Of a stretch of 64,000 nucleotides of DNA, positions 1-64,000 are shown one piece after another. The DNA is taken from NCBI GenBank assembly GCA_965235115.1, contig OZ249453.1, forward strand, positions 6,200,001-6,264,000, written 5' to 3'. The first letter of the stretch is position 1; every line of letters begins with the position of its first letter. The position numbers and the translations under genes were made by a program. Under the pieces are notes generated by a model. That model was not told where the DNA came from. It did not search any database and saw only the letters and a program-made list of their open reading frames with translations. Origin of the DNA: Laetmonice hystrix (Eukaryota).

Positions 1-193
1 GAGTATCTCCTGTAACGGTCACACATTCTACTCACAGTGACCGGCTAGGAGAGAGTATCTCCTGTAACGGTCACACATTCTACTCACAGTGACCGGCTGA
101 AAGGAGCGTGTCTCCTGTAGCGGTCACACGTCGACTCACAGTGACCGGCTAGGGTAGAGTGTCTCCTGTAACGGTCACAGAGTCTACTCACAC
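1..193. repeat. Tandem repeat, ~52-bp unit, ~3.5 copies (truncated by window start)
   Basis: gagtatctcctgtaacggtcacacattctactcacagtgaccggct recurs at 1, 53, ~105 and ~157. Confidence 0.85.
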
Positions 194-1206
194 TTTGAGT
201 TTGTGAATGAAGTTTGTCACATGCCACGATGGGAACTTATCAAATATTAGTTTTGATTTCCTAATGTTGACCTAACAACGATCCAGCTCACGGCACACAC
301 ATATATACATGTATGCAACAGGAAAAAAAGGGAAAAGCAGGTGTTATTAAGATGAATGGAAAGGTGCGATTAGTTGAGATTTCGTGTTTGTGGAGATTAA
401 AGCTTAGTGGGGAGCCGGATTAGACCTCGACGTCAAACTGAAGGGAGAAAAAAAAATCCACTGGATTATTCCTTTAGATGTTGTGGGATGGTGCGTACAT
501 GTACTTACCTGAGTCGGGACTCAGGAGGTTTGGGATAGGGGTCTGGGGGGAGGGGGGGGCTGTCCACATGCTGGACTGGAAGTGTGTGTGTGGGGGGGGG
601 GGGGGGGGGTTGTAGAAACACAGGTTAATCCAAGCTGAAGGAGCTTAGACTTATAGAGGCTCAGCCAAAAATATTTCACCATTATGAGAGCGGAACGACT
701 ATTAATCCCCTCTCCCTGGCGACTTTGAAGGGATTAACGCTCGGCGAAAGTCAGAATATGAAGGGCAGTCTGTGAGATAATACAGTCAAGTCTTAGATTC
801 TATGTCAATATTTGATCAGAAGTTGAGGTTTGAAAGTAATATGGTAAGTGGTACTGATTCAAGGTACAGAATGGCAAATTAACACTACTGATTTGGATGA
901 GGAGATTCCTGCTATTGAAGTGTGCCTATCTATACATGTATAGATGATATACTTGGCTTGTTCGCAGCCAGGGAAGTAGTTGGGTAGGATTTCTGTTGGC
1001 TGGATTGTTCACAGCGGGATACAGGATCATTTACTGAGCTGGGAGTATTTGGATGGTGTGATTATAACAGCGCATGGATGTACAAAGTGATGAGAGGGAT
1101 TATCAGTGGGGATTACTGCCAGCAAACAGCGGATAATCTCACAGGCATACTGGCTATCAGGAGAAGGGAATTGATTGGTATTCTAACCAGCTTCACTTCG
1201 GAAGGG

Positions 1207-1600
1207 GAGTTGCCCAATGCAACTGGGCTCAGGATTGTCCAATGCAGCTGGGCTCAGGATTGTCCAATGCAGCTGTCCTCAGGATTGCCCAATGCAACTG
1301 TCCTCGGGATTATCTAATCCAACTGTCCTCAGGATTATCTAATCCAACTGTCCTCAGGATTGTCCAATCCAACTGGCCCCCAGCTTGTCCAATCCAACGG
1401 GCATCAGGATTGTCCAGTCCATCTGGCCTCTGGAATGTCCAATCCAACTGGTACCAGGATTGACTAATCGAACTGGCACCAGGATTGTCGAATGCAACTG
1501 TCATCAGGATTGTCCAATGCAACTGGGCTCAGGATTGCCCAATCTAACTGGCCTCCGGGTTGTCCAGTCCATCTGGCTGTAGTGTTGTCAGTTCCATCTG
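1207..1600. repeat. Degenerate 25-bp minisatellite
   Basis: Unit tcaggattgtccaatgcaactgggc, about 15 diverged copies; explains ORFs 1078-1582. Confidence 0.85.
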
Positions 1601-3259
1601 GCCGGAGTTGTATCCAGCGTGCCTGCTGACTTGACGATGCGTGGTACACAGCGATGAGATCCCGCTCGCTGTCAGAGCTGCCCGCCATTCCGCGCTCTCC
1701 TCCACTGCCTTCTGTTCGGACACGCCGTGCAGGAGAAAAAAGTTGAATACTGTAGAGAACAGGCGGACCTAGAATTGATGAGATGTTGGCCACCTGCTGT
1801 AAAACAGCTGCTAAATGATACAGCGGACATAGAACCCTGCGGTGTATAACAGCTGCTGGATGATACAGCGGACATAGAGTCGTACAGAGCAGCTGCAGTC
1901 CTTCCCATCCCAACCCCGCCCAATGTCCCTCCTCGGGTAAAACGAGGCTACATGTTGCCATGGTGATTGTATGAAAGACGACGTAACGTTCGATACGAAG
2001 AAAGGATTTTTTTTCTGGTCTAGAGGAGAGAGATGATGTGTGAAGGATATTATAAAAGATTTCAAGGAGCATTGTCCCCATCAGGTCCCTGATCGGTGCC
2101 ATGACCTACATCTGTATACAGATTTGTGGGGATGGAGCATTCCATATAATACATGCAAACATTTTCTCTTTGAAGGCATTTATGTCGCATTGATTTTTAT
2201 TTGATCAGCTAAAGGGAAAGCTATGTCATATAAGTGGAATTAATCAATAAGGAATAGGAGTGTTATTAATGCCATTTTGATTAGACATTGCCCAGGAATC
2301 CAGAAAAAGAAAGTTATTGCAAAAACATAACAGGTGGGCAGAATGCTCAAGCAGCGTTCAAATATCAGACTTATATCTTGCTGCGATGTGTGGTGAAATA
2401 ACGCGCCATCTGTACATGCTATTAAAGACTTTCACTGAGAGCTGTGAAGCGAACGTCTGCTGCGTTCACCTGTTCAGTTCAGAGGAAGTCAACACATTGT
2501 GTCAGCGTTCCTCTCAATGAGCAGACGACAGTACGCGTCTGTGTAAAAGTCGGGGGGACTTCCGCGTCCGCTGCCGCGCGGCACGCGGAAACCTGACGTC
2601 CGTGCAACTGGGACGACGTGACAAATACATCAAAGGTGCGCACATTGCATGTCGGCGCAGCAGCGAGCACACCTCAGTCGGTGCCGAATGTCGTCATGAT
2701 TAATGCATTCTCAGTGTGAACGACTTCATAACGTTCGCAGTCTGTTCTCACTCCGGTGTGGCGGCCTTGGCATCATGGCGCTGCTGGCATCACCACCAGA
2801 TATTTGTGGAGAGCTACATCAAAGAAAATCCACACTGAAAGCATATCGGAAAGTCAGCTGCACTAAACGCACTCGGAGCGTGACTATAGAGTTGCGACCA
2901 AGTAAAAACAGCCTCTAAGGACGCTGAGTACCAAGATTAGTCGTCTTTCAAATGTCACTCAGTTCAGTATTTTAAACTTGGAAAAGGACAGATTCAGAGT
3001 CACAATACATTTTCCCCTGCTATCTGTGTAAGAATCCTGAGTTAACGTTTGAAAAATACTGATGGGCCATACATTTATCAGTTTTGCTGCACGGCTGCCA
3101 TTGTAACCGGGCGTTTAACAAACCCCAGCCTCCTTTTCTTCTGGTATTTCTTTATTACAGTCCTAGAAAGAAATCGAAATTGAAATAAAAATACAAAGTA
3201 ATTAACCGACAAAAAGAGACATGCCTTTCAAGTGTTTTTTCTTGTTTATTGTTTTGCAG

Positions 3260-3357
3260 TAACATTATTGGACACACGGTTAACCAAGAATGGAGAGTCG
3301 CTGGGATGGCAAACTCATACAGGAACACAAGCGGCCGCTGCCGACACAAAAGTTGGG
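3260..3357 (+). CDS. Eph: Eph receptor tyrosine kinase, internal coding exon (N-terminal part of ephrin ligand-binding domain); 98 nt, phase 1 to phase 0
   Basis: Acceptor tttttcttgtttattgttttgcAG ends at 3259 and donor GGG|GTAAGT starts at 3358. Translation (V)TLLDTRLTKNGESLGWQTHTGTQAAAADTKVG carries the Eph LBD LLDT...LGW motif and joins in frame to W of the 47904 exon. Confidence 0.9.
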
Positions 3358-6275
3358 GTAAGTACTTCTTTTAAAAACCTCAATGTCTTCCTATCATGGA
3401 AGAAAATTTATGTGTTCTGGCTTTGGTTGATACCGTCAGAATTTATCTCAGCATCGAACAATGGCGCTCATTTTTAAATTTGTTTTCGCTAACCAATGGC
3501 TACTGATAGCATTTCGTGATGAATGGAAAATGTTGTTTCGCTATCGTAGCATGAAGTTTTTTTCTGAAATTGACCAGCGCGGATCTTCGAACAGATAAGA
3601 GATTTAGGAGCCTTTTGAATTAAATCACTGTTTGACAGTCACATGAATTATCGAGTCTTACCGGGAAAAGATGTATGTGATCCTTATCAAGCTAACAGAG
3701 CCCAGAGAATTTATGATAGGCCTCTCGTGACTAGTAATGGCGGCGGCCATGGAGTGGTATTATCGTGGCCCTAAGTGGCCCTTTGGAAGTCCATGGCGGC
3801 GTTGTGAGAGTGATAAGTCCTTGAGTCGGAGGACTTCAGCAAACAGCTCCTTGGGATATGCCTGGTCACATAAGCAGGTAGTTTTCACGATAAGCCATCT
3901 CCCCCCTCGACAGCGTGCATGACATCAGTGATGTTCAGCATAGACTTCTACTGAAAGACGCTACTCTTTGACTGAGTCTAAGGCGGAGAGCGCGGGAGGG
4001 GGGCTACTTCAGGCAAAGACAAACGTGGATTCTTGGGTTGGTGAGATGTAAGGTATGAGGAGAGATCTCTCGACTTGAAAGAGAACGGAAGATGAATGGG
4101 GAGAATTCTTGATGTTTGGACATCAACGGGTACCTGTTCTCTCACATCTTGGGTTGCCGGTGTCGCGGTACATACCATCCGGCGGACTCAGCTTTCCGCC
4201 TCAAGTGCCGTTCCTGCTGTCAGTCTCAGTAGGCATAATAACGATTGTCACACATAGAAATAAATTTTTGGATTTGAGAGTTGTAGATCAGAGAGTGTCA
4301 GTTCATAAACTGACAATGTTTGGTCGCAGTTTGTTTTATTACACATGATTATCAAAAGGCCAGATTGGTTACAGGCGGAAAGTCCAGCACAGCGGAAATT
4401 TCAGACTGCGTCACCGGCGCTGTGTATTATTTGTAGTATGGCTTTGTTTTACGAAACCCAGGCTGTCTGTCCCTCATCACTTCCCAATGTCGGCCTGACT
4501 CCCGGATACCCCACCCCACCCCACCCCCACCCCCACCCCACCGATAACAAGGAATCATTGCCATGATAACACGTACTTAACGGAGACCAAGAGTCCTTAT
4601 CTCATTCTCATCTCATCTCCCTTCGATGTACAGCTCCCTGAGCGCCCCCTATCGGGGCCCTTATCGACTACTCTGGTCCCATGTATGGGCAGTACTGTAT
4701 GTGTTGTACATTCTGTCACATTGATGATAACGGCGGAGCAGTGATTATATTGCTGAGTGGGCCTGGCATGTTGTTTACGACATCGTGCGTGTTAATAAAC
4801 ACAAAACAGCCATTATTACCCAGAGGGGATCGACTTTATTTTAAAAAGAATTTCGTGATTAGATGAAGTTATATGTCTTGGGTAAGATGTAGAAGTGGCC
4901 GTGTGGATTTAATAAACTCGAGATCGTTTTAGTTCTGCGAAAGCGTTAAATTGGATAGAAGCCTTAAAACTGGGTATTTAATTATGAAGAGGCACGAGAC
5001 GAGTGAGGAAAATTTGAATGTGTTTGTACAGAGTGGCACCTGAGGCTTTATAAAACCAAACATGAGGATCTGGAAAACCCATCAACCAAGTATTACGTCA
5101 TCTTTCTGGCAATGTGACTGCCACTTTCTCATTAGTGTCATTCTGGCCCCAAAACGAGGTTTTCCTACAACCTTTGTTCTGCCGCCTATTGTCCTGGCTT
5201 TATGGAAAACATGCTTCAAATTGTGTAGGTCACCGTCAAGACTAGATACCGGTGTTAGCCAATCAGAAGTTGTTTGTTATTGTAACCTGATAGTCATGAC
5301 GTAACGCTGTGCCTGATTGGACAGTCATGATAATGTCTTTACCTTAATCCCTAGAGATTGACGGAATCACTCGGGATTGCCAGGTGTGGCGTGTAAATGT
5401 CCATACACGAGAGTCCATTCACACCTGTGGGGGATCATTACGTACTTACGTACTTAGCTGTGAATGGGGAGGCGTGGCGGCCTTTTACTCCAGGCAGAGA
5501 GACACTGTCCAGGCGTACTCCAGTAGGTAACAGCGGCAAGTCTCAGACAGTAACACAACACCACGCTAAGAGCGTTACTCACAGAAACTTTGCACCACTA
5601 TTGTTGGCGAGGTTTAAGAAATGACCGCACTGACAGTCGAGCAGTCTACCTGCACCGCGGCGGAGATGGACGCTATTGTTAGTCAGCCAGGTAAGGGGGG
5701 GTAAAAAAGATGATGATGTAAATGGGGGTCATGAACACGCCCCCCCCCCCCCGACCCCGGGGCACAGTTAGATCTTGGCGTCCATGTGAACTCATTTAAA
5801 AAGTTACGAGTTTCTCGGAGCGGGATCACCCAGGTGAGGTGGTGTCCTCTGTACAGTTAGCGGTGGCGGTGCCTTGACTGGCGATAATTAAAGCACCTCT
5901 CACAGCCGGCAAAACAAGACAGCTGTGGTTTTTTGTTATCGGTGTTCAAAGTGTTGTGTTCAGCAGATTACATTTCAAGATGAGAGCTGGTTAAGTTGAA
6001 GGAGCTTGAAACGGTTCCCGGTTATAATCAGGAGTAGGGACGTTTATGTGACTGGCAGCATGTGTGTCTATCTGTCTGTCTGTCCCTGTTTGTGTGTCTG
6101 TCTATTCCTGTCTGTCTGTCTACATGATTGATTCAAACACCAGCCGTGTATCTGCAGGTTACAGACATGTGTCACACACACATGTCACAGACATGTGTCA
6201 CAATCAAGTTAAGTGTGACACAGGGGAGTTGCAGACAGACGCCACCTGACCGACAGTACGATATAAAAAAAACTG

Positions 6276-6394
6276 GGGCCCAGTTCCAAAATACTTAAGA
6301 TCTTGCTTAAGCTTAAGCTTAACGCTTCTGATTGGCTGTTCTGCTTAGACCAACCAATCAGAAGCAAGATCTTAAGTTTTTAGGAACTGGGCCC
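6276..6394. mobile_element. Short palindromic non-autonomous DNA element (MITE-like)
   Basis: 12-bp terminal inverted repeats GGGCCCAGTTCC (6276-6287) / GGAACTGGGCCC (6383-6394), plus nested inverted arms CTTAAGATCTTGC (6294-6306 / 6364-6376) and GCTTCTGATTGG (6324-6335 / 6354-6365). No clean target-site duplication seen. Confidence 0.7.
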
Positions 6395-7554
6395 AGATAC
6401 CTGACGGTTGTAATTTTTGTTACCCAATCAAATGCTGATTTACTTTCTGGTTGAGCTGGGAGTGGCTATTGTCATTGATTTATGAACAACATCATTAAAA
6501 TAATCATCTCAGGTTATATAGAACCCACACCTGTAATGATAATGTTTTTATGACGTTGATCGAGGCAGGGGGAGTTGTGGTCAGTTTGATGATTTACATG
6601 ACTGGCCAGTGGTCAGTGAATGGGTGAGCGTCCCATGTGTGCAGAGACGCTGCCAGAGACCATGTTGACCGGGTTACCTGTCGATCTTACCTAACCCCAC
6701 AACACCTGTGATTAGCTCCGTGTGGCGGACCTCCCCCCCCCCTCCACCACCCAGCCCCCACCCCACTAGTTTATAACCCCCTCAGGGGTACCCAGGAACA
6801 GTTAATTACACAATGAGAGGAGGGGAACCGGGGTGGGGTAGGGTAATTAGGGGAAACAAGTAAAACCACCCTACCGTGATGGAAACTGACGGGCTGTCAC
6901 TCTGGCATGCTCCTGTTATGGCAAGCCATGAATAATGAATAGATTAAAGCGTTTTGTCCATTAATAGCCCTGCCATCCAGGTGTGTTATCTAAGGGAAGT
7001 TATTAGAATTCAGGCCTCACTGACACACTTCAATGGGAGCTTAAAATGTCCACTTTCCCCCAGACAAGGCCAGTCGCGGTGAGCACGGCTTTAACAGGGA
7101 CTTACAGCGCCCAGGGGACATTGACCTGAGAAAGGACATAGTATAGGGGTAATACCCTCGGGTGAGGGGGGCTGGGGGTGGGGTGGGGGTCGCCTCGAGG
7201 AGACAGAATTAGGTCACACCATTCAGGTAAAGAAATTTTCAGCCTGGCTACCAAATTGTGACGTTAAGACGCCAGGTGGTTGATATGCGGTTGTTGAGTA
7301 CGGTTGATATATGGTTGATACATGGTTGATACACGATTGTTGATATACAGGCGGGGAGGGGTGTGGAGGGGGCTATTGGCAGTAATGGGATTTTAAGGAG
7401 TTTAATGCCCAGTGGAAAGCGAAATGGATCACTCTCTTTTATGGGTCCTAGAATGTGGGGAAAATGCCTGATTAGAAAAGGTAGGGCGTTGAAGTTGATA
7501 TTTAAGATAAATAGATAAATAAATATTTAAATTGGGTCCAGCAGCGGAAGTACG

Positions 7555-7599
7555 CAAGCGTTAAGCCTTAACTTAAGTAAGATCTTAAAAACCAGGCCC
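7555..7599. mobile_element. Diverged terminal fragment of the same MITE family
   Basis: caagcgttaagccttaacttaagtaagatcttaa...aaccaggccc aligns to the reverse complement of 6276-6328. Confidence 0.5.
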
Positions 7600-7648
7600 T
7601 GGTGTCATCACAGACTTTGTCAGACCCGCCTGGTTTGCCGATTGAGGC

Positions 7649-7802
7649 AATCATTGCTAACGATCATTGCTAACGATCATTGCTAACAGTCATTGCTAAC
7701 AACCATTGCTAATAGTCGTTGCTAACAACCATTGCTAATAACCATTGCTAACAACCATTGCTAACAATCATTGCTAGCAATCATTGCTGACAATCATTGC
7801 TA
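7649..7802. repeat. 13-bp minisatellite
   Basis: cattgctaacaac/cattgctaacgat units, about 12 copies. Confidence 0.85.
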
Positions 7803-9676
7803 AGAGTTCAGAAGAGGTTTCCGACCCGTTGTGACAAGACGTTCTGTGAACAGTATCAAGCACAGTATCAACCACTGCTCATTAATTGAAAACACCTAGG
7901 TACACACTGATTAAAAACAAGATGATATTGACCATTTTAATTAGCCATGTTTATTAGGAAAGATCCTCTTGCTGTGCCCGTTCTGCGTATGTCCGATATA
8001 ATTAGCTGTACCAGTAGCTATGTTTCCTAGCGAGAGGAAAACTTCGCTGATTATATATTATTAGCGGTACAGTCCTTGACAACATGGGGGTATTAGTCCT
8101 TGTCGTGGTATTAAGTGGCGAGGACCCAAAATTCTACCAATACACCAATTTTATGGGATTTTACTATTACGAACTAATCCTCAAGGCTGTCCCTCGTGTT
8201 ATACTCATGTTGACACAGCCCCCCCCCCCCCCTTGTGGGGATCAGTGGAACTATCGGATATGTATCGCAGGTTTTTATTGGCCAGTTGTAACGAAGGCAG
8301 GCGTACCTCCAGACAGGCCGTGTTTTGTATATGATGATATATTGATATATACTATTACCCTGCGTCCATTGCCCCCTCCTGGGGGGGCGGAGGGGGGGGG
8401 GGGTGATTCTGTGGCAGTCAGATTATTTACATTTAGATATTGTTTGCTGTGGTGGCCCATATGTTGGTCGACTCTCGTAATGTGGAACCATCTCAACATG
8501 TCATTGATTCATGGAGAAACAAACTTCATCTGGTCCAAATATTGGACGATTTTACAGGATGGAATATAGCATTGATGTCTGAAAAAAAACTGAACGCGAT
8601 ATTTGTCCCCCCCCCTGATATTAACAATACTATTGGTGTGGTCTCAAGGGAGAGTGGTGAGGTATATTCGCCATGTACACCGACTGTGTACGGAGGGGGG
8701 GGGGCTTGGATACAATGATGATGTAGCGTTGGAATTGGATATTGCACTATCAAGATGGTAAGTGCTTTGACTCCTCCACGCACCTCTTACATTATCCATG
8801 TTCAGGGCACGTATTTCGGCTGATTTATAGCGATCCGACATGACATGATCCATGTTCGGGGCCGGGGCAGCGTAGCCGGCCTTGATGCGGTTGTCCACCC
8901 CTAGGGGGAGCCACCATCGACCCGGGATTTGACCGCATCCGTTGAAGTTGTCCATTAGTCATTACCACCCCCGCAATGTGTCAGCGACGTTTTCGATGTG
9001 AAAGACATGGCTGACATCCAAATGGCAATTACTGAAATGTAAGGGGGCTATATATGCACACCTACACCTGTACTCCATGGGGGTGGGGTGGGGGTAAAGG
9101 TTAAAGGTCGTCTCGCAGCTGGAAACGCCAACTGTAAAATGTACAATTATATGTTTTGACACATTGCTGCAGTTTAAAATGCATGGAGATGGTTTCCAAC
9201 ATATTTTCTGGGACTGATCTAACCTGTTTCCGGAATCACATAATTGGGTGATGTTTGGGATTGTATCCCACTGCACTGCGACTGGGGGGTGGGAGTGGGG
9301 TGGGGGTGAGGGTGGGAGTGAGGGTGGGATGGGGGTGGGGGTGAGGGTGGGGTGGGGGTGTTGGTGGGTCAAGTTGGTGACACCTCTTTGATTATACATG
9401 CTGTCAGTGTTTATGAAGTGCATGGTTTTATTTTGATTATTATACAAAGGGCGTTGGTGACGGGATACCTAGGTATTCCTGTATAGCTTGATTACATCAG
9501 AGACCCCCAGCCCCCCTCTCCCAGTCCCTGGCCCCCCAATCCATTATTCAGTGACGAACAAATGCCATCAAAACGCCGGCCGAATGCTGTCCCCGCTGTA
9601 AAAGGCCAGTTGGCAAACCTGGCAATCACGCAAACACTGCCAAGTGAACAAAATTGGCGAAACCTATCTCCCTCCC

Positions 9677-9748
9677 CTCCTCCTGCTCCTGCTGCTGCTG
9701 CTGCTGCTGCTGCTCCTCCTGCTCCTCCTCCTGCTGCTCCTCCTCCTC
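9677..9748. repeat. (CCT/GCT)n trinucleotide microsatellite
   Basis: cctcctgctcctgctgctgctgctgctgct...cctcct. Confidence 0.8.
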
Positions 9749-10435
9749 TCCGTGAACACAACGGTCAAATTTCGTGGCGATAGCATGGAGGTTCCACCAT
9801 GAAACTGGAGAATATGTTGAATGGTGTAATGGCTGATGTATTCATGGCTGGTAGAGTGGATTGGTGGAGTATATGTAGCAGCAGGTGGCCATCTGCATAT
9901 AACATCTGCTCATGTATGGCAGTTTCATGATGGAAACTTTATCTCTGTCTAGTGTGGCTCGTTTACCAATCGGGGCTCATATTACCTCGTATATATAGAT
10001 ATGTTAAGCCATACAATTTCATTTCACTGTCCTTGCGCTGATTGCGAAGTGAAATTGGTGTACGTTTTACGTTGTCATAAAAGTAGGGATTATTAAGTGA
10101 AACCATATATTCCGCTCTATTGGATGTCGGAATCAGCAACAACAAAAAATATTAAAAAAACACGTTTAAAGGAAAAAAGATAGGAAAGGACGTTGACAGC
10201 AACAATGTAGCCATATGAATTAAACTCCCCTCATCTCACTAGAAGGTGACCGAAAATCTGTCCAAGCAAGAAGATCCCTTATCATCCCTCCCTGTAGCCA
10301 AACAATGACTTAAAATTCACTCTCTGTAGCCAAAAGACGCCCTAACTGCCTGGATGGTGAGACTGGCAATTACGGACTCAAGTCTTGTATACTTGGAGAT
10401 GTGCTATCTCCGACACATTTTGGTGCCCCGCGCTG

Positions 10436-10501
10436 TCAGATGTCCCATGTCCTAGCCCTGCTGTCCCATGTCCCAGCCCTGCTGTCCCATGTCCCAGCCC
10501 C
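10436..10501. repeat. 21-bp tandem repeat x3
   Basis: ctgtcccatgtcccagccctg units. Confidence 0.75.
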
Positions 10502-11319
10502 GGAGCCAGTTTCTCAGTCGCCAGTTATGCGCTATCCTGGCTGAGCTCAGCAGATTAAAGGAGGACTAGCTGATATAAATAGACGACATGCACGAGACTC
10601 TATTTATGCCCAGACAGTTCTCCTTTAAGCTGCCTGCTCAGCTCGGCCCGCGCATAACCTCCGACTCAGAAACTGGCCTGTCCCATGGGCCTGATCTGAC
10701 CAGTGTCGCTGGGTCTGACCAAGGCTCTCCCAAGACCCCACCGTCCGTGTTTGCCAGAATCCTAGTTTACATTGGCCGTCGAGCGGTACCGCAGCCAAAT
10801 GAAATGTTTATGCACGTCTTCATATTTCCTTCGCACCACAAAAATCTGCGGCCATGCTTGGCGCTGTTTGAACAACTGGCCGTGCGAAATTGGATTCCTG
10901 GTGGACGGGGATGTCCCTTTCTTGTATCCTAATGGAATTCGGTTTGTCCAAGATGGCTGACACGCGATATATGTAAACAGTCGCGTGGACGTATTGTTTC
11001 GGTGAACAGTTATGGAAGGCGATCCGGTTTAGTTGGCTGACTAGGACGTCTGTCCTGGGGTGAGGTGACGGTGGGCTTTGTGGGGAACTTAAACCCGGTG
11101 GTAGGGGGTGGGGGCAGGGGCCCCGGGCTTCAGTTAATGGGGTATGTTTACTGTGGAGTATAGTGACATGTCATATCGGAGTATGGTTGGTCGTATGTAC
11201 AGTTAGCCCAGTGTTAGAAGAGGGCGAATATGATGTAAAGTACACCGGTTGGATGGGGTGACAGGTAAATTGTTTCAATCAGAGTCGCTCTTAAAGAGAG
11301 GCAAATAGGAAGATAGACG

Positions 11320-11612
11320 TGGCATGTTACATATAGAAGACGTATGACGTGACGTGAGTGACGTGACGCAGACGGACGCCATGACGTAACGTCTGACGTG
11401 ACGTGCGCGTTACGGCTCGCGGACGGACGCCATGACGTAATGTCTGACGTGACGTGTGCTGTATACGGCTCGCGGACAGACACCGTGACATAACGTTTGA
11501 CGTGACGTTGTGGGCGTTATAGCTCGCGGAGAGACGCCGTGACGTAACGTCTGACTTGACGTTGTGGCGTAACGTTTGACGTGACGTGGTGCGCGTCACG
11601 TGACGCAGACGT
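11320..11612. repeat. Degenerate CpG-rich TGACG repeat array
   Basis: Repeated tgacgtgacgt / atgacgtaacgtctgacg / gctcgcgga subunits. Confidence 0.75.
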
Positions 11613-14600
11613 CGCACAGAGTGGTGGGTTGATAGGTTCCACATCACGAAGGATCCAAAACGGGATCAGAACAAACTGGTTTACCAATCACACGCCGTTT
11701 AGATTTCATTTAGGCCCTGGTGAAGTCAGGATCGCTCCGACAGTGCGGAATGCAGGACAGGGTTTAAACGGTGGTATGGGGCGTCGGGATGGAGATGGGG
11801 TACGGGGACAACTCCTCCCTGATTGAGGGAAATAGGGGTCAATCGAAGATTAAATTTGGATTCTGTAGTCTGATTGGTTGGGATGGAGCTACCTTTCTGG
11901 GTGGTTAGTCCAGGATTTGACTGGAGCAAGGGGTGAATGAGGACAGGGAAGGTAAATAGGATCAGGAGGAGGACAAATTGTGTGCTGGCACACGGGGGGA
12001 GGTTGTTTGGGGAGATGATGGGGGGGGGGGGGGGGGCGCGTGGTTGAGGTGTAACCCTTGCTGTACCGACCGTAGTTCGGAGCCTTCACAGTTTGTCATA
12101 GTGTTGGTGTATGCCAAGGTCATGTCAGATTTTGAGTCTCGGAAAACGTGAACGGTGATGCCGATTAAACTTCGCCAATCTCATCCCAGGACATCTCGAC
12201 CGTGGCGATCAGAGTCCGGCTTGAAGCCCTACGATATGTGAGCCGAGATCTGGGCAGGAGGAGGAGGGGGGTCCTGATCAATGTCATCCGGAGGAGGGGT
12301 GGCGCTGAGCGTCCCTCATGATGGGGCTGGGGGTGGAGAGATGGGGGTACAGATGGGGGTGGACCGGCTCAGTATCCGTCAGAAAGCGGACAGTATAGAC
12401 ACCATGATGGTGATCCTAGGAATTGACCGGGATATCGGACGTGATATACGCCATACCAACGGCTCAACCAACGCCAATCCGTCCTGACATTGACCATGTT
12501 TGGGAACTCGTACCATAACTCAGCACACAAAACAACAAGTCCATGTCGGTGTGCAGACACAAGTCGGCCAGCCGGGGCACAGAACAGAATCTCTACTGAA
12601 CGCAATCTGATTGCAGGCCTAAACGACCGTTTTCTATGTGTTGTCTGACATTTATTTAGTGGTGGGGGAAGAAATTGCAGTTTTCCTCCCATATTAGACC
12701 GAAAGCTCTTACTTTTGCAGCACATACATAAAGATTACAGACAATTGCGTGAAATTGCTCAAGTATTTTGGCCACCGTATATGACCTTGACCTAACCGTG
12801 ACAATTTGAAGCTCCCAAATAAGGAAAAATCGCGCCATTATCCAGATATTCAAAAGTGAGCAAGTAATTGGTTGTTGTACGTTTTGTCGGCAAGATATTC
12901 AAACGACAGTTTTTATACGAGAAAGGGTCACGGGGCAGGAGGAAGAGAAGCGTTTCTTCTCACAACTGAAGGAAAATGGTCGAATTTGTTATATTTAACA
13001 GTTGTGGGGGCTGGATGCCGGTCATGCGCGACCGATACTGGTGGAGGTCCGAGAGAAACACCGCCTTGAGCAGTCAGTGTGTAGTCAGTTAATATGAACC
13101 GAGTTCAGTCAGTAAGATCCAGTCAGTTCGTCCTCCACTGTCCCTACGTTCCCAGCCTCCCACACTCCCATTCACAGCTGCGTCTCTCAGATAATGGAGG
13201 CGCCGGGACGCTGCGATCGCGACAAACGCAGGCCGATTGTCGGGTGAGAATATCTCCTGTCCTTGGCAGGATTAACTATTGCCACCTCCATTAGGGGCCT
13301 GATGTGAGTGCGGCACGCTGGGGGTTAGTCAACACTTCCCCCATCCCCCACTCAGCCCTGTTATTAGATTAAGGTACGACGCCATGGAGGAGTTTCTCCC
13401 AGCCTGTACCCGGAGTAAGCTCGGGGTTCCCACTAATCCACGGCCGAAAACTCCACTCTCATAATCTACAGCCGAGCGAGCCTGGATGGATTCTTAAAAT
13501 CCACCCGATAGGGGGCGCTGTTGTTTATCCGTAATCCATGGCTATGGGAGCGGCTCTGCAAGTCTCATTCACTGTGGCAGGGAAAAAAATCATGGGGGGG
13601 GGGGGGTACCAGAACTGTCTTAATGGAAATGGGAGGCTGATTGTAGGGGCTGAAGAGATTTTGTGAGGGAGAAGCACTTCAGGGAGCTTTAGCGACCACA
13701 ATATGACTCAGGTTTAGAATAATTCTGAGCTGCAGAAGCTACGCGATGTGCCATGATATTCTGGTCATTGCCCACATTGTATTGGTTTTCTAAAGCAATG
13801 TTGGAAAATTGGTTCGGGTACTTCACGCCAAAGACGTGTGAGCATTTAATACTTTTTTTCATGGTTCTCTCGGATTCAAACTACATGTAAATGCCAGCAT
13901 AATGGCACCTCTGTTAGTTTTTGATACTCTTTCGCTCAGCCTGTACCTGGGTAGTTACTTGAGATGGTTTCAGTGAGTGTACTTTCCGTATTCTATCCCA
14001 ACCGCTCCCTATACAGTGATTATATAGACCTAGCCGTCCGACATACAGGGAACGAACGCAGGTAGAGATGTCACCTTTGGCCCGATCTTTTGACTGCCTC
14101 GAGGTTGTAAGGCTATACCAGCTGCATTTCCACTGATAGCTCTGGAATTAAGCCAGAATTGAAACAACTTTTTCTGTGAAGTGTCAGTGGCACGGCCTCC
14201 ATGGTGGGCCAGGGGGGTTGTAAGTAGTTGGAGGGCTACAATTTGTCATGTCTTCCCTGGCAATCGCCCTCACAAAGGAGCTCAGGTTGGGAGCAGAGGC
14301 CGGGGTAAAAACTGGAGCCGCAATGGTAGGAGTGGGTCTGAGAGGTGCTGGTGAAACCAAGGGGGCGTGATGGGGAGTGAAACGTACGACACTGTCAACC
14401 AGTTATTACTGTAACCACGCCATCATTACATCCACCACATGGTAATCTTGTATAGAGGTCCTAACTTGGACGGTTACTGTAGAGTTTAAGGATAACTCCT
14501 GTATAGGGAGCGTTCTACTGCAGCGTTATATACGACACCAGGTAATGCCGTCCTATTAGGTCCATTAGAAAAACGCATGTTTTTTCCTGACTGGAGGCGT

Positions 14601-14681
14601 TGGTATTTTTTACCTGTAAGGTTCATTATCTGGTTTGGATCTGTGTAAAGGTGTGAATAATAACACCTGGCAGTTATAGGG

Positions 14682-15122
14682 GTGGCAATTACACCTGGGC
14701 CGGGTGGTAATCACACCTGGGCCGGGTGGCAGTCACACCTGGGCCGGGTGGCTGGCGGGAACGACACCCAAGTCTATTGGTGTCGTTATGGGATGCTCGG
14801 TATATGCTGGGACATTTTATTCTGGGACACCCCGTCTTCTGGGATACTCCCTCTCTGGGACAGTCCGTTTTGTGGGACAGTCCGTTTTGTGGGACAGTCC
14901 GTTTTCGGGGACCCTCCGTTTTAGGGGACACTCCGTTTTAGGGGACACTCCGTTTTAGGGGACACATGATGGTATCAGTAGGACAACCGTCAAATTCACG
15001 TACAATAGGTATCCTGGGACATGTCTTATCCTGGGACATGTCTTATCCTGGGACGTCTTATCCTGGGACATGTCTTATCCTGGGACATGTCTTATCCTGG
15101 GATATTTCTTATCCTCGGACAC
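14682..15122. repeat. Compound minisatellite block: 22-bp, 17/18-bp and 17-bp units
   Basis: cacacctgggccgggtggtaat (14682-14755), gggacagtccgttttgt / ggggacactccgtttta (14796-14965), tatcctgggacatgtct (15010-15122). Confidence 0.8.
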
Positions 15123-16769
15123 CCGCTGTGTGTTGTGATAAAGAAAAAGTATTTTTCTGGGGTCCAGTTTCAGAAAGTGAAGCGTCGGTTCTTGTAACCC
15201 AACCTAAGACGTGGAATTCACGTTGCATTTTACAGATTTCATATCGTTCAAAATGTTGGCGAACTGGGGGTTACAAAGACACTAACAAAGCAGTTCTGCT
15301 ATGTCTGACATAAAAAGGACCTAAAGATTCAGTTTCAACTCTGACAACTCGTTGGAGTTTATTTATTTGTCTGAACGCATCAGGAAATATCCTCTCAGAA
15401 GTTGGTGGAGTCCTCCCCCAAACTCCGAGCACACACGCCCAGAACCTCGGCAGAATTCCAGCCATGTTTTGGCAGACTGGATAAAAAGTGTCTCGATCAG
15501 AAAATGCACTTGAAGTCAGGAGTAGCAAAACAAGTTCGGGTTGGATTGAGGAAGGCTCTGTGAAATGTCCCGATGATGTTTACAGATAAGGCTGAGTTTG
15601 AGCAGAAAGTTGGTGAAAGTTGATGCAAGAAAAACAGCGGTAGGATGACAGGTTGGACACAGGAGTGTTGACCTAGTCGGACTGAGATCCTCAAGGAAAT
15701 ATTTGCCGATAAGGTCATCAGGTTTTCAGATGAGAGGAGGTGATATCGGGGGGGGGGGGGGGGGGGGGGGTTCTGGGGAGGAACTCCGGAGCTTTCACAC
15801 AAACATAGACGACCGCACTGGGGCCTTGACAACAACATCGCAAGACGAAGCAGGCATCATTTCAAGATGCCGATACAGGGCTGGTAGAAAAAAAATATCA
15901 GGGGAAGCTTGCTTTCCTGTTGTTATGTGGACGATATCCTGCTCGTAACTCAGTGAGGTCTGATAACATTGTGTGTGTGTCTCCAGCGTACAGATCGAGT
16001 TATCAAAAGTCATGGAGTACAGGGTGCCAGATCTCACCCCACACCCCCTGATCGGTGATCCACCAACCTGAGCACCCTCCCGGATCAACGACCCGGAACC
16101 GATCCACCGATAACATGATTCAAAGTCACCTCTATGTAACTCCCATACTGAAGATCTCCAATCCCGCCATCATTTTTCGGCGGGAGAAAAAAAAACACAA
16201 TAGATTTGGACAGAAACTGCATTGAAAACGGGGCCAGTGGATGGGACAGTGAGAGCTTTACCTAATGTAATCTGCGGAGAGGTTGTGAGGACTGCAGGAG
16301 ATAGAAGGTTAGACCGGTGAGGGGAGGGGGGTCGGGACGCTGTAGGATAAAGGACAGCCCGTTGCGGAGACGAAGATTACAGCGAGTCTTTCGGTGCGCA
16401 CTCAAAAACAATCACCGCTTGATTTCAATCTATTTGAAGCTCGGGCCAGCCGTAGGTCGGACCGGCCTTGTCACAGGATCAGTCTTACAGTCATGTTGGG
16501 GCATTATTCTCGGGATGTAATGGAGACAGAACATGATGGAGTGGATGAAATAGGACCATGACCCTGCATTTTAACGTCTTTGATGAGCGGATCTGAAGAC
16601 CCGCACGCCGGGGTGGAGATAGGGTGGTCTGGTGGTGAGGAGGTGGGCCAGGCGGTGTGGTGATCGGGTATACGGGCAGTTTAACTCGGTGTTAAAAGGG
16701 GGCAGGTCTGTTCTGTCACTGTGGTAATTTATATATGTGCAGGATAAAAATGTGTGGGTTAAATTCTTG

Positions 16770-16805
16770 TCTGATGATGTGTTTTTTATTTGTTTTCAGG
16801 TAAGT
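16770..16805 (+). promoter_or_regulatory. Candidate recursive splice site RS1 (3' splice site immediately followed by 5' splice site)
   Basis: ctgat(branch-like)gatgtgttttttatttgttttcAG|GTAAGT; AG at 16798-16799, GTAAGT at 16800-16805. Confidence 0.7.
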
Positions 16806-16837
16806 GTTTTTGACCATCCTTCCATCCGGGTCGGTGG
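16800..16837 (+). other. Putative 38-nt cryptic RS-exon (frameshifting)
   Basis: A second donor TGG|GTAAGT at 16838-16843 follows the RS1 acceptor. Confidence 0.55.
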
Positions 16838-19680
16838 GTAAGTTATATTAAAACACCCCACGGAGCCATTTGATTCATTTATGAGGAGTAAAAATCCTCA
16901 GTAAAACGATATTGAATGTGATACTTATCTGAAAATAAGTCTCAGGGGGTGGTATTATGTAAAATAATCAATTTATGAGTGGGAAATCAATTTCTTACCT
17001 TTCATAATATATTTTAAGGCTTAACTTTACCTTTGGTCGTAACTTCACAGTGACTTATTATCAGACTTAAAACAAGTATAGATTTATTATAGAAAAACGC
17101 TAGTTTTGAATACTCTCCAGGTTTCCAGTAAACGAACCACCTGAAGGAACAGAGATACGGATTTAAAAACAGATTTAAATGTGTTTTTTTAAATAAACGT
17201 GTCACCGGGCAAATGGTATAAAAATAACCGCTGTAGGTGGTCCATTAAAATTGTAAAAGAGAAGAAAAAGTTTGTAGATAACGAAACTGGTTGAGGATCC
17301 GGATAACTGTGAAACGCCAAGTGTGTTGTTAATGGATTTTATTTGATTTTAAGAGACGTAATTTAATATCATCGTGGGAGTTAGATCAGTGAGGATAGGG
17401 TTATTATAATTACAGGTATGTGTTTTGGGACACCCTAGATCACCCTCAGATCGGAGGGTAGGGTGTCTAGTGTGTAGGGTACCCAGGTGGGTAGTGATTA
17501 GTAATCAGCAGGTAGGGTAAGGTCAACATTCCACAGATGTCCAGGTGGGGTACGGTTACCTGAGTCTGACCCAGACGGTCACCACATCAAATGATCGCCC
17601 TCATGTCTGTCTCGGAGTCAGATCCGGGAGGGTGTGTACAACTGTCTGGGGGAGATGGATCGATCTATTGGGGTGGTTGGAAGGGGGTGGGGGTAAGAGT
17701 TCTACCCTCTGAGTCAACCCTCCCAGACTGGGCTAGCACTCCTCGACCGTGGTCTGTGGTCCAGAGGTTAGTGCGGCAAGTTGGTACATTCTCAGGTGAT
17801 ATATTGTAAAATGTCACCATATGTCACCAAGTGTCACTACGTGTCACTTCAGGTATGTACAGAGTGATGCCCTGCAGCAATACGGGGATTTCCCTTCCCT
17901 GTGCCCCAAACAAGTCCCAATGGATCGAATCATCAAGATCCTGGACCTCCCGGTCAGTCCCCCCACGTTATGTCGTGTGACCTTCAATAAAACACTCCCC
18001 ATCTGTTTCTAGCTGTTGCCAGAATTTTTCAAACCACTCCAAATCAGGACTGATGTCATGTGTTTGCTGACAAATTAAAAACCAGTACATGTATTGATTT
18101 AAAGAAAACATTCTTCTGCTGTGATCGGATTCCAGAGGCCAGCATTCACAAAGTTTTTCTCAACATTGTGATGAAACATGGAAAGGTGGGGGTAAAAAAC
18201 GGGTTCAAAGTTACGAACAGGTTGTGTGGCCAGAGAATTGTCAGCACAAAGGATGGCATGATTCCAGCAAGGACACAAACACGGGCTCGCAATGCATCAT
18301 TAAAGTACACTGTAACCTCCGTGAGGATATCAATTTATAATTGTTTTAATAATTATATCAAAATTACCGAGTATTAATTGTCATTTTTGACCAGTTTTAT
18401 TAGTGTGAGTATAGGATACAGAGGTTTGTCATATACTTGATGGTTCCGTTCAGAATCTGTAGACTCACACAGGGTGAGTCGTGTGACTCAGGGTGGGACT
18501 AAAGGGGGCTGACTCAGAGGTTGGATTAGGTGTAGAATACGCAAGGATTACGGTGAGAATGAGGGATTAATGATGGATAAGACGGCACTAATCTGAACTG
18601 AGATAATCTATGAGAAATCCTGGCTGTAGTGGCACTGTAAGTATGAAATGATGGATTACGTGTCAAGGTTAGCTCTTACAGTAAGAGTTACTCTCATCTC
18701 ATGTTCCTGGAGGGATTATCATCCAGTGGTTGTAACTGAGACGTGGATTAACGTAACCGATGGGGAAACTGGCTCCTTAATCTACATTAGCCACTCAATA
18801 TTAGTGCGAATCCCCCCGGGTGATGCGGTCTGATTTAAGACAGGTACAATAAAGATGAGTTTGTCTTTTGTCAAAGTCTGCCTCGCCTGATCCATTGGCG
18901 TTGATCCCTTCAGGGAGGTGTACGCCACAGGTGTGTAGTGTAGTGTTTAGGGTTTCTCTGGATTAAGGAAATCTCCGGCGGGGAGTGAGAAGTGGTTGGA
19001 GGTAATCCATGGTTGGATAATCTTACCTTCCTCAGGGGTGTACAATCGGGTCTACCTGTGAGGACCAGGTGGAAGATTTGACAACTCGAAGCCAAACGAA
19101 ACCTGGCGCCGTGCTTGTAGCGGAGATGGAGACTGAAACTTATCTCAGCTCCGTGTAACTAGTTGGTCCAACCTGACTACACTCAACTGGCTCTGAGCAG
19201 AAGTTTCCAAGTAATAATAAAGATATATCGAGTCAGATTGGTATGTGTATGACCGGCAGTTTGTGTACAGTGTCTTACCAAACTGGTCATACTGTAACAT
19301 GAAGACTGAATGGAATATAGACCCCTAGCTGGGTCTATTTTCGAAGGGAGTCCATTTTCAATATCATACAATCACTGCCAACCTCTACTCGGAGGTCACA
19401 GTACCGCTAGAGGGCAGTAGGGTATGATCTGGTCATATCAGGTGTCAGCATTTATATCAACATTCTATATAATATTCATCTTTCCTGATTAGCTTACAGA
19501 ATTGTGAGTTCTACAAATAAGTTAATAAGCTACATCATTCACAATATATGACTTATCAAGTTGCTACAAATGTCAACGAAATCGTCTATGTAATATGTTG
19601 TAGATTGCTATGAAATATTATCTGAGAGTTATAAAGCTGGAGGTCTAGGATTGAGTAAGGAAGGATTCAGTGATCTCTAG

Positions 19681-20198
19681 ACAGTGGAGATTGATAGAAA
19701 AACATGAAACTCAAAGATTGAGTTAGACTGACAGACGCTAAAGGACTGTAGATGATTTGGTTGATATAGAAACAGTGCCAGTGTTTGTGATAGTGTCGCT
19801 AGCCATCAATAACCAGGTGCACCTTGGCTCTAGTCACTGTAAACGTATGTAATGATTCAGTGACGGTGACAGTGGAGATTGATACTCAAAGATTGAGTGA
19901 GATTGACAGAAGCTGAAGGACTGTAGATGATTTAGTTGATATAGAAACAGTGCCAGTGTTTGTGATAGTGTCGCTAGCCATTAATAACCAGGTGCACCTC
20001 AGCTCTAGTCACTGTAAACGTATGTAATGATTCAGTGACAGTGACAGTGGAGATTGATACTCAAAGATTGAGTTAGATTGACAGAAGCTAAAGGACTGTA
20101 GATGATTTGGTTGATATAGAAACAGTGCCAGTGTTTGTGATAGTGTCGCTAGCCATCAATAACCAGGTGCACCTTGGCTCTAGTCACTGTGAACGTAT
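19681..20198. repeat. ~175-bp tandem repeat x3
   Basis: acagtggagattgata...ctcaaagattgag...ctctagtcactgtaaacgtat starts at 19681, 19869 and 20044. Confidence 0.9.
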
Positions 20199-22626
20199 AA
20201 AAAACCGGGACAGGAAGGAACGACCCGGGCAGTGAATTACATGGTCATCCAGGTGAGATGATTGGCAATCAAAGCCAGGTGATAACCGCAGGTGATAGAG
20301 TCCCCCCGTGCACCCCTAGGGGGTGGCGTGGACAAACCAGCTACTGTGGTCAAGTCTCACGGCCACTGGCCTGGGTGGCTATTAACGATGTGATGTCTAC
20401 TCAGCTGGCCACTTGACCGCTGACTGGACAATACCAGAAATGGGGTCACGTCGGGAGGACATTATACCAGCGGTGGTCAGTGGCGTTTTGCTGGCGGGGA
20501 GAGTAGGTGGGGTGGTGTGGGTCTGACATTGTGGCTGTCCACATTTCGTTCCGTTTCCAGGAGGGTCATGATTTGTGTTTTTCTTGTAGTTACCCCTCCC
20601 CCAGTAGGCCGGGGGGTGAGGGTATGAGAGAGGGGGGTATGGAATGGACGGTGCGACCCTTCCCGACCCTAAAGGTCAAGGTGACCGCAGACATAGCGCA
20701 CGGTCCGTAATGGGGATTACACAGAGCAGACCGCTGACTGACTGGCCTAAAATAACCGCGGCTTGCTTGGACTGCGCAGATGGTCAGTGTAGGAAGGACT
20801 GAACATCAGTGTAGGGGGGAGACTGTATTAGTGCCTGGTCGCTCTGTTGGCTACATTGGAGTTTATGGTTCGCTATCAGCGTCCGAGCTTAATCAACGGT
20901 GGATATCTGGTAGTTAATTAAACAACCAGGCCATTGTTTTACCAGCCGATATATTGTGTGTTTTTACATGGGCATGATAGTGGTTAGTAAACTATGTGAG
21001 GGCTCTGGGTGTATTAAAAAGATCTGGGATCAGCTCGGTACAAGAGCATCGAGAGAGGTTTATATAGGGCTTGACATAGGCCAACTCGGGTGGGTGTGGA
21101 GGTGTTGGAGGGGTCGGGTGGGAGGGGTGGGGGTGGGATTGGGGACAGTACAAGACCTCCTGTCTTGGTCGCATTATAATATCATCAAAAGAGGCTCACA
21201 GACTCATAGAGTTACCGAGTAAATGAATGACGCAAGGTAGCTGCGTTCCTTCTCACAATACTAAATCTATTGCTCGCATGCTCCCCCATAATCCCATGCG
21301 ATCAGCCACTGGCTTAATCCGGTAGAACCATGCCCACGCCTGCAGTCAGACAGCGCCGTTTTTATTGGCCACACAACAAAAGAGATAAAAGGATACATGC
21401 ATCGAGCGGCTACAGTAATGGCGGCCAAATCTCGGCGCCGCGAGATTTACATTATGACGTGACGTAGAGAGAAGAGGCGCAGTTTTAAGAGAGGGGACTC
21501 GCGGGAGGTGATGGGATTATTCATCAGTCGCGAGATTATGGAAGGGTACAGGGACTGGAGGCGGCTGTCTGCACCCTTCATATTCCCACTCCGTCAAATC
21601 TAGTCTCGTTGGGGCAATCCACGTGTATGAAATGTATTGAAGAATGAAACGAAATCAGAGCGTAGAAAGTGGACGCCAGTAGTTATGGAGGGTAGTACAG
21701 ATTTACGCCGACAGAGGGCGGTGTTCTGTCGCATACCCTCCAAGAACCCTCTGTTTGTGACGTCATTATCCGGGATGACGCCGCAACTCGACACACAGAC
21801 GCCGTGCCTTTGATGGCGGCGTCTCGGAAAAGTCGACTCGAAGGTTGCGTGCGCAGTCAGGCCCCCGCTCCTTTGAAGGTACCCGGTAATAAACCAAGCC
21901 TTACTAATTTGATATCGTTGTCATGGTGACGCCAGTCACACCTTTGGTGTATAGGTTGTTTTTCTCAGACCTTGAGGTAATTTATATCTTTTTGTGAGTG
22001 TCTCTGTGATGTACGGCTCGGGTTTTACTTCAGTCAGATGCAGGTATAGGTGAATGCTCACATCAGCTCAGTCTAATCACTTTGCTCTAGGATCTGATCA
22101 CTCAGCTGTTGGGTCTGATCTCTTAGATGTGGGGTCTAGTAAGGGGTCTCGGGACTTTTAAGTATCGTCATCGAGGTGGAACGTATAAATAATCGTTTTA
22201 TAAAAATGTTTGCGATGCCATTCCATTTAGATAAGTCTCACGACCCGTAAACGGGAATAATTATAAAATCTGCTGTTATTGTTGGAATTTGATTGATATA
22301 AACCCGGATGTCTGGACATGGATAAATTGAATATTGATTTCTTCAGGACATAATATTGTAGACCTGTCTGGTTGATAACGTCGTAGTAACCATCTGCACT
22401 GGCCCGATTTGTTGGTAACCATCTGCTGTATCCATCTGTAATGGTCTGATTTGTCTGATACCATCTGCTCATTCCGTGTGTGTGGTGACTCAGGACCCGA
22501 CTAGACACCCGGCAACTGTCTGAGTACCAAGGACAGTTACATACGAACCGTTTAGTGTGCCCTTGTCCACCGATGCTCCACGGAAACAGGAACTTCTCTG
22601 TGTGGAGATTGGCGGAAGCTGACGTG

Positions 22627-24264
22627 GTTACCATGGCGACAGCTGCTGCTGATGGCGATTGGCTGTTGTGGCGGATTGGCCAATGGAGCACAGAACAGGA
22701 CCGGGCCCAACATCCGGGGAATGGCTATCCGATTATTGACCACCAGATGGCGCTCAGCCCCCACCAGGGGGCGCTCCGATAAGAGCCAATGTGGATTCTG
22801 AATCAACAGGCCGGGATGGGGGTGTGGGCACCCCACTGAAGGATCTGATGAGGGTGTTACAGTGTATAAGGTTTGAGGGGTTAAATCATGGTGAGGGTAT
22901 ATATCGTAGGAGTGGGGGGTAATCTACGTACCCCGATAGGGTACAGCAGGGCTGCCATGTCAGGGTTCAAGATTCATCAAGAGAGTGTTTAGTGGAGTAT
23001 CCCACCTGATGATCGCCTAGTCTCCCTCACCCTCAGTGCGGTCAGTCTGTTTGACCCCCTCCACTGGACATCAGCTGACCACACCGGGAGGGCGTCGTGT
23101 TAAAATATCCCCAGGCTGATGAAACAAGACGTGATGGTCAGACACGTGGCGGGAGGGTGACCGGTCAGGGCCAGCATCACGTGATTCACGTGTCCACCGC
23201 TATCTCCGGCCGATTTCTCCACCAGGGGGCGCCGTAAAGTGACCGCCAGGGGACCTGGCACTGTTCGGTTATGGTCACTTAGGGACCATACCTTGACCAC
23301 TCAATCAAACCTTTCCCACGCTTGGCACCTGAATCTCATGGCCAGCAGGGGCACCTTGCACTCAGGGTATTCACAAATTTGGCGATATTTTTACCAATTT
23401 ATATATAAACTGACGATATAACCTGAACTTGTCCCCAGACCGTCAGTGTATGCAGCATTAACTAGGTCATTAGGTCAAGGTCATTCTGAAGGTGATGCTG
23501 ATTACCGGATTGACGGAATGACCGGATGTTTGTAGCCCTTCCCGGAAACGGGTGTTATAGCGCCCCCTGGGGGATAAGATAGGTAGGTTAATCAGTGCCC
23601 CGCCACGCCAGGCCAAGCGCCAGGCCAAGCGCCAGGCACGCGAGGAGGGGGCGGGGGTCTGGGTTTACTGGTGGTCAGGCCGTAACTGACCGCACTTTGT
23701 TAATTAGGTCATCCCTGATTAAGAAGACGTGTGACATGATAAGAGTGAAGATGTCCGTGTAGCTCTGTGTAAATGAATTAGGTAAGATAGAAGAGAGAAG
23801 AAACAAAGAGACGTATCAACTGTCAGTGTGGTAATTGAGTGTGCTGACTATGGACTAACGGTTCGCCATTTGTGGCATTTATCGAGACCAACAGGCAAAC
23901 AATATTTTAATCAAATATCACATTCGTATGGAAAAGTAACGAAACCTAAAAGAGAGAAAATAAAATCGCGAGAATTTTCATTAATTTTATATATATGGAA
24001 TCGCGAGCATCTAGGTTGTATATTTGCGACCATATTAGGACAGAGTGTGTCGGATAATTTAGAACATGGTCTGCTCAAACCTATTTGTTGTAAAGAAGTC
24101 GTATTAAGTCGTCTGCCCGTGTCGCGCGTCCCCCAATTCGTGACAGGGAAGGTTTCCGCCTCGTTTGAGGCTCAGAACCCAAACGCTGTCATCGTGTCGT
24201 CCCCGTCCGGACGCAGGAACTGAGCACTTCCGGTTGTCATGACGCACGCAGCGCCACCTAGCGG
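22627..24264. promoter_or_regulatory. Cluster of CTCF-like motifs with RFX, CCAAT and ETS motifs
   Basis: CCACCAGATGGCGCT 22740, CCACCAGGGGGCGCT 22761, CCACCAGGGGGCGCC 23219 (all +); reverse copies at 23559 and 24250; GTTACCATGGCGAC 22627; CACTTCCGGTT near 24224. Confidence 0.55.
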
Positions 24265-27200
24265 TGCCATGCTCGCCCAAGCTGGTGATTGAAACGAGAC
24301 AAACTGTGAACGACGCCGTCAGAAGCTTCGATATTCACGCTTGATTTTCCACCCTTAAAGGTGTTAGTCCTTTTGAGGCGCAGACGTTTCAATCGCAGAG
24401 CGTTTCAAACCCGCCAGCAAATCCCTTTAGAGGGGGCAGCGCCACACAGCGGCACATTGATACATCACTGTTGATGGGGCCGCAGGGATCGCTACGAAAG
24501 GTCGCTAGGCGACGGGGGCCGGCATGGACCAATCAGAGAGAGGTCGACCGACCTGGAAGTGGGCAGCCATGATGGAAACCGTCCACAAAAGGAGCAGCGC
24601 TAATTGGTTACTAATTAGTCTGAACTAACGAGGGGTCATAGTGAGGTGAAGAAGGTGGCAAGAGTAGGGCATGGGAGTCCGTGTACGCTGTGAATGGCAT
24701 AGTTCTGGCCACGGTGACGTGGTGAGGACAGGACAACACCTGTCCCCACCTGTCCTATTTCTGTCCACTCCCTCTGCTAATTTTCCGATGCCAGACTATC
24801 TGCGATTTCAGATCAGACTCAGTTGGTGGGGCACTTCTCCATGGAAGGAGCGAGGGGTCTGACGTTTTCCATGGTAACGCGGGGGTGGGGTGAAGAGATG
24901 ACTGACTCATCGTGTCGGGGTCCCAGTGAACCCCTGGACGCTGTCAAGGACCCCCTGTGTGGGGGGTGGAGGAGTGGCTGGAGGAGGGTCTGTAGGAGAG
25001 GTTGGGAGTCAGGAGTGCTCACATTGAAGACCCGCTGTGTGCATGGAACTGTTGTCTGTCACATCTAACGTACCGACAGCCGCCCTGGAGGAGAGAGCTA
25101 CTCCAGGTTGTCTGGGGGAACCCTCTGCTAGCCTCTTCAGCCCCATTAGGGTTATCGGTGGACAGGGGTTTTACCCCTCCGGGTGGGGTTTGAGATGGGG
25201 CAGTTGAACTGTTTGTCATATAAACACTTTAATAGTTTGCCTCGATATATACGACTGGGTAGGGTCGGTGCAGGAGCCGACAATATGGGACAAACTGCCA
25301 TGGGATTGAAACCCTCAAGATGGCCAGTAATTGTCGGAATCTAAGAGCTTATTATAATGCTTCAAGAGTGGCTGGGTCCCGTGTCTATTCAACCTTTCAC
25401 GGAACTTGAAAGTAGTCTCCGTCGTAGTCAAATTCATAAACAAAAATTCTGTATAATGATTATGAAGTTAATGTATAGTTTATTTAGTCAATAGTCAATA
25501 CCAGTAAAGGTTAGACAGTTTAGACCTGGGCAGATTTCACGTAGTATTGAGACTGGAGTGGCGGTCAGTATTACCTACACCTGTCTGATCTGTCTACCTG
25601 TCTGAGACTGACCACTGGCCAGTCTGATCACCTCGAGGTGACCACCCTGCAGGTCGGAGTGTGAACTCAAGGTGTGACGTCACGTACAAAGATATGAAAG
25701 GGCCGTCGGTACCCGAACGTCCAGGTAACGTCCAGACAACACCTGAGATCTCATGACTGGCGCTAACAGGCGTCAGGCACACAACAACAGTCCCACCTCT
25801 GTCCTCTATTGCCCCCCCCCCCACTCCGAGTGACCTATGACACCTGTCAGTGACCCCCAGCGGGTACCTCACGGTGTCTATGGGGTGTTTATGGCGGGGG
25901 AGGAGGGCAGATACACGTGTAGAGGGGTTGAGTAACAGAGATCACCCAAACCACCCCATCATTGACACATCCATGGTGTCATTGACACATCCATGGTGTC
26001 ACTCACAACCCAATCGCCAGGCCACAATAAACGGCACACAACAGTTACCTAGATATATTGAAAGGTCAACCGACACTGGCCACCGTAAGTGATGGTCAGT
26101 CATTGCGGAGGTCGGATCCATTTGGCCACACACAATGAGCCGCCAGGTCCGGGCAGTGGTCAACAACTGACCAGAGGGATGGCGTCCGTACCTGGACAAT
26201 GGACCCACACGGCCCTGATGTCCAGTGATCAGCGGGCCTGGACACAAACGTAACGGCATCAGGTGCAGGTTTCAGACTTTGCCAAATGGATTTGAAGTTG
26301 TTTTTTTTGCAGCGTCCTTCTGTCAGTTTAAAACATCCTTTAATGTTTTCCCGAAGTTTTATCCGTTTCTGGCCGTCAGATCAAACATGTATCCGCTTAT
26401 GGATTAAAAAAACTAATCTGGATTTAGTGAATGGCAAAATGTCAGAAATAAACCATGTAGACCTCTACATTTTGGTGAAATATTCATAGGAGACAAGAAC
26501 CGCGGAGGTCATTATAGATTAGGCTTATATGGGATATAATAGAAGTCTAGGATATACATTGAATATAGGCATAATATCAATGGCTACCAGAATCTCGCAT
26601 TACCCGGTAAAAATCCTCTTTCACATTTCGAACTTTCCCATGCCGTGCAGAGATTGTTTCGTATAGCGTTCATCAGATGTGATCAGTGAGGACGCACAGA
26701 CAGGCCATGGTGACGTCAATGTCGCCGACGTTTGTCGACAGAGGGCGTGACGTGACGACTGGGCAGATATCGGTTAATGAGGGGATCTGTGGCATGTATA
26801 ACAACCCCCCCGTACGTCTCACCTGAGTGGTGATTAGTTTTTGTCTCTCACCTGTTGGTAGTCTCACCCGTATAGGATTAGAACTACATACATGGATATC
26901 AGACTCTCATAATCTCAGGCTGGGAGGTTATCTTTATCTGTTAGACTCGCTAACTTTCGTAACTTTGTGATACACGATTCTCTCTGACATTGAGGGCGGG
27001 GTAGGGGAGGAACAACATGTTACTATCTATATACGTACACGGGTACTTGCCATGCTCAACTGAATGATGGCATCGAATCTACAAATGGGCCAGGATTCTC
27101 TTCACCAGTACGATTGACATTGAACACCATAGGGCCTACCATACCCCCACCATCTACCCACCCCCACCCCGACACCAGACCTTGTGACTCTGACCTTGAC

Positions 27201-27732
27201 CCCACCGTCACGTGATCGACGTAACGTGATCCAGATTCAATCTCCCAACTTCTTGTATAACCTGACCAGTATCTGCCATCTCTCTCCCACCCCAGGTCCC
27301 CAGACCCCCCCCCCCCCGACGTATTCTGCCTGGTGGGTCCAAGTTTATTCCTATCTTATCTAAACCTCCACCTTGGCCTTTCACTGACTTCTCCCTACCT
27401 CTCTGCGTTCCATGGCGACCACCAACGTGCTAGTTACCATAGCAACATAAACTTTATGTACATGGAAATGTCGGGTTTATCACTTAGATCTGCCCGACAT
27501 GTTAGCCCTTGGTCGTTCCTGGGAGGTATATTCACACAGCTAAGTCGTCTTTCCGTGCTCCAACAAGTTTTAGAATCCTCTTTTATTGCTGAGTTGTTAT
27601 AAAGTCGGGCCTGGGTTGTCTGGAGTATCTTCCGACATGATTTATAATTTTGTAATCTTTCTGCTGATTGGTTAAACATCTTGGTTGTTGTATTGATAAA
27701 TGTAATAAGCTGATTGGTTGCTTCCTCCCATC

Positions 27733-28185
27733 TCACCTGATTGGTTGATATTGTGTCATGTGATGAGCCTGTCGAACCAGACAGTACCTGATTGGTTGAT
27801 ATTGTGTCATGTGATCAGCCTGTCGGTCCAGACAGTACCTGATTGGTTGATATTGTGTCATGTGATCTGCCTGTCGGACCAGACAGTGCCTGATTGGTTG
27901 ATATTGTGTCATGTGATCAGCCTGTCGGTCCAGACAGTACCTGATTGGTTGATATTGTGTCATGTGATCTGCCTGTCGGACCAGACAGTACCTGATTGGT
28001 TGATATTGTGTCATGTGATCTGCCTGTGGGACCAGACAGTACCTGATTGGTTGATATTGTGTCATGTGATCAGCCAAACAGTACCTGATTGGTTGATATT
28101 GTGTCATGTGATCTACCTGTGGGACCAGACAGTACCTGATTGGTTGATATTGTGTCATGTGATCTACCTGTCGGACCAGACAGTA
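27733..28185. repeat. 51-bp minisatellite containing CTGATTGG (reverse CCAAT box)
   Basis: gtacctgattggttgatattgtgtcatgtgatcagcctgtcggtccagaca, about 9 copies; produces the 17-aa periodic ORFs. Confidence 0.9.
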
Positions 28186-29249
28186 GATTATCTTCAGACT
28201 TTATGATTAAGAAAGGAACGGGAGACAAGGAGAGATGAAGTATGGGTGATATCCTAGGATGTAATCCTCTGCCCTCACGTATTCTCAGCTAGACGTAATC
28301 AGATTACTCCATTATGCGTGGTATTCACGAGAATGGCTCTCTGCGGATAGGCTGAGGGCGTGATATCACATTCTGACACAGCAACACGCAGTCCCGGGGT
28401 ATAAACTGACACACGTCAGAGATCCCCCCCACCCCTAAAAAAAAAGAACATAGCAGACATCCCTGAAGGTCTTCACATGAAAAAAGGTGTCAGGCCCAGC
28501 ATGGGTTCGGAGCGGGTCCCATTTGTAGCCCGCCGGTCGAACAGTGGGGGCAGGATGTAAGGGGGGTGGGGTGTGGGGGGGTTACCCCTGGGCGTCGAGG
28601 GCGGGCGCTGGGCCAGATGGACGCACTTTGAAGGTTGGTGTGAACTTGGCTTAAAACGACGGGCAGTGATATGAAGTAAAATTACCACTTTGGAATCTAA
28701 TATTACCAGACTAACCATTTTACCAACCAAGGTCGCCAATGGCAACCGTGGTGGAAACAAGTGTTACCAATGACAACCAGATAAAGATATATCAATATCT
28801 GTGTTAGCAGCCGCGTCCACGAGACCAGTACACATTGTAGCAGTGTGAAACTATTCCATCACGTTGGGAGTGTTACACATTCGACACAGGAAACTATATA
28901 CGCATCAACACCTTTTTCCAAGATATTTTTTCACTGTCTTGCACTAGATGGAGTATTCCACTTTTTGATGTGAACTTTTCAGTAGATTAACCACGGATTA
29001 AAAACTTACAGGACCGCCCGTAGCTAATCCTGTCCGCCCTTGTGGAGTGACCCGGGAGATGTCTATAAAAAATAACATCCCAAGGGTCAGGAGCACAGCC
29101 TGGAGTAATTCTCACCCTCCTCCCTGGAGGAGGGATCTTGGTGGTCTCGAGTATATAGTTTGAGACAGAGGTCGGTGGTAACTATGGGAACAAGTGAATA
29201 AAGCCAAGATGATACAAATGTTTTCAATATGCCATGTTTGACATGTGTT

Positions 29250-29284
29250 CTGATATGATATTTTCTTGTGTTTTTCAGGTAAGT
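29250..29284 (+). promoter_or_regulatory. Candidate recursive splice site RS2
   Basis: ctgat(branch-like)atgatattttcttgtgtttttcAG|GTAAGT; AG at 29277-29278, GTAAGT at 29279-29284. Confidence 0.7.
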
Positions 29285-29415
29285 TTGCTGATGGTAGGGA
29301 GTAAAAAGTTGGCAGTGGTCCTGGTACCTCTTGGCACCAGAAGGTGAAGTACATAATGAAGGTAAAGTCAGATTACACATGTATATTTTGAGGATTATCC
29401 TGATGCTAAGATCAG
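29279..29415 (+). other. Putative 137-nt cryptic RS-exon (in-frame stop; poison exon)
   Basis: Consensus donor CAG|GTGAGT at 29416-29421; read in frame after the upstream exon it reaches TGA after 22 codons. Confidence 0.55.
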
Positions 29416-29574
29416 GTGAGTTGTTGCGATTCATCTGGGAGGATCAGTGGAGGCGGGGCGAACACTCGTCAGTAAAGTTTATCGTCATGGAACGATTAAA
29501 GAAGATATAGGATGAGGAAGGTCAAAGGGTTTTAAATAACCGATTTGGAGTCCAATATTGCCGGAGCAACCAAT

Positions 29575-29901
29575 GTTACCAATGACAACCGTTGTAGTGA
29601 CAAGTGTTACCAATGACAACCGTTGTGGGGACAAATGTTACCAATGGCAACCCTTGTAGTGACAAGTGTTACCAATGACAACCGTTGTAGTGACAAGTGT
29701 TACCAATGACAACCCTTGTAGTGATAAGTGTTACCAATGACAACCGTTGTAGGGACAAATGTTACCAATGACAACCGTTGTAGTGACAAGTGTTACCAAT
29801 GACAACCCTTGTAGTGACAAGTGTTACCAATGACAACCGTTGTAGTGACAAGTGTTTCCAATGGCAACCGTTGTAGTGACAAGTGTTACTAATGGCAACC
29901 A
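29575..29901. repeat. 31-bp minisatellite with an X-box-like core
   Basis: gttaccaatgacaaccgttgtagtgacaagt, about 10.5 copies; a detached copy lies at ~28730-28780. Confidence 0.9.
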
Positions 29902-32900
29902 TATTAAACCTTATGTCTCCAGTCGTTACCAATTAGTTACAAGAAAGCCAGATGAAAGCTTGTTTTTTACCCAAACGCCCCCCTCCCCTCCTCGCTGACA
30001 TTTTACTTACTCCGGTCCATGGGGGGCCGTACAGCCCTCGGTACCTGGCACCCACAATGCCTTGTCGTACTGTGAGCTAGTCTGTGAGGGCGGACCCCCC
30101 GGGACCCCCCAGGACCCCCCAACCCGGGGTGGTAGGTCGGAATCAGCACCCCCTGTCAGGCTACAAATGTCGGACGGGTGGGTATTGTATCGTAAGACAG
30201 CGTGGACATGGAGGGAACTCCGGGTGGTCACCCAGCCCCCACTCCCACCCCTCCCGCTGTCCAAGCCCTCCACCCCTTTACCCCCCCCCCCCCCCCCCAC
30301 AGTACCAGGGGTACACATCGGCGGCCTTTTTACCCCCTTACATAAGTCTGTTTGGTCACGGATCAGGTATGTAATTGATGTAATTGGTGAGAAGAACGAG
30401 TCGGGCAGGGTGGGGTTCAGAAAGGAGTTTGAAATTTGAGAAGGTCCCTGTGAAACTGTATCGGCCCCTCCAACCATTCATCATGTGGTCGAGGTACCAG
30501 TCTCCACCCAGGCCGAAGCTCGTGTATGGGTGTCTAAGTTAGCTTGCATTGTGTACTCTGGATTCCCGCCATAAACACCTAGTATATTTACATATCATAT
30601 TGTCATTTCAATAACTGCAGTTATGCCAAGAGCAGGTGAACCATTGTTTCGGAAAGAGTCAGCGTGGAGAGGCTGTTAGAGGGCAAGCTGAGGTCATGAC
30701 CTTGGAAGGAATCTGCCAAGGTCAAGTGGATTTCTGCGTGTCGCTCATACCGTAGAGATAGCCGGTAATGGTGACATTTTGCGCCGTTAGAGGGCGCTGT
30801 TGGGAATGAACCGTGACAAATCTGACCATAGAGTGTGAGAAAGTCTGACGGCACTCATAAGAAAACATTATGATTCTCCTGAGTTGATTAAACATAAAAG
30901 AGTTATGCTAATTGTTTGCATACTGACGCCCGTTGCTATGAGATGGTTGTTATGGTAATCGTTGCCATGAGGTGGTTGTTATGGTAATCAGGCTGACCGG
31001 AGACGGGACGACCCCGCTCGCTAGAGTCGACCCGACGTCTGGAGTCTAGGCAAGGCCTGATCTGAATGTCGTGTCTCCCCAGGACCACGTCCTCCGTCTG
31101 TCTCTATCGGACGTCTGCCTGGGTCAGTTGTTGGTCGGCCCAACTCGCCCACTCCTCTGACGTCCCAGTTCAGGACTAAACATCATCCCAAGGGTCACCC
31201 GTGCCTTATAGGATTCCTAGAATACTCAGATGACCTTGGGAAGAACCTGCACATCAGACCTGCCCCTTTACTAGGACACAATTTTGTGTTGAGGATGTAA
31301 ATGACATCTTCATCCCTTGCACGAGTTGATTATACACATCGTTTATGAAATATTTATTGTACGACTTATTATCGTTGTTTATGAGCGACTCCAGTCCTGT
31401 TAATAGGTCTGTTAGCGTGATGTAGTTAAATATTGGCGACTAGATGTTTCCATATTCAGATCGAGAATTTGTATTTTCCTATCCACATGCCGTGAGTGGT
31501 GGTCGTGATCTGATACCAATGATGCCGTGTCTAGTCGCTCTATAATCTGTTTTTTTTTACCGGGACCTCATCATTTGTTAGAATATAATGAAGGTTTTAT
31601 CGTCTTGAGTTATGGAGCCATGGACCAGAGTGTCGTTGAAACGAGATGGCATAGTTTGTCTTGGCTAAGGTGGCGACCTTGGCATTGGCTGAGAGAGTGA
31701 CCTTGACATTGGCCTTGAAAGTGTCCCTGGGAAGTGGTCGTCATGGTGACGGGGTCGAGGGGGAGTAGGGTTGCTATAAAAAGTCCGCCTATCCCCGTAT
31801 ATTAGGATGTCACAGAAAAATAGAAATGTGTTTGGGATTTGAGTTTAAATAACGATTGGGTCACATCTTTGGCGAACAAGATCTCCTCCAACGGATAAAC
31901 ATCGAGATGTTGAAAATAAAACGGAATTTGGGTGAAAAAATAATAAATAAATACCGAACCTTTTATGTGTTGAATAGGAAACCCGTGGAGTAATTTTGTC
32001 TAGTTGTTTGCCTTTTAGCACATGGAGCCAGAGAATGTAATGTATGCACATATGAAGTGGTCTTCTCGGCCCGATTGTCAACAGATATAGGGTGTCATTT
32101 CACAAGTTAAACTCGCATCGAACATGAATGCGTTGACAAATATTTGTCTTTTAAAACGTCTGCCCTGACGAACGACGTTGTGGTGAGTGTGCTGGCTGCA
32201 GCCCGATTGTCCCAAGGTTTTCGACCAATATTTGAGGCCCACGTTAGTTTGTTAATGCTAGGCATGTGTTTGACAGGGCACGAATGGGGGTGGGGGGCTC
32301 AATGAACAGAGACGCAGGAAATGGACGCAGTAAACACGGGCTTTTAGAGCACACTGTCTCCTAACCGGCCTCAAGTGATCCGCAGGCAAAGCAGCCCTTT
32401 CTCTGTGATTGGTCCAAATATTGGCCAATCATACACAAGGCGGTCGTGCTGAATAAGCCGTTGGAGGAAGCCATTTGCCGAATAGCTGAGGAACGAGTCT
32501 GCAGTTGAATATGCTGACTTTTGTCCGGGAATAAAAGTAGCTCTGATTGTTTAGCTTGGTGGCGTAGATGATTCATTTGCGCAACCTCTTATCAGAGTCA
32601 GAGCCTTTCACAAGAGGAAGCGGGGAACGTGGGTGACGCGACTTCGGACAATGGCGTTCCGATTGAATCATGATGACGTAATGTTAACGTTCTACTGAGT
32701 GGAATGACGTAAAACGTGACGAACAGGGCGGCCATGACACTTTTTGTTCCAACACCCAGCGTCCTCAGGTGGTAAGAAATGACAACACCGCTCGTAATGG
32801 ACACTGGAATTCGAACCCGAGTAATGTGCTGATGTTGTTGAGGGATGGCAACATTTCGAGATTTTTAGAAGGACAGGGTGACATTGCTTACTTAAGTCGC

Positions 32901-35299
32901 GTTGTCTGTATTTTGCGGTGATGCTATGGAGGACAGCAAACAATGGCAGACACGTTAAAATGTCCACATTTCCAGGTAGATTTTAAACGCTCAAAAAAGA
33001 TTTGCCATAGTAAAGGCCGCTATCTATGGTTTTGAAATTTGATTTTCATAACTTAATAAAGACGCTTGAAACTAAACGGATTGGATTTTCTTCGCCGTAA
33101 TGAAAAGCTCAGCTGTGGAAAACAGTGACTTATTTTGGAATTCATCTTAGATTTGGCTCGGAGCCATGCATGGATGTTGTTATTTCATCCTTCTGCTTAG
33201 ATTATTCAAGAAACATCAAGTCAAGTAAGGGAAGTGATTTGAAAATAAGCACTTCCAAGTCGGCTAAAGTGAATTACAGATTCAGAGAATTACAATTGAG
33301 TGGTCTGAATGTTTCATAGCAACATGTTTAGCTATTCTGATTGTCAATAAAGAGTTTGTGTCGGCGGATGAAATGAAAGAAAAACATTGTGTGCAGTGAC
33401 GTCGATTCGACTCGGGGCCCCAGAAACAGCCGCATGCAGGGGGACTCTTTTGCTGTTTTTAGCGTAACAAGAAAAATTTAAATAGATTGGCTGACCTTGG
33501 GGTCAACAACGCCAGTCTAGACCGGGTCAGAAATAGCTGCGTCTTGTATAAAGAGTCCCTCCGCAACAGGATCCCGGAGCTATTCAGTCACAAATTAAAG
33601 GTAAACACGAATCACTTTCACATAATCTGCTTTCACTGGCCGGAAACTGGATCAAATCACCAATGGCGAGAGCTGTAACTTATCTGGGCTTCACCCTCAA
33701 TTAGCCAATCGTAGGCGCCGTGAGATAATGACTTTGAGGATGCTCCTTGTGGAAAGTCAACAAAACCGATGGAAGATTCAGTATGACATCTGTGACTAGA
33801 TATCAACCTATACAACCTTACAGCATCGCGCAGGGAGGAAACGCTCAGAACGTCGTGTAACCTATCGCAGCAGCTCTTACATAACGTGTAGACTTTAGGC
33901 CGAAATAACTCTGAGAACCGTTACACAACTGGGTGATGTCGAGCCACAGGTGGTGTCCAAAGCTAATCACAAAAGTGTGGGCGTTGAAAACGGTCGGCAG
34001 GGGGCAGCACAGGTCTACAGAGATCATAAAGGCGGACTGGGGGAGAAATATAAGATATTGACGAAACGTTCCGACTGTACTTGAGTACGTCGTCATTTAT
34101 TATTCTTTAATTTATCACTAATATCAGGTATAAAATTGTGAAAACTGCCACTTGTTAAATGACTTTTTCCTTGGTCCAGAGGTGATATTTCATGCGAGTA
34201 ACAAGGAGTGAGTTTATTATGAGAACTTGTTCAAGAACCAGCATCTGGAAGGGGGAGGTTGGAGCTCTGCTGAGAGGTGTGGCCATGCGCATCTGTGTAT
34301 GGGAAGTGAACGTTTCAGAGGTCAGTGCCATTGTCACGGGCCAAGACTCAAACAAAACCCAGACATCATGTGGCTCGCAGGAGGCAACGTGGAGGGCTTC
34401 CATCTGTAGATCAAGGGGTTCATGGTAAAAAGGGGTCGTGACAGCACCCCGATCACTAGCGCCATCTGCTGCCTATTACCGGAAGTGTCCAGGAGCCATT
34501 TAACCCGACTTTCCTTCCTCCTTCCACAAGATCTCCAACCCACCCCCATTTGCCCGAACCCGTCGTAAATTGTGTTCAGGCTGTACCCCCTTATTGGCTA
34601 TTTACCCTGAGTGGGAGCAAATATCCACGGCGTTGAGATCATGTGACCTGAGAGACGCCGCGAAGCGTGTGAGGTTTGACGGAGCGGGGTGGTAGAACCA
34701 TGGTAGAACCCCCACAAAACTGGGGGTAAAGGATCGAGTTAGCATCAGCGTTTGCGTTCGGGATAAATTTTTGTGGAGGTCATCAGACCGCGTTTAGGTG
34801 GTAGTATAACATTTTAGAGCCTGAAATAGCGATATATTTTTACTTGTTCCAACTGGATTCCGTGGGGTTCTACCATCGGGGATGTTGGAGTTGGACTGGG
34901 GGAAGCGTCGGTGGTGGCGGTGGGTATGTGAGTGTGTATGATGGATGGGTCAGTAAAAAGGTGCGGGTTGTGAGTGAGTGAGACTGCGGCAGCGGGCCGT
35001 GAAGATGGCATCACGGCGGCTGACAGGGGCAGATCGAGGGGGAAGAGATCACTGGGACATTAGTAAAATAACGGGGTACAGTCTATACCCCTGCTCATTG
35101 TACCCCCTCACCTGTCGACAGGGCTGACGTCTCACGGTCAGAGGTGATTTCAGGTTTATGTAACTCTAAAACAGGTGCTGACCAAGTCGGCATTGTATAT
35201 CTTGTAAACCAACGTGGATTTTATAGGCTCTTTATATTGGGAGTTTAGCATTGAAACAAAAGTGGTTTTGAGATGATCTTTATTAGGAGTTTAGCTTTG

Positions 35300-35942
35300 A
35301 AACAAATGTGGTTTTGAGATCTTTATATTGGGGGTTTAGCATTGAAACAAAGGTGGTTTGGAGATCAGTGTATCATTGAAACAAAGGTGGTTTGGAGATC
35401 AGTGTATCATTGAAACAAAGGTGGTTTGGAGAACAGTTTATCATTGAAACAAAGGTGGTTTGGAGATCAGTGTATCATTGAAACAAAGGTCGTTTGGAGA
35501 TCAGTGTATCATTGAAACAAAGGTGGTTTGGAGATCAGTTTAGCATTGAAACAAAGGTGGTTTGGAGATCAGTTTATCATTAAAACAAAGGTGGTTTGGA
35601 GATCAGTTTAGCATTGAAACAAAGGTGGTTTGGAGATCAGTTTAGCATTGAAACAAAGGTGGTTTGGAGATCAGTTTAGCATTGAAACAAAGGTGGTTTG
35701 GAGATCAGTTTATCATTAAAACAAAGGTGGTTTGGAGATCAGTTTAGCATTGAAACAAAGGTGGTTTGGAGATCAGTTTAGCATTGAAACAAAGGTGGTT
35801 TGGAGATCAGTTTAGCATTGAAACATAGGTGGTTTGGAGATCAGTTTAGCATTGAAACAAAGGTGGTTTGGAGATCAGTTTAGCATTGAAACAAAGGTGG
35901 TTTGGAGAACAGTTTAGCATTGAAACAAAGGTGGTTTGGAGA
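35300..35942. repeat. 34-bp minisatellite
   Basis: agcattgaaacaaaggtggtttggagatcagttt, about 18 copies. Confidence 0.92.
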
Positions 35943-37884
35943 GTTCTGGCAGGGTTTAGACCAGACCAGGACTGATGGGAGATACTCACATCTTGCTGTG
36001 ATGGACATCTGCCGACGCTTACCTCAAGGAAGATCCTTGGTGCCTCAGGGGTCACAGAGGTCAAACCCAGATGCTCTCCGGCAGCACCCCGCTGTGTCTT
36101 CCTGTTTACCTTTGGTCAGGTTTAGACGCGTTGCCCGCCGACTGTTGTCCAGAGACGAGGTGCTCTGATTCATGCTCAGCTAAATTCACATCTTTGTAGG
36201 AGATTAAATTGCTGGAAAAAATTAGAAAGAGATTATCGCTAAGTACAGGGGGAAATATGGAACTTTGAGTGGTGTTATAATTACAGGAAGATGGTTGGTT
36301 GGGTATTCGGGTTGGACAGAAAGTGTGAGAACATTCTGTAAATGATTATTTTTTCACTAAATGCCTGGTCGGACGATGTTAACAGGTCAGTGGGTTCGGA
36401 TGGGGCCATGGCAGGCGGTGAACATGTGGCTTTCTGTTCGTATTTCAAGCTGGGGTAGATGAGAGGACTGGCCAGCCGGGCCCCCAGCGTGGTGGTGTCC
36501 GGGGAGGGTGTCTAGAGGCGGCGGTGGCGGCTAGACTTGAGTCAACCCGACCGATGAGGCGGAGGAGTGTTAGCGTTGGCTTGCTGTGAATGTCAGACAT
36601 TGGCGCGGTCTCCAGGAGGGGGAGAAGCTCAGGGGTGGAAGAGTTTGTCCGTTTGTAGTTAGAAAATGTACCTGGGGCCTGAACGAAGTGCATGGACTGA
36701 GTGGTCCAGTGTCCGGGTTGAAGTGTGTATAGTTGTATACAGATCTAGTTGTGGCTAGATCTTTCCCAGGAAGACACAACCTGAAGGGGTCAAACTGGAC
36801 CGAACCGGACCGGAGGCTACCTGGTCATACATGGTCGGAAGGCGCTAGCCTTTGATAACAGAAACAGGAAAGGAAAGTATTAAAAAGGTGGCTGTCGGTT
36901 TATAGCAGAAAAAGTGACAGGCTTCGGGGAAAAGGCAGCTGTGATAGAGGGACTGTTAGTAAAACAAAAACTATTGCGATAAAAACATGGACGCCAAGGG
37001 GGGGGGGCAAATATTGGAAGTAGATCAAATGTACCGGGGTCTGACTTGAGAGATGGGGTCTCATTCTCTCAGCAATTATAAAAACCTTAAAAAAAGAGCA
37101 GGGGAGAAAATGAAACAAGACAAATAGTTAGTGTAAGTCGAGGTATGTTTCCACAGTCGTGGGTCCCCGACTTCCTGTAATGACCAGTTAAGTGTCGGAG
37201 TCGATTTCACAGCGTTCTGGTCACAGGAACTCCAAGGGAGTGTGGGCCCAGCGTCCTAAAGACAACAAAATCGTCCATGTAGAAAATACACACACTGGCG
37301 CCCTCTACCGAGATCGAACCAAATACCGAACTGTCAGGATGATCACGTGACCGAGGAGAGAAGTTCATGGCTGACCAGTCCACTGTTACTCAGAGAGTAG
37401 ACGAAGGAGAAACGGGAAACTTAATATGTATACAGTTGTCTAAGTACATAGGGAATCGCCTGAACACGGCATGGGACTGAGTACAGCTAATGTCTGGTCG
37501 GGTATGTAACGGTGGGGTGGAGATAGCCGTGGGGGTGGAAGTGGTGTTTAGATAGACCCCGACAGAAAAAAAAACTACATGTAATGTAACATAAGAGGGT
37601 GATTACCTGGGCTTAATGCGACCAGTCCTGCGTGCAGCACCGACTTTTTGGTTAAATTGGCCCCACACGCCAAAGGCCAAGTGAAAAATCTTTGTTTACA
37701 TTTAAGTTTGTCGAATAAAAAAGATGACCTAATTGAAAATTCGAGTCGTGGAGGTGAAAAAATTGAGGAAGGTGTCGTTTTTACTAATTGTGTTTCCTGT
37801 ACTTTGTCACGTTTCTATGCCAACAGTAAAAGGGCTTGTGTCTTATGGCGTTTGGCTGTCGTATGCTTCAGTGAATAGGGTTAG

Positions 37885-37958
37885 GGGTCCGGCCTGGTCC
37901 GGCTCGGTCCGGCTTGGTCCGGCTCGGTCCGGCTCGGTCCGGCTCGGTCCGGCTTGGT
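37885..37958. repeat. 10-bp tandem repeat
   Basis: ggtccggctc / ggtccggctt, about 7 copies. Confidence 0.8.
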
Positions 37959-38324
37959 CAACGCCGACCGGCGAGGTGAGGTGGGTCCGGTGGGCTCTGG
38001 ACTGCGGACCTTGTTCCTGGCCCTGGTCCCCGCGGTCCGGCAGGTCGAAGCCGGTCATCACCCACCTGCCACCAGAGGTAGTACGTCCGCAGGGTCTGTC
38101 CACCAGGTGGCGCCTCGGGCGGCACAGATAACCCCCAACACCTGAGAGACATCAAGTCATTCTGTGAGGATGTGCCCCAGGGTCAGACTGGCTGAAGGCC
38201 CTTCACACTACTCTTTTATTGTTTTGATGCCTGTTTGAGAAATGGTATAAGAGTTGGGGTAGTAGGGAGTCCTTAGGTTTTATGTAAATATCTCCAAAAA
38301 TAAGGCACATGGGTTAGAGCCGGA

Positions 38325-38586
38325 ATGAGCTGCACATTGGGCAGAGCTTGAATGAGCTGCATATTTGGCAGAACTTGAATGAGCTGCACATTCGGCAAAG
38401 CTCAGTGAGCTTCGCATTGGGCAGAGCTGGAATGAGCTGCACATTAGGCAGAGCTCAATGAGCTTCACATTGGGCAGAGATCACTGAGCTGCACATTGGG
38501 CAGAGATCACTGAGCTGCACATTGGGCAGAGATCAATGAGCTGCACATTGGGCAGAGCTCAATGAGCTGCACATTGGGCAGAGCTC
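38325..38586. repeat. 26-bp minisatellite
   Basis: tgagctgcacattgggcagagctcaa, about 10 copies. Confidence 0.88.
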
Positions 38587-41500
38587 GAGAAGCTTGCCAT
38601 ACATTATGAATGACCTGCACTTGGAGAGATTTAGCCAGTTTGTTGTGAAGAATGGCACAGTTCTGAATGTATCCATATTTCATATTTCCCCAAACAAACA
38701 AAAGAACCAAGACGCCCTCAAGCCTAGAGTAGGTGTGCCCAGATATGTTGGCAGGTGGGACCTGCGGCAGGGACAACAGGAGGTTGTGTGTGAACCAGGG
38801 ACCAGGCCTCCTGGGGGCAGGCGTTTGCCTCACCTGAATTAAAAACAAAAAAGGTCCAAGATGTAGGGCGGCCAAGGTCCTCAGGGTCTGGTATCGCCGG
38901 CCCACTGATTCTGGGACAGTAATAAGGTCAGTGGCTACAGGGGTGAAACTTCCACCCCCAAGGGGCATTACCCTCGGGGGTGTGGTGACAGGAAAGGGGT
39001 GGCTGCCCTCACAGTGGGGTAACATACCCCAGGATGATCGGTGCACGATACAGGCGTCTGGAACTTTGACAGGTTAGAGAAATCTTTTTTTTCTTATTTG
39101 TGTTTTTATTGTACGGAGAAGTAGGCCGATTATATTAGATTGTAAGGTCGGAGAGTCCAGCGATAGGGACCCATCCATTGGCCCGTTATCTCTCCACGGA
39201 CCCCTTGGTTAGTGACGTCACACCCCACAGTGCTGACTTGAAACGACAGGGTTGAGTTATGGAGTATGTTGTCGACTCGCGCCAGATTAAATACGGTATT
39301 GTACGAACACAAAGACCCGCTCCTGTCGAGTCAGGTCCAAGTCTTTGTGCTCTGGCAGTGACAGCGGGACCTTATCACAGACCTGAAGACATCTTTAAAA
39401 GGCACCCACAAAGAGCACAATATATAACCTGAAAAAAATGCTTTGGTTGTCAACACTTGGAGGACGTCAGAGATTTTACCAAAATAAACACCAGGAGACG
39501 ATAAGGTCGTTGAGGTGCACCCCCTTTACATTGCCTCCTTAGACAGATCCGTGTTTGCACAGATTTCCTACAGCGTCTGCCCAGGAGGTTAGCTGAGAGC
39601 AAAGGGAAAGTTGCTATGTCGGTCTGCTAATTGGAAGCACCGCGCCACAAGTCAGTACTCGAGTATTTTCATGATTACCATATTTGGTACTCGCTGTCCC
39701 ACTGACAGCTGTATTCAGTTTGACTGGAAAGTGTCCACAAGTTAAACCAATACAATATAGGCCTATGGATCCTTAACCCTCCCTTAACTTGTATCACCAC
39801 AGAATGTATCAGTGTTCTGCGTGTTTGGAGCTCCATAATGGGGCGGTGTTAATTTTAATCTGGGCGACCGCCCTGAGCCCAGACCGCCAAACCGACAACG
39901 ACTCGCGTTTCATGTCGGGAGGAATCAGTTTTCATAGCCGGGTAAAAGTTGGACAAAATTTAGTCGCGCCCTCTGCTGGTGCAAATTGAAGGTGGAGTTT
40001 TAGAACGAGCCCTGTGGTCTGGATGTAATGAGAACCAGACCGAGGCTGTAGGGGACGTAATGAGGACCAGATCGAGGCTGGGCAGAACGCAGTCAGTGCC
40101 ATCTGACGGCTGCTGCGGGCAACGCCGGGTAAAACGAAACGCGTTTTGAGCTGAGCATGCGTGTTACAGCAAACTGTAGCAGACAGCCAAGACAATGATG
40201 ACAATGATGATGATGATGATGAGAGTAGCATGCTACAAAAAGGCCCGCATGCTGCCAATCATCTGGTTACGTATAGCAATCTGTCGAGACGTTGCTAGTC
40301 TCACAGCCCGCCATGGTTGGCAGGTTATGTTCGCATGTTTTTCTCTCCCCATTAACGTCAATCACGTGAAACCACTCTGTGCGACGTCAGGGGGCGTGGC
40401 TCCCGGTCGCCAAGGTGACAGGTCCGTCAAAGACGTTTGATTGATGGAGGGGCCAGTGGCTGGTCAACGACCAGGAATATGTCGTGATCAGTAGCCCGTT
40501 GTTTCTGCTGACCACGCCCCCAGCTACTGACTGGGTCACGCACAGAGATACTCTATACCACATTAGGAGAACCCATACTTTGGTAGTGGTCAATCACTCA
40601 TATATCGTATATGGGGTCAATATATTGACAGTTTTTTCCATGGCAACCAGTTCTAAGTGGAAGTACGCACAAAGGCACTCAGTACACAACACAATTATGA
40701 TGTCAGGCTACCTGTAACTGTATAAATATAGCTTTGACTTGTAGAGAATTGTAGCATTCCATGGCATGCAAAATATCATTGGCTCACCTGTCTGGGTACC
40801 AGATATCTGATAGGTGGTATGGCTTACACAGGTCAGCAAACATTTCATAGGTCGGTGGACACTTAGGTATATTAGATTAGGTAATCAGGCGACTCAGAGA
40901 AAATGATGATGAATCAGGCCAGGACAATAAGGACAGATGTGACTACAGGATATGGCTGGCGGTATGTGACAGGCGACACATAGGATGGTTTTCATCAAGT
41001 TTTTCCTTCACGTGCCTACATATTTTCTCCCCTTTAAAAGCCCGATTTAAGAGGTCAGTGGTGGAAAGGTGGCAGATGTCGGGGTCGGGTGATTAATGAG
41101 CTCAGGGGCCCAGCCAGACAGGGAAATCTTTGGTCTTTTATGTGAGTGCGACCAGACAAATTAGATCAGGGCCGGCCATGGAATCCGGAGTATGGTATTA
41201 ATATTGATTATGATGTCGGGAATGTACAACGGTAAAATAGACCTCAGAGATGGTGATGGAGTCGGCCGGCAGAGGGCACCACCGCTGTCTTTGATCACGG
41301 AAGAACACGGTGGATTCCCAGAGGTCAAACTCGGGGTCAAATGTTTGCCGACCCAAGGTGATTTAGCAGGGGAGCCTGTCAAAGACAAGGCCAGCTCCGA
41401 GCGTCCGTGCTGCCAGGCTAGCGTCTCGAAGGATTCCAAAACGAGGTCAGATAACTTGGTTTGGTGCGACATACATGGATCGGGTAAGGGGACTAGGACT

Positions 41501-41681
41501 CGGACCGATAGGTGGCGCTGAGGGTGGGGCCGTCGATGACGTTTGACGGACGTGACGTGGCTGACGTGCCGCGCGTGTAGAACGTGTTAGAATCACGTGA
41601 CCAAGAATGTGGGGAATGTGCCGTGACATTGAATACAAACTTGAGAACATTCTAGAAGATCAACTCCGACAAGGAGACGAA

Positions 41682-41741
41682 GGAGGAGGAGGTGGAGGAG
41701 GTGGAGGAAGAGGAGGAGGAGGAGCTTGAGCTTGAGCTTGT
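41682..41741. repeat. (GAG)n microsatellite followed by (CTTGAG)n
   Basis: ggaggaggaggtggaggag...gagcttgagcttgagctt. Confidence 0.75.
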
Positions 41742-42477
41742 GACTTGTTATTCTCAGGGCGATGAACAGAGAAACCTGAAAAATCTTCATGTAAAAAAGA
41801 ACCTTACCAAAACTATCCCAAATTCTTTGAATCAACAAACTACAAAAATGCGGACTATGTCAGAATATGGTGACTGCTTCAACCAATCTGATTTCAAATC
41901 AATCGTTTTCCCCTAAATGAGGTTGTGAGGGTTGAATGGATTTATTTTGGCTAGGAGATTCTAGTTCAGTTATGATAAATGAGTACCATTTAATAGTATT
42001 TGTTGGATTGTGTGCCGCCAAAGGCCGCCATCATTTCATTTAATGGCTGCGACCAGCTGTGCTTGGCTCCTGTCTGAGATTGGTGTATTTTGAGAGACAA
42101 CATGTTTGGGTGGTATTAGGCCAAGCCGACTGACAGGCCAACTGACCATCGTGACCAGGGGACAGAGGGCACTGACCCCCACCCGGGGTGAGAGGTCGGG
42201 GAGATTTAAGAGGGTCAGGGGTAGATAATCTTACCCTCTCGAGGGTGAAGGGTCGTTTGACAGGGGGTAAGTGTTTGAGGTTTTTCTCTGAGGGTAGGTG
42301 TCTCGGAGCAGATGCTCACGAACAAAAACCCGAACTGTAGCCGGCCAGTCTTCAACCCAGGAGCTCGAGTCCTGCCCTTTGATTGGTCAATTATGGGCTC
42401 AAGTGTTTGCGGGACCCTGAGGCTGTCCTTAGGTTTATACAGTGATGGCCTGGAGTGTGTCATCCCCATTTACTGGA

Positions 42478-43305
42478 GGATCACCAGTTACCCAGTGCCC
42501 TTCTCCTGTCTACCCAGTTATCACCAGTTACCCAGTCTCCTGACTACCCAGTTATCACCAGTTACCCAGTCTCCTGTTTACCCAGTTATCACCATTTACC
42601 CAGTCTCCTGACTACCCAGTTATCACCAGTTACCCAGTCTCCTATCTACCCAGTTATCACCAGTTACCCAGTCTCCTGTCTACCCAGTTATCACCAGTTA
42701 CCCAGTCTCCTATCTACCCAGTTATCACCAGTTACCCAGTCTCCTATCTACCCAGTTATCACCAGTTACCCAGTGCCCTTCTCCTGTCTACCCACTTATT
42801 ACCAGTTACCCAGTCTCCTGACTACCCAGTTATCATCAGTTACCCAGTCTCCTGACTACCCAGTTATCACCAGTTACCCAGTCTCCTATCTACCCAGTTA
42901 TCACCAGTTACCCAGTCTCCTGACTACCCAGTTATCATCAGTTACCCAGTCTCCTGACTACCCAGTTATCACCAGTTACCCAGTCTCCTATCTACCCAGT
43001 TATCACCAGTTACCCAGTGCCCTTCTCCTGTCTACCCACTTATTACCAGTTACCCAGTCTCCTATCTCCCCAGTTATCACCAGTTACCCAGTCTCCTGAC
43101 TACCCAGTTATCACCAGTTACCCAGTGCCCTTATCCTGGCTATCCAGTTATCACCAGTTACCCAGTATCCTATTTACCCAGTTATCACCAGTTACCCAGT
43201 CTCCTGACTACCCAGTTATCACCAGTTACCCAGTCTCCTGACTACCCAGTTATCACCAGTTACCCAGTCTCCTGACTACCCAGTTACCACCAGTTACCCA
43301 GTCTC
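42478..43305. repeat. 34-bp minisatellite with 45-bp variant units
   Basis: ccagttatcaccagttacccagtctcctgactac, over 20 copies; explains the 214-aa ORF at 42455. Confidence 0.92.
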
Positions 43306-43345
43306 CAGGCAGTAATTAATGTGTGTAGACTGATAACTGTGTAGA

Positions 43346-43678
43346 TGTATTGAATCCCAATGAGTGTTATCTCATGTCCATGACGTCCTGCTATGTCTTC
43401 AGTCTGTGCGTGATCCCGGATCATCAGACACAGGTCTGAGACTGACATGATAACTACATACATGTATTGAATCCCAATGAGTGTTATCTCATGTCCATGA
43501 CGTCCTGCTATGTCTTCAGTCTGTGTCTGTCCCCGGATCATCAGACACAGGTCTGAGACTGACATGATAACTACATAATGTATTGAATCCTAGTGAGTGT
43601 TATCTCATGTCCATGACGTCCTGCTATGAGAGTCTTCAGTCTGTGTCTGTCCCCGGATCATCAGACACAGGTCTGAGA
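43346..43678. repeat. 117-bp tandem repeat x~3
   Basis: tgtattgaatcccaatgagtgttatctcatgtccatgacgtcctgc... starts at 43346, 43463 and 43579. Confidence 0.88.
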
Positions 43679-45989
43679 GATGAGAGAGAGGTAGGATAAC
43701 TGAGGATAACACAGTCAGATAGGGTTGGAATGAGGAGAGAGAATGATACGGTGTGGGAGGGGGGGGGCTGAGAGACCCCCCCCCCCCTCCTCCGTACCGG
43801 CAGGTGAGGAAGTAATGATCTCTGATGGAGACTGATTGGATTCGTGTGGTACCTGTAATTGTCACACCTGGCCAGGTGAGGTCTCGATCACGTCATTATG
43901 ATGAAAGGGATCGACGTCCTCAGGTGTATACGACGGCCTCTGGGGGCTGGAGGTGGGTGGGCTGACCCTGGAGGTGTGCCTGGAGAGGGGCGGGGACAGG
44001 AGGAAAGGGATGTTGGTGATTACTGGCTGGAATCTGGGACTAAGATCAAACGGCACTGAATGACGTGGATCACCGGCTCCGGGCTGGACGGACTGTGGGT
44101 TGGAAGAGGGAATCGGAAACTATGAACGAGAGAAGGGAAGAAGAAAAGAGAGAGAAAGAAATTGTTGTCTTCTCTCGATCTGTTGAGTGATAACGTTATG
44201 GTCCGGCGAACCCGGATGTCAAGTTTCTCTGATCTCTCATCATTCATTCTGTGGCATCCACTTCTCGTTTTGTGGCATCGACATGTAATTTTGTGGCATT
44301 TAGAGGAGTGCAGCAACGTCTTGCAGTAATTACTATCCGTTTCCCCCAGAATGTCTAGAAGATAAGAAATGGCGGGTACCTTTGCTGATTTTAGGATAAC
44401 AGGAATAGCGACATGCCGATACCGTGAGGGTAAGTCCACCCACCCCCTGCCCTCAACCCCCCTACCCCCCCCCCCCCATACATACACACCCTGTCAGTCC
44501 TCACCTACTACATCACCCTAACATGGATGTCCATCACTGAGGGCCACAAAGGATGTCGGTGGCGCCACACAGTGGACGGTTTGTACACTATGACCCATTT
44601 TGTGGACGTTCTAACTTTGACCGGGACAGGCCGTCCATCAGGGGTGATTGTGGTTGGGGGGGGGGGGGCAGCCCCACTGTGGGGCCCTGGGAGGTACCGT
44701 TGTTATGGAAACCGGATTGTTTAGGGAATTCGCTGCCCAGGTCAGACGTGTTTTGTATCACAATATGACCTGGAGAACGATTGCTTTGAGTCGACCTTAT
44801 TGTTACTTTATCTCAGGCACTCTATGTCTCTAGGTTTGGTTGGCCAAGTAAAAACTCCATGGCTTTTCCTTTTTACGAGGGTGTTGGAGTAATAATTGTG
44901 GTAGGGTACAGGCAGTCATTGCCGGAAGTAGGGTTAGGATTGTGATCAGGCCCCAATCACTCCAGGGTTTCGACCACCTCCAGAGTGGCATTTAACCCTT
45001 GTAAACCTGGTTTAGTTAACCGTAGTGAAGCTGGTTTAGTTATCCCTAATATACCTGGTTTAGTTAACCCTAGTGAACCTGGTTAGTACCCCTAGTACAC
45101 TTGGTTTTGTTAACCATTGTAACAAACCTTGTATTATTCTGCAGCCTCCCAGCACTGCCTGTTGTCTGTGGATGTTGGCTGGGGTGGGCTGAGACGTGAG
45201 GGGTGGGGGTGATGTACCCGGCGACCCCAGGGTGTGGGGTTGAGGGGTGACCGTGGATATTGTCCACCTGGTACACCTGGCTGCACAGGTAAAGATCAAA
45301 AGCCAGGGCTGGGGTAGAAAGGGTAGAAAAGAACAGACGTTAAGATGAAGGCCTCTCTCAGCGCACGCCATCCCCTTGGCTCAACCCCCCTCTCACTGCC
45401 ACCCCAAACTACCTTACCCCACCCCACCTCTGTCATTGTACCGGTGGGAGCAAGGTCTTCTGTGGCGACCTCACTCGGCGAGTACACGTACCAATCATCA
45501 GTGCACCAACCAATCATTTGTGTTCAAGAATGTGCCAACCAATCGTTGGTTTTTGTTTAGGTGACGAGGCGTACATGTATGTGAGGGGAAACATTTTTGT
45601 CTTGCTGTTTCAGGTTTATGGCTCGCGACCATGAAAAAGATAATTTGTTGATCATTAGACATATGGTGCGAGAGAAAATTGAGGCCGTAGATCTTAAAAG
45701 CTGAGATAAACACAGAGAGAAAAGATTTTGTAAAAATAATGAAAAGAACACTTGTAGTCAGGATAGATAAGTGTTGTGTCTTTCTAACTCTCAGCATGTT
45801 TTGGCTGTCAAATAAAAACAAGTCGACAATGGTTAGGACTGTTGGTCGTATACGGAGTTAGGTCACCATTGGGTAGATTGTCTTGGGGGGACCATATCAA
45901 AAAAATCAAAACACCATTGGAAACACTGAATGATAACGGTGGGTTAATAAAATATAGTGGAATCGCTTGTGAATTGATGGGGGGGGGGG

Positions 45990-46452
45990 ACTTGTGAGGT
46001 ATTGTGACCTCGGAATACGTGATGGAGTGACTTGTGAGGTGTTGTGACGTCACAATTAGTGATGGTGGGACTTGCCAGGTATTGTGACGTCAGAATTTGG
46101 TGATGGAGATACTTGTGACATATTGTGACGTCAGAATACGTGATGGAGGGATTTGTGAGGTATTGTGACGCCAGAATTTGGTGATGGAGGGACTTGTGAC
46201 ATAGTGGGACGTCAGAATACGTGATGGAGGGACTTGTGAGATATTGTGACGCCAGAATTTGGTGATGGAGGGACTTGTGACATATTGTGACGTCAGAATA
46301 CGTGATGGAGGGACTTGTGAGGTATTGTGACGCCAGAATTGGTGATGGAGGGACTTGTGACATATTGTGACGTCAGAATACGTGATGGAGGGACTTATGA
46401 GGTATTGTGACGCCAGAATTGGTGATGGAGGGACCTGTGACGTATTGTGACG
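45990..46452. repeat. ~40-bp minisatellite arranged as an ~80-81-bp dimeric higher-order repeat
   Basis: Alternating gtgatggagggacttgtgaggtattgtgacgccagaatttg and gtgatggagggacttgtgacatattgtgacgtcagaatac units. Confidence 0.88.
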
Positions 46453-47459
46453 TGTTTGTTGATAGAAGTCTGAGAACATTCTTGATGGGAAGTCCTATAC
46501 ATGTAAAAGCCGTGGGTAAAGACGCTGTTTAGAGGTCTGCCCCCTCCAGGCTCACTCGCTAGTCACTGCCACTGAGCCTATCACCGGATTACCTGCATAC
46601 CTTTAGGATTTGATGTCCCCATTCACCCGCTCAAAGATAAATTTCTTCCGCAATGAATAATGCATTTGAAAAAAAATTGAAAATCCCCAATGGTGCACCG
46701 TAGATAGAACCTGTAACAATTTGCCGCTAGAGGGTGTTTGTCTAGGTTAGGTATGTGACAGGGACAGGTAACGACCGTCGTGACGGCATATAAAGGATTT
46801 CATTGAGCTTGTTTACCTGGGTGGAGATAACTAATTATACTCTCGACAAAAACATGAACTAAAAAATAATCTTGCTCATGGCGGTATCCTTGGTAGTTAG
46901 CATCGGTGGGTTCGGGAGGGGGGGTGGGGGGTGGGGTGGGGGTAGGGGTGGGGGCCGGATGAGGTCGCTTCTCTGGGGCACACATTTATACAGACAGTAT
47001 ATGACATGCCCATACATAATGTCAAGGACCCTCTGTCCTCTGAATTTTGTTTGTTTTGAAAAGGTGAACGAAGAGTTTTTTGGCGGTTAAAGTTCAGAAC
47101 TCCTGGTAGAAAGGGAGAAAATATTCATGTCTGTCCATCCGTTCATTTGTATTTGAGAACGCTGAAGCCGGAAGCGTTATGCGAAAGTAGCGATTGTAAA
47201 TCCACAAGGTCAGTGGTGGATGGTCAAGATGGCCGGTAGATACACGTATCTAACATTGTCCTTGGGGCTTTGTGTTGGCCCTGGGGTGACGAATTATAGG
47301 TCGATTTCTCGGACAGTTTGACACGTTGCTGTGGCATGGTGAGGCTGAGCAATATGTATCGCAGGACAAGGGTGTAAGGTCGGGGACGGGTGGGGGGATG
47401 TTGTCATGGACTGCGACGTCACCGTTGGTGTTACGGTTGGTACGCCGCCATGTTGGTGC

Positions 47460-47492
47460 AGTGCCCTCTGCTGGTGAAGCGCCCTCTGGTGG
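47460..47492 (-). promoter_or_regulatory. Tandem CTCF-like motifs ~410 bp upstream of the large Eph exon
   Basis: Reverse complements CCAGCAGAGGGCACT (47460-47474) and CCACCAGAGGGCGCT (47478-47492). Confidence 0.5.
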
Positions 47493-47903
47493 CCAAGAGG
47501 GGCGTCCCGTTCATCAGGCCAGCACGGTCTCAGGGGCTCTCCTCCATGCTGCCCGAAATTAAATTAGATTGGGTCGGGCCCGGTGGGGGCGCTGGGGGTG
47601 GGAGGACTGGGGGGTGGGGTGGAATCAGCTGGCCCGGGAAGAGGTAAAAACCTGCGTGTTGGTGGAAATAATAGCACAGGAATAGGACAGGAACGAGAGA
47701 GGCGGCCACTGCAAGAGAATTAAATATACAAAATACAATTGACTCTCTCAGACACCTTTGACAAATTTATCACACAGGATAATACTGTAGGCCGAATTCA
47801 TATAATACATCATTTATAAAGCCGTTCTCTATGTACAAAAAGAAAAACTGGATGTAATATTATTCTGTGTCGCCGACTAAGTTGTCTGTTTTGTATGTTT
47901 CAG

Positions 47904-48576
47904 TGGCGAGAAACAAGTTACAATCTTGACGATGGATCGCCCTCGCGGATATATACAGTGTGTAATGTGGACATTCAGGGTGTTGATAACTGGTTACGGA
48001 CTCCTTACATAGCCAGAGGTAACGCCAACAGGCTCTGGATCGAAATACGATTCACAATGCGCAAATGCAACGAGTACCCCGACCCACAGCAGCTACAGCA
48101 GTGCAAGGAGTCGTTTAAACTGCTGTATTACGAAGCCGAGTCGGACTTCGCTAACGCCATGATGCCGACTTGGGATACAAAGACGTATAGTCACGTTGAC
48201 GTCATAGCAGCCGATCAGACGTTCGACAACCCCAGTCATCCCGTCGTCAACACGGAGATTCGCAGCGTCGAGATCTCGCGACATCTCGGAGTATATTTCG
48301 CGTTCCACGACCAGGGGGCGTGCACGGCGGTGTTGTCGTTGCGGATCTACTACATTATGTGTCCCACTGTGACGTTGAACTTTGCCGTTTTTCCCAACAC
48401 GACGGCTGGACCAAACCTTGTGTCTATAATACAGACGGAGGGGCAGTGTGTTAGTCACGCCGCCATTGAGAAACGACCGTCTTTCCTGTGTAAGGCGGAC
48501 GGGACCTGGAACTACCCTACAGGAGGATGCAAGTGCATGCCGGGATACGAGCCCTATGAGGACAAGAAATGTACCG
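47904..48576 (+). CDS. Eph: Eph receptor tyrosine kinase, large exon encoding most of the ephrin-binding domain and start of the Cys-rich (sushi-like) region; 673 nt, phase 0 to phase 1
   Basis: Translation WRETSY...YTVCNV...DNWLRTPYI...IEIRFTMRKC...CKESFKLLYYE...VYFAFHDQGACTAVLSLRIYYIMCP...FAVFPNT...EGQCV...CKADGTW...GGCKCMPGYE...C matches Eph family hallmarks. Acceptor ttttgtatgtttcAG ends at 47903 and donor G|GTAAGT starts at 48577. Size and phases resemble vertebrate Eph exon 3. Confidence 0.97.
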
Positions 48577-48705
48577 GTAAGTTGTATTATCTATACCGTA
48601 TTCTGTGACCTAAGCCAACTTACCTAACCCTGTCCTGTGACCTGTCATTGCCATTTATTCGCAGGTGGATTTCCTGAACAATCTGAGAAGTTTCAATGAT
48701 ATAAA

Positions 48706-48897
48706 TATGGTATGTGAGATAAATATGGTATGTGAGATAAATATGGTATGTGAGATTCTCTCCTTTAGCATTGGTATTTCAGGCACATCGGTGATTGCAT
48801 ATTTAGGAACTTGTCTGGCTACAGGAGTTTTCGAGATACCGATGTTCTGCACCGTGCCGACCTTGGTCTAACCTTGGTCTAACCTTGGTCTAACCTG
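48706..48897. repeat. Short tandem repeats just downstream of the Eph exon (18-bp x3, 11-bp x3-4)
   Basis: gagataaatatggtatgt and ccttggtctaa units. Confidence 0.7.
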
Positions 48898-49557
48898 TTC
48901 AGTAGACACTCCCCACCGCTAGATGTCATTCTCTGCTAGCCGGTGGGGCTGTGGGTGGGGCACCGGGGGGAAACACATGACCCAATTATTGTCAAGGCCA
49001 GGGGACCTGACTGGAATCCTGCCTAGGTTGATTGGTCGACCAAAAGATAAGTTGATTGGTCGGTTGGGAGACAATTTGATTGGTCCACACAGAGCAGACA
49101 TTGCAGTCCTAGACTCCCAGCGATGTCCACCCCCACCCCACCCTGAGAGGCAGACCTTTTTCCACAACCACCAGTTGGTTTTATATGTGTGAACACTAAT
49201 GGATCCATCACTTAGCGAAGAATCAAACGCTGTCCCTGACTTAGACTGGGTAGGTCAGAAACCCAGGCACCACCTAACTCCCATCCGGACCCCACCACCT
49301 AACTACCATCTGATCCCACCACCTAACTCCCATCTGGATCCTACCAACCTCCCTCCGGAATCTCTGCCCGACTCCTGCCGCCTGACCAGTACGAACGGCA
49401 AGTGACAAAAGGAGAAAAACAAATGCTGGTCGTGTTTGTCATCCAGACTGGTTGTCCATAAAGATAGACACAGAAAACCGCTCGGGCCTGATGTTTCTCT
49501 GGCTGAGTTGTTTACCGATCCGCACGGTAGCAGGGAGTGGACTCTTAGCTGTGGGCA

Positions 49558-49953
49558 GTCAATGGTAGGTGTTGCGTGAATACAAGATGAGTCAATGGTA
49601 GGTGTTGAGTGAATACAAGATGAGTCAATGGTAGGTGTTGAGTGAATACAAGATGAGTCAATGGTAGGTGTTGAGTGAATACAAGATGAGTCAATGGTAG
49701 GTGTTGAGTGAATACAAGATGAGTCAATGGTAGGTGTTGAGTGAATACAAGATGAGTCAATGGTAGGTGTTGAGTGAATACAAGATGAGTCAATGGTAGG
49801 TGTTGAGTGAATACAAGATGAGTCAATGGTAGGTGTTGAGTGAATACAAGATGAGTCAATGGTAGGTGTTGAGTGAATACAAGATGAGTCAATGGTAGGT
49901 GTTGAGTGAATACAAGATGAGTCAATGGTAGGTGTTGAGTGAATACAAGATGA
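49558..49953. repeat. 33-bp near-perfect minisatellite x12
   Basis: gtcaatggtaggtgttgagtgaatacaagatga; produces the 11-aa periodic minus-strand ORFs. Confidence 0.95.
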
Positions 49954-50952
49954 AGGCGGTAAATCCACACCGTCCAAACAGCTTGGAGATGTTAAAACGT
50001 GTTCCTATTGTTAGTTCACTATGTTAAACGTAATAATACGTGATCAGGTGTTTGCAGCAAGTGTATTTGGATTGTGAGGGACTCAGAGTTAAAGAGGCAC
50101 CGCTGTGGTTGCCTAGAGGACTGTGATTATCTTTTCTCTTGAAGGCCGACGGGGTTCAGAGAGACTGAGATTATGTTGGTGAGGGTCTGAACCTTGGCTC
50201 GTGCCAGGTCTAACAGCGACCGCTTCATGTCCAACACGTGTGTGGGGGACACCAGTGCTGCCACCTATCTGTACCCCTTGGGGTGATTACCAGGGGTTGT
50301 CCAGGTGGTCGGTAGGGTCACCACCTGACACGTACCCCAGCAGGAGGACCTAGTTCCTCTCATTCTCCTCCAGGGGGTGGGGGTGTTTATACTCTGTTAT
50401 CGCCCCATCCCCAGCCGGTCTCCGACCGTCCTCACCCCCAACACAGCCGTGCGCTTACCTGGAGATTACTTTCGTTTGACCCACAAATTGAACTAATTCA
50501 CTCCCCTGGCGGCGGTAATGCGCACCATTACGGCCTCGTTGTCAGAACGAGGCCCGGTGAAGTCGTCAGGTGTCTTTAAGGAGCCGGAGCCGAGGCCGGG
50601 CAGGCTTAGGGCTTCCCGGCCGAGGGGGAGGAGGATAGGGGGGGGGGGGCTTTAACCGTGAGCCTGGTGGTGTTTAGGTGGGCATGGTACCGGCCGGTTA
50701 TTGAATCAGTCGAGCCTTCCTTAAAGACGCCCAGGTGGAGATGGCGGGAGAGGTGAGACGCCAATCAGGGGGTAGAATCGAGGGTTTGGGGGGTTGATAA
50801 AGGGGTACCGACGGGTTCTATCTATACCGGGATGTTCAAGGAGACCTTTGTCATTTAGTGTGAAGAGAGAGCCCTTTACTTCTTGTAGTCAGAAGAAAAG
50901 TATTTTTAAAAGTTAACTTCTCCCTATTGCTGTAGGATAGTAGGATTATGTT

Positions 50953-51250
50953 ATGGTGGAGCGAAATGCTACATAATGAAAATATGTGAAATGCTACATA
51001 ATGCACAGGATACATAGTGGAGCGAAATGCTACATAATGACAATATATATTGAAATGCTACATAATGGCAGGATACATAGTGGAGCGAAATGCTACATAA
51101 TGAAAATATGTGAAATGCTACATAATGCACAGGATACATAGTGCAGCGAAATGCTACATAACGAAAAGATATAATGAAATGCTACATAATTGCAGGATAC
51201 ATAGTGGAGCGAAGTGCTACATAATGAAAAGATACAGTGACACAGGATAC
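50953..51250. repeat. ~61-bp tandem repeat x~5, internally dimeric
   Basis: atagtggagcgaaatgctacataatgaaaatatgtgaaatgctacataatgcacaggatac. Confidence 0.85.
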
Positions 51251-52989
51251 GAAGTGCTGTTGTACATGATGGTTTGATTGTGTGTGTGGCTCGGTGACCA
51301 AGTATGTCCGAGCACCAACCAACCGTGTTAACACGACGTTTTCAAACACTGAATGGAGATTGCGTAGTCATGCGGAAACAACAGTGATTTAAGAAATATG
51401 TGGGCATGCTAGGAGTGGTACTGCACCCCTCCCCGCCCTCCTCTCGGAAAACTACATCATAAAGTCTTTGTCTCCTCGGGAGCACTTACCTGTCCATAGA
51501 CACAGAACCAGGGAGGGGGAAGGGGGTAAATATTGTCGACTCTGTCAGATGGAAAATGTCTAACAGAAACCGACAAAGAAACAATAGTTTGTGCGGCCTG
51601 TCGGACCATGTAACGTGGTCAGAATGCTTGAGCCAATCTATTCTCATTCCAGCCTCCTCTGTGTTTCTCCACCCCACAAAGGGGTAAGAATGAGAGGGTC
51701 ATTACACGGGGTACTAGAGAGGGGTAAAATCGAGTCCCAGGTGAACAGGCTCATTGAGGGGGTAAATATATATGTGGGAGACAAATGCCAGCAGTACATG
51801 TTCCACATGGATGATAGGTGACGCTGTGGTCATAAATTGCATGTCTTAGAGTTTTCTTACAAAATGTCTTTGTTAAAATATTCAATTTCTTCAAAAAGGC
51901 GAGAATTCGTTTAGATTGCCATATTTTTTCTCAGAGAGGGTAATGCCGACTGTGACTGTACCCCTATACACCCCAGCCACAATAACGGGGTGTATATAGT
52001 GGTGATAGGGGTAAAGAGCATAACCCCTATATTTACCCCTTAATGAGGTCACGGGTGGGGGGGGGGTGAGAAGGAGCACCCCAGGTTACCTTCCCATTGT
52101 ACTTGATGAGACTCCCAAAGGTCAAGTAAGGGCACATCCATGGCGGTTTCTGTGTCTTATCACCCCACCCCTTTTTTAGGAGGGGAGGGGGGTGGAGATT
52201 AGGGCCAGTGTTGTGAGAGAACCTAGGGCAGGAGTCGTGTATTAGAACGGGGAGATTCTCAGAAATCCTAGGCTGAGAGAAAACTGGTGTGAATAGATTT
52301 AAGTGTGCAGCTCACGATTTGTGGTAAGGCTAGGAGTGGGTGTGTGAGACATGCAGCATAGGAATGGGTCTGGACGGGATTAAATAACGTGAAGGGATCG
52401 ATAAGTCGGTCGGTGTATGGGGGAGGGGGTGGGGAAGGAGGGTGAGGTGGTGGTGGTGGTGGCGGTGTTGGGGGGTGGGTGAGGTGGTGGTGGTGGGGGG
52501 GGGGGGGGTGAGCAGGGTGACCCCCCCCTCGCTGCCCATCTCCTGGCTACTGATTCCTAGAACAGAGCCGACGAAATCAGTGCCTGTATGGAGACGGCTG
52601 TACCGACAACTCTCTACCTGGAAAACATGCCGAAACCTTTGAATAACGACCGCACAATCTATATTTAACCAGGGAACCTTCACCTTTACTTATGTAATTA
52701 CCTCCTTTCGGGTTCTAAAGTCTCTTGTACAGCCAGACCAACAATTCTTCACTTAGATTACATGAATTTATCAGTTGTACTCTGACGAGCTGTTGTGTCA
52801 GGACAGTGACATGAGATTTTGTCTCGGAGTAAAGTGACATTGTCATTTTCTCAGCAGAGTGACACGTCATTATCAGTGAGGGCGTTTGTCAGAACAACCG
52901 TGACACTCTGCCCTGTCAGAACGGTGGGTCAGGTTTGGAGACGGAGCAGGAGGGGCAGTTGTGATGAAAGTTATGGAAATTGTCACAAG

Positions 52990-53490
52990 GAGAGTGGGCG
53001 GGGTGGTCGTGAGGAGAGTGGTGGGGGTGGTCGTGAGGAGAGTGGTCGTGGGGAGAGTCGCGGGGGTGGTCGTGAGGAGAGTGGTCGTGGGGAGAGTCGC
53101 GGGGGTGGTCGTGAGGACAGTGGTGGGGGTGGTCGTGGGGAGAGTGGTCGTGGGGAGAGTGGTGGGGGTGGTCGTGGGGAGAGTGGTGGGGGTGGTCGTG
53201 AGGAGAGTGGTCGTGGGGAGAGTCGCGGGGTGGTCGTGAGGAGAGTGGTGGGGGTGGTCGTGAGGACAGTGGTGGGGGTGGTCGTGGGGAGAGTGGTGGG
53301 GGTGGTCGTGGGGAGAGTGGTCGTGGGGAGAGTGGTGGGGGTGGTCGTGGGGAGAGTGGTGGGGGTGGTCGTGAGGAGAGTGGTCGTGGGGAGAGTCGTG
53401 GGGGTGGTCGTGAGGAGAGTCGTGGGGGTGGTCGTGAGGAGAGTGGTTGTGGTGGTCGTTAGGACAGTCGTGGGGGTGGTCGTGGGGAGA
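52990..53490. repeat. G-rich 12/15-bp compound minisatellite
   Basis: gtggtcgtgaggaga / gtggtcgtggggaga / gtggtgggg units; explains the His-Asp-Pro, Thr-rich and Val-Gly ORFs. Confidence 0.9.
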
Positions 53491-56400
53491 ATCATGGCAT
53501 GGCCACAGACAGGTTGAGAACCTATACCCTGTGTACGGCCCGACTCGCTCAAACAGGCCACCAATAATGGTTGACGACTTAAGGGGATTACAGCAAGGAC
53601 CCACGGCCCGCCGTGTAGGACGCCGTCAGCGCCGCCTGGTGATTGGATTATTGGACAAACCGTTCAGACGCCCAGGTTTTTTTTAAAACCCGTCGCGTCT
53701 CAAGTCGTTGTGACTGTAGGTGATGGTGGCAGACGCTAGCACCAGGTGGCGCTCGGGTCGGCAGGGTACGACCTTAGGAATGATACAAAATGGCCGCCAA
53801 AGGGAGTTTCCGGCATGTTTTTAAAAATCCGCTTTGAAGACGTTTTGCGCCTCAAGATGAAAGGATTTGTTTTAGGTTTTGTACCAGGGACATGGCCAGA
53901 ATCCTCGTGCATATGTCTGTAGCTTGCTGAGAAAATCTAATTGGTCTGTAGATTTGTAAACTGGACCTGGGTCCACCTACCCGAGGTGTGAGCACAGCAA
54001 CGTTTTCAAATGGGATGGGAAACAATGGATTTGTGCGAATGAGAGGGGGTTCCCCCACCAACACGTGATCATGATCTGTAATGGTGGTGGTGGTGGTGGT
54101 GTGGTGGTGGTGGGGGGGGGGGGAGGGGGCTGACAGGAGCAAGGATTGATCAGGTATCAATATGCGACCCCCCCCTCCTCCTGCCCGCCAGCCTCGCCCA
54201 GTGGTGCCCAACCCACGGCCACCCGCCCCGTCATGCTGTTTTGTATGCCGCGCATGCTCGTTAGACAGGTGGCGCTTCGATCGTAGCAGCGTCCCTTTGA
54301 GGTCCATTGAATTAATAACAACCTGTCGCTTTGATAACTGGAGCCTCGCATGGCCTGGAGGAAATCCGCCGTCCAGGGCGGGCCGGTGTGGCTCCAGGAG
54401 GCAAGGTCACCCAGTTACAGACCAGCTCAAAAGATGAGGTGCCTCCCCACAGGAGGGAAAGGACCCGACGGGCTGTGCCAGGGGGCGCTGGAGGGAAGAA
54501 CACTGGAGAGACTCGGGGGGGGGGGGGTCTAGTCATCAGAGGGAGGGTGAGGACCTTGCCCCCTTTTTTTGAATTTATTTATATTTATTTATAATTTTTA
54601 CTCTATTCATAAACCGTTCAGTGTGAATCCATCTCAGATTTGACTACCAGACCGGTGTGAATGTTTGTAGTTAAATGAATGAACTAATTAACGATAAGAT
54701 CATTTGACAGCTACATGTAATTACTGGATCTCTTTGAAGATCTTATTTTTTTACTGAATCATCTATAAAATATTTCCATGACAACATTTTGATTTGTGAG
54801 AAACATGTGTCCTAAGTTCTAGCAATGATCTAACACTGACTCGATGACTGAGAGAGTACGGGGTTGATACAAAAGCCAGTTTCTCAGTTTTGGGGTATCT
54901 GCTCACTGATGAAGCACAGGAGGAATTGCTAGATCCCTTTACTGATATCTCTGTGAATCGTCCAGCGCGTCGTATCCACAGTCCGTGTGCCAGTATCTAA
55001 GAGGTCAGCGCAGTTGAGGGTAACTAAAAAATAGTTAAATAAATTAATAAAGAAAAGAGAAGAACTGAACTTAGAGGCGATCGAAGATCTGGCGCCTGGA
55101 CAACACACGATAACACATTGAGAGCCAACTAGTTTGGGTCTAGGCAGCATGAGGGACAGATCAATAATCCTTGACCTGAAATTTGGTGGAAATGCTGCCA
55201 TGAAGGTCTGCCCAGGTGGGCAGGCGGTCGGCAGGTGGTCTGCGCCGTCCGCTCGCGACACGGCGCCCAGAACGGTCGCCACATAACGGTCGCCATCATG
55301 GTGATTGTCTTTTAGTGCCTCAATCAAAAGTGGTCGTCTGCCGGACGGCGCAGGCGCGATGGGGCCATCAGCGCCGGGTCCACAGCCTCAGTCTGAGTGG
55401 CCATCCCATCATGCACCAGCTGACGGCCTTTACGATTGGCCGATGATAGTGAGGCGATCGGGGTAGTAATGGGCGCCATTTGCTGTGAAAGGCGTCCGGC
55501 CGGACCTCCACGGCAATCTTTGCAGCCAGTCGGAGACGGTGCCACCTGACGGCCAACCTGGGAACTAGAGACCCCCCGGTGTGCAGTGACCAATCCGCTG
55601 CTGGCCTGAATGGTCAACAGTCAGGTGAAAATAAGAAGATTCTTATTCAGCCATGATTCCTGGCACAATCACAGCCATTTGGAATTCTGTCCGGGTTCAG
55701 AATATGTACGATGACAGGGACTGCTGACTGAAGGCCTTCCCCCTTCTTGTAAATTATGTATTTCAGATTTCACAGAGCCCGGGGACTTTAAAGCGTCGAT
55801 TCTGAAGTATGTCTCCAAGGAACCCTTTCTATCTTTGATAAATCTATAATATAATTTTATCCAGGGAAGGAGAACGAGGGAGGCCGTTATCTGTGGAGAG
55901 AATGACGTATTTCAATTTTCCCGGCAGCCTCTCTGTGGCGCCCTCTATAGCGAGCGCCCCCTGGGGACACCAGCACGTACTAAAAAGAAAACGTTTGTAT
56001 CAAACCCGCGTTTCATCCTCAGAACCTCTCCAACCTTTCAGAGGGACGGAAACAGATGGTTGCCATGGTGACGAGTGATGTTTTCAGGGTTTCTACATGT
56101 ATCTGTACCTTCAACCCCCCCTCCATGTCCCCTCCTGTCTGTGTAGAGAGATGGGTTGTCAGGACAACTAGTCCTTTGTTCTGATCCTCCCGGATCTGGA
56201 GACAAGACTATTTTATAATGACTACCTTCATCTCGGTCCCTCGGTCCATGTAAGGAGATATAAGTAGCTAGGCGTTGATGAGCAGTCTCCTCACTCTGTT
56301 AATAATTTATGGATGAATAGATCGTATACGTCTTAAATCAATGTATATTTTAATGGCAGTTGAAAGTAACGCCGTCTTTTTTTCCGGATACGCGAGTATG

Positions 56401-59400
56401 GCAATGATAATGGCAATTGTCATCGCGATTCTCGTCAGACTCAAAATGGCTGGATCATTAAATTGGATTTATTCATGTGTTAATGACAACTCATACGTTA
56501 GCTTTGTGCGCATGGCGGACTTTGTAAGCGGAGGTTGCCTCCTCTATAATCTGCAGTATGCTAATGCAGAGCGCATCGCAAATAGTAAAATCATGTTAAG
56601 TTGCTCTTGATGGAGTGCCAATCTGCAGAGGCAGACAGAAGGGATCCACCAAAAATATGCATGTATAAATTATTACCAGATTTAAAAAGATCATTTAGAG
56701 CTGCAGCGCTGTTTTGTTTTATGAGTACAAAGGCTCGTCATAGCTCCGCGGTCGGAATCGCTGTAATCATAGAGCGACAGTAGTTCAGGGTCTTTGATTT
56801 CAAGCGGGATGCCGCTCCTGTGGGAGGATTATCTGTAGGGAGCGGACTAATCCATTAGTTTTCACAACATATTGGTAACTGTAAGTCTTACATCAAAGCA
56901 ACATTTTAAGCATAAAACGGGACGCTAATTCCTAGTTTGGTAGCGGTGTTATCACAATTTGAATTTCGCCCCCAAGGGAAGGTAGGGACTTGGCCGTTTT
57001 AGAGGGAATTGCAGGCTTGGCTGCGCTGGTTCGGGTGGCGGGCGGCTTAGTGGTGGAACTGGTTGAGGATAAGTGCATCAATTAATGAGGTTTGAAGTGG
57101 GTAGTTGATGGGCCATCAGAATTATTACATTCATTCCGCTACAGTCTGTACCTGATGTTGTATTCATGTAAGCAGTATAAAAAGGAGCGTAATATTCGCT
57201 GAACATGAAACTATCGCATAATAGAGCTCTTAGTATGCGTGTGTGGGGGCTGACCGGACTGCCTGCTCCACTAGTGGCTCCACTATGGAGCAGGATGGAT
57301 TGGTGGATGTGGGTGGATGAGGAATGGAGGGGTCCATGTGATGGGATCGCTGGGAGAAGAGGATGAAGAGAGTGAGGGATGGGAAGGGTGATGGCCTTTT
57401 GTTGTTGAGACTTTATCCCCAGGCTCAGACCTCACTCGCCGGCACTGGCTTGTCTTCAGGACTCGGGCGGCGATCACAGACCTCCGGACAATGGAGTGGC
57501 CTGGCCGGGAGGGTTGACAACCGAGGGCTGTGGTCAAGGGAGCAGTTTGTCAGGGAGGCCGTCGGCAGGTTTAAGACAAGGCGAGGGGTGGCCGCTTCAG
57601 ATTGGCAATGATGCCAGCTCGATCGATTTTTACCGGCTAGGATCAGAATGGCAAGTCGACAACCCGTTATCACGTCACGACAAATGGTTCTTATGGATGA
57701 CACTAGGAGGCGCTGAGGGTCAGGGGGGTTACGGATGCCATGTCTCAGTGTCCGGCTAGATTGGGGTATTTCACTGGATATCATGGCCAGGAGCCTGGGG
57801 ACTTGGAAGTAAAAAGAACATGTAGATCCATTAGGCTAGGATCAAATGGTTGTAACATTTCTATGAAGTCGTCCTCAGTCAGAATTTAGGCCTATTTCAG
57901 TCAGCAGGCGACTTGGACCGACTGAGAAATCTTCAGACTTTAGTGATCACGTCTTTGTCATGAACACTGTGGATGGATGAGGAACCCGGATGTTTGAGGG
58001 AAAAATCAGCTCTTCAAACATAGCCACGTATTAAATTGTCAGTGCTGCCAGTAGGCTCGAATCGAAGTGGGATGTGGCAATATTTATAGCTCGGTGAAAC
58101 TGGCAACATAGGGAACTGGCAGTGTGTTGGAAATGGGGGAATTTAAATCTCATTTAATTAGGTCCGGCATGCAGGTGGCCCTGCTCAAAACATGCCTTTA
58201 ACTTGTCGCCATGTTCAGCCGTAGTTTGCTAAGTGTCAAACGTGTCGTCAAAGTATATTTCTGTTTTATAATGTGCTATGATTCAGACGTCATTCATTAC
58301 ATTCTACAACGAGGCTTTTTGTGACGTAGCGTGACGCGGCATGACGTTACGTTTGACGGGCCGTCATTCCCGTCAGAAAGTGTAGCCTAAACTCGTCCAT
58401 TATTCATGGACGTCGCTCGAGCGACTAGGCGGTTTGCGCAGCCGCTCAAAGACTATGGTAATCGTTGTTCTTGGGTCGTCTGTGATGTGAGAGTTTTATA
58501 ATGTGAGCCTGAGGCCGACGTTTGTCTGGCATGGCAGGATGTGAACGTTGTGATCCTGTGTCCACCCTTTACTGTGGGTATGGCCGTAGAATCGCCATTT
58601 GGCACGGTGGCTGCATTAGTTAAAGGTAGCGTTAGAAGGGCCTAAAATTATAGTTCTGGGTTCTGTGGTTGATTAGACTTATAGGTTTAACGGTCGACAA
58701 CAATGGACTATTGTAGTCGATCGTATCAAACTGAAGGTACAGGAGTGGTACACAAATGCGAAACGTTAGGCTATATTTTTAATAAAAGTTGTGTACATTC
58801 AGAACATAGAGTCGTCGGTTATATTGTAAATGTCATGGAGTCGGAGACGCCTAATATAAACGTCAAACTGAAAGCGACTAGACAATGATGTGGTACCCAG
58901 GTACTGGAGATTTGTCGTCCTGTCTTTGTGTATGTGTCAGGAGGGGAGAATTCCCCACGGCAGACGGAGAAGGGGGGGGGGGGGGTTCCTGCGACACAAA
59001 GTAGTCGTATGGAGTTCGTGTCTTAAACCACTGAGACCAGACAGAGCTTTAGGGGCGGTTTTGACTGACGAGAACTGCGACTCATATCCAGGTTTAACTC
59101 CAGTGTTGAGAGCTCTCTCAGTCTCAGGTCTCACACACGGGAGAAATCCTCCTTTCAAGCCGCCTGTGTTCCCAGCCCGAGGCTTGAGGAACAGGGGGAT
59201 TACGGGAACGAGGCTGCCAGTACCCATCATGCCTCTATTTGTCACGTGTTCACGGTATCGTGCATGCGTGCTGGGACCAGGGAGCTGGGGGCCGTGGAAC
59301 TGACTGCCCGCGGCCGATAGCGCAGCAACCACCGGCACAGCAACCACCGGCAGCGCAAGGACACCTCAAGGAGGGCGGGTAGAATGAAAGCTACTCGTAT

Positions 59401-60574
59401 ACCGAGGGGGAGCTGGGAGGTGGGGATCGGGAGGGAGGGAGTAGAGGACAGCCGTGATCGAGGACGGTCAGGATCAGGGAGACACGAACTCGGCTGACCA
59501 GGAGAACTCATCCTGCACGGTTCTCATAGAACTACCGCGGTGATATCACAACCATGTGAAGAAAAACTAAAATGACAATCCATGCGATTCCCTCCGCCCC
59601 CTTTGTCTGTACCGGTTAAGATCTTTTCGGATCGAAATGTGGGTCTCTGTGAGTTGACATGGGACCGAAGGCGGTCAGTGGATGGTTGGGGTACGAGTAG
59701 CGAACCTGTCTTGATCATAATTGGTGGTGGGGCGGGTCCCCCTGGAGTGGGTACAAACACACGGCATGGCCACCGTGCAAGGGGTGGGGGCCGCTCCCCC
59801 TGGGGGGCAGGAGAGCGGAGTATTTACACATGAAACAGGAAATGTGAGCACAGCCGACCGGGCGGTTTCTGTATGATATCGATTTGTTGAGTCGGTGTTG
59901 GCATGAAAACGGCCCGCTGAGAAACTGTTAACGGACACACGTAACAATATAGGAGGCCCTGCTCGAGATAGGCTTTGTACTGGAGGGCCGGGGGGGGGGG
60001 GTCTCCAGTGGGGTACTTGGAGGTAGGTTTGTGGGAGGGAAGGGGGAGAGGGGTACCGCTGGCGGGTGTATTTTGGTGCTGGTACCTAAAGTCGACACAA
60101 GGGGGCGCTCCTGATCCAGTTTGGGTATATCAGGTCGTCAGGTCACCCTGGTCAAGGTCACCTTAGGTCAAGGTCATCCTTAGTTCAAGGTCATCCTTAT
60201 TTCAACGTGTTGGTTCACCATTACCCGCAGGAGATAGACGTAGTCAGATGTAATTGTCCAAATTATATTTTAAATTACCTTTAAACTTCATCGCAAGCTG
60301 TGTTTTAATATCGGCCCCACCGCTGGCGAGGATCGACCCCGACACAGTGTTAGATTATCGTATCGAAAACAAAAGGATGTAATTAATTTACTGTTAATTG
60401 GCGGCGGTTTGGGTGGGTTGATGTGGTGAGGTGGCGGGGAGGGGGGAGGTGGTCTCAGTGCTGTGGTCAGTCCGCGACAGCAGGCCCATCAGATTGAGTT
60501 TATCTCGGGAATCGTTGATTGGATTAATTAGTGGTTAATGTGGGTCTGGAGGGGGCGGCACGGCCCGGGGGCGA

Positions 60575-63500
60575 GGATGGATGGGTCGGGATCGATGGGA
60601 GGGACAGTGGGGACAGTGGAAACAGTGGACTCAGGGCACGGGATGGGGATCGGTGGAAGGGACGGTGGACTCAGGGCTCGGGATGGGGATCGGTGGGAGG
60701 GACAGTGGAAACAGTGGAAACAGTGGACTCAGGGCACGGGATGGGGATCGGTGAGGGGACAGTGGAAACAGTGGACTCAGGGCTCGGGATGGGGATCGGT
60801 GGCAGGGACAGTGGAAACAGTGGACTCAGGGCTCGGGATGGGGATCGATGGGAGGGACAGTGGAAACAGTGGACTCAGGGCTCGGGATGGGGATCGGTGG
60901 AAGGGACGGTGGACTCAGGGCTCGGGATTGGGATCGGTGGGAGGGACAGTGGAAACAGTGGACTCAGGGCTCGGGATGGGGATCGGTGGGAGGGACAGTG
61001 GAAACAGTGGACTCAGGGCCCGGGATGGGGATCGGTGGGAAGGACAGTGGAAACAGTGGACTCAGGGCCCGGGATGGGGATCGGTGGGAGGGACAGTGGA
61101 AACAGTGGAAACAGTGGACTCAGGGCCCGGGATGGGGATCGATGGGAGGGACAGTGGAAACAGTGGACTCAGGGCTCGGGATGGGGATCGATGGGAGGGA
61201 CAGTGGAAACAGTGGACTCAGGGCTCGGGATGGGGATCGGTGGGAGGGACAGTGGAAACAGTGGACTCAGGGCCCGGGATGGGGATCGGTGGGAGGGACA
61301 GTGGAAACAGTGGACGCAGGGCTCGGGATGGGGATCGATGGAAGGGACGGTGGACTCAGGGCTCGGGATGGGGATCGGTGGGAGGGACAGTGGAAACAGT
61401 GGACTCAGGGCTCGGGATGGGGATCGGTGGGAGGGACAGTGGAAACAGTGGACTCAGGGCTCGGGATGGGGATCGGTGGGAGGGACAGTGGAAACAGTGG
61501 ACTCAGGGCTCGGGATGGGGATCGGTGGGAGGGACAGTGGAAACAGTGGACTCAGGGCTCGGGATGGGGATCGGTGGGAGGGACAGTGGAAACAGTGGAC
61601 TCAGGGCTCGGGATGGGGATCGGTGGGAGGGACAGTGGAAACAGTGGACTCAGGGCTCGGGATGGGGATCGATGGGAGGGACGGTGGAAACAGTGGACTC
61701 AGGGCTCGGGATGGGGATCGGTGGGAGGGACAGTGGAAACAGTGGACTCAGGGCTCGGGATGGGGATCGGTGGAAGGGACAGTGGAAACAGTGGACTCAG
61801 GGCCCGGGATGGGGATCGGTGGGAGGGACAGTGGACTCAGTGGAAACAGTGGACTCAGGGCTCGGGATGGGGATCGGTGGGAGGGACAGTGGAAACAGTG
61901 GACTCAGGGCACGGGATGGGGATCGGTGGGAGGGACAGTGGAAACAGTGGACTCAGGGCTCGGGATGGGGATCGGTGGAAGGGACAGTGGAAACAGTGGA
62001 CTCAGGGCTCGGGATGGGGATCGGTGGGAGGGACAGTGGAAACAGTGGACTCAGGGCTCGGGGTGGGGATCGGTGGAAGGGGCAGTGGAAACAGTGGACT
62101 CAGGGCTCGGGATGGGGATCGGTGGGAGGGACAGTGGAAACAGTGGACTCAGGGCTCGGGATGGGGATCGGTGGGAGGGACAGTGGAAACAGTGGAAACA
62201 GTGGACTCAGGGCTCGGGATGGGGATCGGTGGGAGGGACGGTGGAAACAGTGGAAACAGTGGACTCAGGGCACGGGATGGGGATCGGTGGGAGGGACAGT
62301 GGAAACAGTGGACGCAGGGCTCGGGATGGGGATCGGTGGGAGGGACAGTGGAAACAGTGGACTCGGGGCTCGGGATGGGGATCGGTGAGAGGGACAGTGG
62401 AAACAGTGGACTCAGGGCCCGGGATGGGGATCGATGGGAGGGACAGTGGAAACAGTGGACTCAGGGCTCGGGATGGGGATCGGTGGAAGGGACAGTGGAA
62501 ACAGTGGACTCAGGGCTCGGGATGGGGATCGGTGGGAGGGACAGTGGAAACAGTGGAAACAGTGGACTCAGGGCACGGGATGGGGATCGGTGGGAGGGAC
62601 AGTGGAAACAGTGGACGCAGGGCTCGGGATGGGGATCGGTGGGAGGGACAGTGGAAACAGTGGACTCAGGGCTCGGGATGGGGATCGGTGGGAGGGACGG
62701 TGGAAACAGTGGACTCAGGGCTCGGGATGGGGATCGATGGGAGGGACAGTGGAAACAGTGGACTAAGGGCTCAGGAAGGGGATCGGTGGAAGGGACAGTG
62801 GGAACAGTGGACTCAGGGCTCGGGATGGGGATCGGTGGAAGGGACAGTGGGAACAGTGGACTCAGGGTCCGGGAAGGGGATCGGTGGGAGGGACAGTGGG
62901 GACAGTGGACTGAGGGCTCGGGATGGGGATCGGTGGGAGGGACAGTGGGGACAGTGGACTCAGGGCTCGGGATGGGGATCGGTGGAAGGGACAGTGGGAA
63001 CAGTGGACTCAGGGCTCGGGATGGGGATCGGTGGAAGGGACAGTGGGAACAGTGGACTCAGGGTCCGGGAAGGGGATCGGTGGGAGGGACAGTGGGGACA
63101 GTGGACTCAGGGTCCGGGAAGGGGATCGGTGGGAGGGACAGTGGGGACAGTGGACTGAGGGCTCGGGATGGGGATCGGTGGAAGGGACAGTGGGAACAGT
63201 GGACTCAGGGTCCGGGAAGGGGATCGGTGGGAGGGACAGTGGGGACAGTGGACTCAGGGCTCGGGATGGGGATCGGTGGGAGGGGGCAGTGGGAACAGTG
63301 GACTCAGGGCCCGGGATGGGGATCGGTGGGAGGGACAGTGGACTCAGGGCTCGGGATGGGGATCGGTGGGAGGGGGCAGTGGGAACAGTGGACTCAGGGC
63401 CTGGGATGGGGATCGGTGGGAGGGGGCAGTGGACTCAGGGCTCGGGATGGGGATCGGTGGGAGGGACAGTGGAAACAGTGGACTCAGGGCTCGGGATGGG

Positions 63501-63600
63501 GATCGGTGGGAGGGGGCAGTGGGAACAGTGGACTCAGGGCTCGGGATGGGGATCGGTGGGAGGGGGCAGTGGAGACAGTGGACTCAGGGCTCGGGGTGTG
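60575..63600. repeat. ~3-kb G-rich satellite, 49-bp unit, about 60 copies
   Basis: acagtggaaacagtggactcagggctcgggatggggatcggtgggaggg; the 49-aa peptide periodicity in all three + frames equals three units. Confidence 0.95.
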
Positions 63601-63774
63601 GATCGGTGTGGATTGGGATCAGGTGAAACTGGTAGATAGGGATTGGCGTCAGGGTGTATTGGGATCAGGTGAATGATGGGGATGGGGATCAGGGTGGATT
63701 GGGATCAGGTGAAACGGGTTGATGGGGATGGGGGTCAGTGTGGATTTGGATCAGGTGAATGGGGTTGATGGGGA

Positions 63775-64000
63775 TGACACCGATCACAACTCAAGGACAC
63801 CGTTCACAGCTCAAGGACACCGGTCAAAGCTCAAGGACACCGGTCACAACCCAAGGACACCGGTCACAGCTCAAGGACACCGGTCACAGCTCAAGGACAC
63901 CGGTCACAGCTCAAGGACACCGGCCACAACCCAAGGACACCGGTTAGACCTCAAGGACACCGGTTAGAGCTCAAGGACACCGGTCACAGCACAGGGACAC
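63775..64000. repeat. 20-bp minisatellite (runs off window end)
   Basis: ctcaaggacaccggtcacag, about 11 copies. Confidence 0.9.

Follow-up and report, generated by a model that had tools for sequence, protein, structure and literature searches.

Candidate recursive splice sites in the 44.5-kb intron of an Eph receptor gene from a spiralian, probably annelid, genome

Is the 44.5-kb intron of this Eph receptor gene removed in one piece, or stepwise by recursive splicing? The locus lies in a 64-kb stretch of DNA, the whole of which we analysed and refer to as the window. Eph exon 2 reads ..TLLDTRLTKNGESLGW..KVG and then runs through GGG/GTAAGT at 3358 (a slash within a sequence marks a junction), and exon 3 begins at 47904 after ..tgtatgtttcag and terminates ACTG/GTAAGT, with its donor at 48577. 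Between them lies intron 2 (3358-47903; 44,546 nt; phase 0), and translation gave a continuous reading frame from exon 2 into exon 3. The product of exon 3 is the Eph ligand-binding domain (WRETSYNL..VCNV..NWLRT..), for which a homology search returned PF01404/PF25599 homologues and 1140 Eph-type matches. Exon 1 was not found within the window. The sense strand of the gene is G-rich, with a skew of +0.11. The gene features are as follows.

3260 to 3357, plus strand: Eph exon 2, 98 nt (..V-TLLDTRLTKNGESLGWQTHTGTQAAAADTKVG; terminal ..GTTGGG)
3358 to 3363, plus strand: authentic 5' splice site GTAAGT, the donor of Eph intron 2
47880 to 47903, plus strand: authentic 3' splice site of Eph intron 2 (..ttgtctgttttgtatgtttcag), read from the sequence
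47904 to 48576, plus strand: Eph exon 3, encoding the ephrin ligand-binding domain and the first part of the Cys-rich domain

An earlier note on this DNA had drawn attention to two sense-strand sites with CTGAT, a U-tract and TTTCAG/GTAAGT, at 16799/16800 and 29278/29279, which would divide the intron into segments of 13,442, 12,479 and 18,625 nt. Coordinates, sequences and segment lengths all proved correct, and we refer to the sites as RS1 and RS2.

16771 to 16799, plus strand: RS1 acceptor half, with CTGAT, a U/G-rich tract and terminal TTTTCAG at 16799
16800 to 16805, plus strand: RS1 donor half, GTAAGT, read from the sequence
29250 to 29278, plus strand: RS2 acceptor half, with CTGAT, a U-rich tract and terminal TTTTTCAG at 29278
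29279 to 29284, plus strand: RS2 donor half, GTAAGT, read from the sequence

The junctions read tCTGATgatgtgttttttatttgttttcag/GTAAGT at RS1 and tCTGATatgatattttcttgtgtttttcag/GTAAGT at RS2, and at both the A of the branch-like CTGAT stands at -26 from the junction (16774 and 29253, respectively). The full consensus TTTTCAG/GTAAGT is present at each site on the sense strand, with T at -4 to -7 and so with TT at -5/-6. Over positions -25 to -7 the T fraction is 0.68 and 0.63 at the two sites, at least the 99.7th percentile of the intron (the 99.9th for RS1), and it is G, rather than C, that separates the U runs. RS1 and RS2 share the top 5' splice-site score among all AG/GT sites of the intron (12.6 bits, on a generic metazoan matrix), and when this score is taken together with the pyrimidine tract they rank as the best two of all intron AG/GT sites on both strands.

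Directly downstream of each site lies at least one further donor, which would close a short cryptic exon (RS-exon).

16800 to 16837, plus strand: RS1 cryptic RS-exon, 38 nt, frame-shifting
16838 to 16843, plus strand: RS1 RS-exon donor TGG/GTAAGT, an 8.8-bit 5' splice site at +38
29344, plus strand: RS2 candidate donor AAG/GTGAAG, giving a 65-nt RS-exon, 7.5 bits
29362, plus strand: RS2 candidate donor AAG/GTAAAG, giving an 83-nt RS-exon, about 7.8 bits, read from the sequence
29416, plus strand: RS2 candidate donor CAG/GTGAGT, giving a 137-nt RS-exon, 12.3 bits at +137

All of these RS-exon lengths (38; 65, 83 and 137) equal 2 modulo 3 and are out of frame, and an in-frame TGA at 29345-29347 falls within the 83- and 137-nt versions of the RS2 exon only.

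These features suggest that RS1 and RS2 are probably genuine recursive splice sites of the Drosophila type, with cryptic RS-exons. Once Pol II has passed RS1, its strong 3' splice site (CTGAT, U-tract, CAG) would be recognised jointly with the donor at +38, the first step being exon definition of a cryptic RS-exon. Joining of exon 2, with its terminal ..GTTGGG, to 16800 would recreate GGG/GTAAGT; this regenerated donor would beat the RS-exon donor and splice to RS2, and RS2 would then be spliced to exon 3. Intron 2 would be removed as three lariats of 13.4, 12.5 and 18.6 kb, and the mRNA would end up without RS-exon sequence, whereas retention of an RS-exon would shift the frame ahead of the ligand-binding domain. 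Recursive splicing was also the interpretation of the earlier note, and it fits every sequence-level test that we ran (motif, position, RS-exons and class membership, described below); from the same DNA sequence we infer the mechanism itself, including in vivo use of RS1 and RS2, the step order and RS-exon skipping.

The outcome at each site could depend on the competition between donors. The regenerated GGG/GTAAGT scores about 9.5 bits, calculated by hand with the same matrix, which is roughly equal to the 8.8 bits of the RS1 RS-exon donor; at RS2 it faces 7.5 (+65), about 7.8 (+83) and 12.3 bits (+137). Because the +137 donor scores higher than the regenerated one, the donor-competition rule known from flies could tip the balance from clean recursion towards including a poison exon. 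This bears on a second reading, in which RS1 and RS2 serve as acceptors for poison cassette exons (38 nt; 65-137 nt) whose inclusion is regulated and would cause a frameshift and nonsense-mediated decay of the Eph mRNA. Their role would then be the tuning of expression, not constitutive stepwise removal, and the GTAAGT at the exon start would either work as a switch, in the manner of vertebrate-type RS-exons, or be incidental. Besides the high score at +137, the usable donors after both sites, the 2-modulo-3 lengths of all candidates and the TGA in the two longer RS2 versions are consistent with such exons, and expressed RS-exons are known in flies and mammals (PMC8605326, PMC6224609). Ordinary poison exons, however, need no GTAAGT at the acceptor, and a perfect GTAAGT exactly there, twice in this intron and throughout the class, is a hallmark of skipping by re-splicing. 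We consider the poison-exon reading unlikely, although it overlaps with recursive splicing and is compatible with it.

Could two such sites have arisen by chance, as decoys that the spliceosome ignores or uses as noise? The earlier note had calculated that the 9-mer CAGGTAAGT should occur 0.17 times in the intron at equal base frequencies. The number is right, but two antisense copies lie in the window, at 511 and 51492 and outside intron 2, and the 9-mer alone is thus weak evidence. The tracts of these two copies are C-rich or purine-interrupted. The window also holds a decent antisense site, AG/GTGAGG with a U-tract, at 38833. The extended motif, in contrast, is rare. The 12-mer TTTCAGGTAAGT has 218 copies in the genome (627 Mb, both strands) compared to 98 for the reversed control, and is expected 0.0077 times in intron 2, so that the probability of at least two is about 3e-5; for the 13-mer TTTTCAGGTAAGT, with 88 genome copies, the corresponding P is about 5e-6. 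Both sites also carry an identical branch motif at identical spacing, a U-tract and downstream donors. In favour of chance, apart from the antisense matches, are the look-elsewhere effect of scanning many windows and the state of the intron in a distant relative. In that species, 66% identical in the ligand-binding domain, the orthologous exon 2 terminates alike (..CGAGGG/gtaagtac), and the orthologous intron of 18.7 kb has neither a site like these nor intron sequence that could be aligned. The orthologous intron of the nemertean Tubulanus polymorphus is only 1.6 kb long.

Like sites elsewhere in the genome bear on the same question. Our statistics for them come from 33 sampled unique sites and from coordinate lists, and are free of annotation; for the other loci, location in long introns and sense orientation are judged from strand concordance and GC skew. 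Three tandem arrays were collapsed, which left 199 loci for the count of neighbouring pairs. Neighbours at most 70 kb apart comprised 19 same-strand pairs and 1 opposite-strand pair, with about 2.2 of each expected (binomial P = 2e-5 for the same-strand excess). The earlier note had said that a comparable density of such sites on the antisense strand and in intergenic DNA would speak against its reading; with a strand concordance of 19:1 across the genome-wide class, they are equally dense neither on the antisense strand nor at random. The G-rich strand of the surrounding DNA carries the site in 19 of 21 class members overall, and in every one of the 15 U-tract sites for which 10 kb of context was available. 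A match to YTRAY, the branch motif, accompanies 12 of the 21 class members, compared to 23.5% of background windows (P = 9e-4). A 5' splice site of at least 7 bits lies within +20 to +160 at 81% of 21 sampled unique U-tract sites, as against 19.5% of the background and 17% of weak-tract sites (Mann-Whitney P = 2.5e-9, the cut-off between strong and weak tracts having been chosen after the data were seen); among the 17 U-tract sites that have one, it falls at +38 to +67 in 14. The composite pattern TTTCAGGTAAGT-N30-60-GGTRAG matches 27 unique loci genome-wide where about 4 are expected, a roughly 6-fold excess, and RS1 is among them (C30:6216794-6216842). RS1 and RS2 belong to a genome-wide, strand-concordant class of sites that share branch, tract and RS-exon features. 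Chance sites would yield neither the strand concordance nor the composite enrichment, and we doubt that RS1 and RS2 are of that kind.

Repeats also contribute to the motif in this genome. Two dispersed repeat families and the three tandem arrays carry TTT(T)CAG/GTAAGT and make up 11 of the 30 T-preceded sites sampled, and 2 of the 19 same-strand pairs are repeat duplicates, as would be expected if a transposable element or duplication had delivered the motif to intron 2 as well. The flanks of RS1 and RS2 (401 nt each), however, match themselves alone in the genome and are single-copy; by eye they differ, splice signals aside, from each other and from both repeat families; and both sites lie outside every tandem array. 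Such an origin is effectively refuted.

The two sites could instead serve another same-strand transcription unit within the intron, such as a nested gene, a lncRNA or an alternative 5' exon of Eph. The intron is large, and since no Eph exon 1 was found in the window, alternative promoters are possible. Sibley et al. 2015 reportedly tie the use of vertebrate RS-exons to alternative upstream exons. On the other hand, the ORFs tested inside intron 2 gave no hit in Pfam, minisatellite read-through explains those at 42455-43099 and elsewhere, and a nested gene would leave the twofold juxtaposition of acceptor and donor unexplained. We regard this as improbable.

Recursive splicing, our preferred reading, places RS1 and RS2 beside well-studied systems. 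Drosophila ratchet points are known in Ubx, kuz, Bx and other genes (Hatton 1998 and Burnette 2005, both cited by PMC2773006). They sit in very long introns, among the longest few percent. There, TT occupies -5/-6 in 99.5% of ratchet points (Duff et al., 10.1101/006163), most introns longer than 40 kb hold recursive sites (Pai et al., PMC6110457), and RS-exons are about 50 nt long, poorly conserved and out of frame (Joseph et al., PMC8605326). Like these, RS1 and RS2 juxtapose a (U-rich tract)CAG/GTAAGT with TT at -5/-6, lie in sense orientation, several together, within an intron of more than 40 kb, and are directly followed by a short cryptic exon (~40-65 nt) that is out of frame and has a donor of its own; motif excess and strand bias extend genome-wide, here without recourse to annotation. 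They differ from Drosophila sites in that their tracts are U/G-rich rather than U/C-rich and that the host lineage is spiralian, probably annelid, and not insect. Use, constitutive behaviour and conservation have been demonstrated in flies, whereas RS1 and RS2 are candidates predicted from DNA. Eph is absent from the fly papers searched (10.1101/006163, PMC6110457).

There are likenesses to vertebrates as well. Vertebrate RS-exons (Sibley et al. 2015, cited in PMC8605326 and 10.1101/2024.12.11.627982; Blazquez et al., PMC6224609) also reside in long introns of neuronal cell-surface receptor genes, are defined by a downstream donor and lead on inclusion to a frameshift or premature stop. Vertebrate genomes, however, have little sense/antisense enrichment of RP-sites (Shepard et al., PMC2773006), and in its strong strand-concordant clustering the present genome is closer to the fly. 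The same survey (2009) inferred an enrichment of RP-sites in large introns of mosquito, bee, beetle and sea urchin on evidence that, like ours, was purely sequence-based. It had no spiralian, and it used annotation-based sense/antisense ratios, whereas we combined annotation-free clustering with RS-exon and branch signatures and dissected one gene of an annelid-like genome.

Whether zero-nucleotide recursive splicing with RS-exons of ~40-65 nt operates genome-wide in this spiralian (annelid-like) animal, with roughly 100 sites or more that form same-strand ladders, we judge to be evenly balanced. If it does, the ratchet-point and RS-exon mechanism of flies would be ancestral to protostomes or bilaterians and not an insect speciality, with the Eph receptor gene among the clients of a genome-wide process. 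We found no report of annelid recursive splicing in the open literature searched, and none of recursive splicing of an Eph gene in a partial check of papers mentioning both.

Within the species, the RS1 region is present in DNA contigs from three public runs. In a comparison of low power, the contig X1, which runs across RS1, is identical to the window from 16715 onward and leaves the RS1 core unchanged. In a check of similarly low power, a within-species indel adjoins the donor of the RS1 RS-exon, whose GTAAGT is kept.

We placed the proposed sites within the Eph receptor gene, which lies on the + strand of the window. Intron 2 of this gene measures 44,546 nt and is in phase 0; exon 2 ends in ..AAAGTTGGG (last nt 3357), and the sequence just 5' of the start of exon 3 (47904) reads ..tgtatgtttcag. 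Exon 3 had 1140 Eph-type homologues in a representative library, and PF01404/PF25599 relatives. A search for exon 1 further 5' in the window yielded no ORF with a signal peptide. A slash marks splice junctions throughout.

3260-3357, + strand: Eph exon 2, encoding ..TLLDTRLTKNGESLGW..KVG, with GTAAGT next at 3358
16799/16800, + strand: predicted recursive splice (ratchet) site RS1, tCTGATgatgtgttttttatttgttttcag/GTAAGT
29278/29279, + strand: predicted ratchet site RS2, tCTGATatgatattttcttgtgtttttcag/GTAAGT
47904-48576, + strand: Eph exon 3, ephrin ligand-binding domain (WRETSYNL..YTVCNV..NWLRTPYI..)

When the sequence was re-read, RS1 and RS2 proved to be exactly as the earlier note had described them, and its segment lengths of 13,442, 12,479 and 18,625 nt were borne out. 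From 16800 on, RS1 begins GTAAGTGTTTTTGACC; from 29279 on, RS2 begins GTAAGTTTGCTGATGG. In both, the adenosine of CTGAT lies 26 nt 5' of the junction. Of all AG/GT positions in the intron, both strands included, these two score highest as 5' splice sites, and each has a pyrimidine-rich tract. On the intron's antisense strand, just one acceptor-donor juxtaposition comes near them in quality, ..ccttttttgtttttaattcag/GTGAGG at 38833 (- strand). Both sites are single-copy in the genome and lie outside the intron's many minisatellites. A repeat origin was rejected as extremely improbable: the 401-nt flanks of RS1 and RS2 each match only themselves in the genome. Three public runs of one sample, which contain exon as well as intron sequence, gave genomic DNA contigs at 13800-19799 (~25-50x, without joints); these contigs differ from the assembly at ~2% of positions and confirm the RS1 region.

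Could two such sites arise by chance? The earlier figure of 0.17 expected copies of CAGGTAAGT in the intron is arithmetically right, but the window also has two antisense copies, at 511 and 51492; these fall outside the intron and lack a U-rich tract. The 9-mer alone is therefore unconvincing. The extended motif, in contrast, is convincing evidence beyond chance. TTTCAGGTAAGT has 218 copies in the 627-Mb assembly, both strands counted (98 for a reversed-pattern control), with 0.0077 expected in the intron and P(>=2) ~3e-5; TTTTCAGGTAAGT has 88 copies in the genome, giving P ~5e-6 for two in the intron. The observation of two sites is confirmed and non-random, and that they are unused look-alikes seems unlikely. 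That they are splice sites of another transcript is less probable still; ORFs inside the intron had no Pfam match, and the long ones are minisatellite read-through.

Recursive splicing is the best explanation of RS1 and RS2, and a probable one. Directly 3' of RS1 is a 38-nt RS-exon, a short cryptic exon closed by its own donor (TGG/GTAAGT). At window 16839, in X3 (one of the public DNA runs), a 7-nt insertion (AAGTTTG) directly follows the GT of this donor, and the inserted allele still reads GTAAGT. Candidate RS-exon donors of RS2 lie at +65, +83 and +137. RS1's RS-exon and all RS2 candidates have lengths of 2 mod 3; an in-frame TGA is present in the +83 and +137 versions of RS2. In flies, competition between the regenerated donor and that of the RS-exon leads to skipping of the RS-exon (PMC8605326). 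At RS2, the +137 donor CAG/GTGAGT outscores the regenerated GGG/GTAAGT, so some poison-exon inclusion there is conceivable; that the sites serve as regulated poison exons is unlikely.

We then turned from recursive splicing at Eph to the genome as a whole, listing all 218 TTTCAGGTAAGT sites and collapsing three tandem arrays to leave 199 loci. Neighbouring loci at most 70 kb apart comprised 19 same-strand cases vs 1 opposite-strand, where uniform placement predicts ~2.2 each (Poisson P ~3e-12 for the same-strand excess; binomial P = 2e-5 for strand concordance). Flanks were sampled as 10-kb loci for ten clusters and as 3-kb loci for 30 T-preceded sites (copies with an extra T before the motif). 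Two same-strand pairs are repeat duplicates, and a local tandem duplication contains one further site of the sample. Class statistics rest on 33 unique sampled sites, RS1 and RS2 included, together with coordinate and pattern counts; 21 of the 33 have a U-rich tract (U-tract sites) and 12 do not.

The downstream donor and the branch motif are features outside the selection of U-tract sites. In the +20..+160 interval, 81% of U-tract sites had a 5' splice site scoring 7 bits or more, vs 19.5% of background windows and 17% of weak-tract sites (Mann-Whitney P = 2.5e-9), and in 14 of the 17 U-tract sites with a donor it fell at +38..+67. A YTRAY branch motif at -45..-16 accompanied 57% of U-tract sites vs 23.5% of background (P = 9e-4). 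Genome-wide, the composite of TTTCAGGTAAGT, 30-60 nt and GGTRAG matched 33 times vs 9 for the control, or 27 unique loci vs ~4 expected; these include RS1 and both members of several other clusters, with mutually different sequences. Where 10-kb context was available (15 U-tract sites), the site was always on the locally G-rich strand, and the Eph sense strand is likewise G-rich (skew +0.11). From their sequence features, these statistics would imply a whole system of such sites in the Laetmonice hystrix genome, beyond Eph.

Three further groups of TTTCAG/GTAAGT sites form ladders in the assembly:

C29:4423080-4576170, + strand: ladder of TTTCAG/GTAAGT sites
C10:12471157-12619008, + strand: ladder of TTTCAG/GTAAGT sites
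C21:15698341-15810567, + strand: ladder of TTTCAG/GTAAGT sites

Each comprises three to four same-strand sites in ~110-155 kb, several with RS-exon donors and with mutually different sequences; the ladders are candidate multi-step recursive introns of other genes.

Two dispersed repeat families also carry TTTCAGGTAAGT. Of the 30 T-preceded sites in the sample, 11, about a third, belong to these families, which need masking in any genome-wide motif count. Three tandem arrays have the motif in their unit; the two 99-bp arrays, on different chromosomes, may be one satellite family.

L026, L032, L035, L044, L047, L048, L052: repeat family A, internal TTTTCAG/GTAAGT without U-tract, ..gaagtcgaggataagttttcag/GTAAGTACTGGTGTAGC..
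L027, L049, L050, L051, L011: repeat family B, internal TTTTCAG/GTAAGT without U-tract, ..aaaagtgggagtttttcag/GTAAGTTTATGTCTTAG..
C3:533773-534478: tandem array, 99-bp period, 8 copies
C13:18047822-18048626: tandem array, 99-bp period, 9 copies
C13:12290108-12290360: tandem array, 47-53-bp period, 5 copies

The nearest relatives' homologues are in ENA ERZ26222911 (399-kb contig, 89-90% identity) and ERZ26695794 (71-76%); the closest named homologue belongs to an annelid, Paralvinella palmiformis (65% identical), and that of Tubulanus polymorphus, a nemertean, is 55% identical, by which the source animal is probably an annelid. In a 66%-identical relative (ERZ25069296), contig walking yielded the orthologous intron in full (18.7 kb), behind an exon 2 that ends ..GGG/gtaagtac as in the window; this intron had no consensus site, and nucleotide similarity was confined to exon 3. 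No site was found in the 8-10 kb covered 5' of exon 3 in P. palmiformis and a second relative (L025), and the orthologous intron of T. polymorphus is 1.6 kb. Since recursive sites go with introns of great length, the comparison with these relatives neither supports nor seriously contradicts the claim.

Most demonstrations of recursive splicing come from Drosophila and a few vertebrates. At the DNA level, RS1, RS2 and the wider class match the sequence grammar of Drosophila ratchet points. Fly ratchet points have a prominent pyrimidine tract, with TT at -5/-6 in 99.5% (Duff et al., 10.1101/006163), most fly introns >40 kb have recursive sites (Pai et al., PMC6110457), and mutation of such sites in flies yields strong loss-of-function alleles (PMC8605326). 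Computational analysis showed such sites to be enriched in insects and sea urchin, and vertebrates not to share this enrichment (Shepard et al., PMC2773006). In the open literature searched, we found no paper linking annelids to recursive splicing; for Eph, where the literature was partly checked, we found no report, and the gene is not named in the fly studies 10.1101/006163 and PMC6110457. RS1 and RS2 are predicted ratchet points of the fly type in the Eph gene of a spiralian, and the mechanism is of a kind already known. A non-model spiralian genome displays the full fly-type sequence grammar, both in a conserved receptor gene for axon guidance and more widely, genome-wide. This bears on the spread of recursive splicing and on whether its fly-type form, a zero-nucleotide ratchet point with a cryptic RS-exon, is ancient; confirmation would bring a third major branch of Bilateria within the range of the mechanism. 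For annotation, the pseudo-exons that such sites create shift the reading frame, and gene prediction may include them in error.

Some observations concern the surrounding sequence. On the Eph sense strand, G exceeds C in every 4-kb bin of the window (skew +0.02 to +0.49, mean +0.15), without A/T skew, and in 10-kb neighbourhoods of other RS-like sites the skew of the motif-bearing strand agrees in sign; the skew may be a transcription-coupled mutational asymmetry and a possible strand marker in this genome. In two relatives (L025:3385-5155; a contig of ERZ26695794), a hAT/ZBED1-like transposase ORF precedes Eph exon 3 by ~3-5 kb and is oriented like it; the intron in the window has no such ORF. 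Located 3' of exon 3 is a 3-kb G-rich minisatellite (60610-63608; 49-bp unit, ~61 copies, GC skew +0.49) that yields spurious overlapping ORFs of 875-942 aa without Pfam match, and the Eph introns contain >20 further minisatellite arrays.

What the first reader, a model, noticed from the sequence alone, without database searches (positions are those of the whole stretch)
16800..16843. RS1 is followed by a 38-nt cryptic exon ending in a second GTAAGT donor (RS-exon / frameshift cassette)
Seen: TGG|GTAAGT lies 38 nt after the RS1 acceptor. Established: recursive sites in vertebrates and Drosophila are recognised by exon definition of a short RS-exon, and the regenerated donor competes with the downstream donor. 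Computed: inclusion of 38 nt shifts the frame of the next exon, reaching TAG at 48010-48012, far upstream of the next junction. Inference: it either defines RS1 or acts as an NMD-coupled switch lowering Eph output.
Basis: partly seen in the sequence, partly recalled or inferred. Interest (0 to 1): 0.72.

Follow-up and report, generated by a model that had tools for sequence, protein, structure and literature searches.

The report
Decoy mini-exon behind a recursive splice site
Deep inside a 44.5-kb intron of an invertebrate Eph receptor gene, an "intron end fused to intron start" site is followed 38 bases later by a second intron-start signal. This is the short decoy exon that flies and vertebrates use to cut long introns out in steps, it recurs across this genome, and no RNA data exist to show it in use.

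Summary
The tract ttttcag|GTAAGT ends its AG at 16799, a second GTAAGT starts at 16838, and the interval is 38 nt. Including it shifts the Eph frame to a TAG at 48010-48012.

It is not a repeat copy and is unlikely to be chance. I collected 76 other unique, pyrimidine-rich TTTNCAG|GTAAGT sites from this 627-Mb genome. Of these, 43 carry a donor-like site 20-80 nt downstream on the same strand, against 11.8% in control windows (p about 1e-20). The distance peaks at 40-60 nt with a median near 52. Sites with a poor pyrimidine tract and the antisense strand show no such excess.

RS1 therefore has the build of the fly-type ratchet point with a cryptic RS-exon. The donor regenerated on exon 2 (GGG|GTAAGTGT) pairs better with this animal's U1 than the +38 donor (-12.2 vs -10.3 kcal/mol). 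The mini-exon is thus most likely recognised and then skipped.

The "NMD switch" reading is possible but has no support. Only DNA runs exist for this animal, and cross-species conservation could not be tested.

The scan has already reported this architecture on other DNA of the same genome. It is a new member of a known kind.

The parts
3260..3357 (+). Eph exon 2 (98 nt). It ends in phase 0 with ...GTTGGG, followed by gtaagt.
   Evidence: A relative's gene model joins the equivalent exon directly to the LBD exon.
3358..47903 (+). The 44,546-nt intron that holds RS1 and RS2.
16771..16775 (+). Branch-point-like CTGAT, with the A at -26 from the splice point. RS2 has the same motif at the same distance.
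16780..16799 (+). RS1 acceptor: T-rich pyrimidine tract plus CAG (15 of 20 pyrimidines).
16800..16805 (+). RS1 ratchet donor GTAAGT. After ligation to exon 2 it reads GGG|GTAAGTGT, with U1 duplex -12.2 kcal/mol.
16800..16837 (+). 38-nt cryptic RS-exon. It has no internal stop in the exon-2 frame and its length is not a multiple of 3.
16838..16843 (+). RS-exon donor TGG|GTAAGTTA, with U1 duplex -10.3 kcal/mol. The second allele keeps the hexamer.
29279..29415 (+). Sister site RS2 (same 13-mer TTTTCAGGTAAGT). Its downstream donors are AAG|GTGAAG at +65 and CAG|GTGAGT at +137.
47904..48576 (+). Eph exon 3 (ligand-binding and cysteine-rich domains).
48010..48012 (+). TAG reached if the 38 nt are retained.

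Best explanation
RS1 (16799|16800) is a recursive splice site, or ratchet point, of the Eph exon-2/exon-3 intron. The stretch 16800-16837 with the donor at 16838 is its cryptic RS-exon. Inferred mechanism: U2AF/U2 at the CTGAT, pyrimidine tract and CAG, together with U1 at the +38 donor, define the 38-nt unit as an exon. Exon 2 is then spliced to 16800, which removes the first 13.4 kb. The junction recreates a donor (GGG|GTAAGTGT) that outcompetes the +38 donor. The next splice, to RS2 or to exon 3, therefore starts at the junction and discards the 38 nt. If the +38 donor wins instead, the mRNA gains 38 nt, shifts frame and stops at 48010-48012, which would make it an NMD target. What is shown: the sequence anatomy, single-copy status, the genome-wide association of such sites with a donor about 50 nt downstream, the U1 pairing ranking, and the frame consequence. 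What is inferred: every step that involves RNA.
For: The anatomy is. The exact 13-mer TTTTCAGGTAAGT occurs only 88 times on both strands of 627 Mb, and 37 of those copies lie in repeat families or one tandem array. Two unique copies nevertheless sit on the sense strand of this one intron. From the count of unique copies I calculate about 0.002 expected. For the TTTTCAG set, 26 of 35 unique pyrimidine-rich sites have a donor-like site at +20..+80, against 1-6 of 35 in control windows; the antisense strand shows none, and the poor-tract set shows 3 of 14. The independent TTTVCAG set repeats this with 21 of 45 against a control mean of 6.1; at the stricter 6-of-7 donor rule it is 11 of 45 against 0.6, and the poor-tract set shows 8 of 36 against 6.6. 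Pooled without RS1, RS2 and two tandem repeats, 43 of 76 sites have such a donor against 11.8% expected, p = 9e-21, with a peak at 40-60 nt. The median distance is 52.5 nt with an interquartile range of 42-65. A distance of 38 nt is the 17th percentile and several other sites have 37-39 nt. The lengths show no preference for multiples of three (21/19/14), as expected of non-coding decoy exons. This genome's U1 starts ATACTTACCTG. Duplex energies are -12.2 kcal/mol for the regenerated donor and -10.3 for the RS-exon donor. The second allele carries a 7-nt insertion directly behind the donor yet keeps TGG|GTAAGTTT. The published fly architecture matches: a cryptic RS-exon of about 50 nt, out of frame, poorly conserved, with the ratchet-point donor stronger than the RS-exon donor (PMC8605326; PMC6110457).
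Against: There is no RNA of any kind. The only public runs are three DNA runs of one sample, so neither the 3357|16800 junction, nor use of the 16838 donor, nor a sawtooth read profile has been seen. Cross-species conservation could not be tested. The pairing advantage of the regenerated donor is small (1.9 kcal/mol) and both donors share the hexamer GTAAGT. At 38 nt the unit is at the short end for exon definition. The motif alone is a poor predictor in this genome: the raw excess is 88 against 35 for TTTTCAG and 129 against 123 for TTTVCAG, and many copies come from repeats. The allele data do not discriminate, because one haplotype has no differences at all over 690 nt around the site.
Confidence: 0.66

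Rival explanations
1. Regulated poison exon. The 38-nt unit is included in a controlled share of transcripts so that NMD tunes Eph receptor dosage.
For: Inclusion gives a frameshift and a stop 564 nt before the next junction. The +38 donor has a perfect GTAAGT and ranks in the stronger 39% of RS-exon donors in this genome. Its pairing energy is only 1.9 kcal/mol below that of the regenerated donor. The vertebrate model is described in PMC5126111.
Against: There are no RNA data. The regenerated donor pairs better with U1. The same build recurs at dozens of unrelated sites with no frame pattern, which fits a generic recognition device better than a gene-specific regulator. In flies such exons are almost never seen in mRNA (PMC8605326). 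No unusual RNA structure surrounds the donors (z = -0.57).
Confidence: 0.12
2. Chance. RS1 may or may not be used, and the GTAAGT at 16838 is a coincidental hexamer without function.
For: By the loose 5-of-7 rule, a donor-like site falls within +20..+80 of any point of this intron with p about 0.19. About a quarter to a half of pyrimidine-rich sites in the genome lack one.
Against: For the exact hexamer p is about 0.015. The genome-wide excess at exactly this distance and strand has p about 1e-20. The sister site RS2 also has downstream donors. The allele with a 7-nt insertion preserves the hexamer.
Confidence: 0.12
3. An ordinary expressed exon, either of a non-coding or alternative Eph transcript or of another gene on this strand, that merely happens to begin with GTAAGT.
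For: Such exons exist. One of the genomic sites (L028) is a 92-nt open frame that reads like a WD-repeat, judged by eye only.
Against: The 38 nt break the Eph frame. The length class (median 52 nt, no multiple-of-3 bias) is unlike coding exons. The region has no other copy and no Rfam match.
Confidence: 0.05

Closest known systems
Drosophila intronic ratchet points with cryptic RS-exons (Burnette 2005; Duff 2015; Joseph 2018 and 2021, PMC8605326; Pai 2018, PMC6110457)
   Same: Both have a juxtaposed pyrimidine tract-CAG|GTAAGT deep in a long intron of a developmental or neuronal gene and several sites per intron. Both have a short cryptic exon of about 50 nt closed by a downstream donor, which is out of frame. 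In both, the ratchet donor is stronger than the RS-exon donor.
   Different: The animal group is different (a non-insect invertebrate; earlier scan notes call it a probable annelid, which I did not check). Use is not shown by RNA here. The motif is far less enriched over background than fly papers report. At 38 nt the unit is shorter than the typical unit.
Vertebrate RS-exons and the 'binary switch' model (Sibley 2015; Blazquez 2018, PMC6224609; review PMC5126111)
   Same: An RS-exon is defined first. The reconstituted and the downstream donor then compete, and inclusion introduces a premature stop.
   Different: Vertebrate cases are few in long introns and are mostly annotated exons held in by the exon junction complex. 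Here the build looks like the fly type that is skipped by default, and the role of the EJC is unknown.
Ubx microexons m1 and m2 (Hatton 1998, as cited in PMC8605326)
   Same: Short exons that begin with their own donor inside a very long intron.
   Different: The Ubx exons are 51 nt, in frame, ultraconserved and expressed. The unit here is 38 nt and shifts the frame.

Membership tests
Recursive splice site with cryptic RS-exon (fly type) | A 3' splice site directly abutting a 5' splice site (YAG|GTRAGT) on the sense strand, deep in a long intron | tested here: met
   CAG|GTAAGT at 16797-16805, 13.4 kb into a 44.5-kb intron.
Recursive splice site with cryptic RS-exon (fly type) | A functional-looking acceptor context (pyrimidine tract, branch point) | tested here: met
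   15 of 20 pyrimidines. CTGAT with the A at -26, identical in RS2.
Recursive splice site with cryptic RS-exon (fly type) | A downstream donor that closes a short cryptic exon (about 50 nt) | tested here: met
   TGG|GTAAGT at +38. In the genome, 43 of 76 comparable sites have one at +20..+80 against 11.8% expected, with a median near 52 nt.
Recursive splice site with cryptic RS-exon (fly type) | The regenerated ratchet donor is stronger than the RS-exon donor | tested here: met
   U1 duplex -12.2 vs -10.3 kcal/mol, using this genome's own U1 5' end. This is only a proxy and the margin is small.
Recursive splice site with cryptic RS-exon (fly type) | The cryptic exon is out of frame or carries a stop | tested here: met
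   38 nt, frameshift, TAG at 48010-48012.
Recursive splice site with cryptic RS-exon (fly type) | RNA intermediates: exon-to-RS junction reads, sawtooth coverage, lariats | not testable with these tools
   No RNA run exists for this organism; only three DNA runs of one sample.
Recursive splice site with cryptic RS-exon (fly type) | Strong evolutionary conservation of the acceptor|donor motif | tested here: inconclusive
   The nearest readable relative (55% identical LBD) has a 1.6-kb intron here and no RS-like site. The two alleles of the sequenced animal both keep the motif and the +38 hexamer.
NMD-coupled poison exon | Premature stop well upstream of the last exon junction on inclusion | tested here: met
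NMD-coupled poison exon | Regulated inclusion seen in RNA and stabilised by NMD block | not testable with these tools
   No RNA data.

The most novel reading that the evidence does not exclude
The two donors share a perfect GTAAGT and differ by only about 2 kcal/mol in U1 pairing. RS1 might therefore work as a tunable switch in which a regulated share of Eph transcripts keeps the 38 nt and is destroyed by NMD. That would couple removal of the long intron to receptor dosage in a lophotrochozoan nervous system.
Probability: 0.12. Interest if true: 0.65.

Novelty: new member of a known kind. Interest (0 to 1): 0.45.

Why it matters
Recursive splicing with cryptic RS-exons has been shown in insects and vertebrates. 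My full-text search found no paper on it in annelids: the only paper holding both terms was unrelated. This site, together with the genome-wide peak of donors 40-60 nt behind such sites, suggests that the same exon-definition device operates in a third animal lineage. If so, it would be old rather than a fly speciality. There is also a practical point for gene annotation and variant reading. A change at 16800-16805 would be predicted to force the 38 nt into the Eph mRNA and inactivate it. The work also shows that counting the motif alone is unreliable in this genome. Two repeat families carry the motif, and the pyrimidine tract plus a downstream donor is what separates real candidates from noise.

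Tried and rejected
RNA evidence: the look-up of sequencing runs with exon 3 returned only three runs of one sample, none recorded as RNA. Laid on 13801-19800, they behave as genomic DNA contigs with no joints at RS1.

Conservation: a profile-free search of 1.84 billion representative proteins gave a best full match of 55% identity and fragments of 76-89%. The 55% relative (GCA_964204645.2) has its exon-2/exon-3 intron reduced to 1.6 kb and no RS-like site in 38 kb, so it says nothing either way.

Repeat origin is rejected, because 16600-17000 matches only itself in the genome. A tandem-repeat explanation is also rejected.

Structured RNA around the donors is rejected (z = -0.57), and there is no Rfam family in the whole window.

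A stricter motif of 11 uninterrupted pyrimidines gave only 26 hits against 14 controls. Tracts here are T-rich but interrupted, so that motif was too strict to be useful.

The Pai 2018 supplements do not list Eph among fly recursive genes.

I did not check the phylum. 'Probable annelid' comes from earlier scan notes only.

Full report
WHAT IS THERE

The window carries part of an Eph receptor gene on the + strand. Exon 3 (47904-48576) encodes the ephrin-binding and cysteine-rich domains, with Pfam Ephrin_lbd at E 9e-47 and Ephrin_CRD at E 9e-18. Its best solved relatives are EphA4, EphA2 and EphB2. Exon 2 is 3260-3357 and ends on a full codon (...GTT GGG|gtaagt). A relative's gene model joins the equivalent exon directly to the LBD exon. 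The intron between them is therefore 3358-47903, or 44,546 nt.

At 16770-16843 the sequence reads as follows:
- CTGAT, with its A at 16774, which is -26 from the splice point;
- a T-rich tract;
- CAG ending at 16799;
- GTAAGT at 16800;
- 32 further bases;
- TGG|GTAAGT with the GT at 16838.

The interval is exactly 38 nt. In silico, exon 2 + 38 nt + exon 3 reads through the 38 nt without a stop. It then shifts frame and ends at TAG 48010-48012, which is 564 nt before the exon-3 donor.

IS IT MORE THAN CHANCE?

Taken alone, the hexamer is only moderately unlikely. There are 11 sense-strand GTAAGT in the intron, so the chance of one landing in +20..+80 is about 0.015. Under a looser donor rule (GT plus 5 of 7 consensus positions) it is 0.19. 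The region is single copy in the 627-Mb genome, is not a tandem repeat and matches no Rfam family.

The stronger evidence is genomic. The 13-mer shared by RS1 and RS2, TTTTCAGGTAAGT, occurs 88 times, against 35 for the reversed control. Of these, 32 fall in four repeat families and 5 in one tandem array.

I split the unique copies by pyrimidine content in the 20 nt before the AG.
- Of 35 copies with at least 13 pyrimidines, 26 carry a donor-like site at +20..+80 on the same strand.
- Control windows of equal size elsewhere in the same 1-kb pieces give 1-6 of 35.
- The antisense strand shows no excess.
- The 14 copies with poor tracts show 3 of 14.

An independent set, TTTVCAGGTAAGT, has no raw excess at all: 129 hits against 123 for the control. 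It nevertheless gives the same split. Of 45 pyrimidine-rich sites, 21 have a donor against a control mean of 6.1. At the stricter 6-of-7 rule the count is 11 against 0.6. Of 36 poor-tract sites, 8 have one against 6.6.

Pooled, and leaving out RS1, RS2 and two tandem repeats, 43 of 76 sites have such a donor against 11.8% expected (p = 9e-21). The positional profile peaks sharply at 40-60 nt and falls to background by about 100 nt. The median distance is 52.5 nt, with an interquartile range of 42-65. The value 38 nt sits at the 17th percentile, next to several sites at 37-39 nt. Lengths show no preference for multiples of three.

The +38 donor of RS1 therefore belongs to a recurrent, strand-specific and distance-constrained architecture.

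Two unique copies of a 13-mer this rare sit on the sense strand of one intron. From the count of unique copies I calculate about 0.002 expected. This argues that RS1 and RS2 are themselves real signals. No other site of comparable quality lies in the intron on either strand.

HOW IT MOST LIKELY WORKS

The build matches what is published for Drosophila. There, ratchet points are recognised through a short cryptic RS-exon (about 50 nt, variable, poorly conserved, usually out of frame) that is closed by a downstream donor. After the first splice, the regenerated ratchet donor outcompetes the RS-exon donor, so the cryptic exon never reaches the mRNA. Weakening the ratchet donor forces inclusion and inactivates the gene (PMC8605326; also PMC6110457).

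I tested the competition step with a proxy. This genome's U1 genes begin ATACTTACCTG. Duplex energies with that 5' end are:
- exon-2 natural donor: -11.7 kcal/mol;
- regenerated RS1 donor GGG|GTAAGTGT: -12.2 kcal/mol;
- RS-exon donor TGG|GTAAGTTA: -10.3 kcal/mol.

The ranking fits the skip-by-default rule, but the margin is small. The RS-exon donor is of ordinary strength for its class, in the stronger 39%. No unusual RNA structure covers the two donors.

Every step that involves RNA is inferred.

THE NMD-SWITCH READING

The frameshift and early stop are real, so any included transcript should be unstable. Nothing here shows that inclusion happens or is regulated. The fact that dozens of unrelated sites share the build, without any frame pattern, points to a generic recognition device. 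I keep this reading as a minority possibility.

WHAT COULD NOT BE TESTED

RNA: the only public runs holding exon 3 are three runs of one sample, none recorded as RNA. Laid on 13801-19800, they cover the intron evenly like genomic DNA and show no joints. They do reveal a second allele with nine single-base differences at 16528-16714. That allele also has a 7-nt insertion directly behind 16839, which still leaves TGG|GTAAGTTT. This is compatible with constraint on the hexamer. It is weak evidence, however, because one haplotype is identical to the reference for 690 nt around the site.

The nearest readable genome (55% identity) has only a 1.6-kb intron at this position and no RS-like site. That is uninformative, because short introns need no ratchet.

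RELATION TO EARLIER SCAN NOTES

The scan has already flagged many such sites elsewhere in this genome, including on other contigs, so this is not a first sighting. I confirmed the lack of RNA data. I could not reproduce a 'ten-fold over chance' enrichment from motif counts alone. The raw excess is 2.5-fold for one core and nil for another, and much of it comes from repeats. The discriminating signal is the combination of a pyrimidine tract with a donor about 50 nt downstream. I did not check the phylum assignment ('probable annelid').

VERDICT

The best reading is a fly-type recursive splice site with a 38-nt cryptic RS-exon that is recognised and then skipped (confidence about 0.66). It is a new member of a known kind and of moderate interest. 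The interest lies mainly in the genome-wide signature, which extends the RS-exon mechanism to a lineage where my literature search found no report.

Noticed in passing
G000 genome-wide; examples L001, L007, L010 (family 1) and L002, L024, L025 (family 2): Two dispersed repeat families (at least 16 and 11 copies) and two smaller ones carry the exact motif TTTTCAGGTAAGT with a purine-rich upstream context. They account for about a third of all genomic hits and are false positives for any motif-only scan for recursive sites.
   Followed up: partly
window 16839/16840: A second allele in run X3 has a 7-nt insertion (AAGTTTG) directly behind the GT of the +38 donor. The donor hexamer is unchanged. 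Nine single-base differences cluster at 16528-16714.
   Followed up: partly
window 60610-63608: A 3-kb G-rich minisatellite with a 49-nt unit and about 61 copies at 89% match. It has strong GC skew and gives long spurious open frames on both strands. Further arrays follow up to 64000.
   Followed up: no
window 49557-49953 and 52989-53490: A near-perfect 33-nt tandem array (12 copies, 99% match) and a G-rich array with 24/39/63-nt periods, both in the intron after exon 3.
   Followed up: no
L178 (GCA_964204645.2, OZ123232.1:5644160-5682395): A relative's Eph gene (LBD 55% identical) has the same exon 2 / exon 3 junction but only a 1.6-kb intron there. Its long intron (14.6 kb) lies between exons 1 and 2, and no RS-like site is present in 38 kb.
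   Followed up: partly
L028 (G000:C5:11571409-11572421): One of the genomic TTTTCAG|GTAAGT sites is followed by a 92-nt open frame reading ...SGDKTAKIWDVATGNM... and a GTAAGT donor. By eye this looks like a real WD-repeat coding exon that begins with its own donor signal, so it is a candidate expressed RS-exon.
   Followed up: no
window 29279-29421: RS2 has the same 13-mer and the same CTGAT at -26 as RS1. It has weak donors at +65 and a consensus CAG|GTGAGT at +137, so its cryptic exon may be either about 65 nt or 137 nt.
   Followed up: partly
G000:C5:25.91-25.99 Mb, C1:71.07-71.20 Mb, C19:20.35-20.37 Mb: U1 snRNA genes stand in several tandem clusters, with at least 42 copies above the Rfam cut-off. 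The four copies read (L081-L084) have the canonical 5' end.
   Followed up: no
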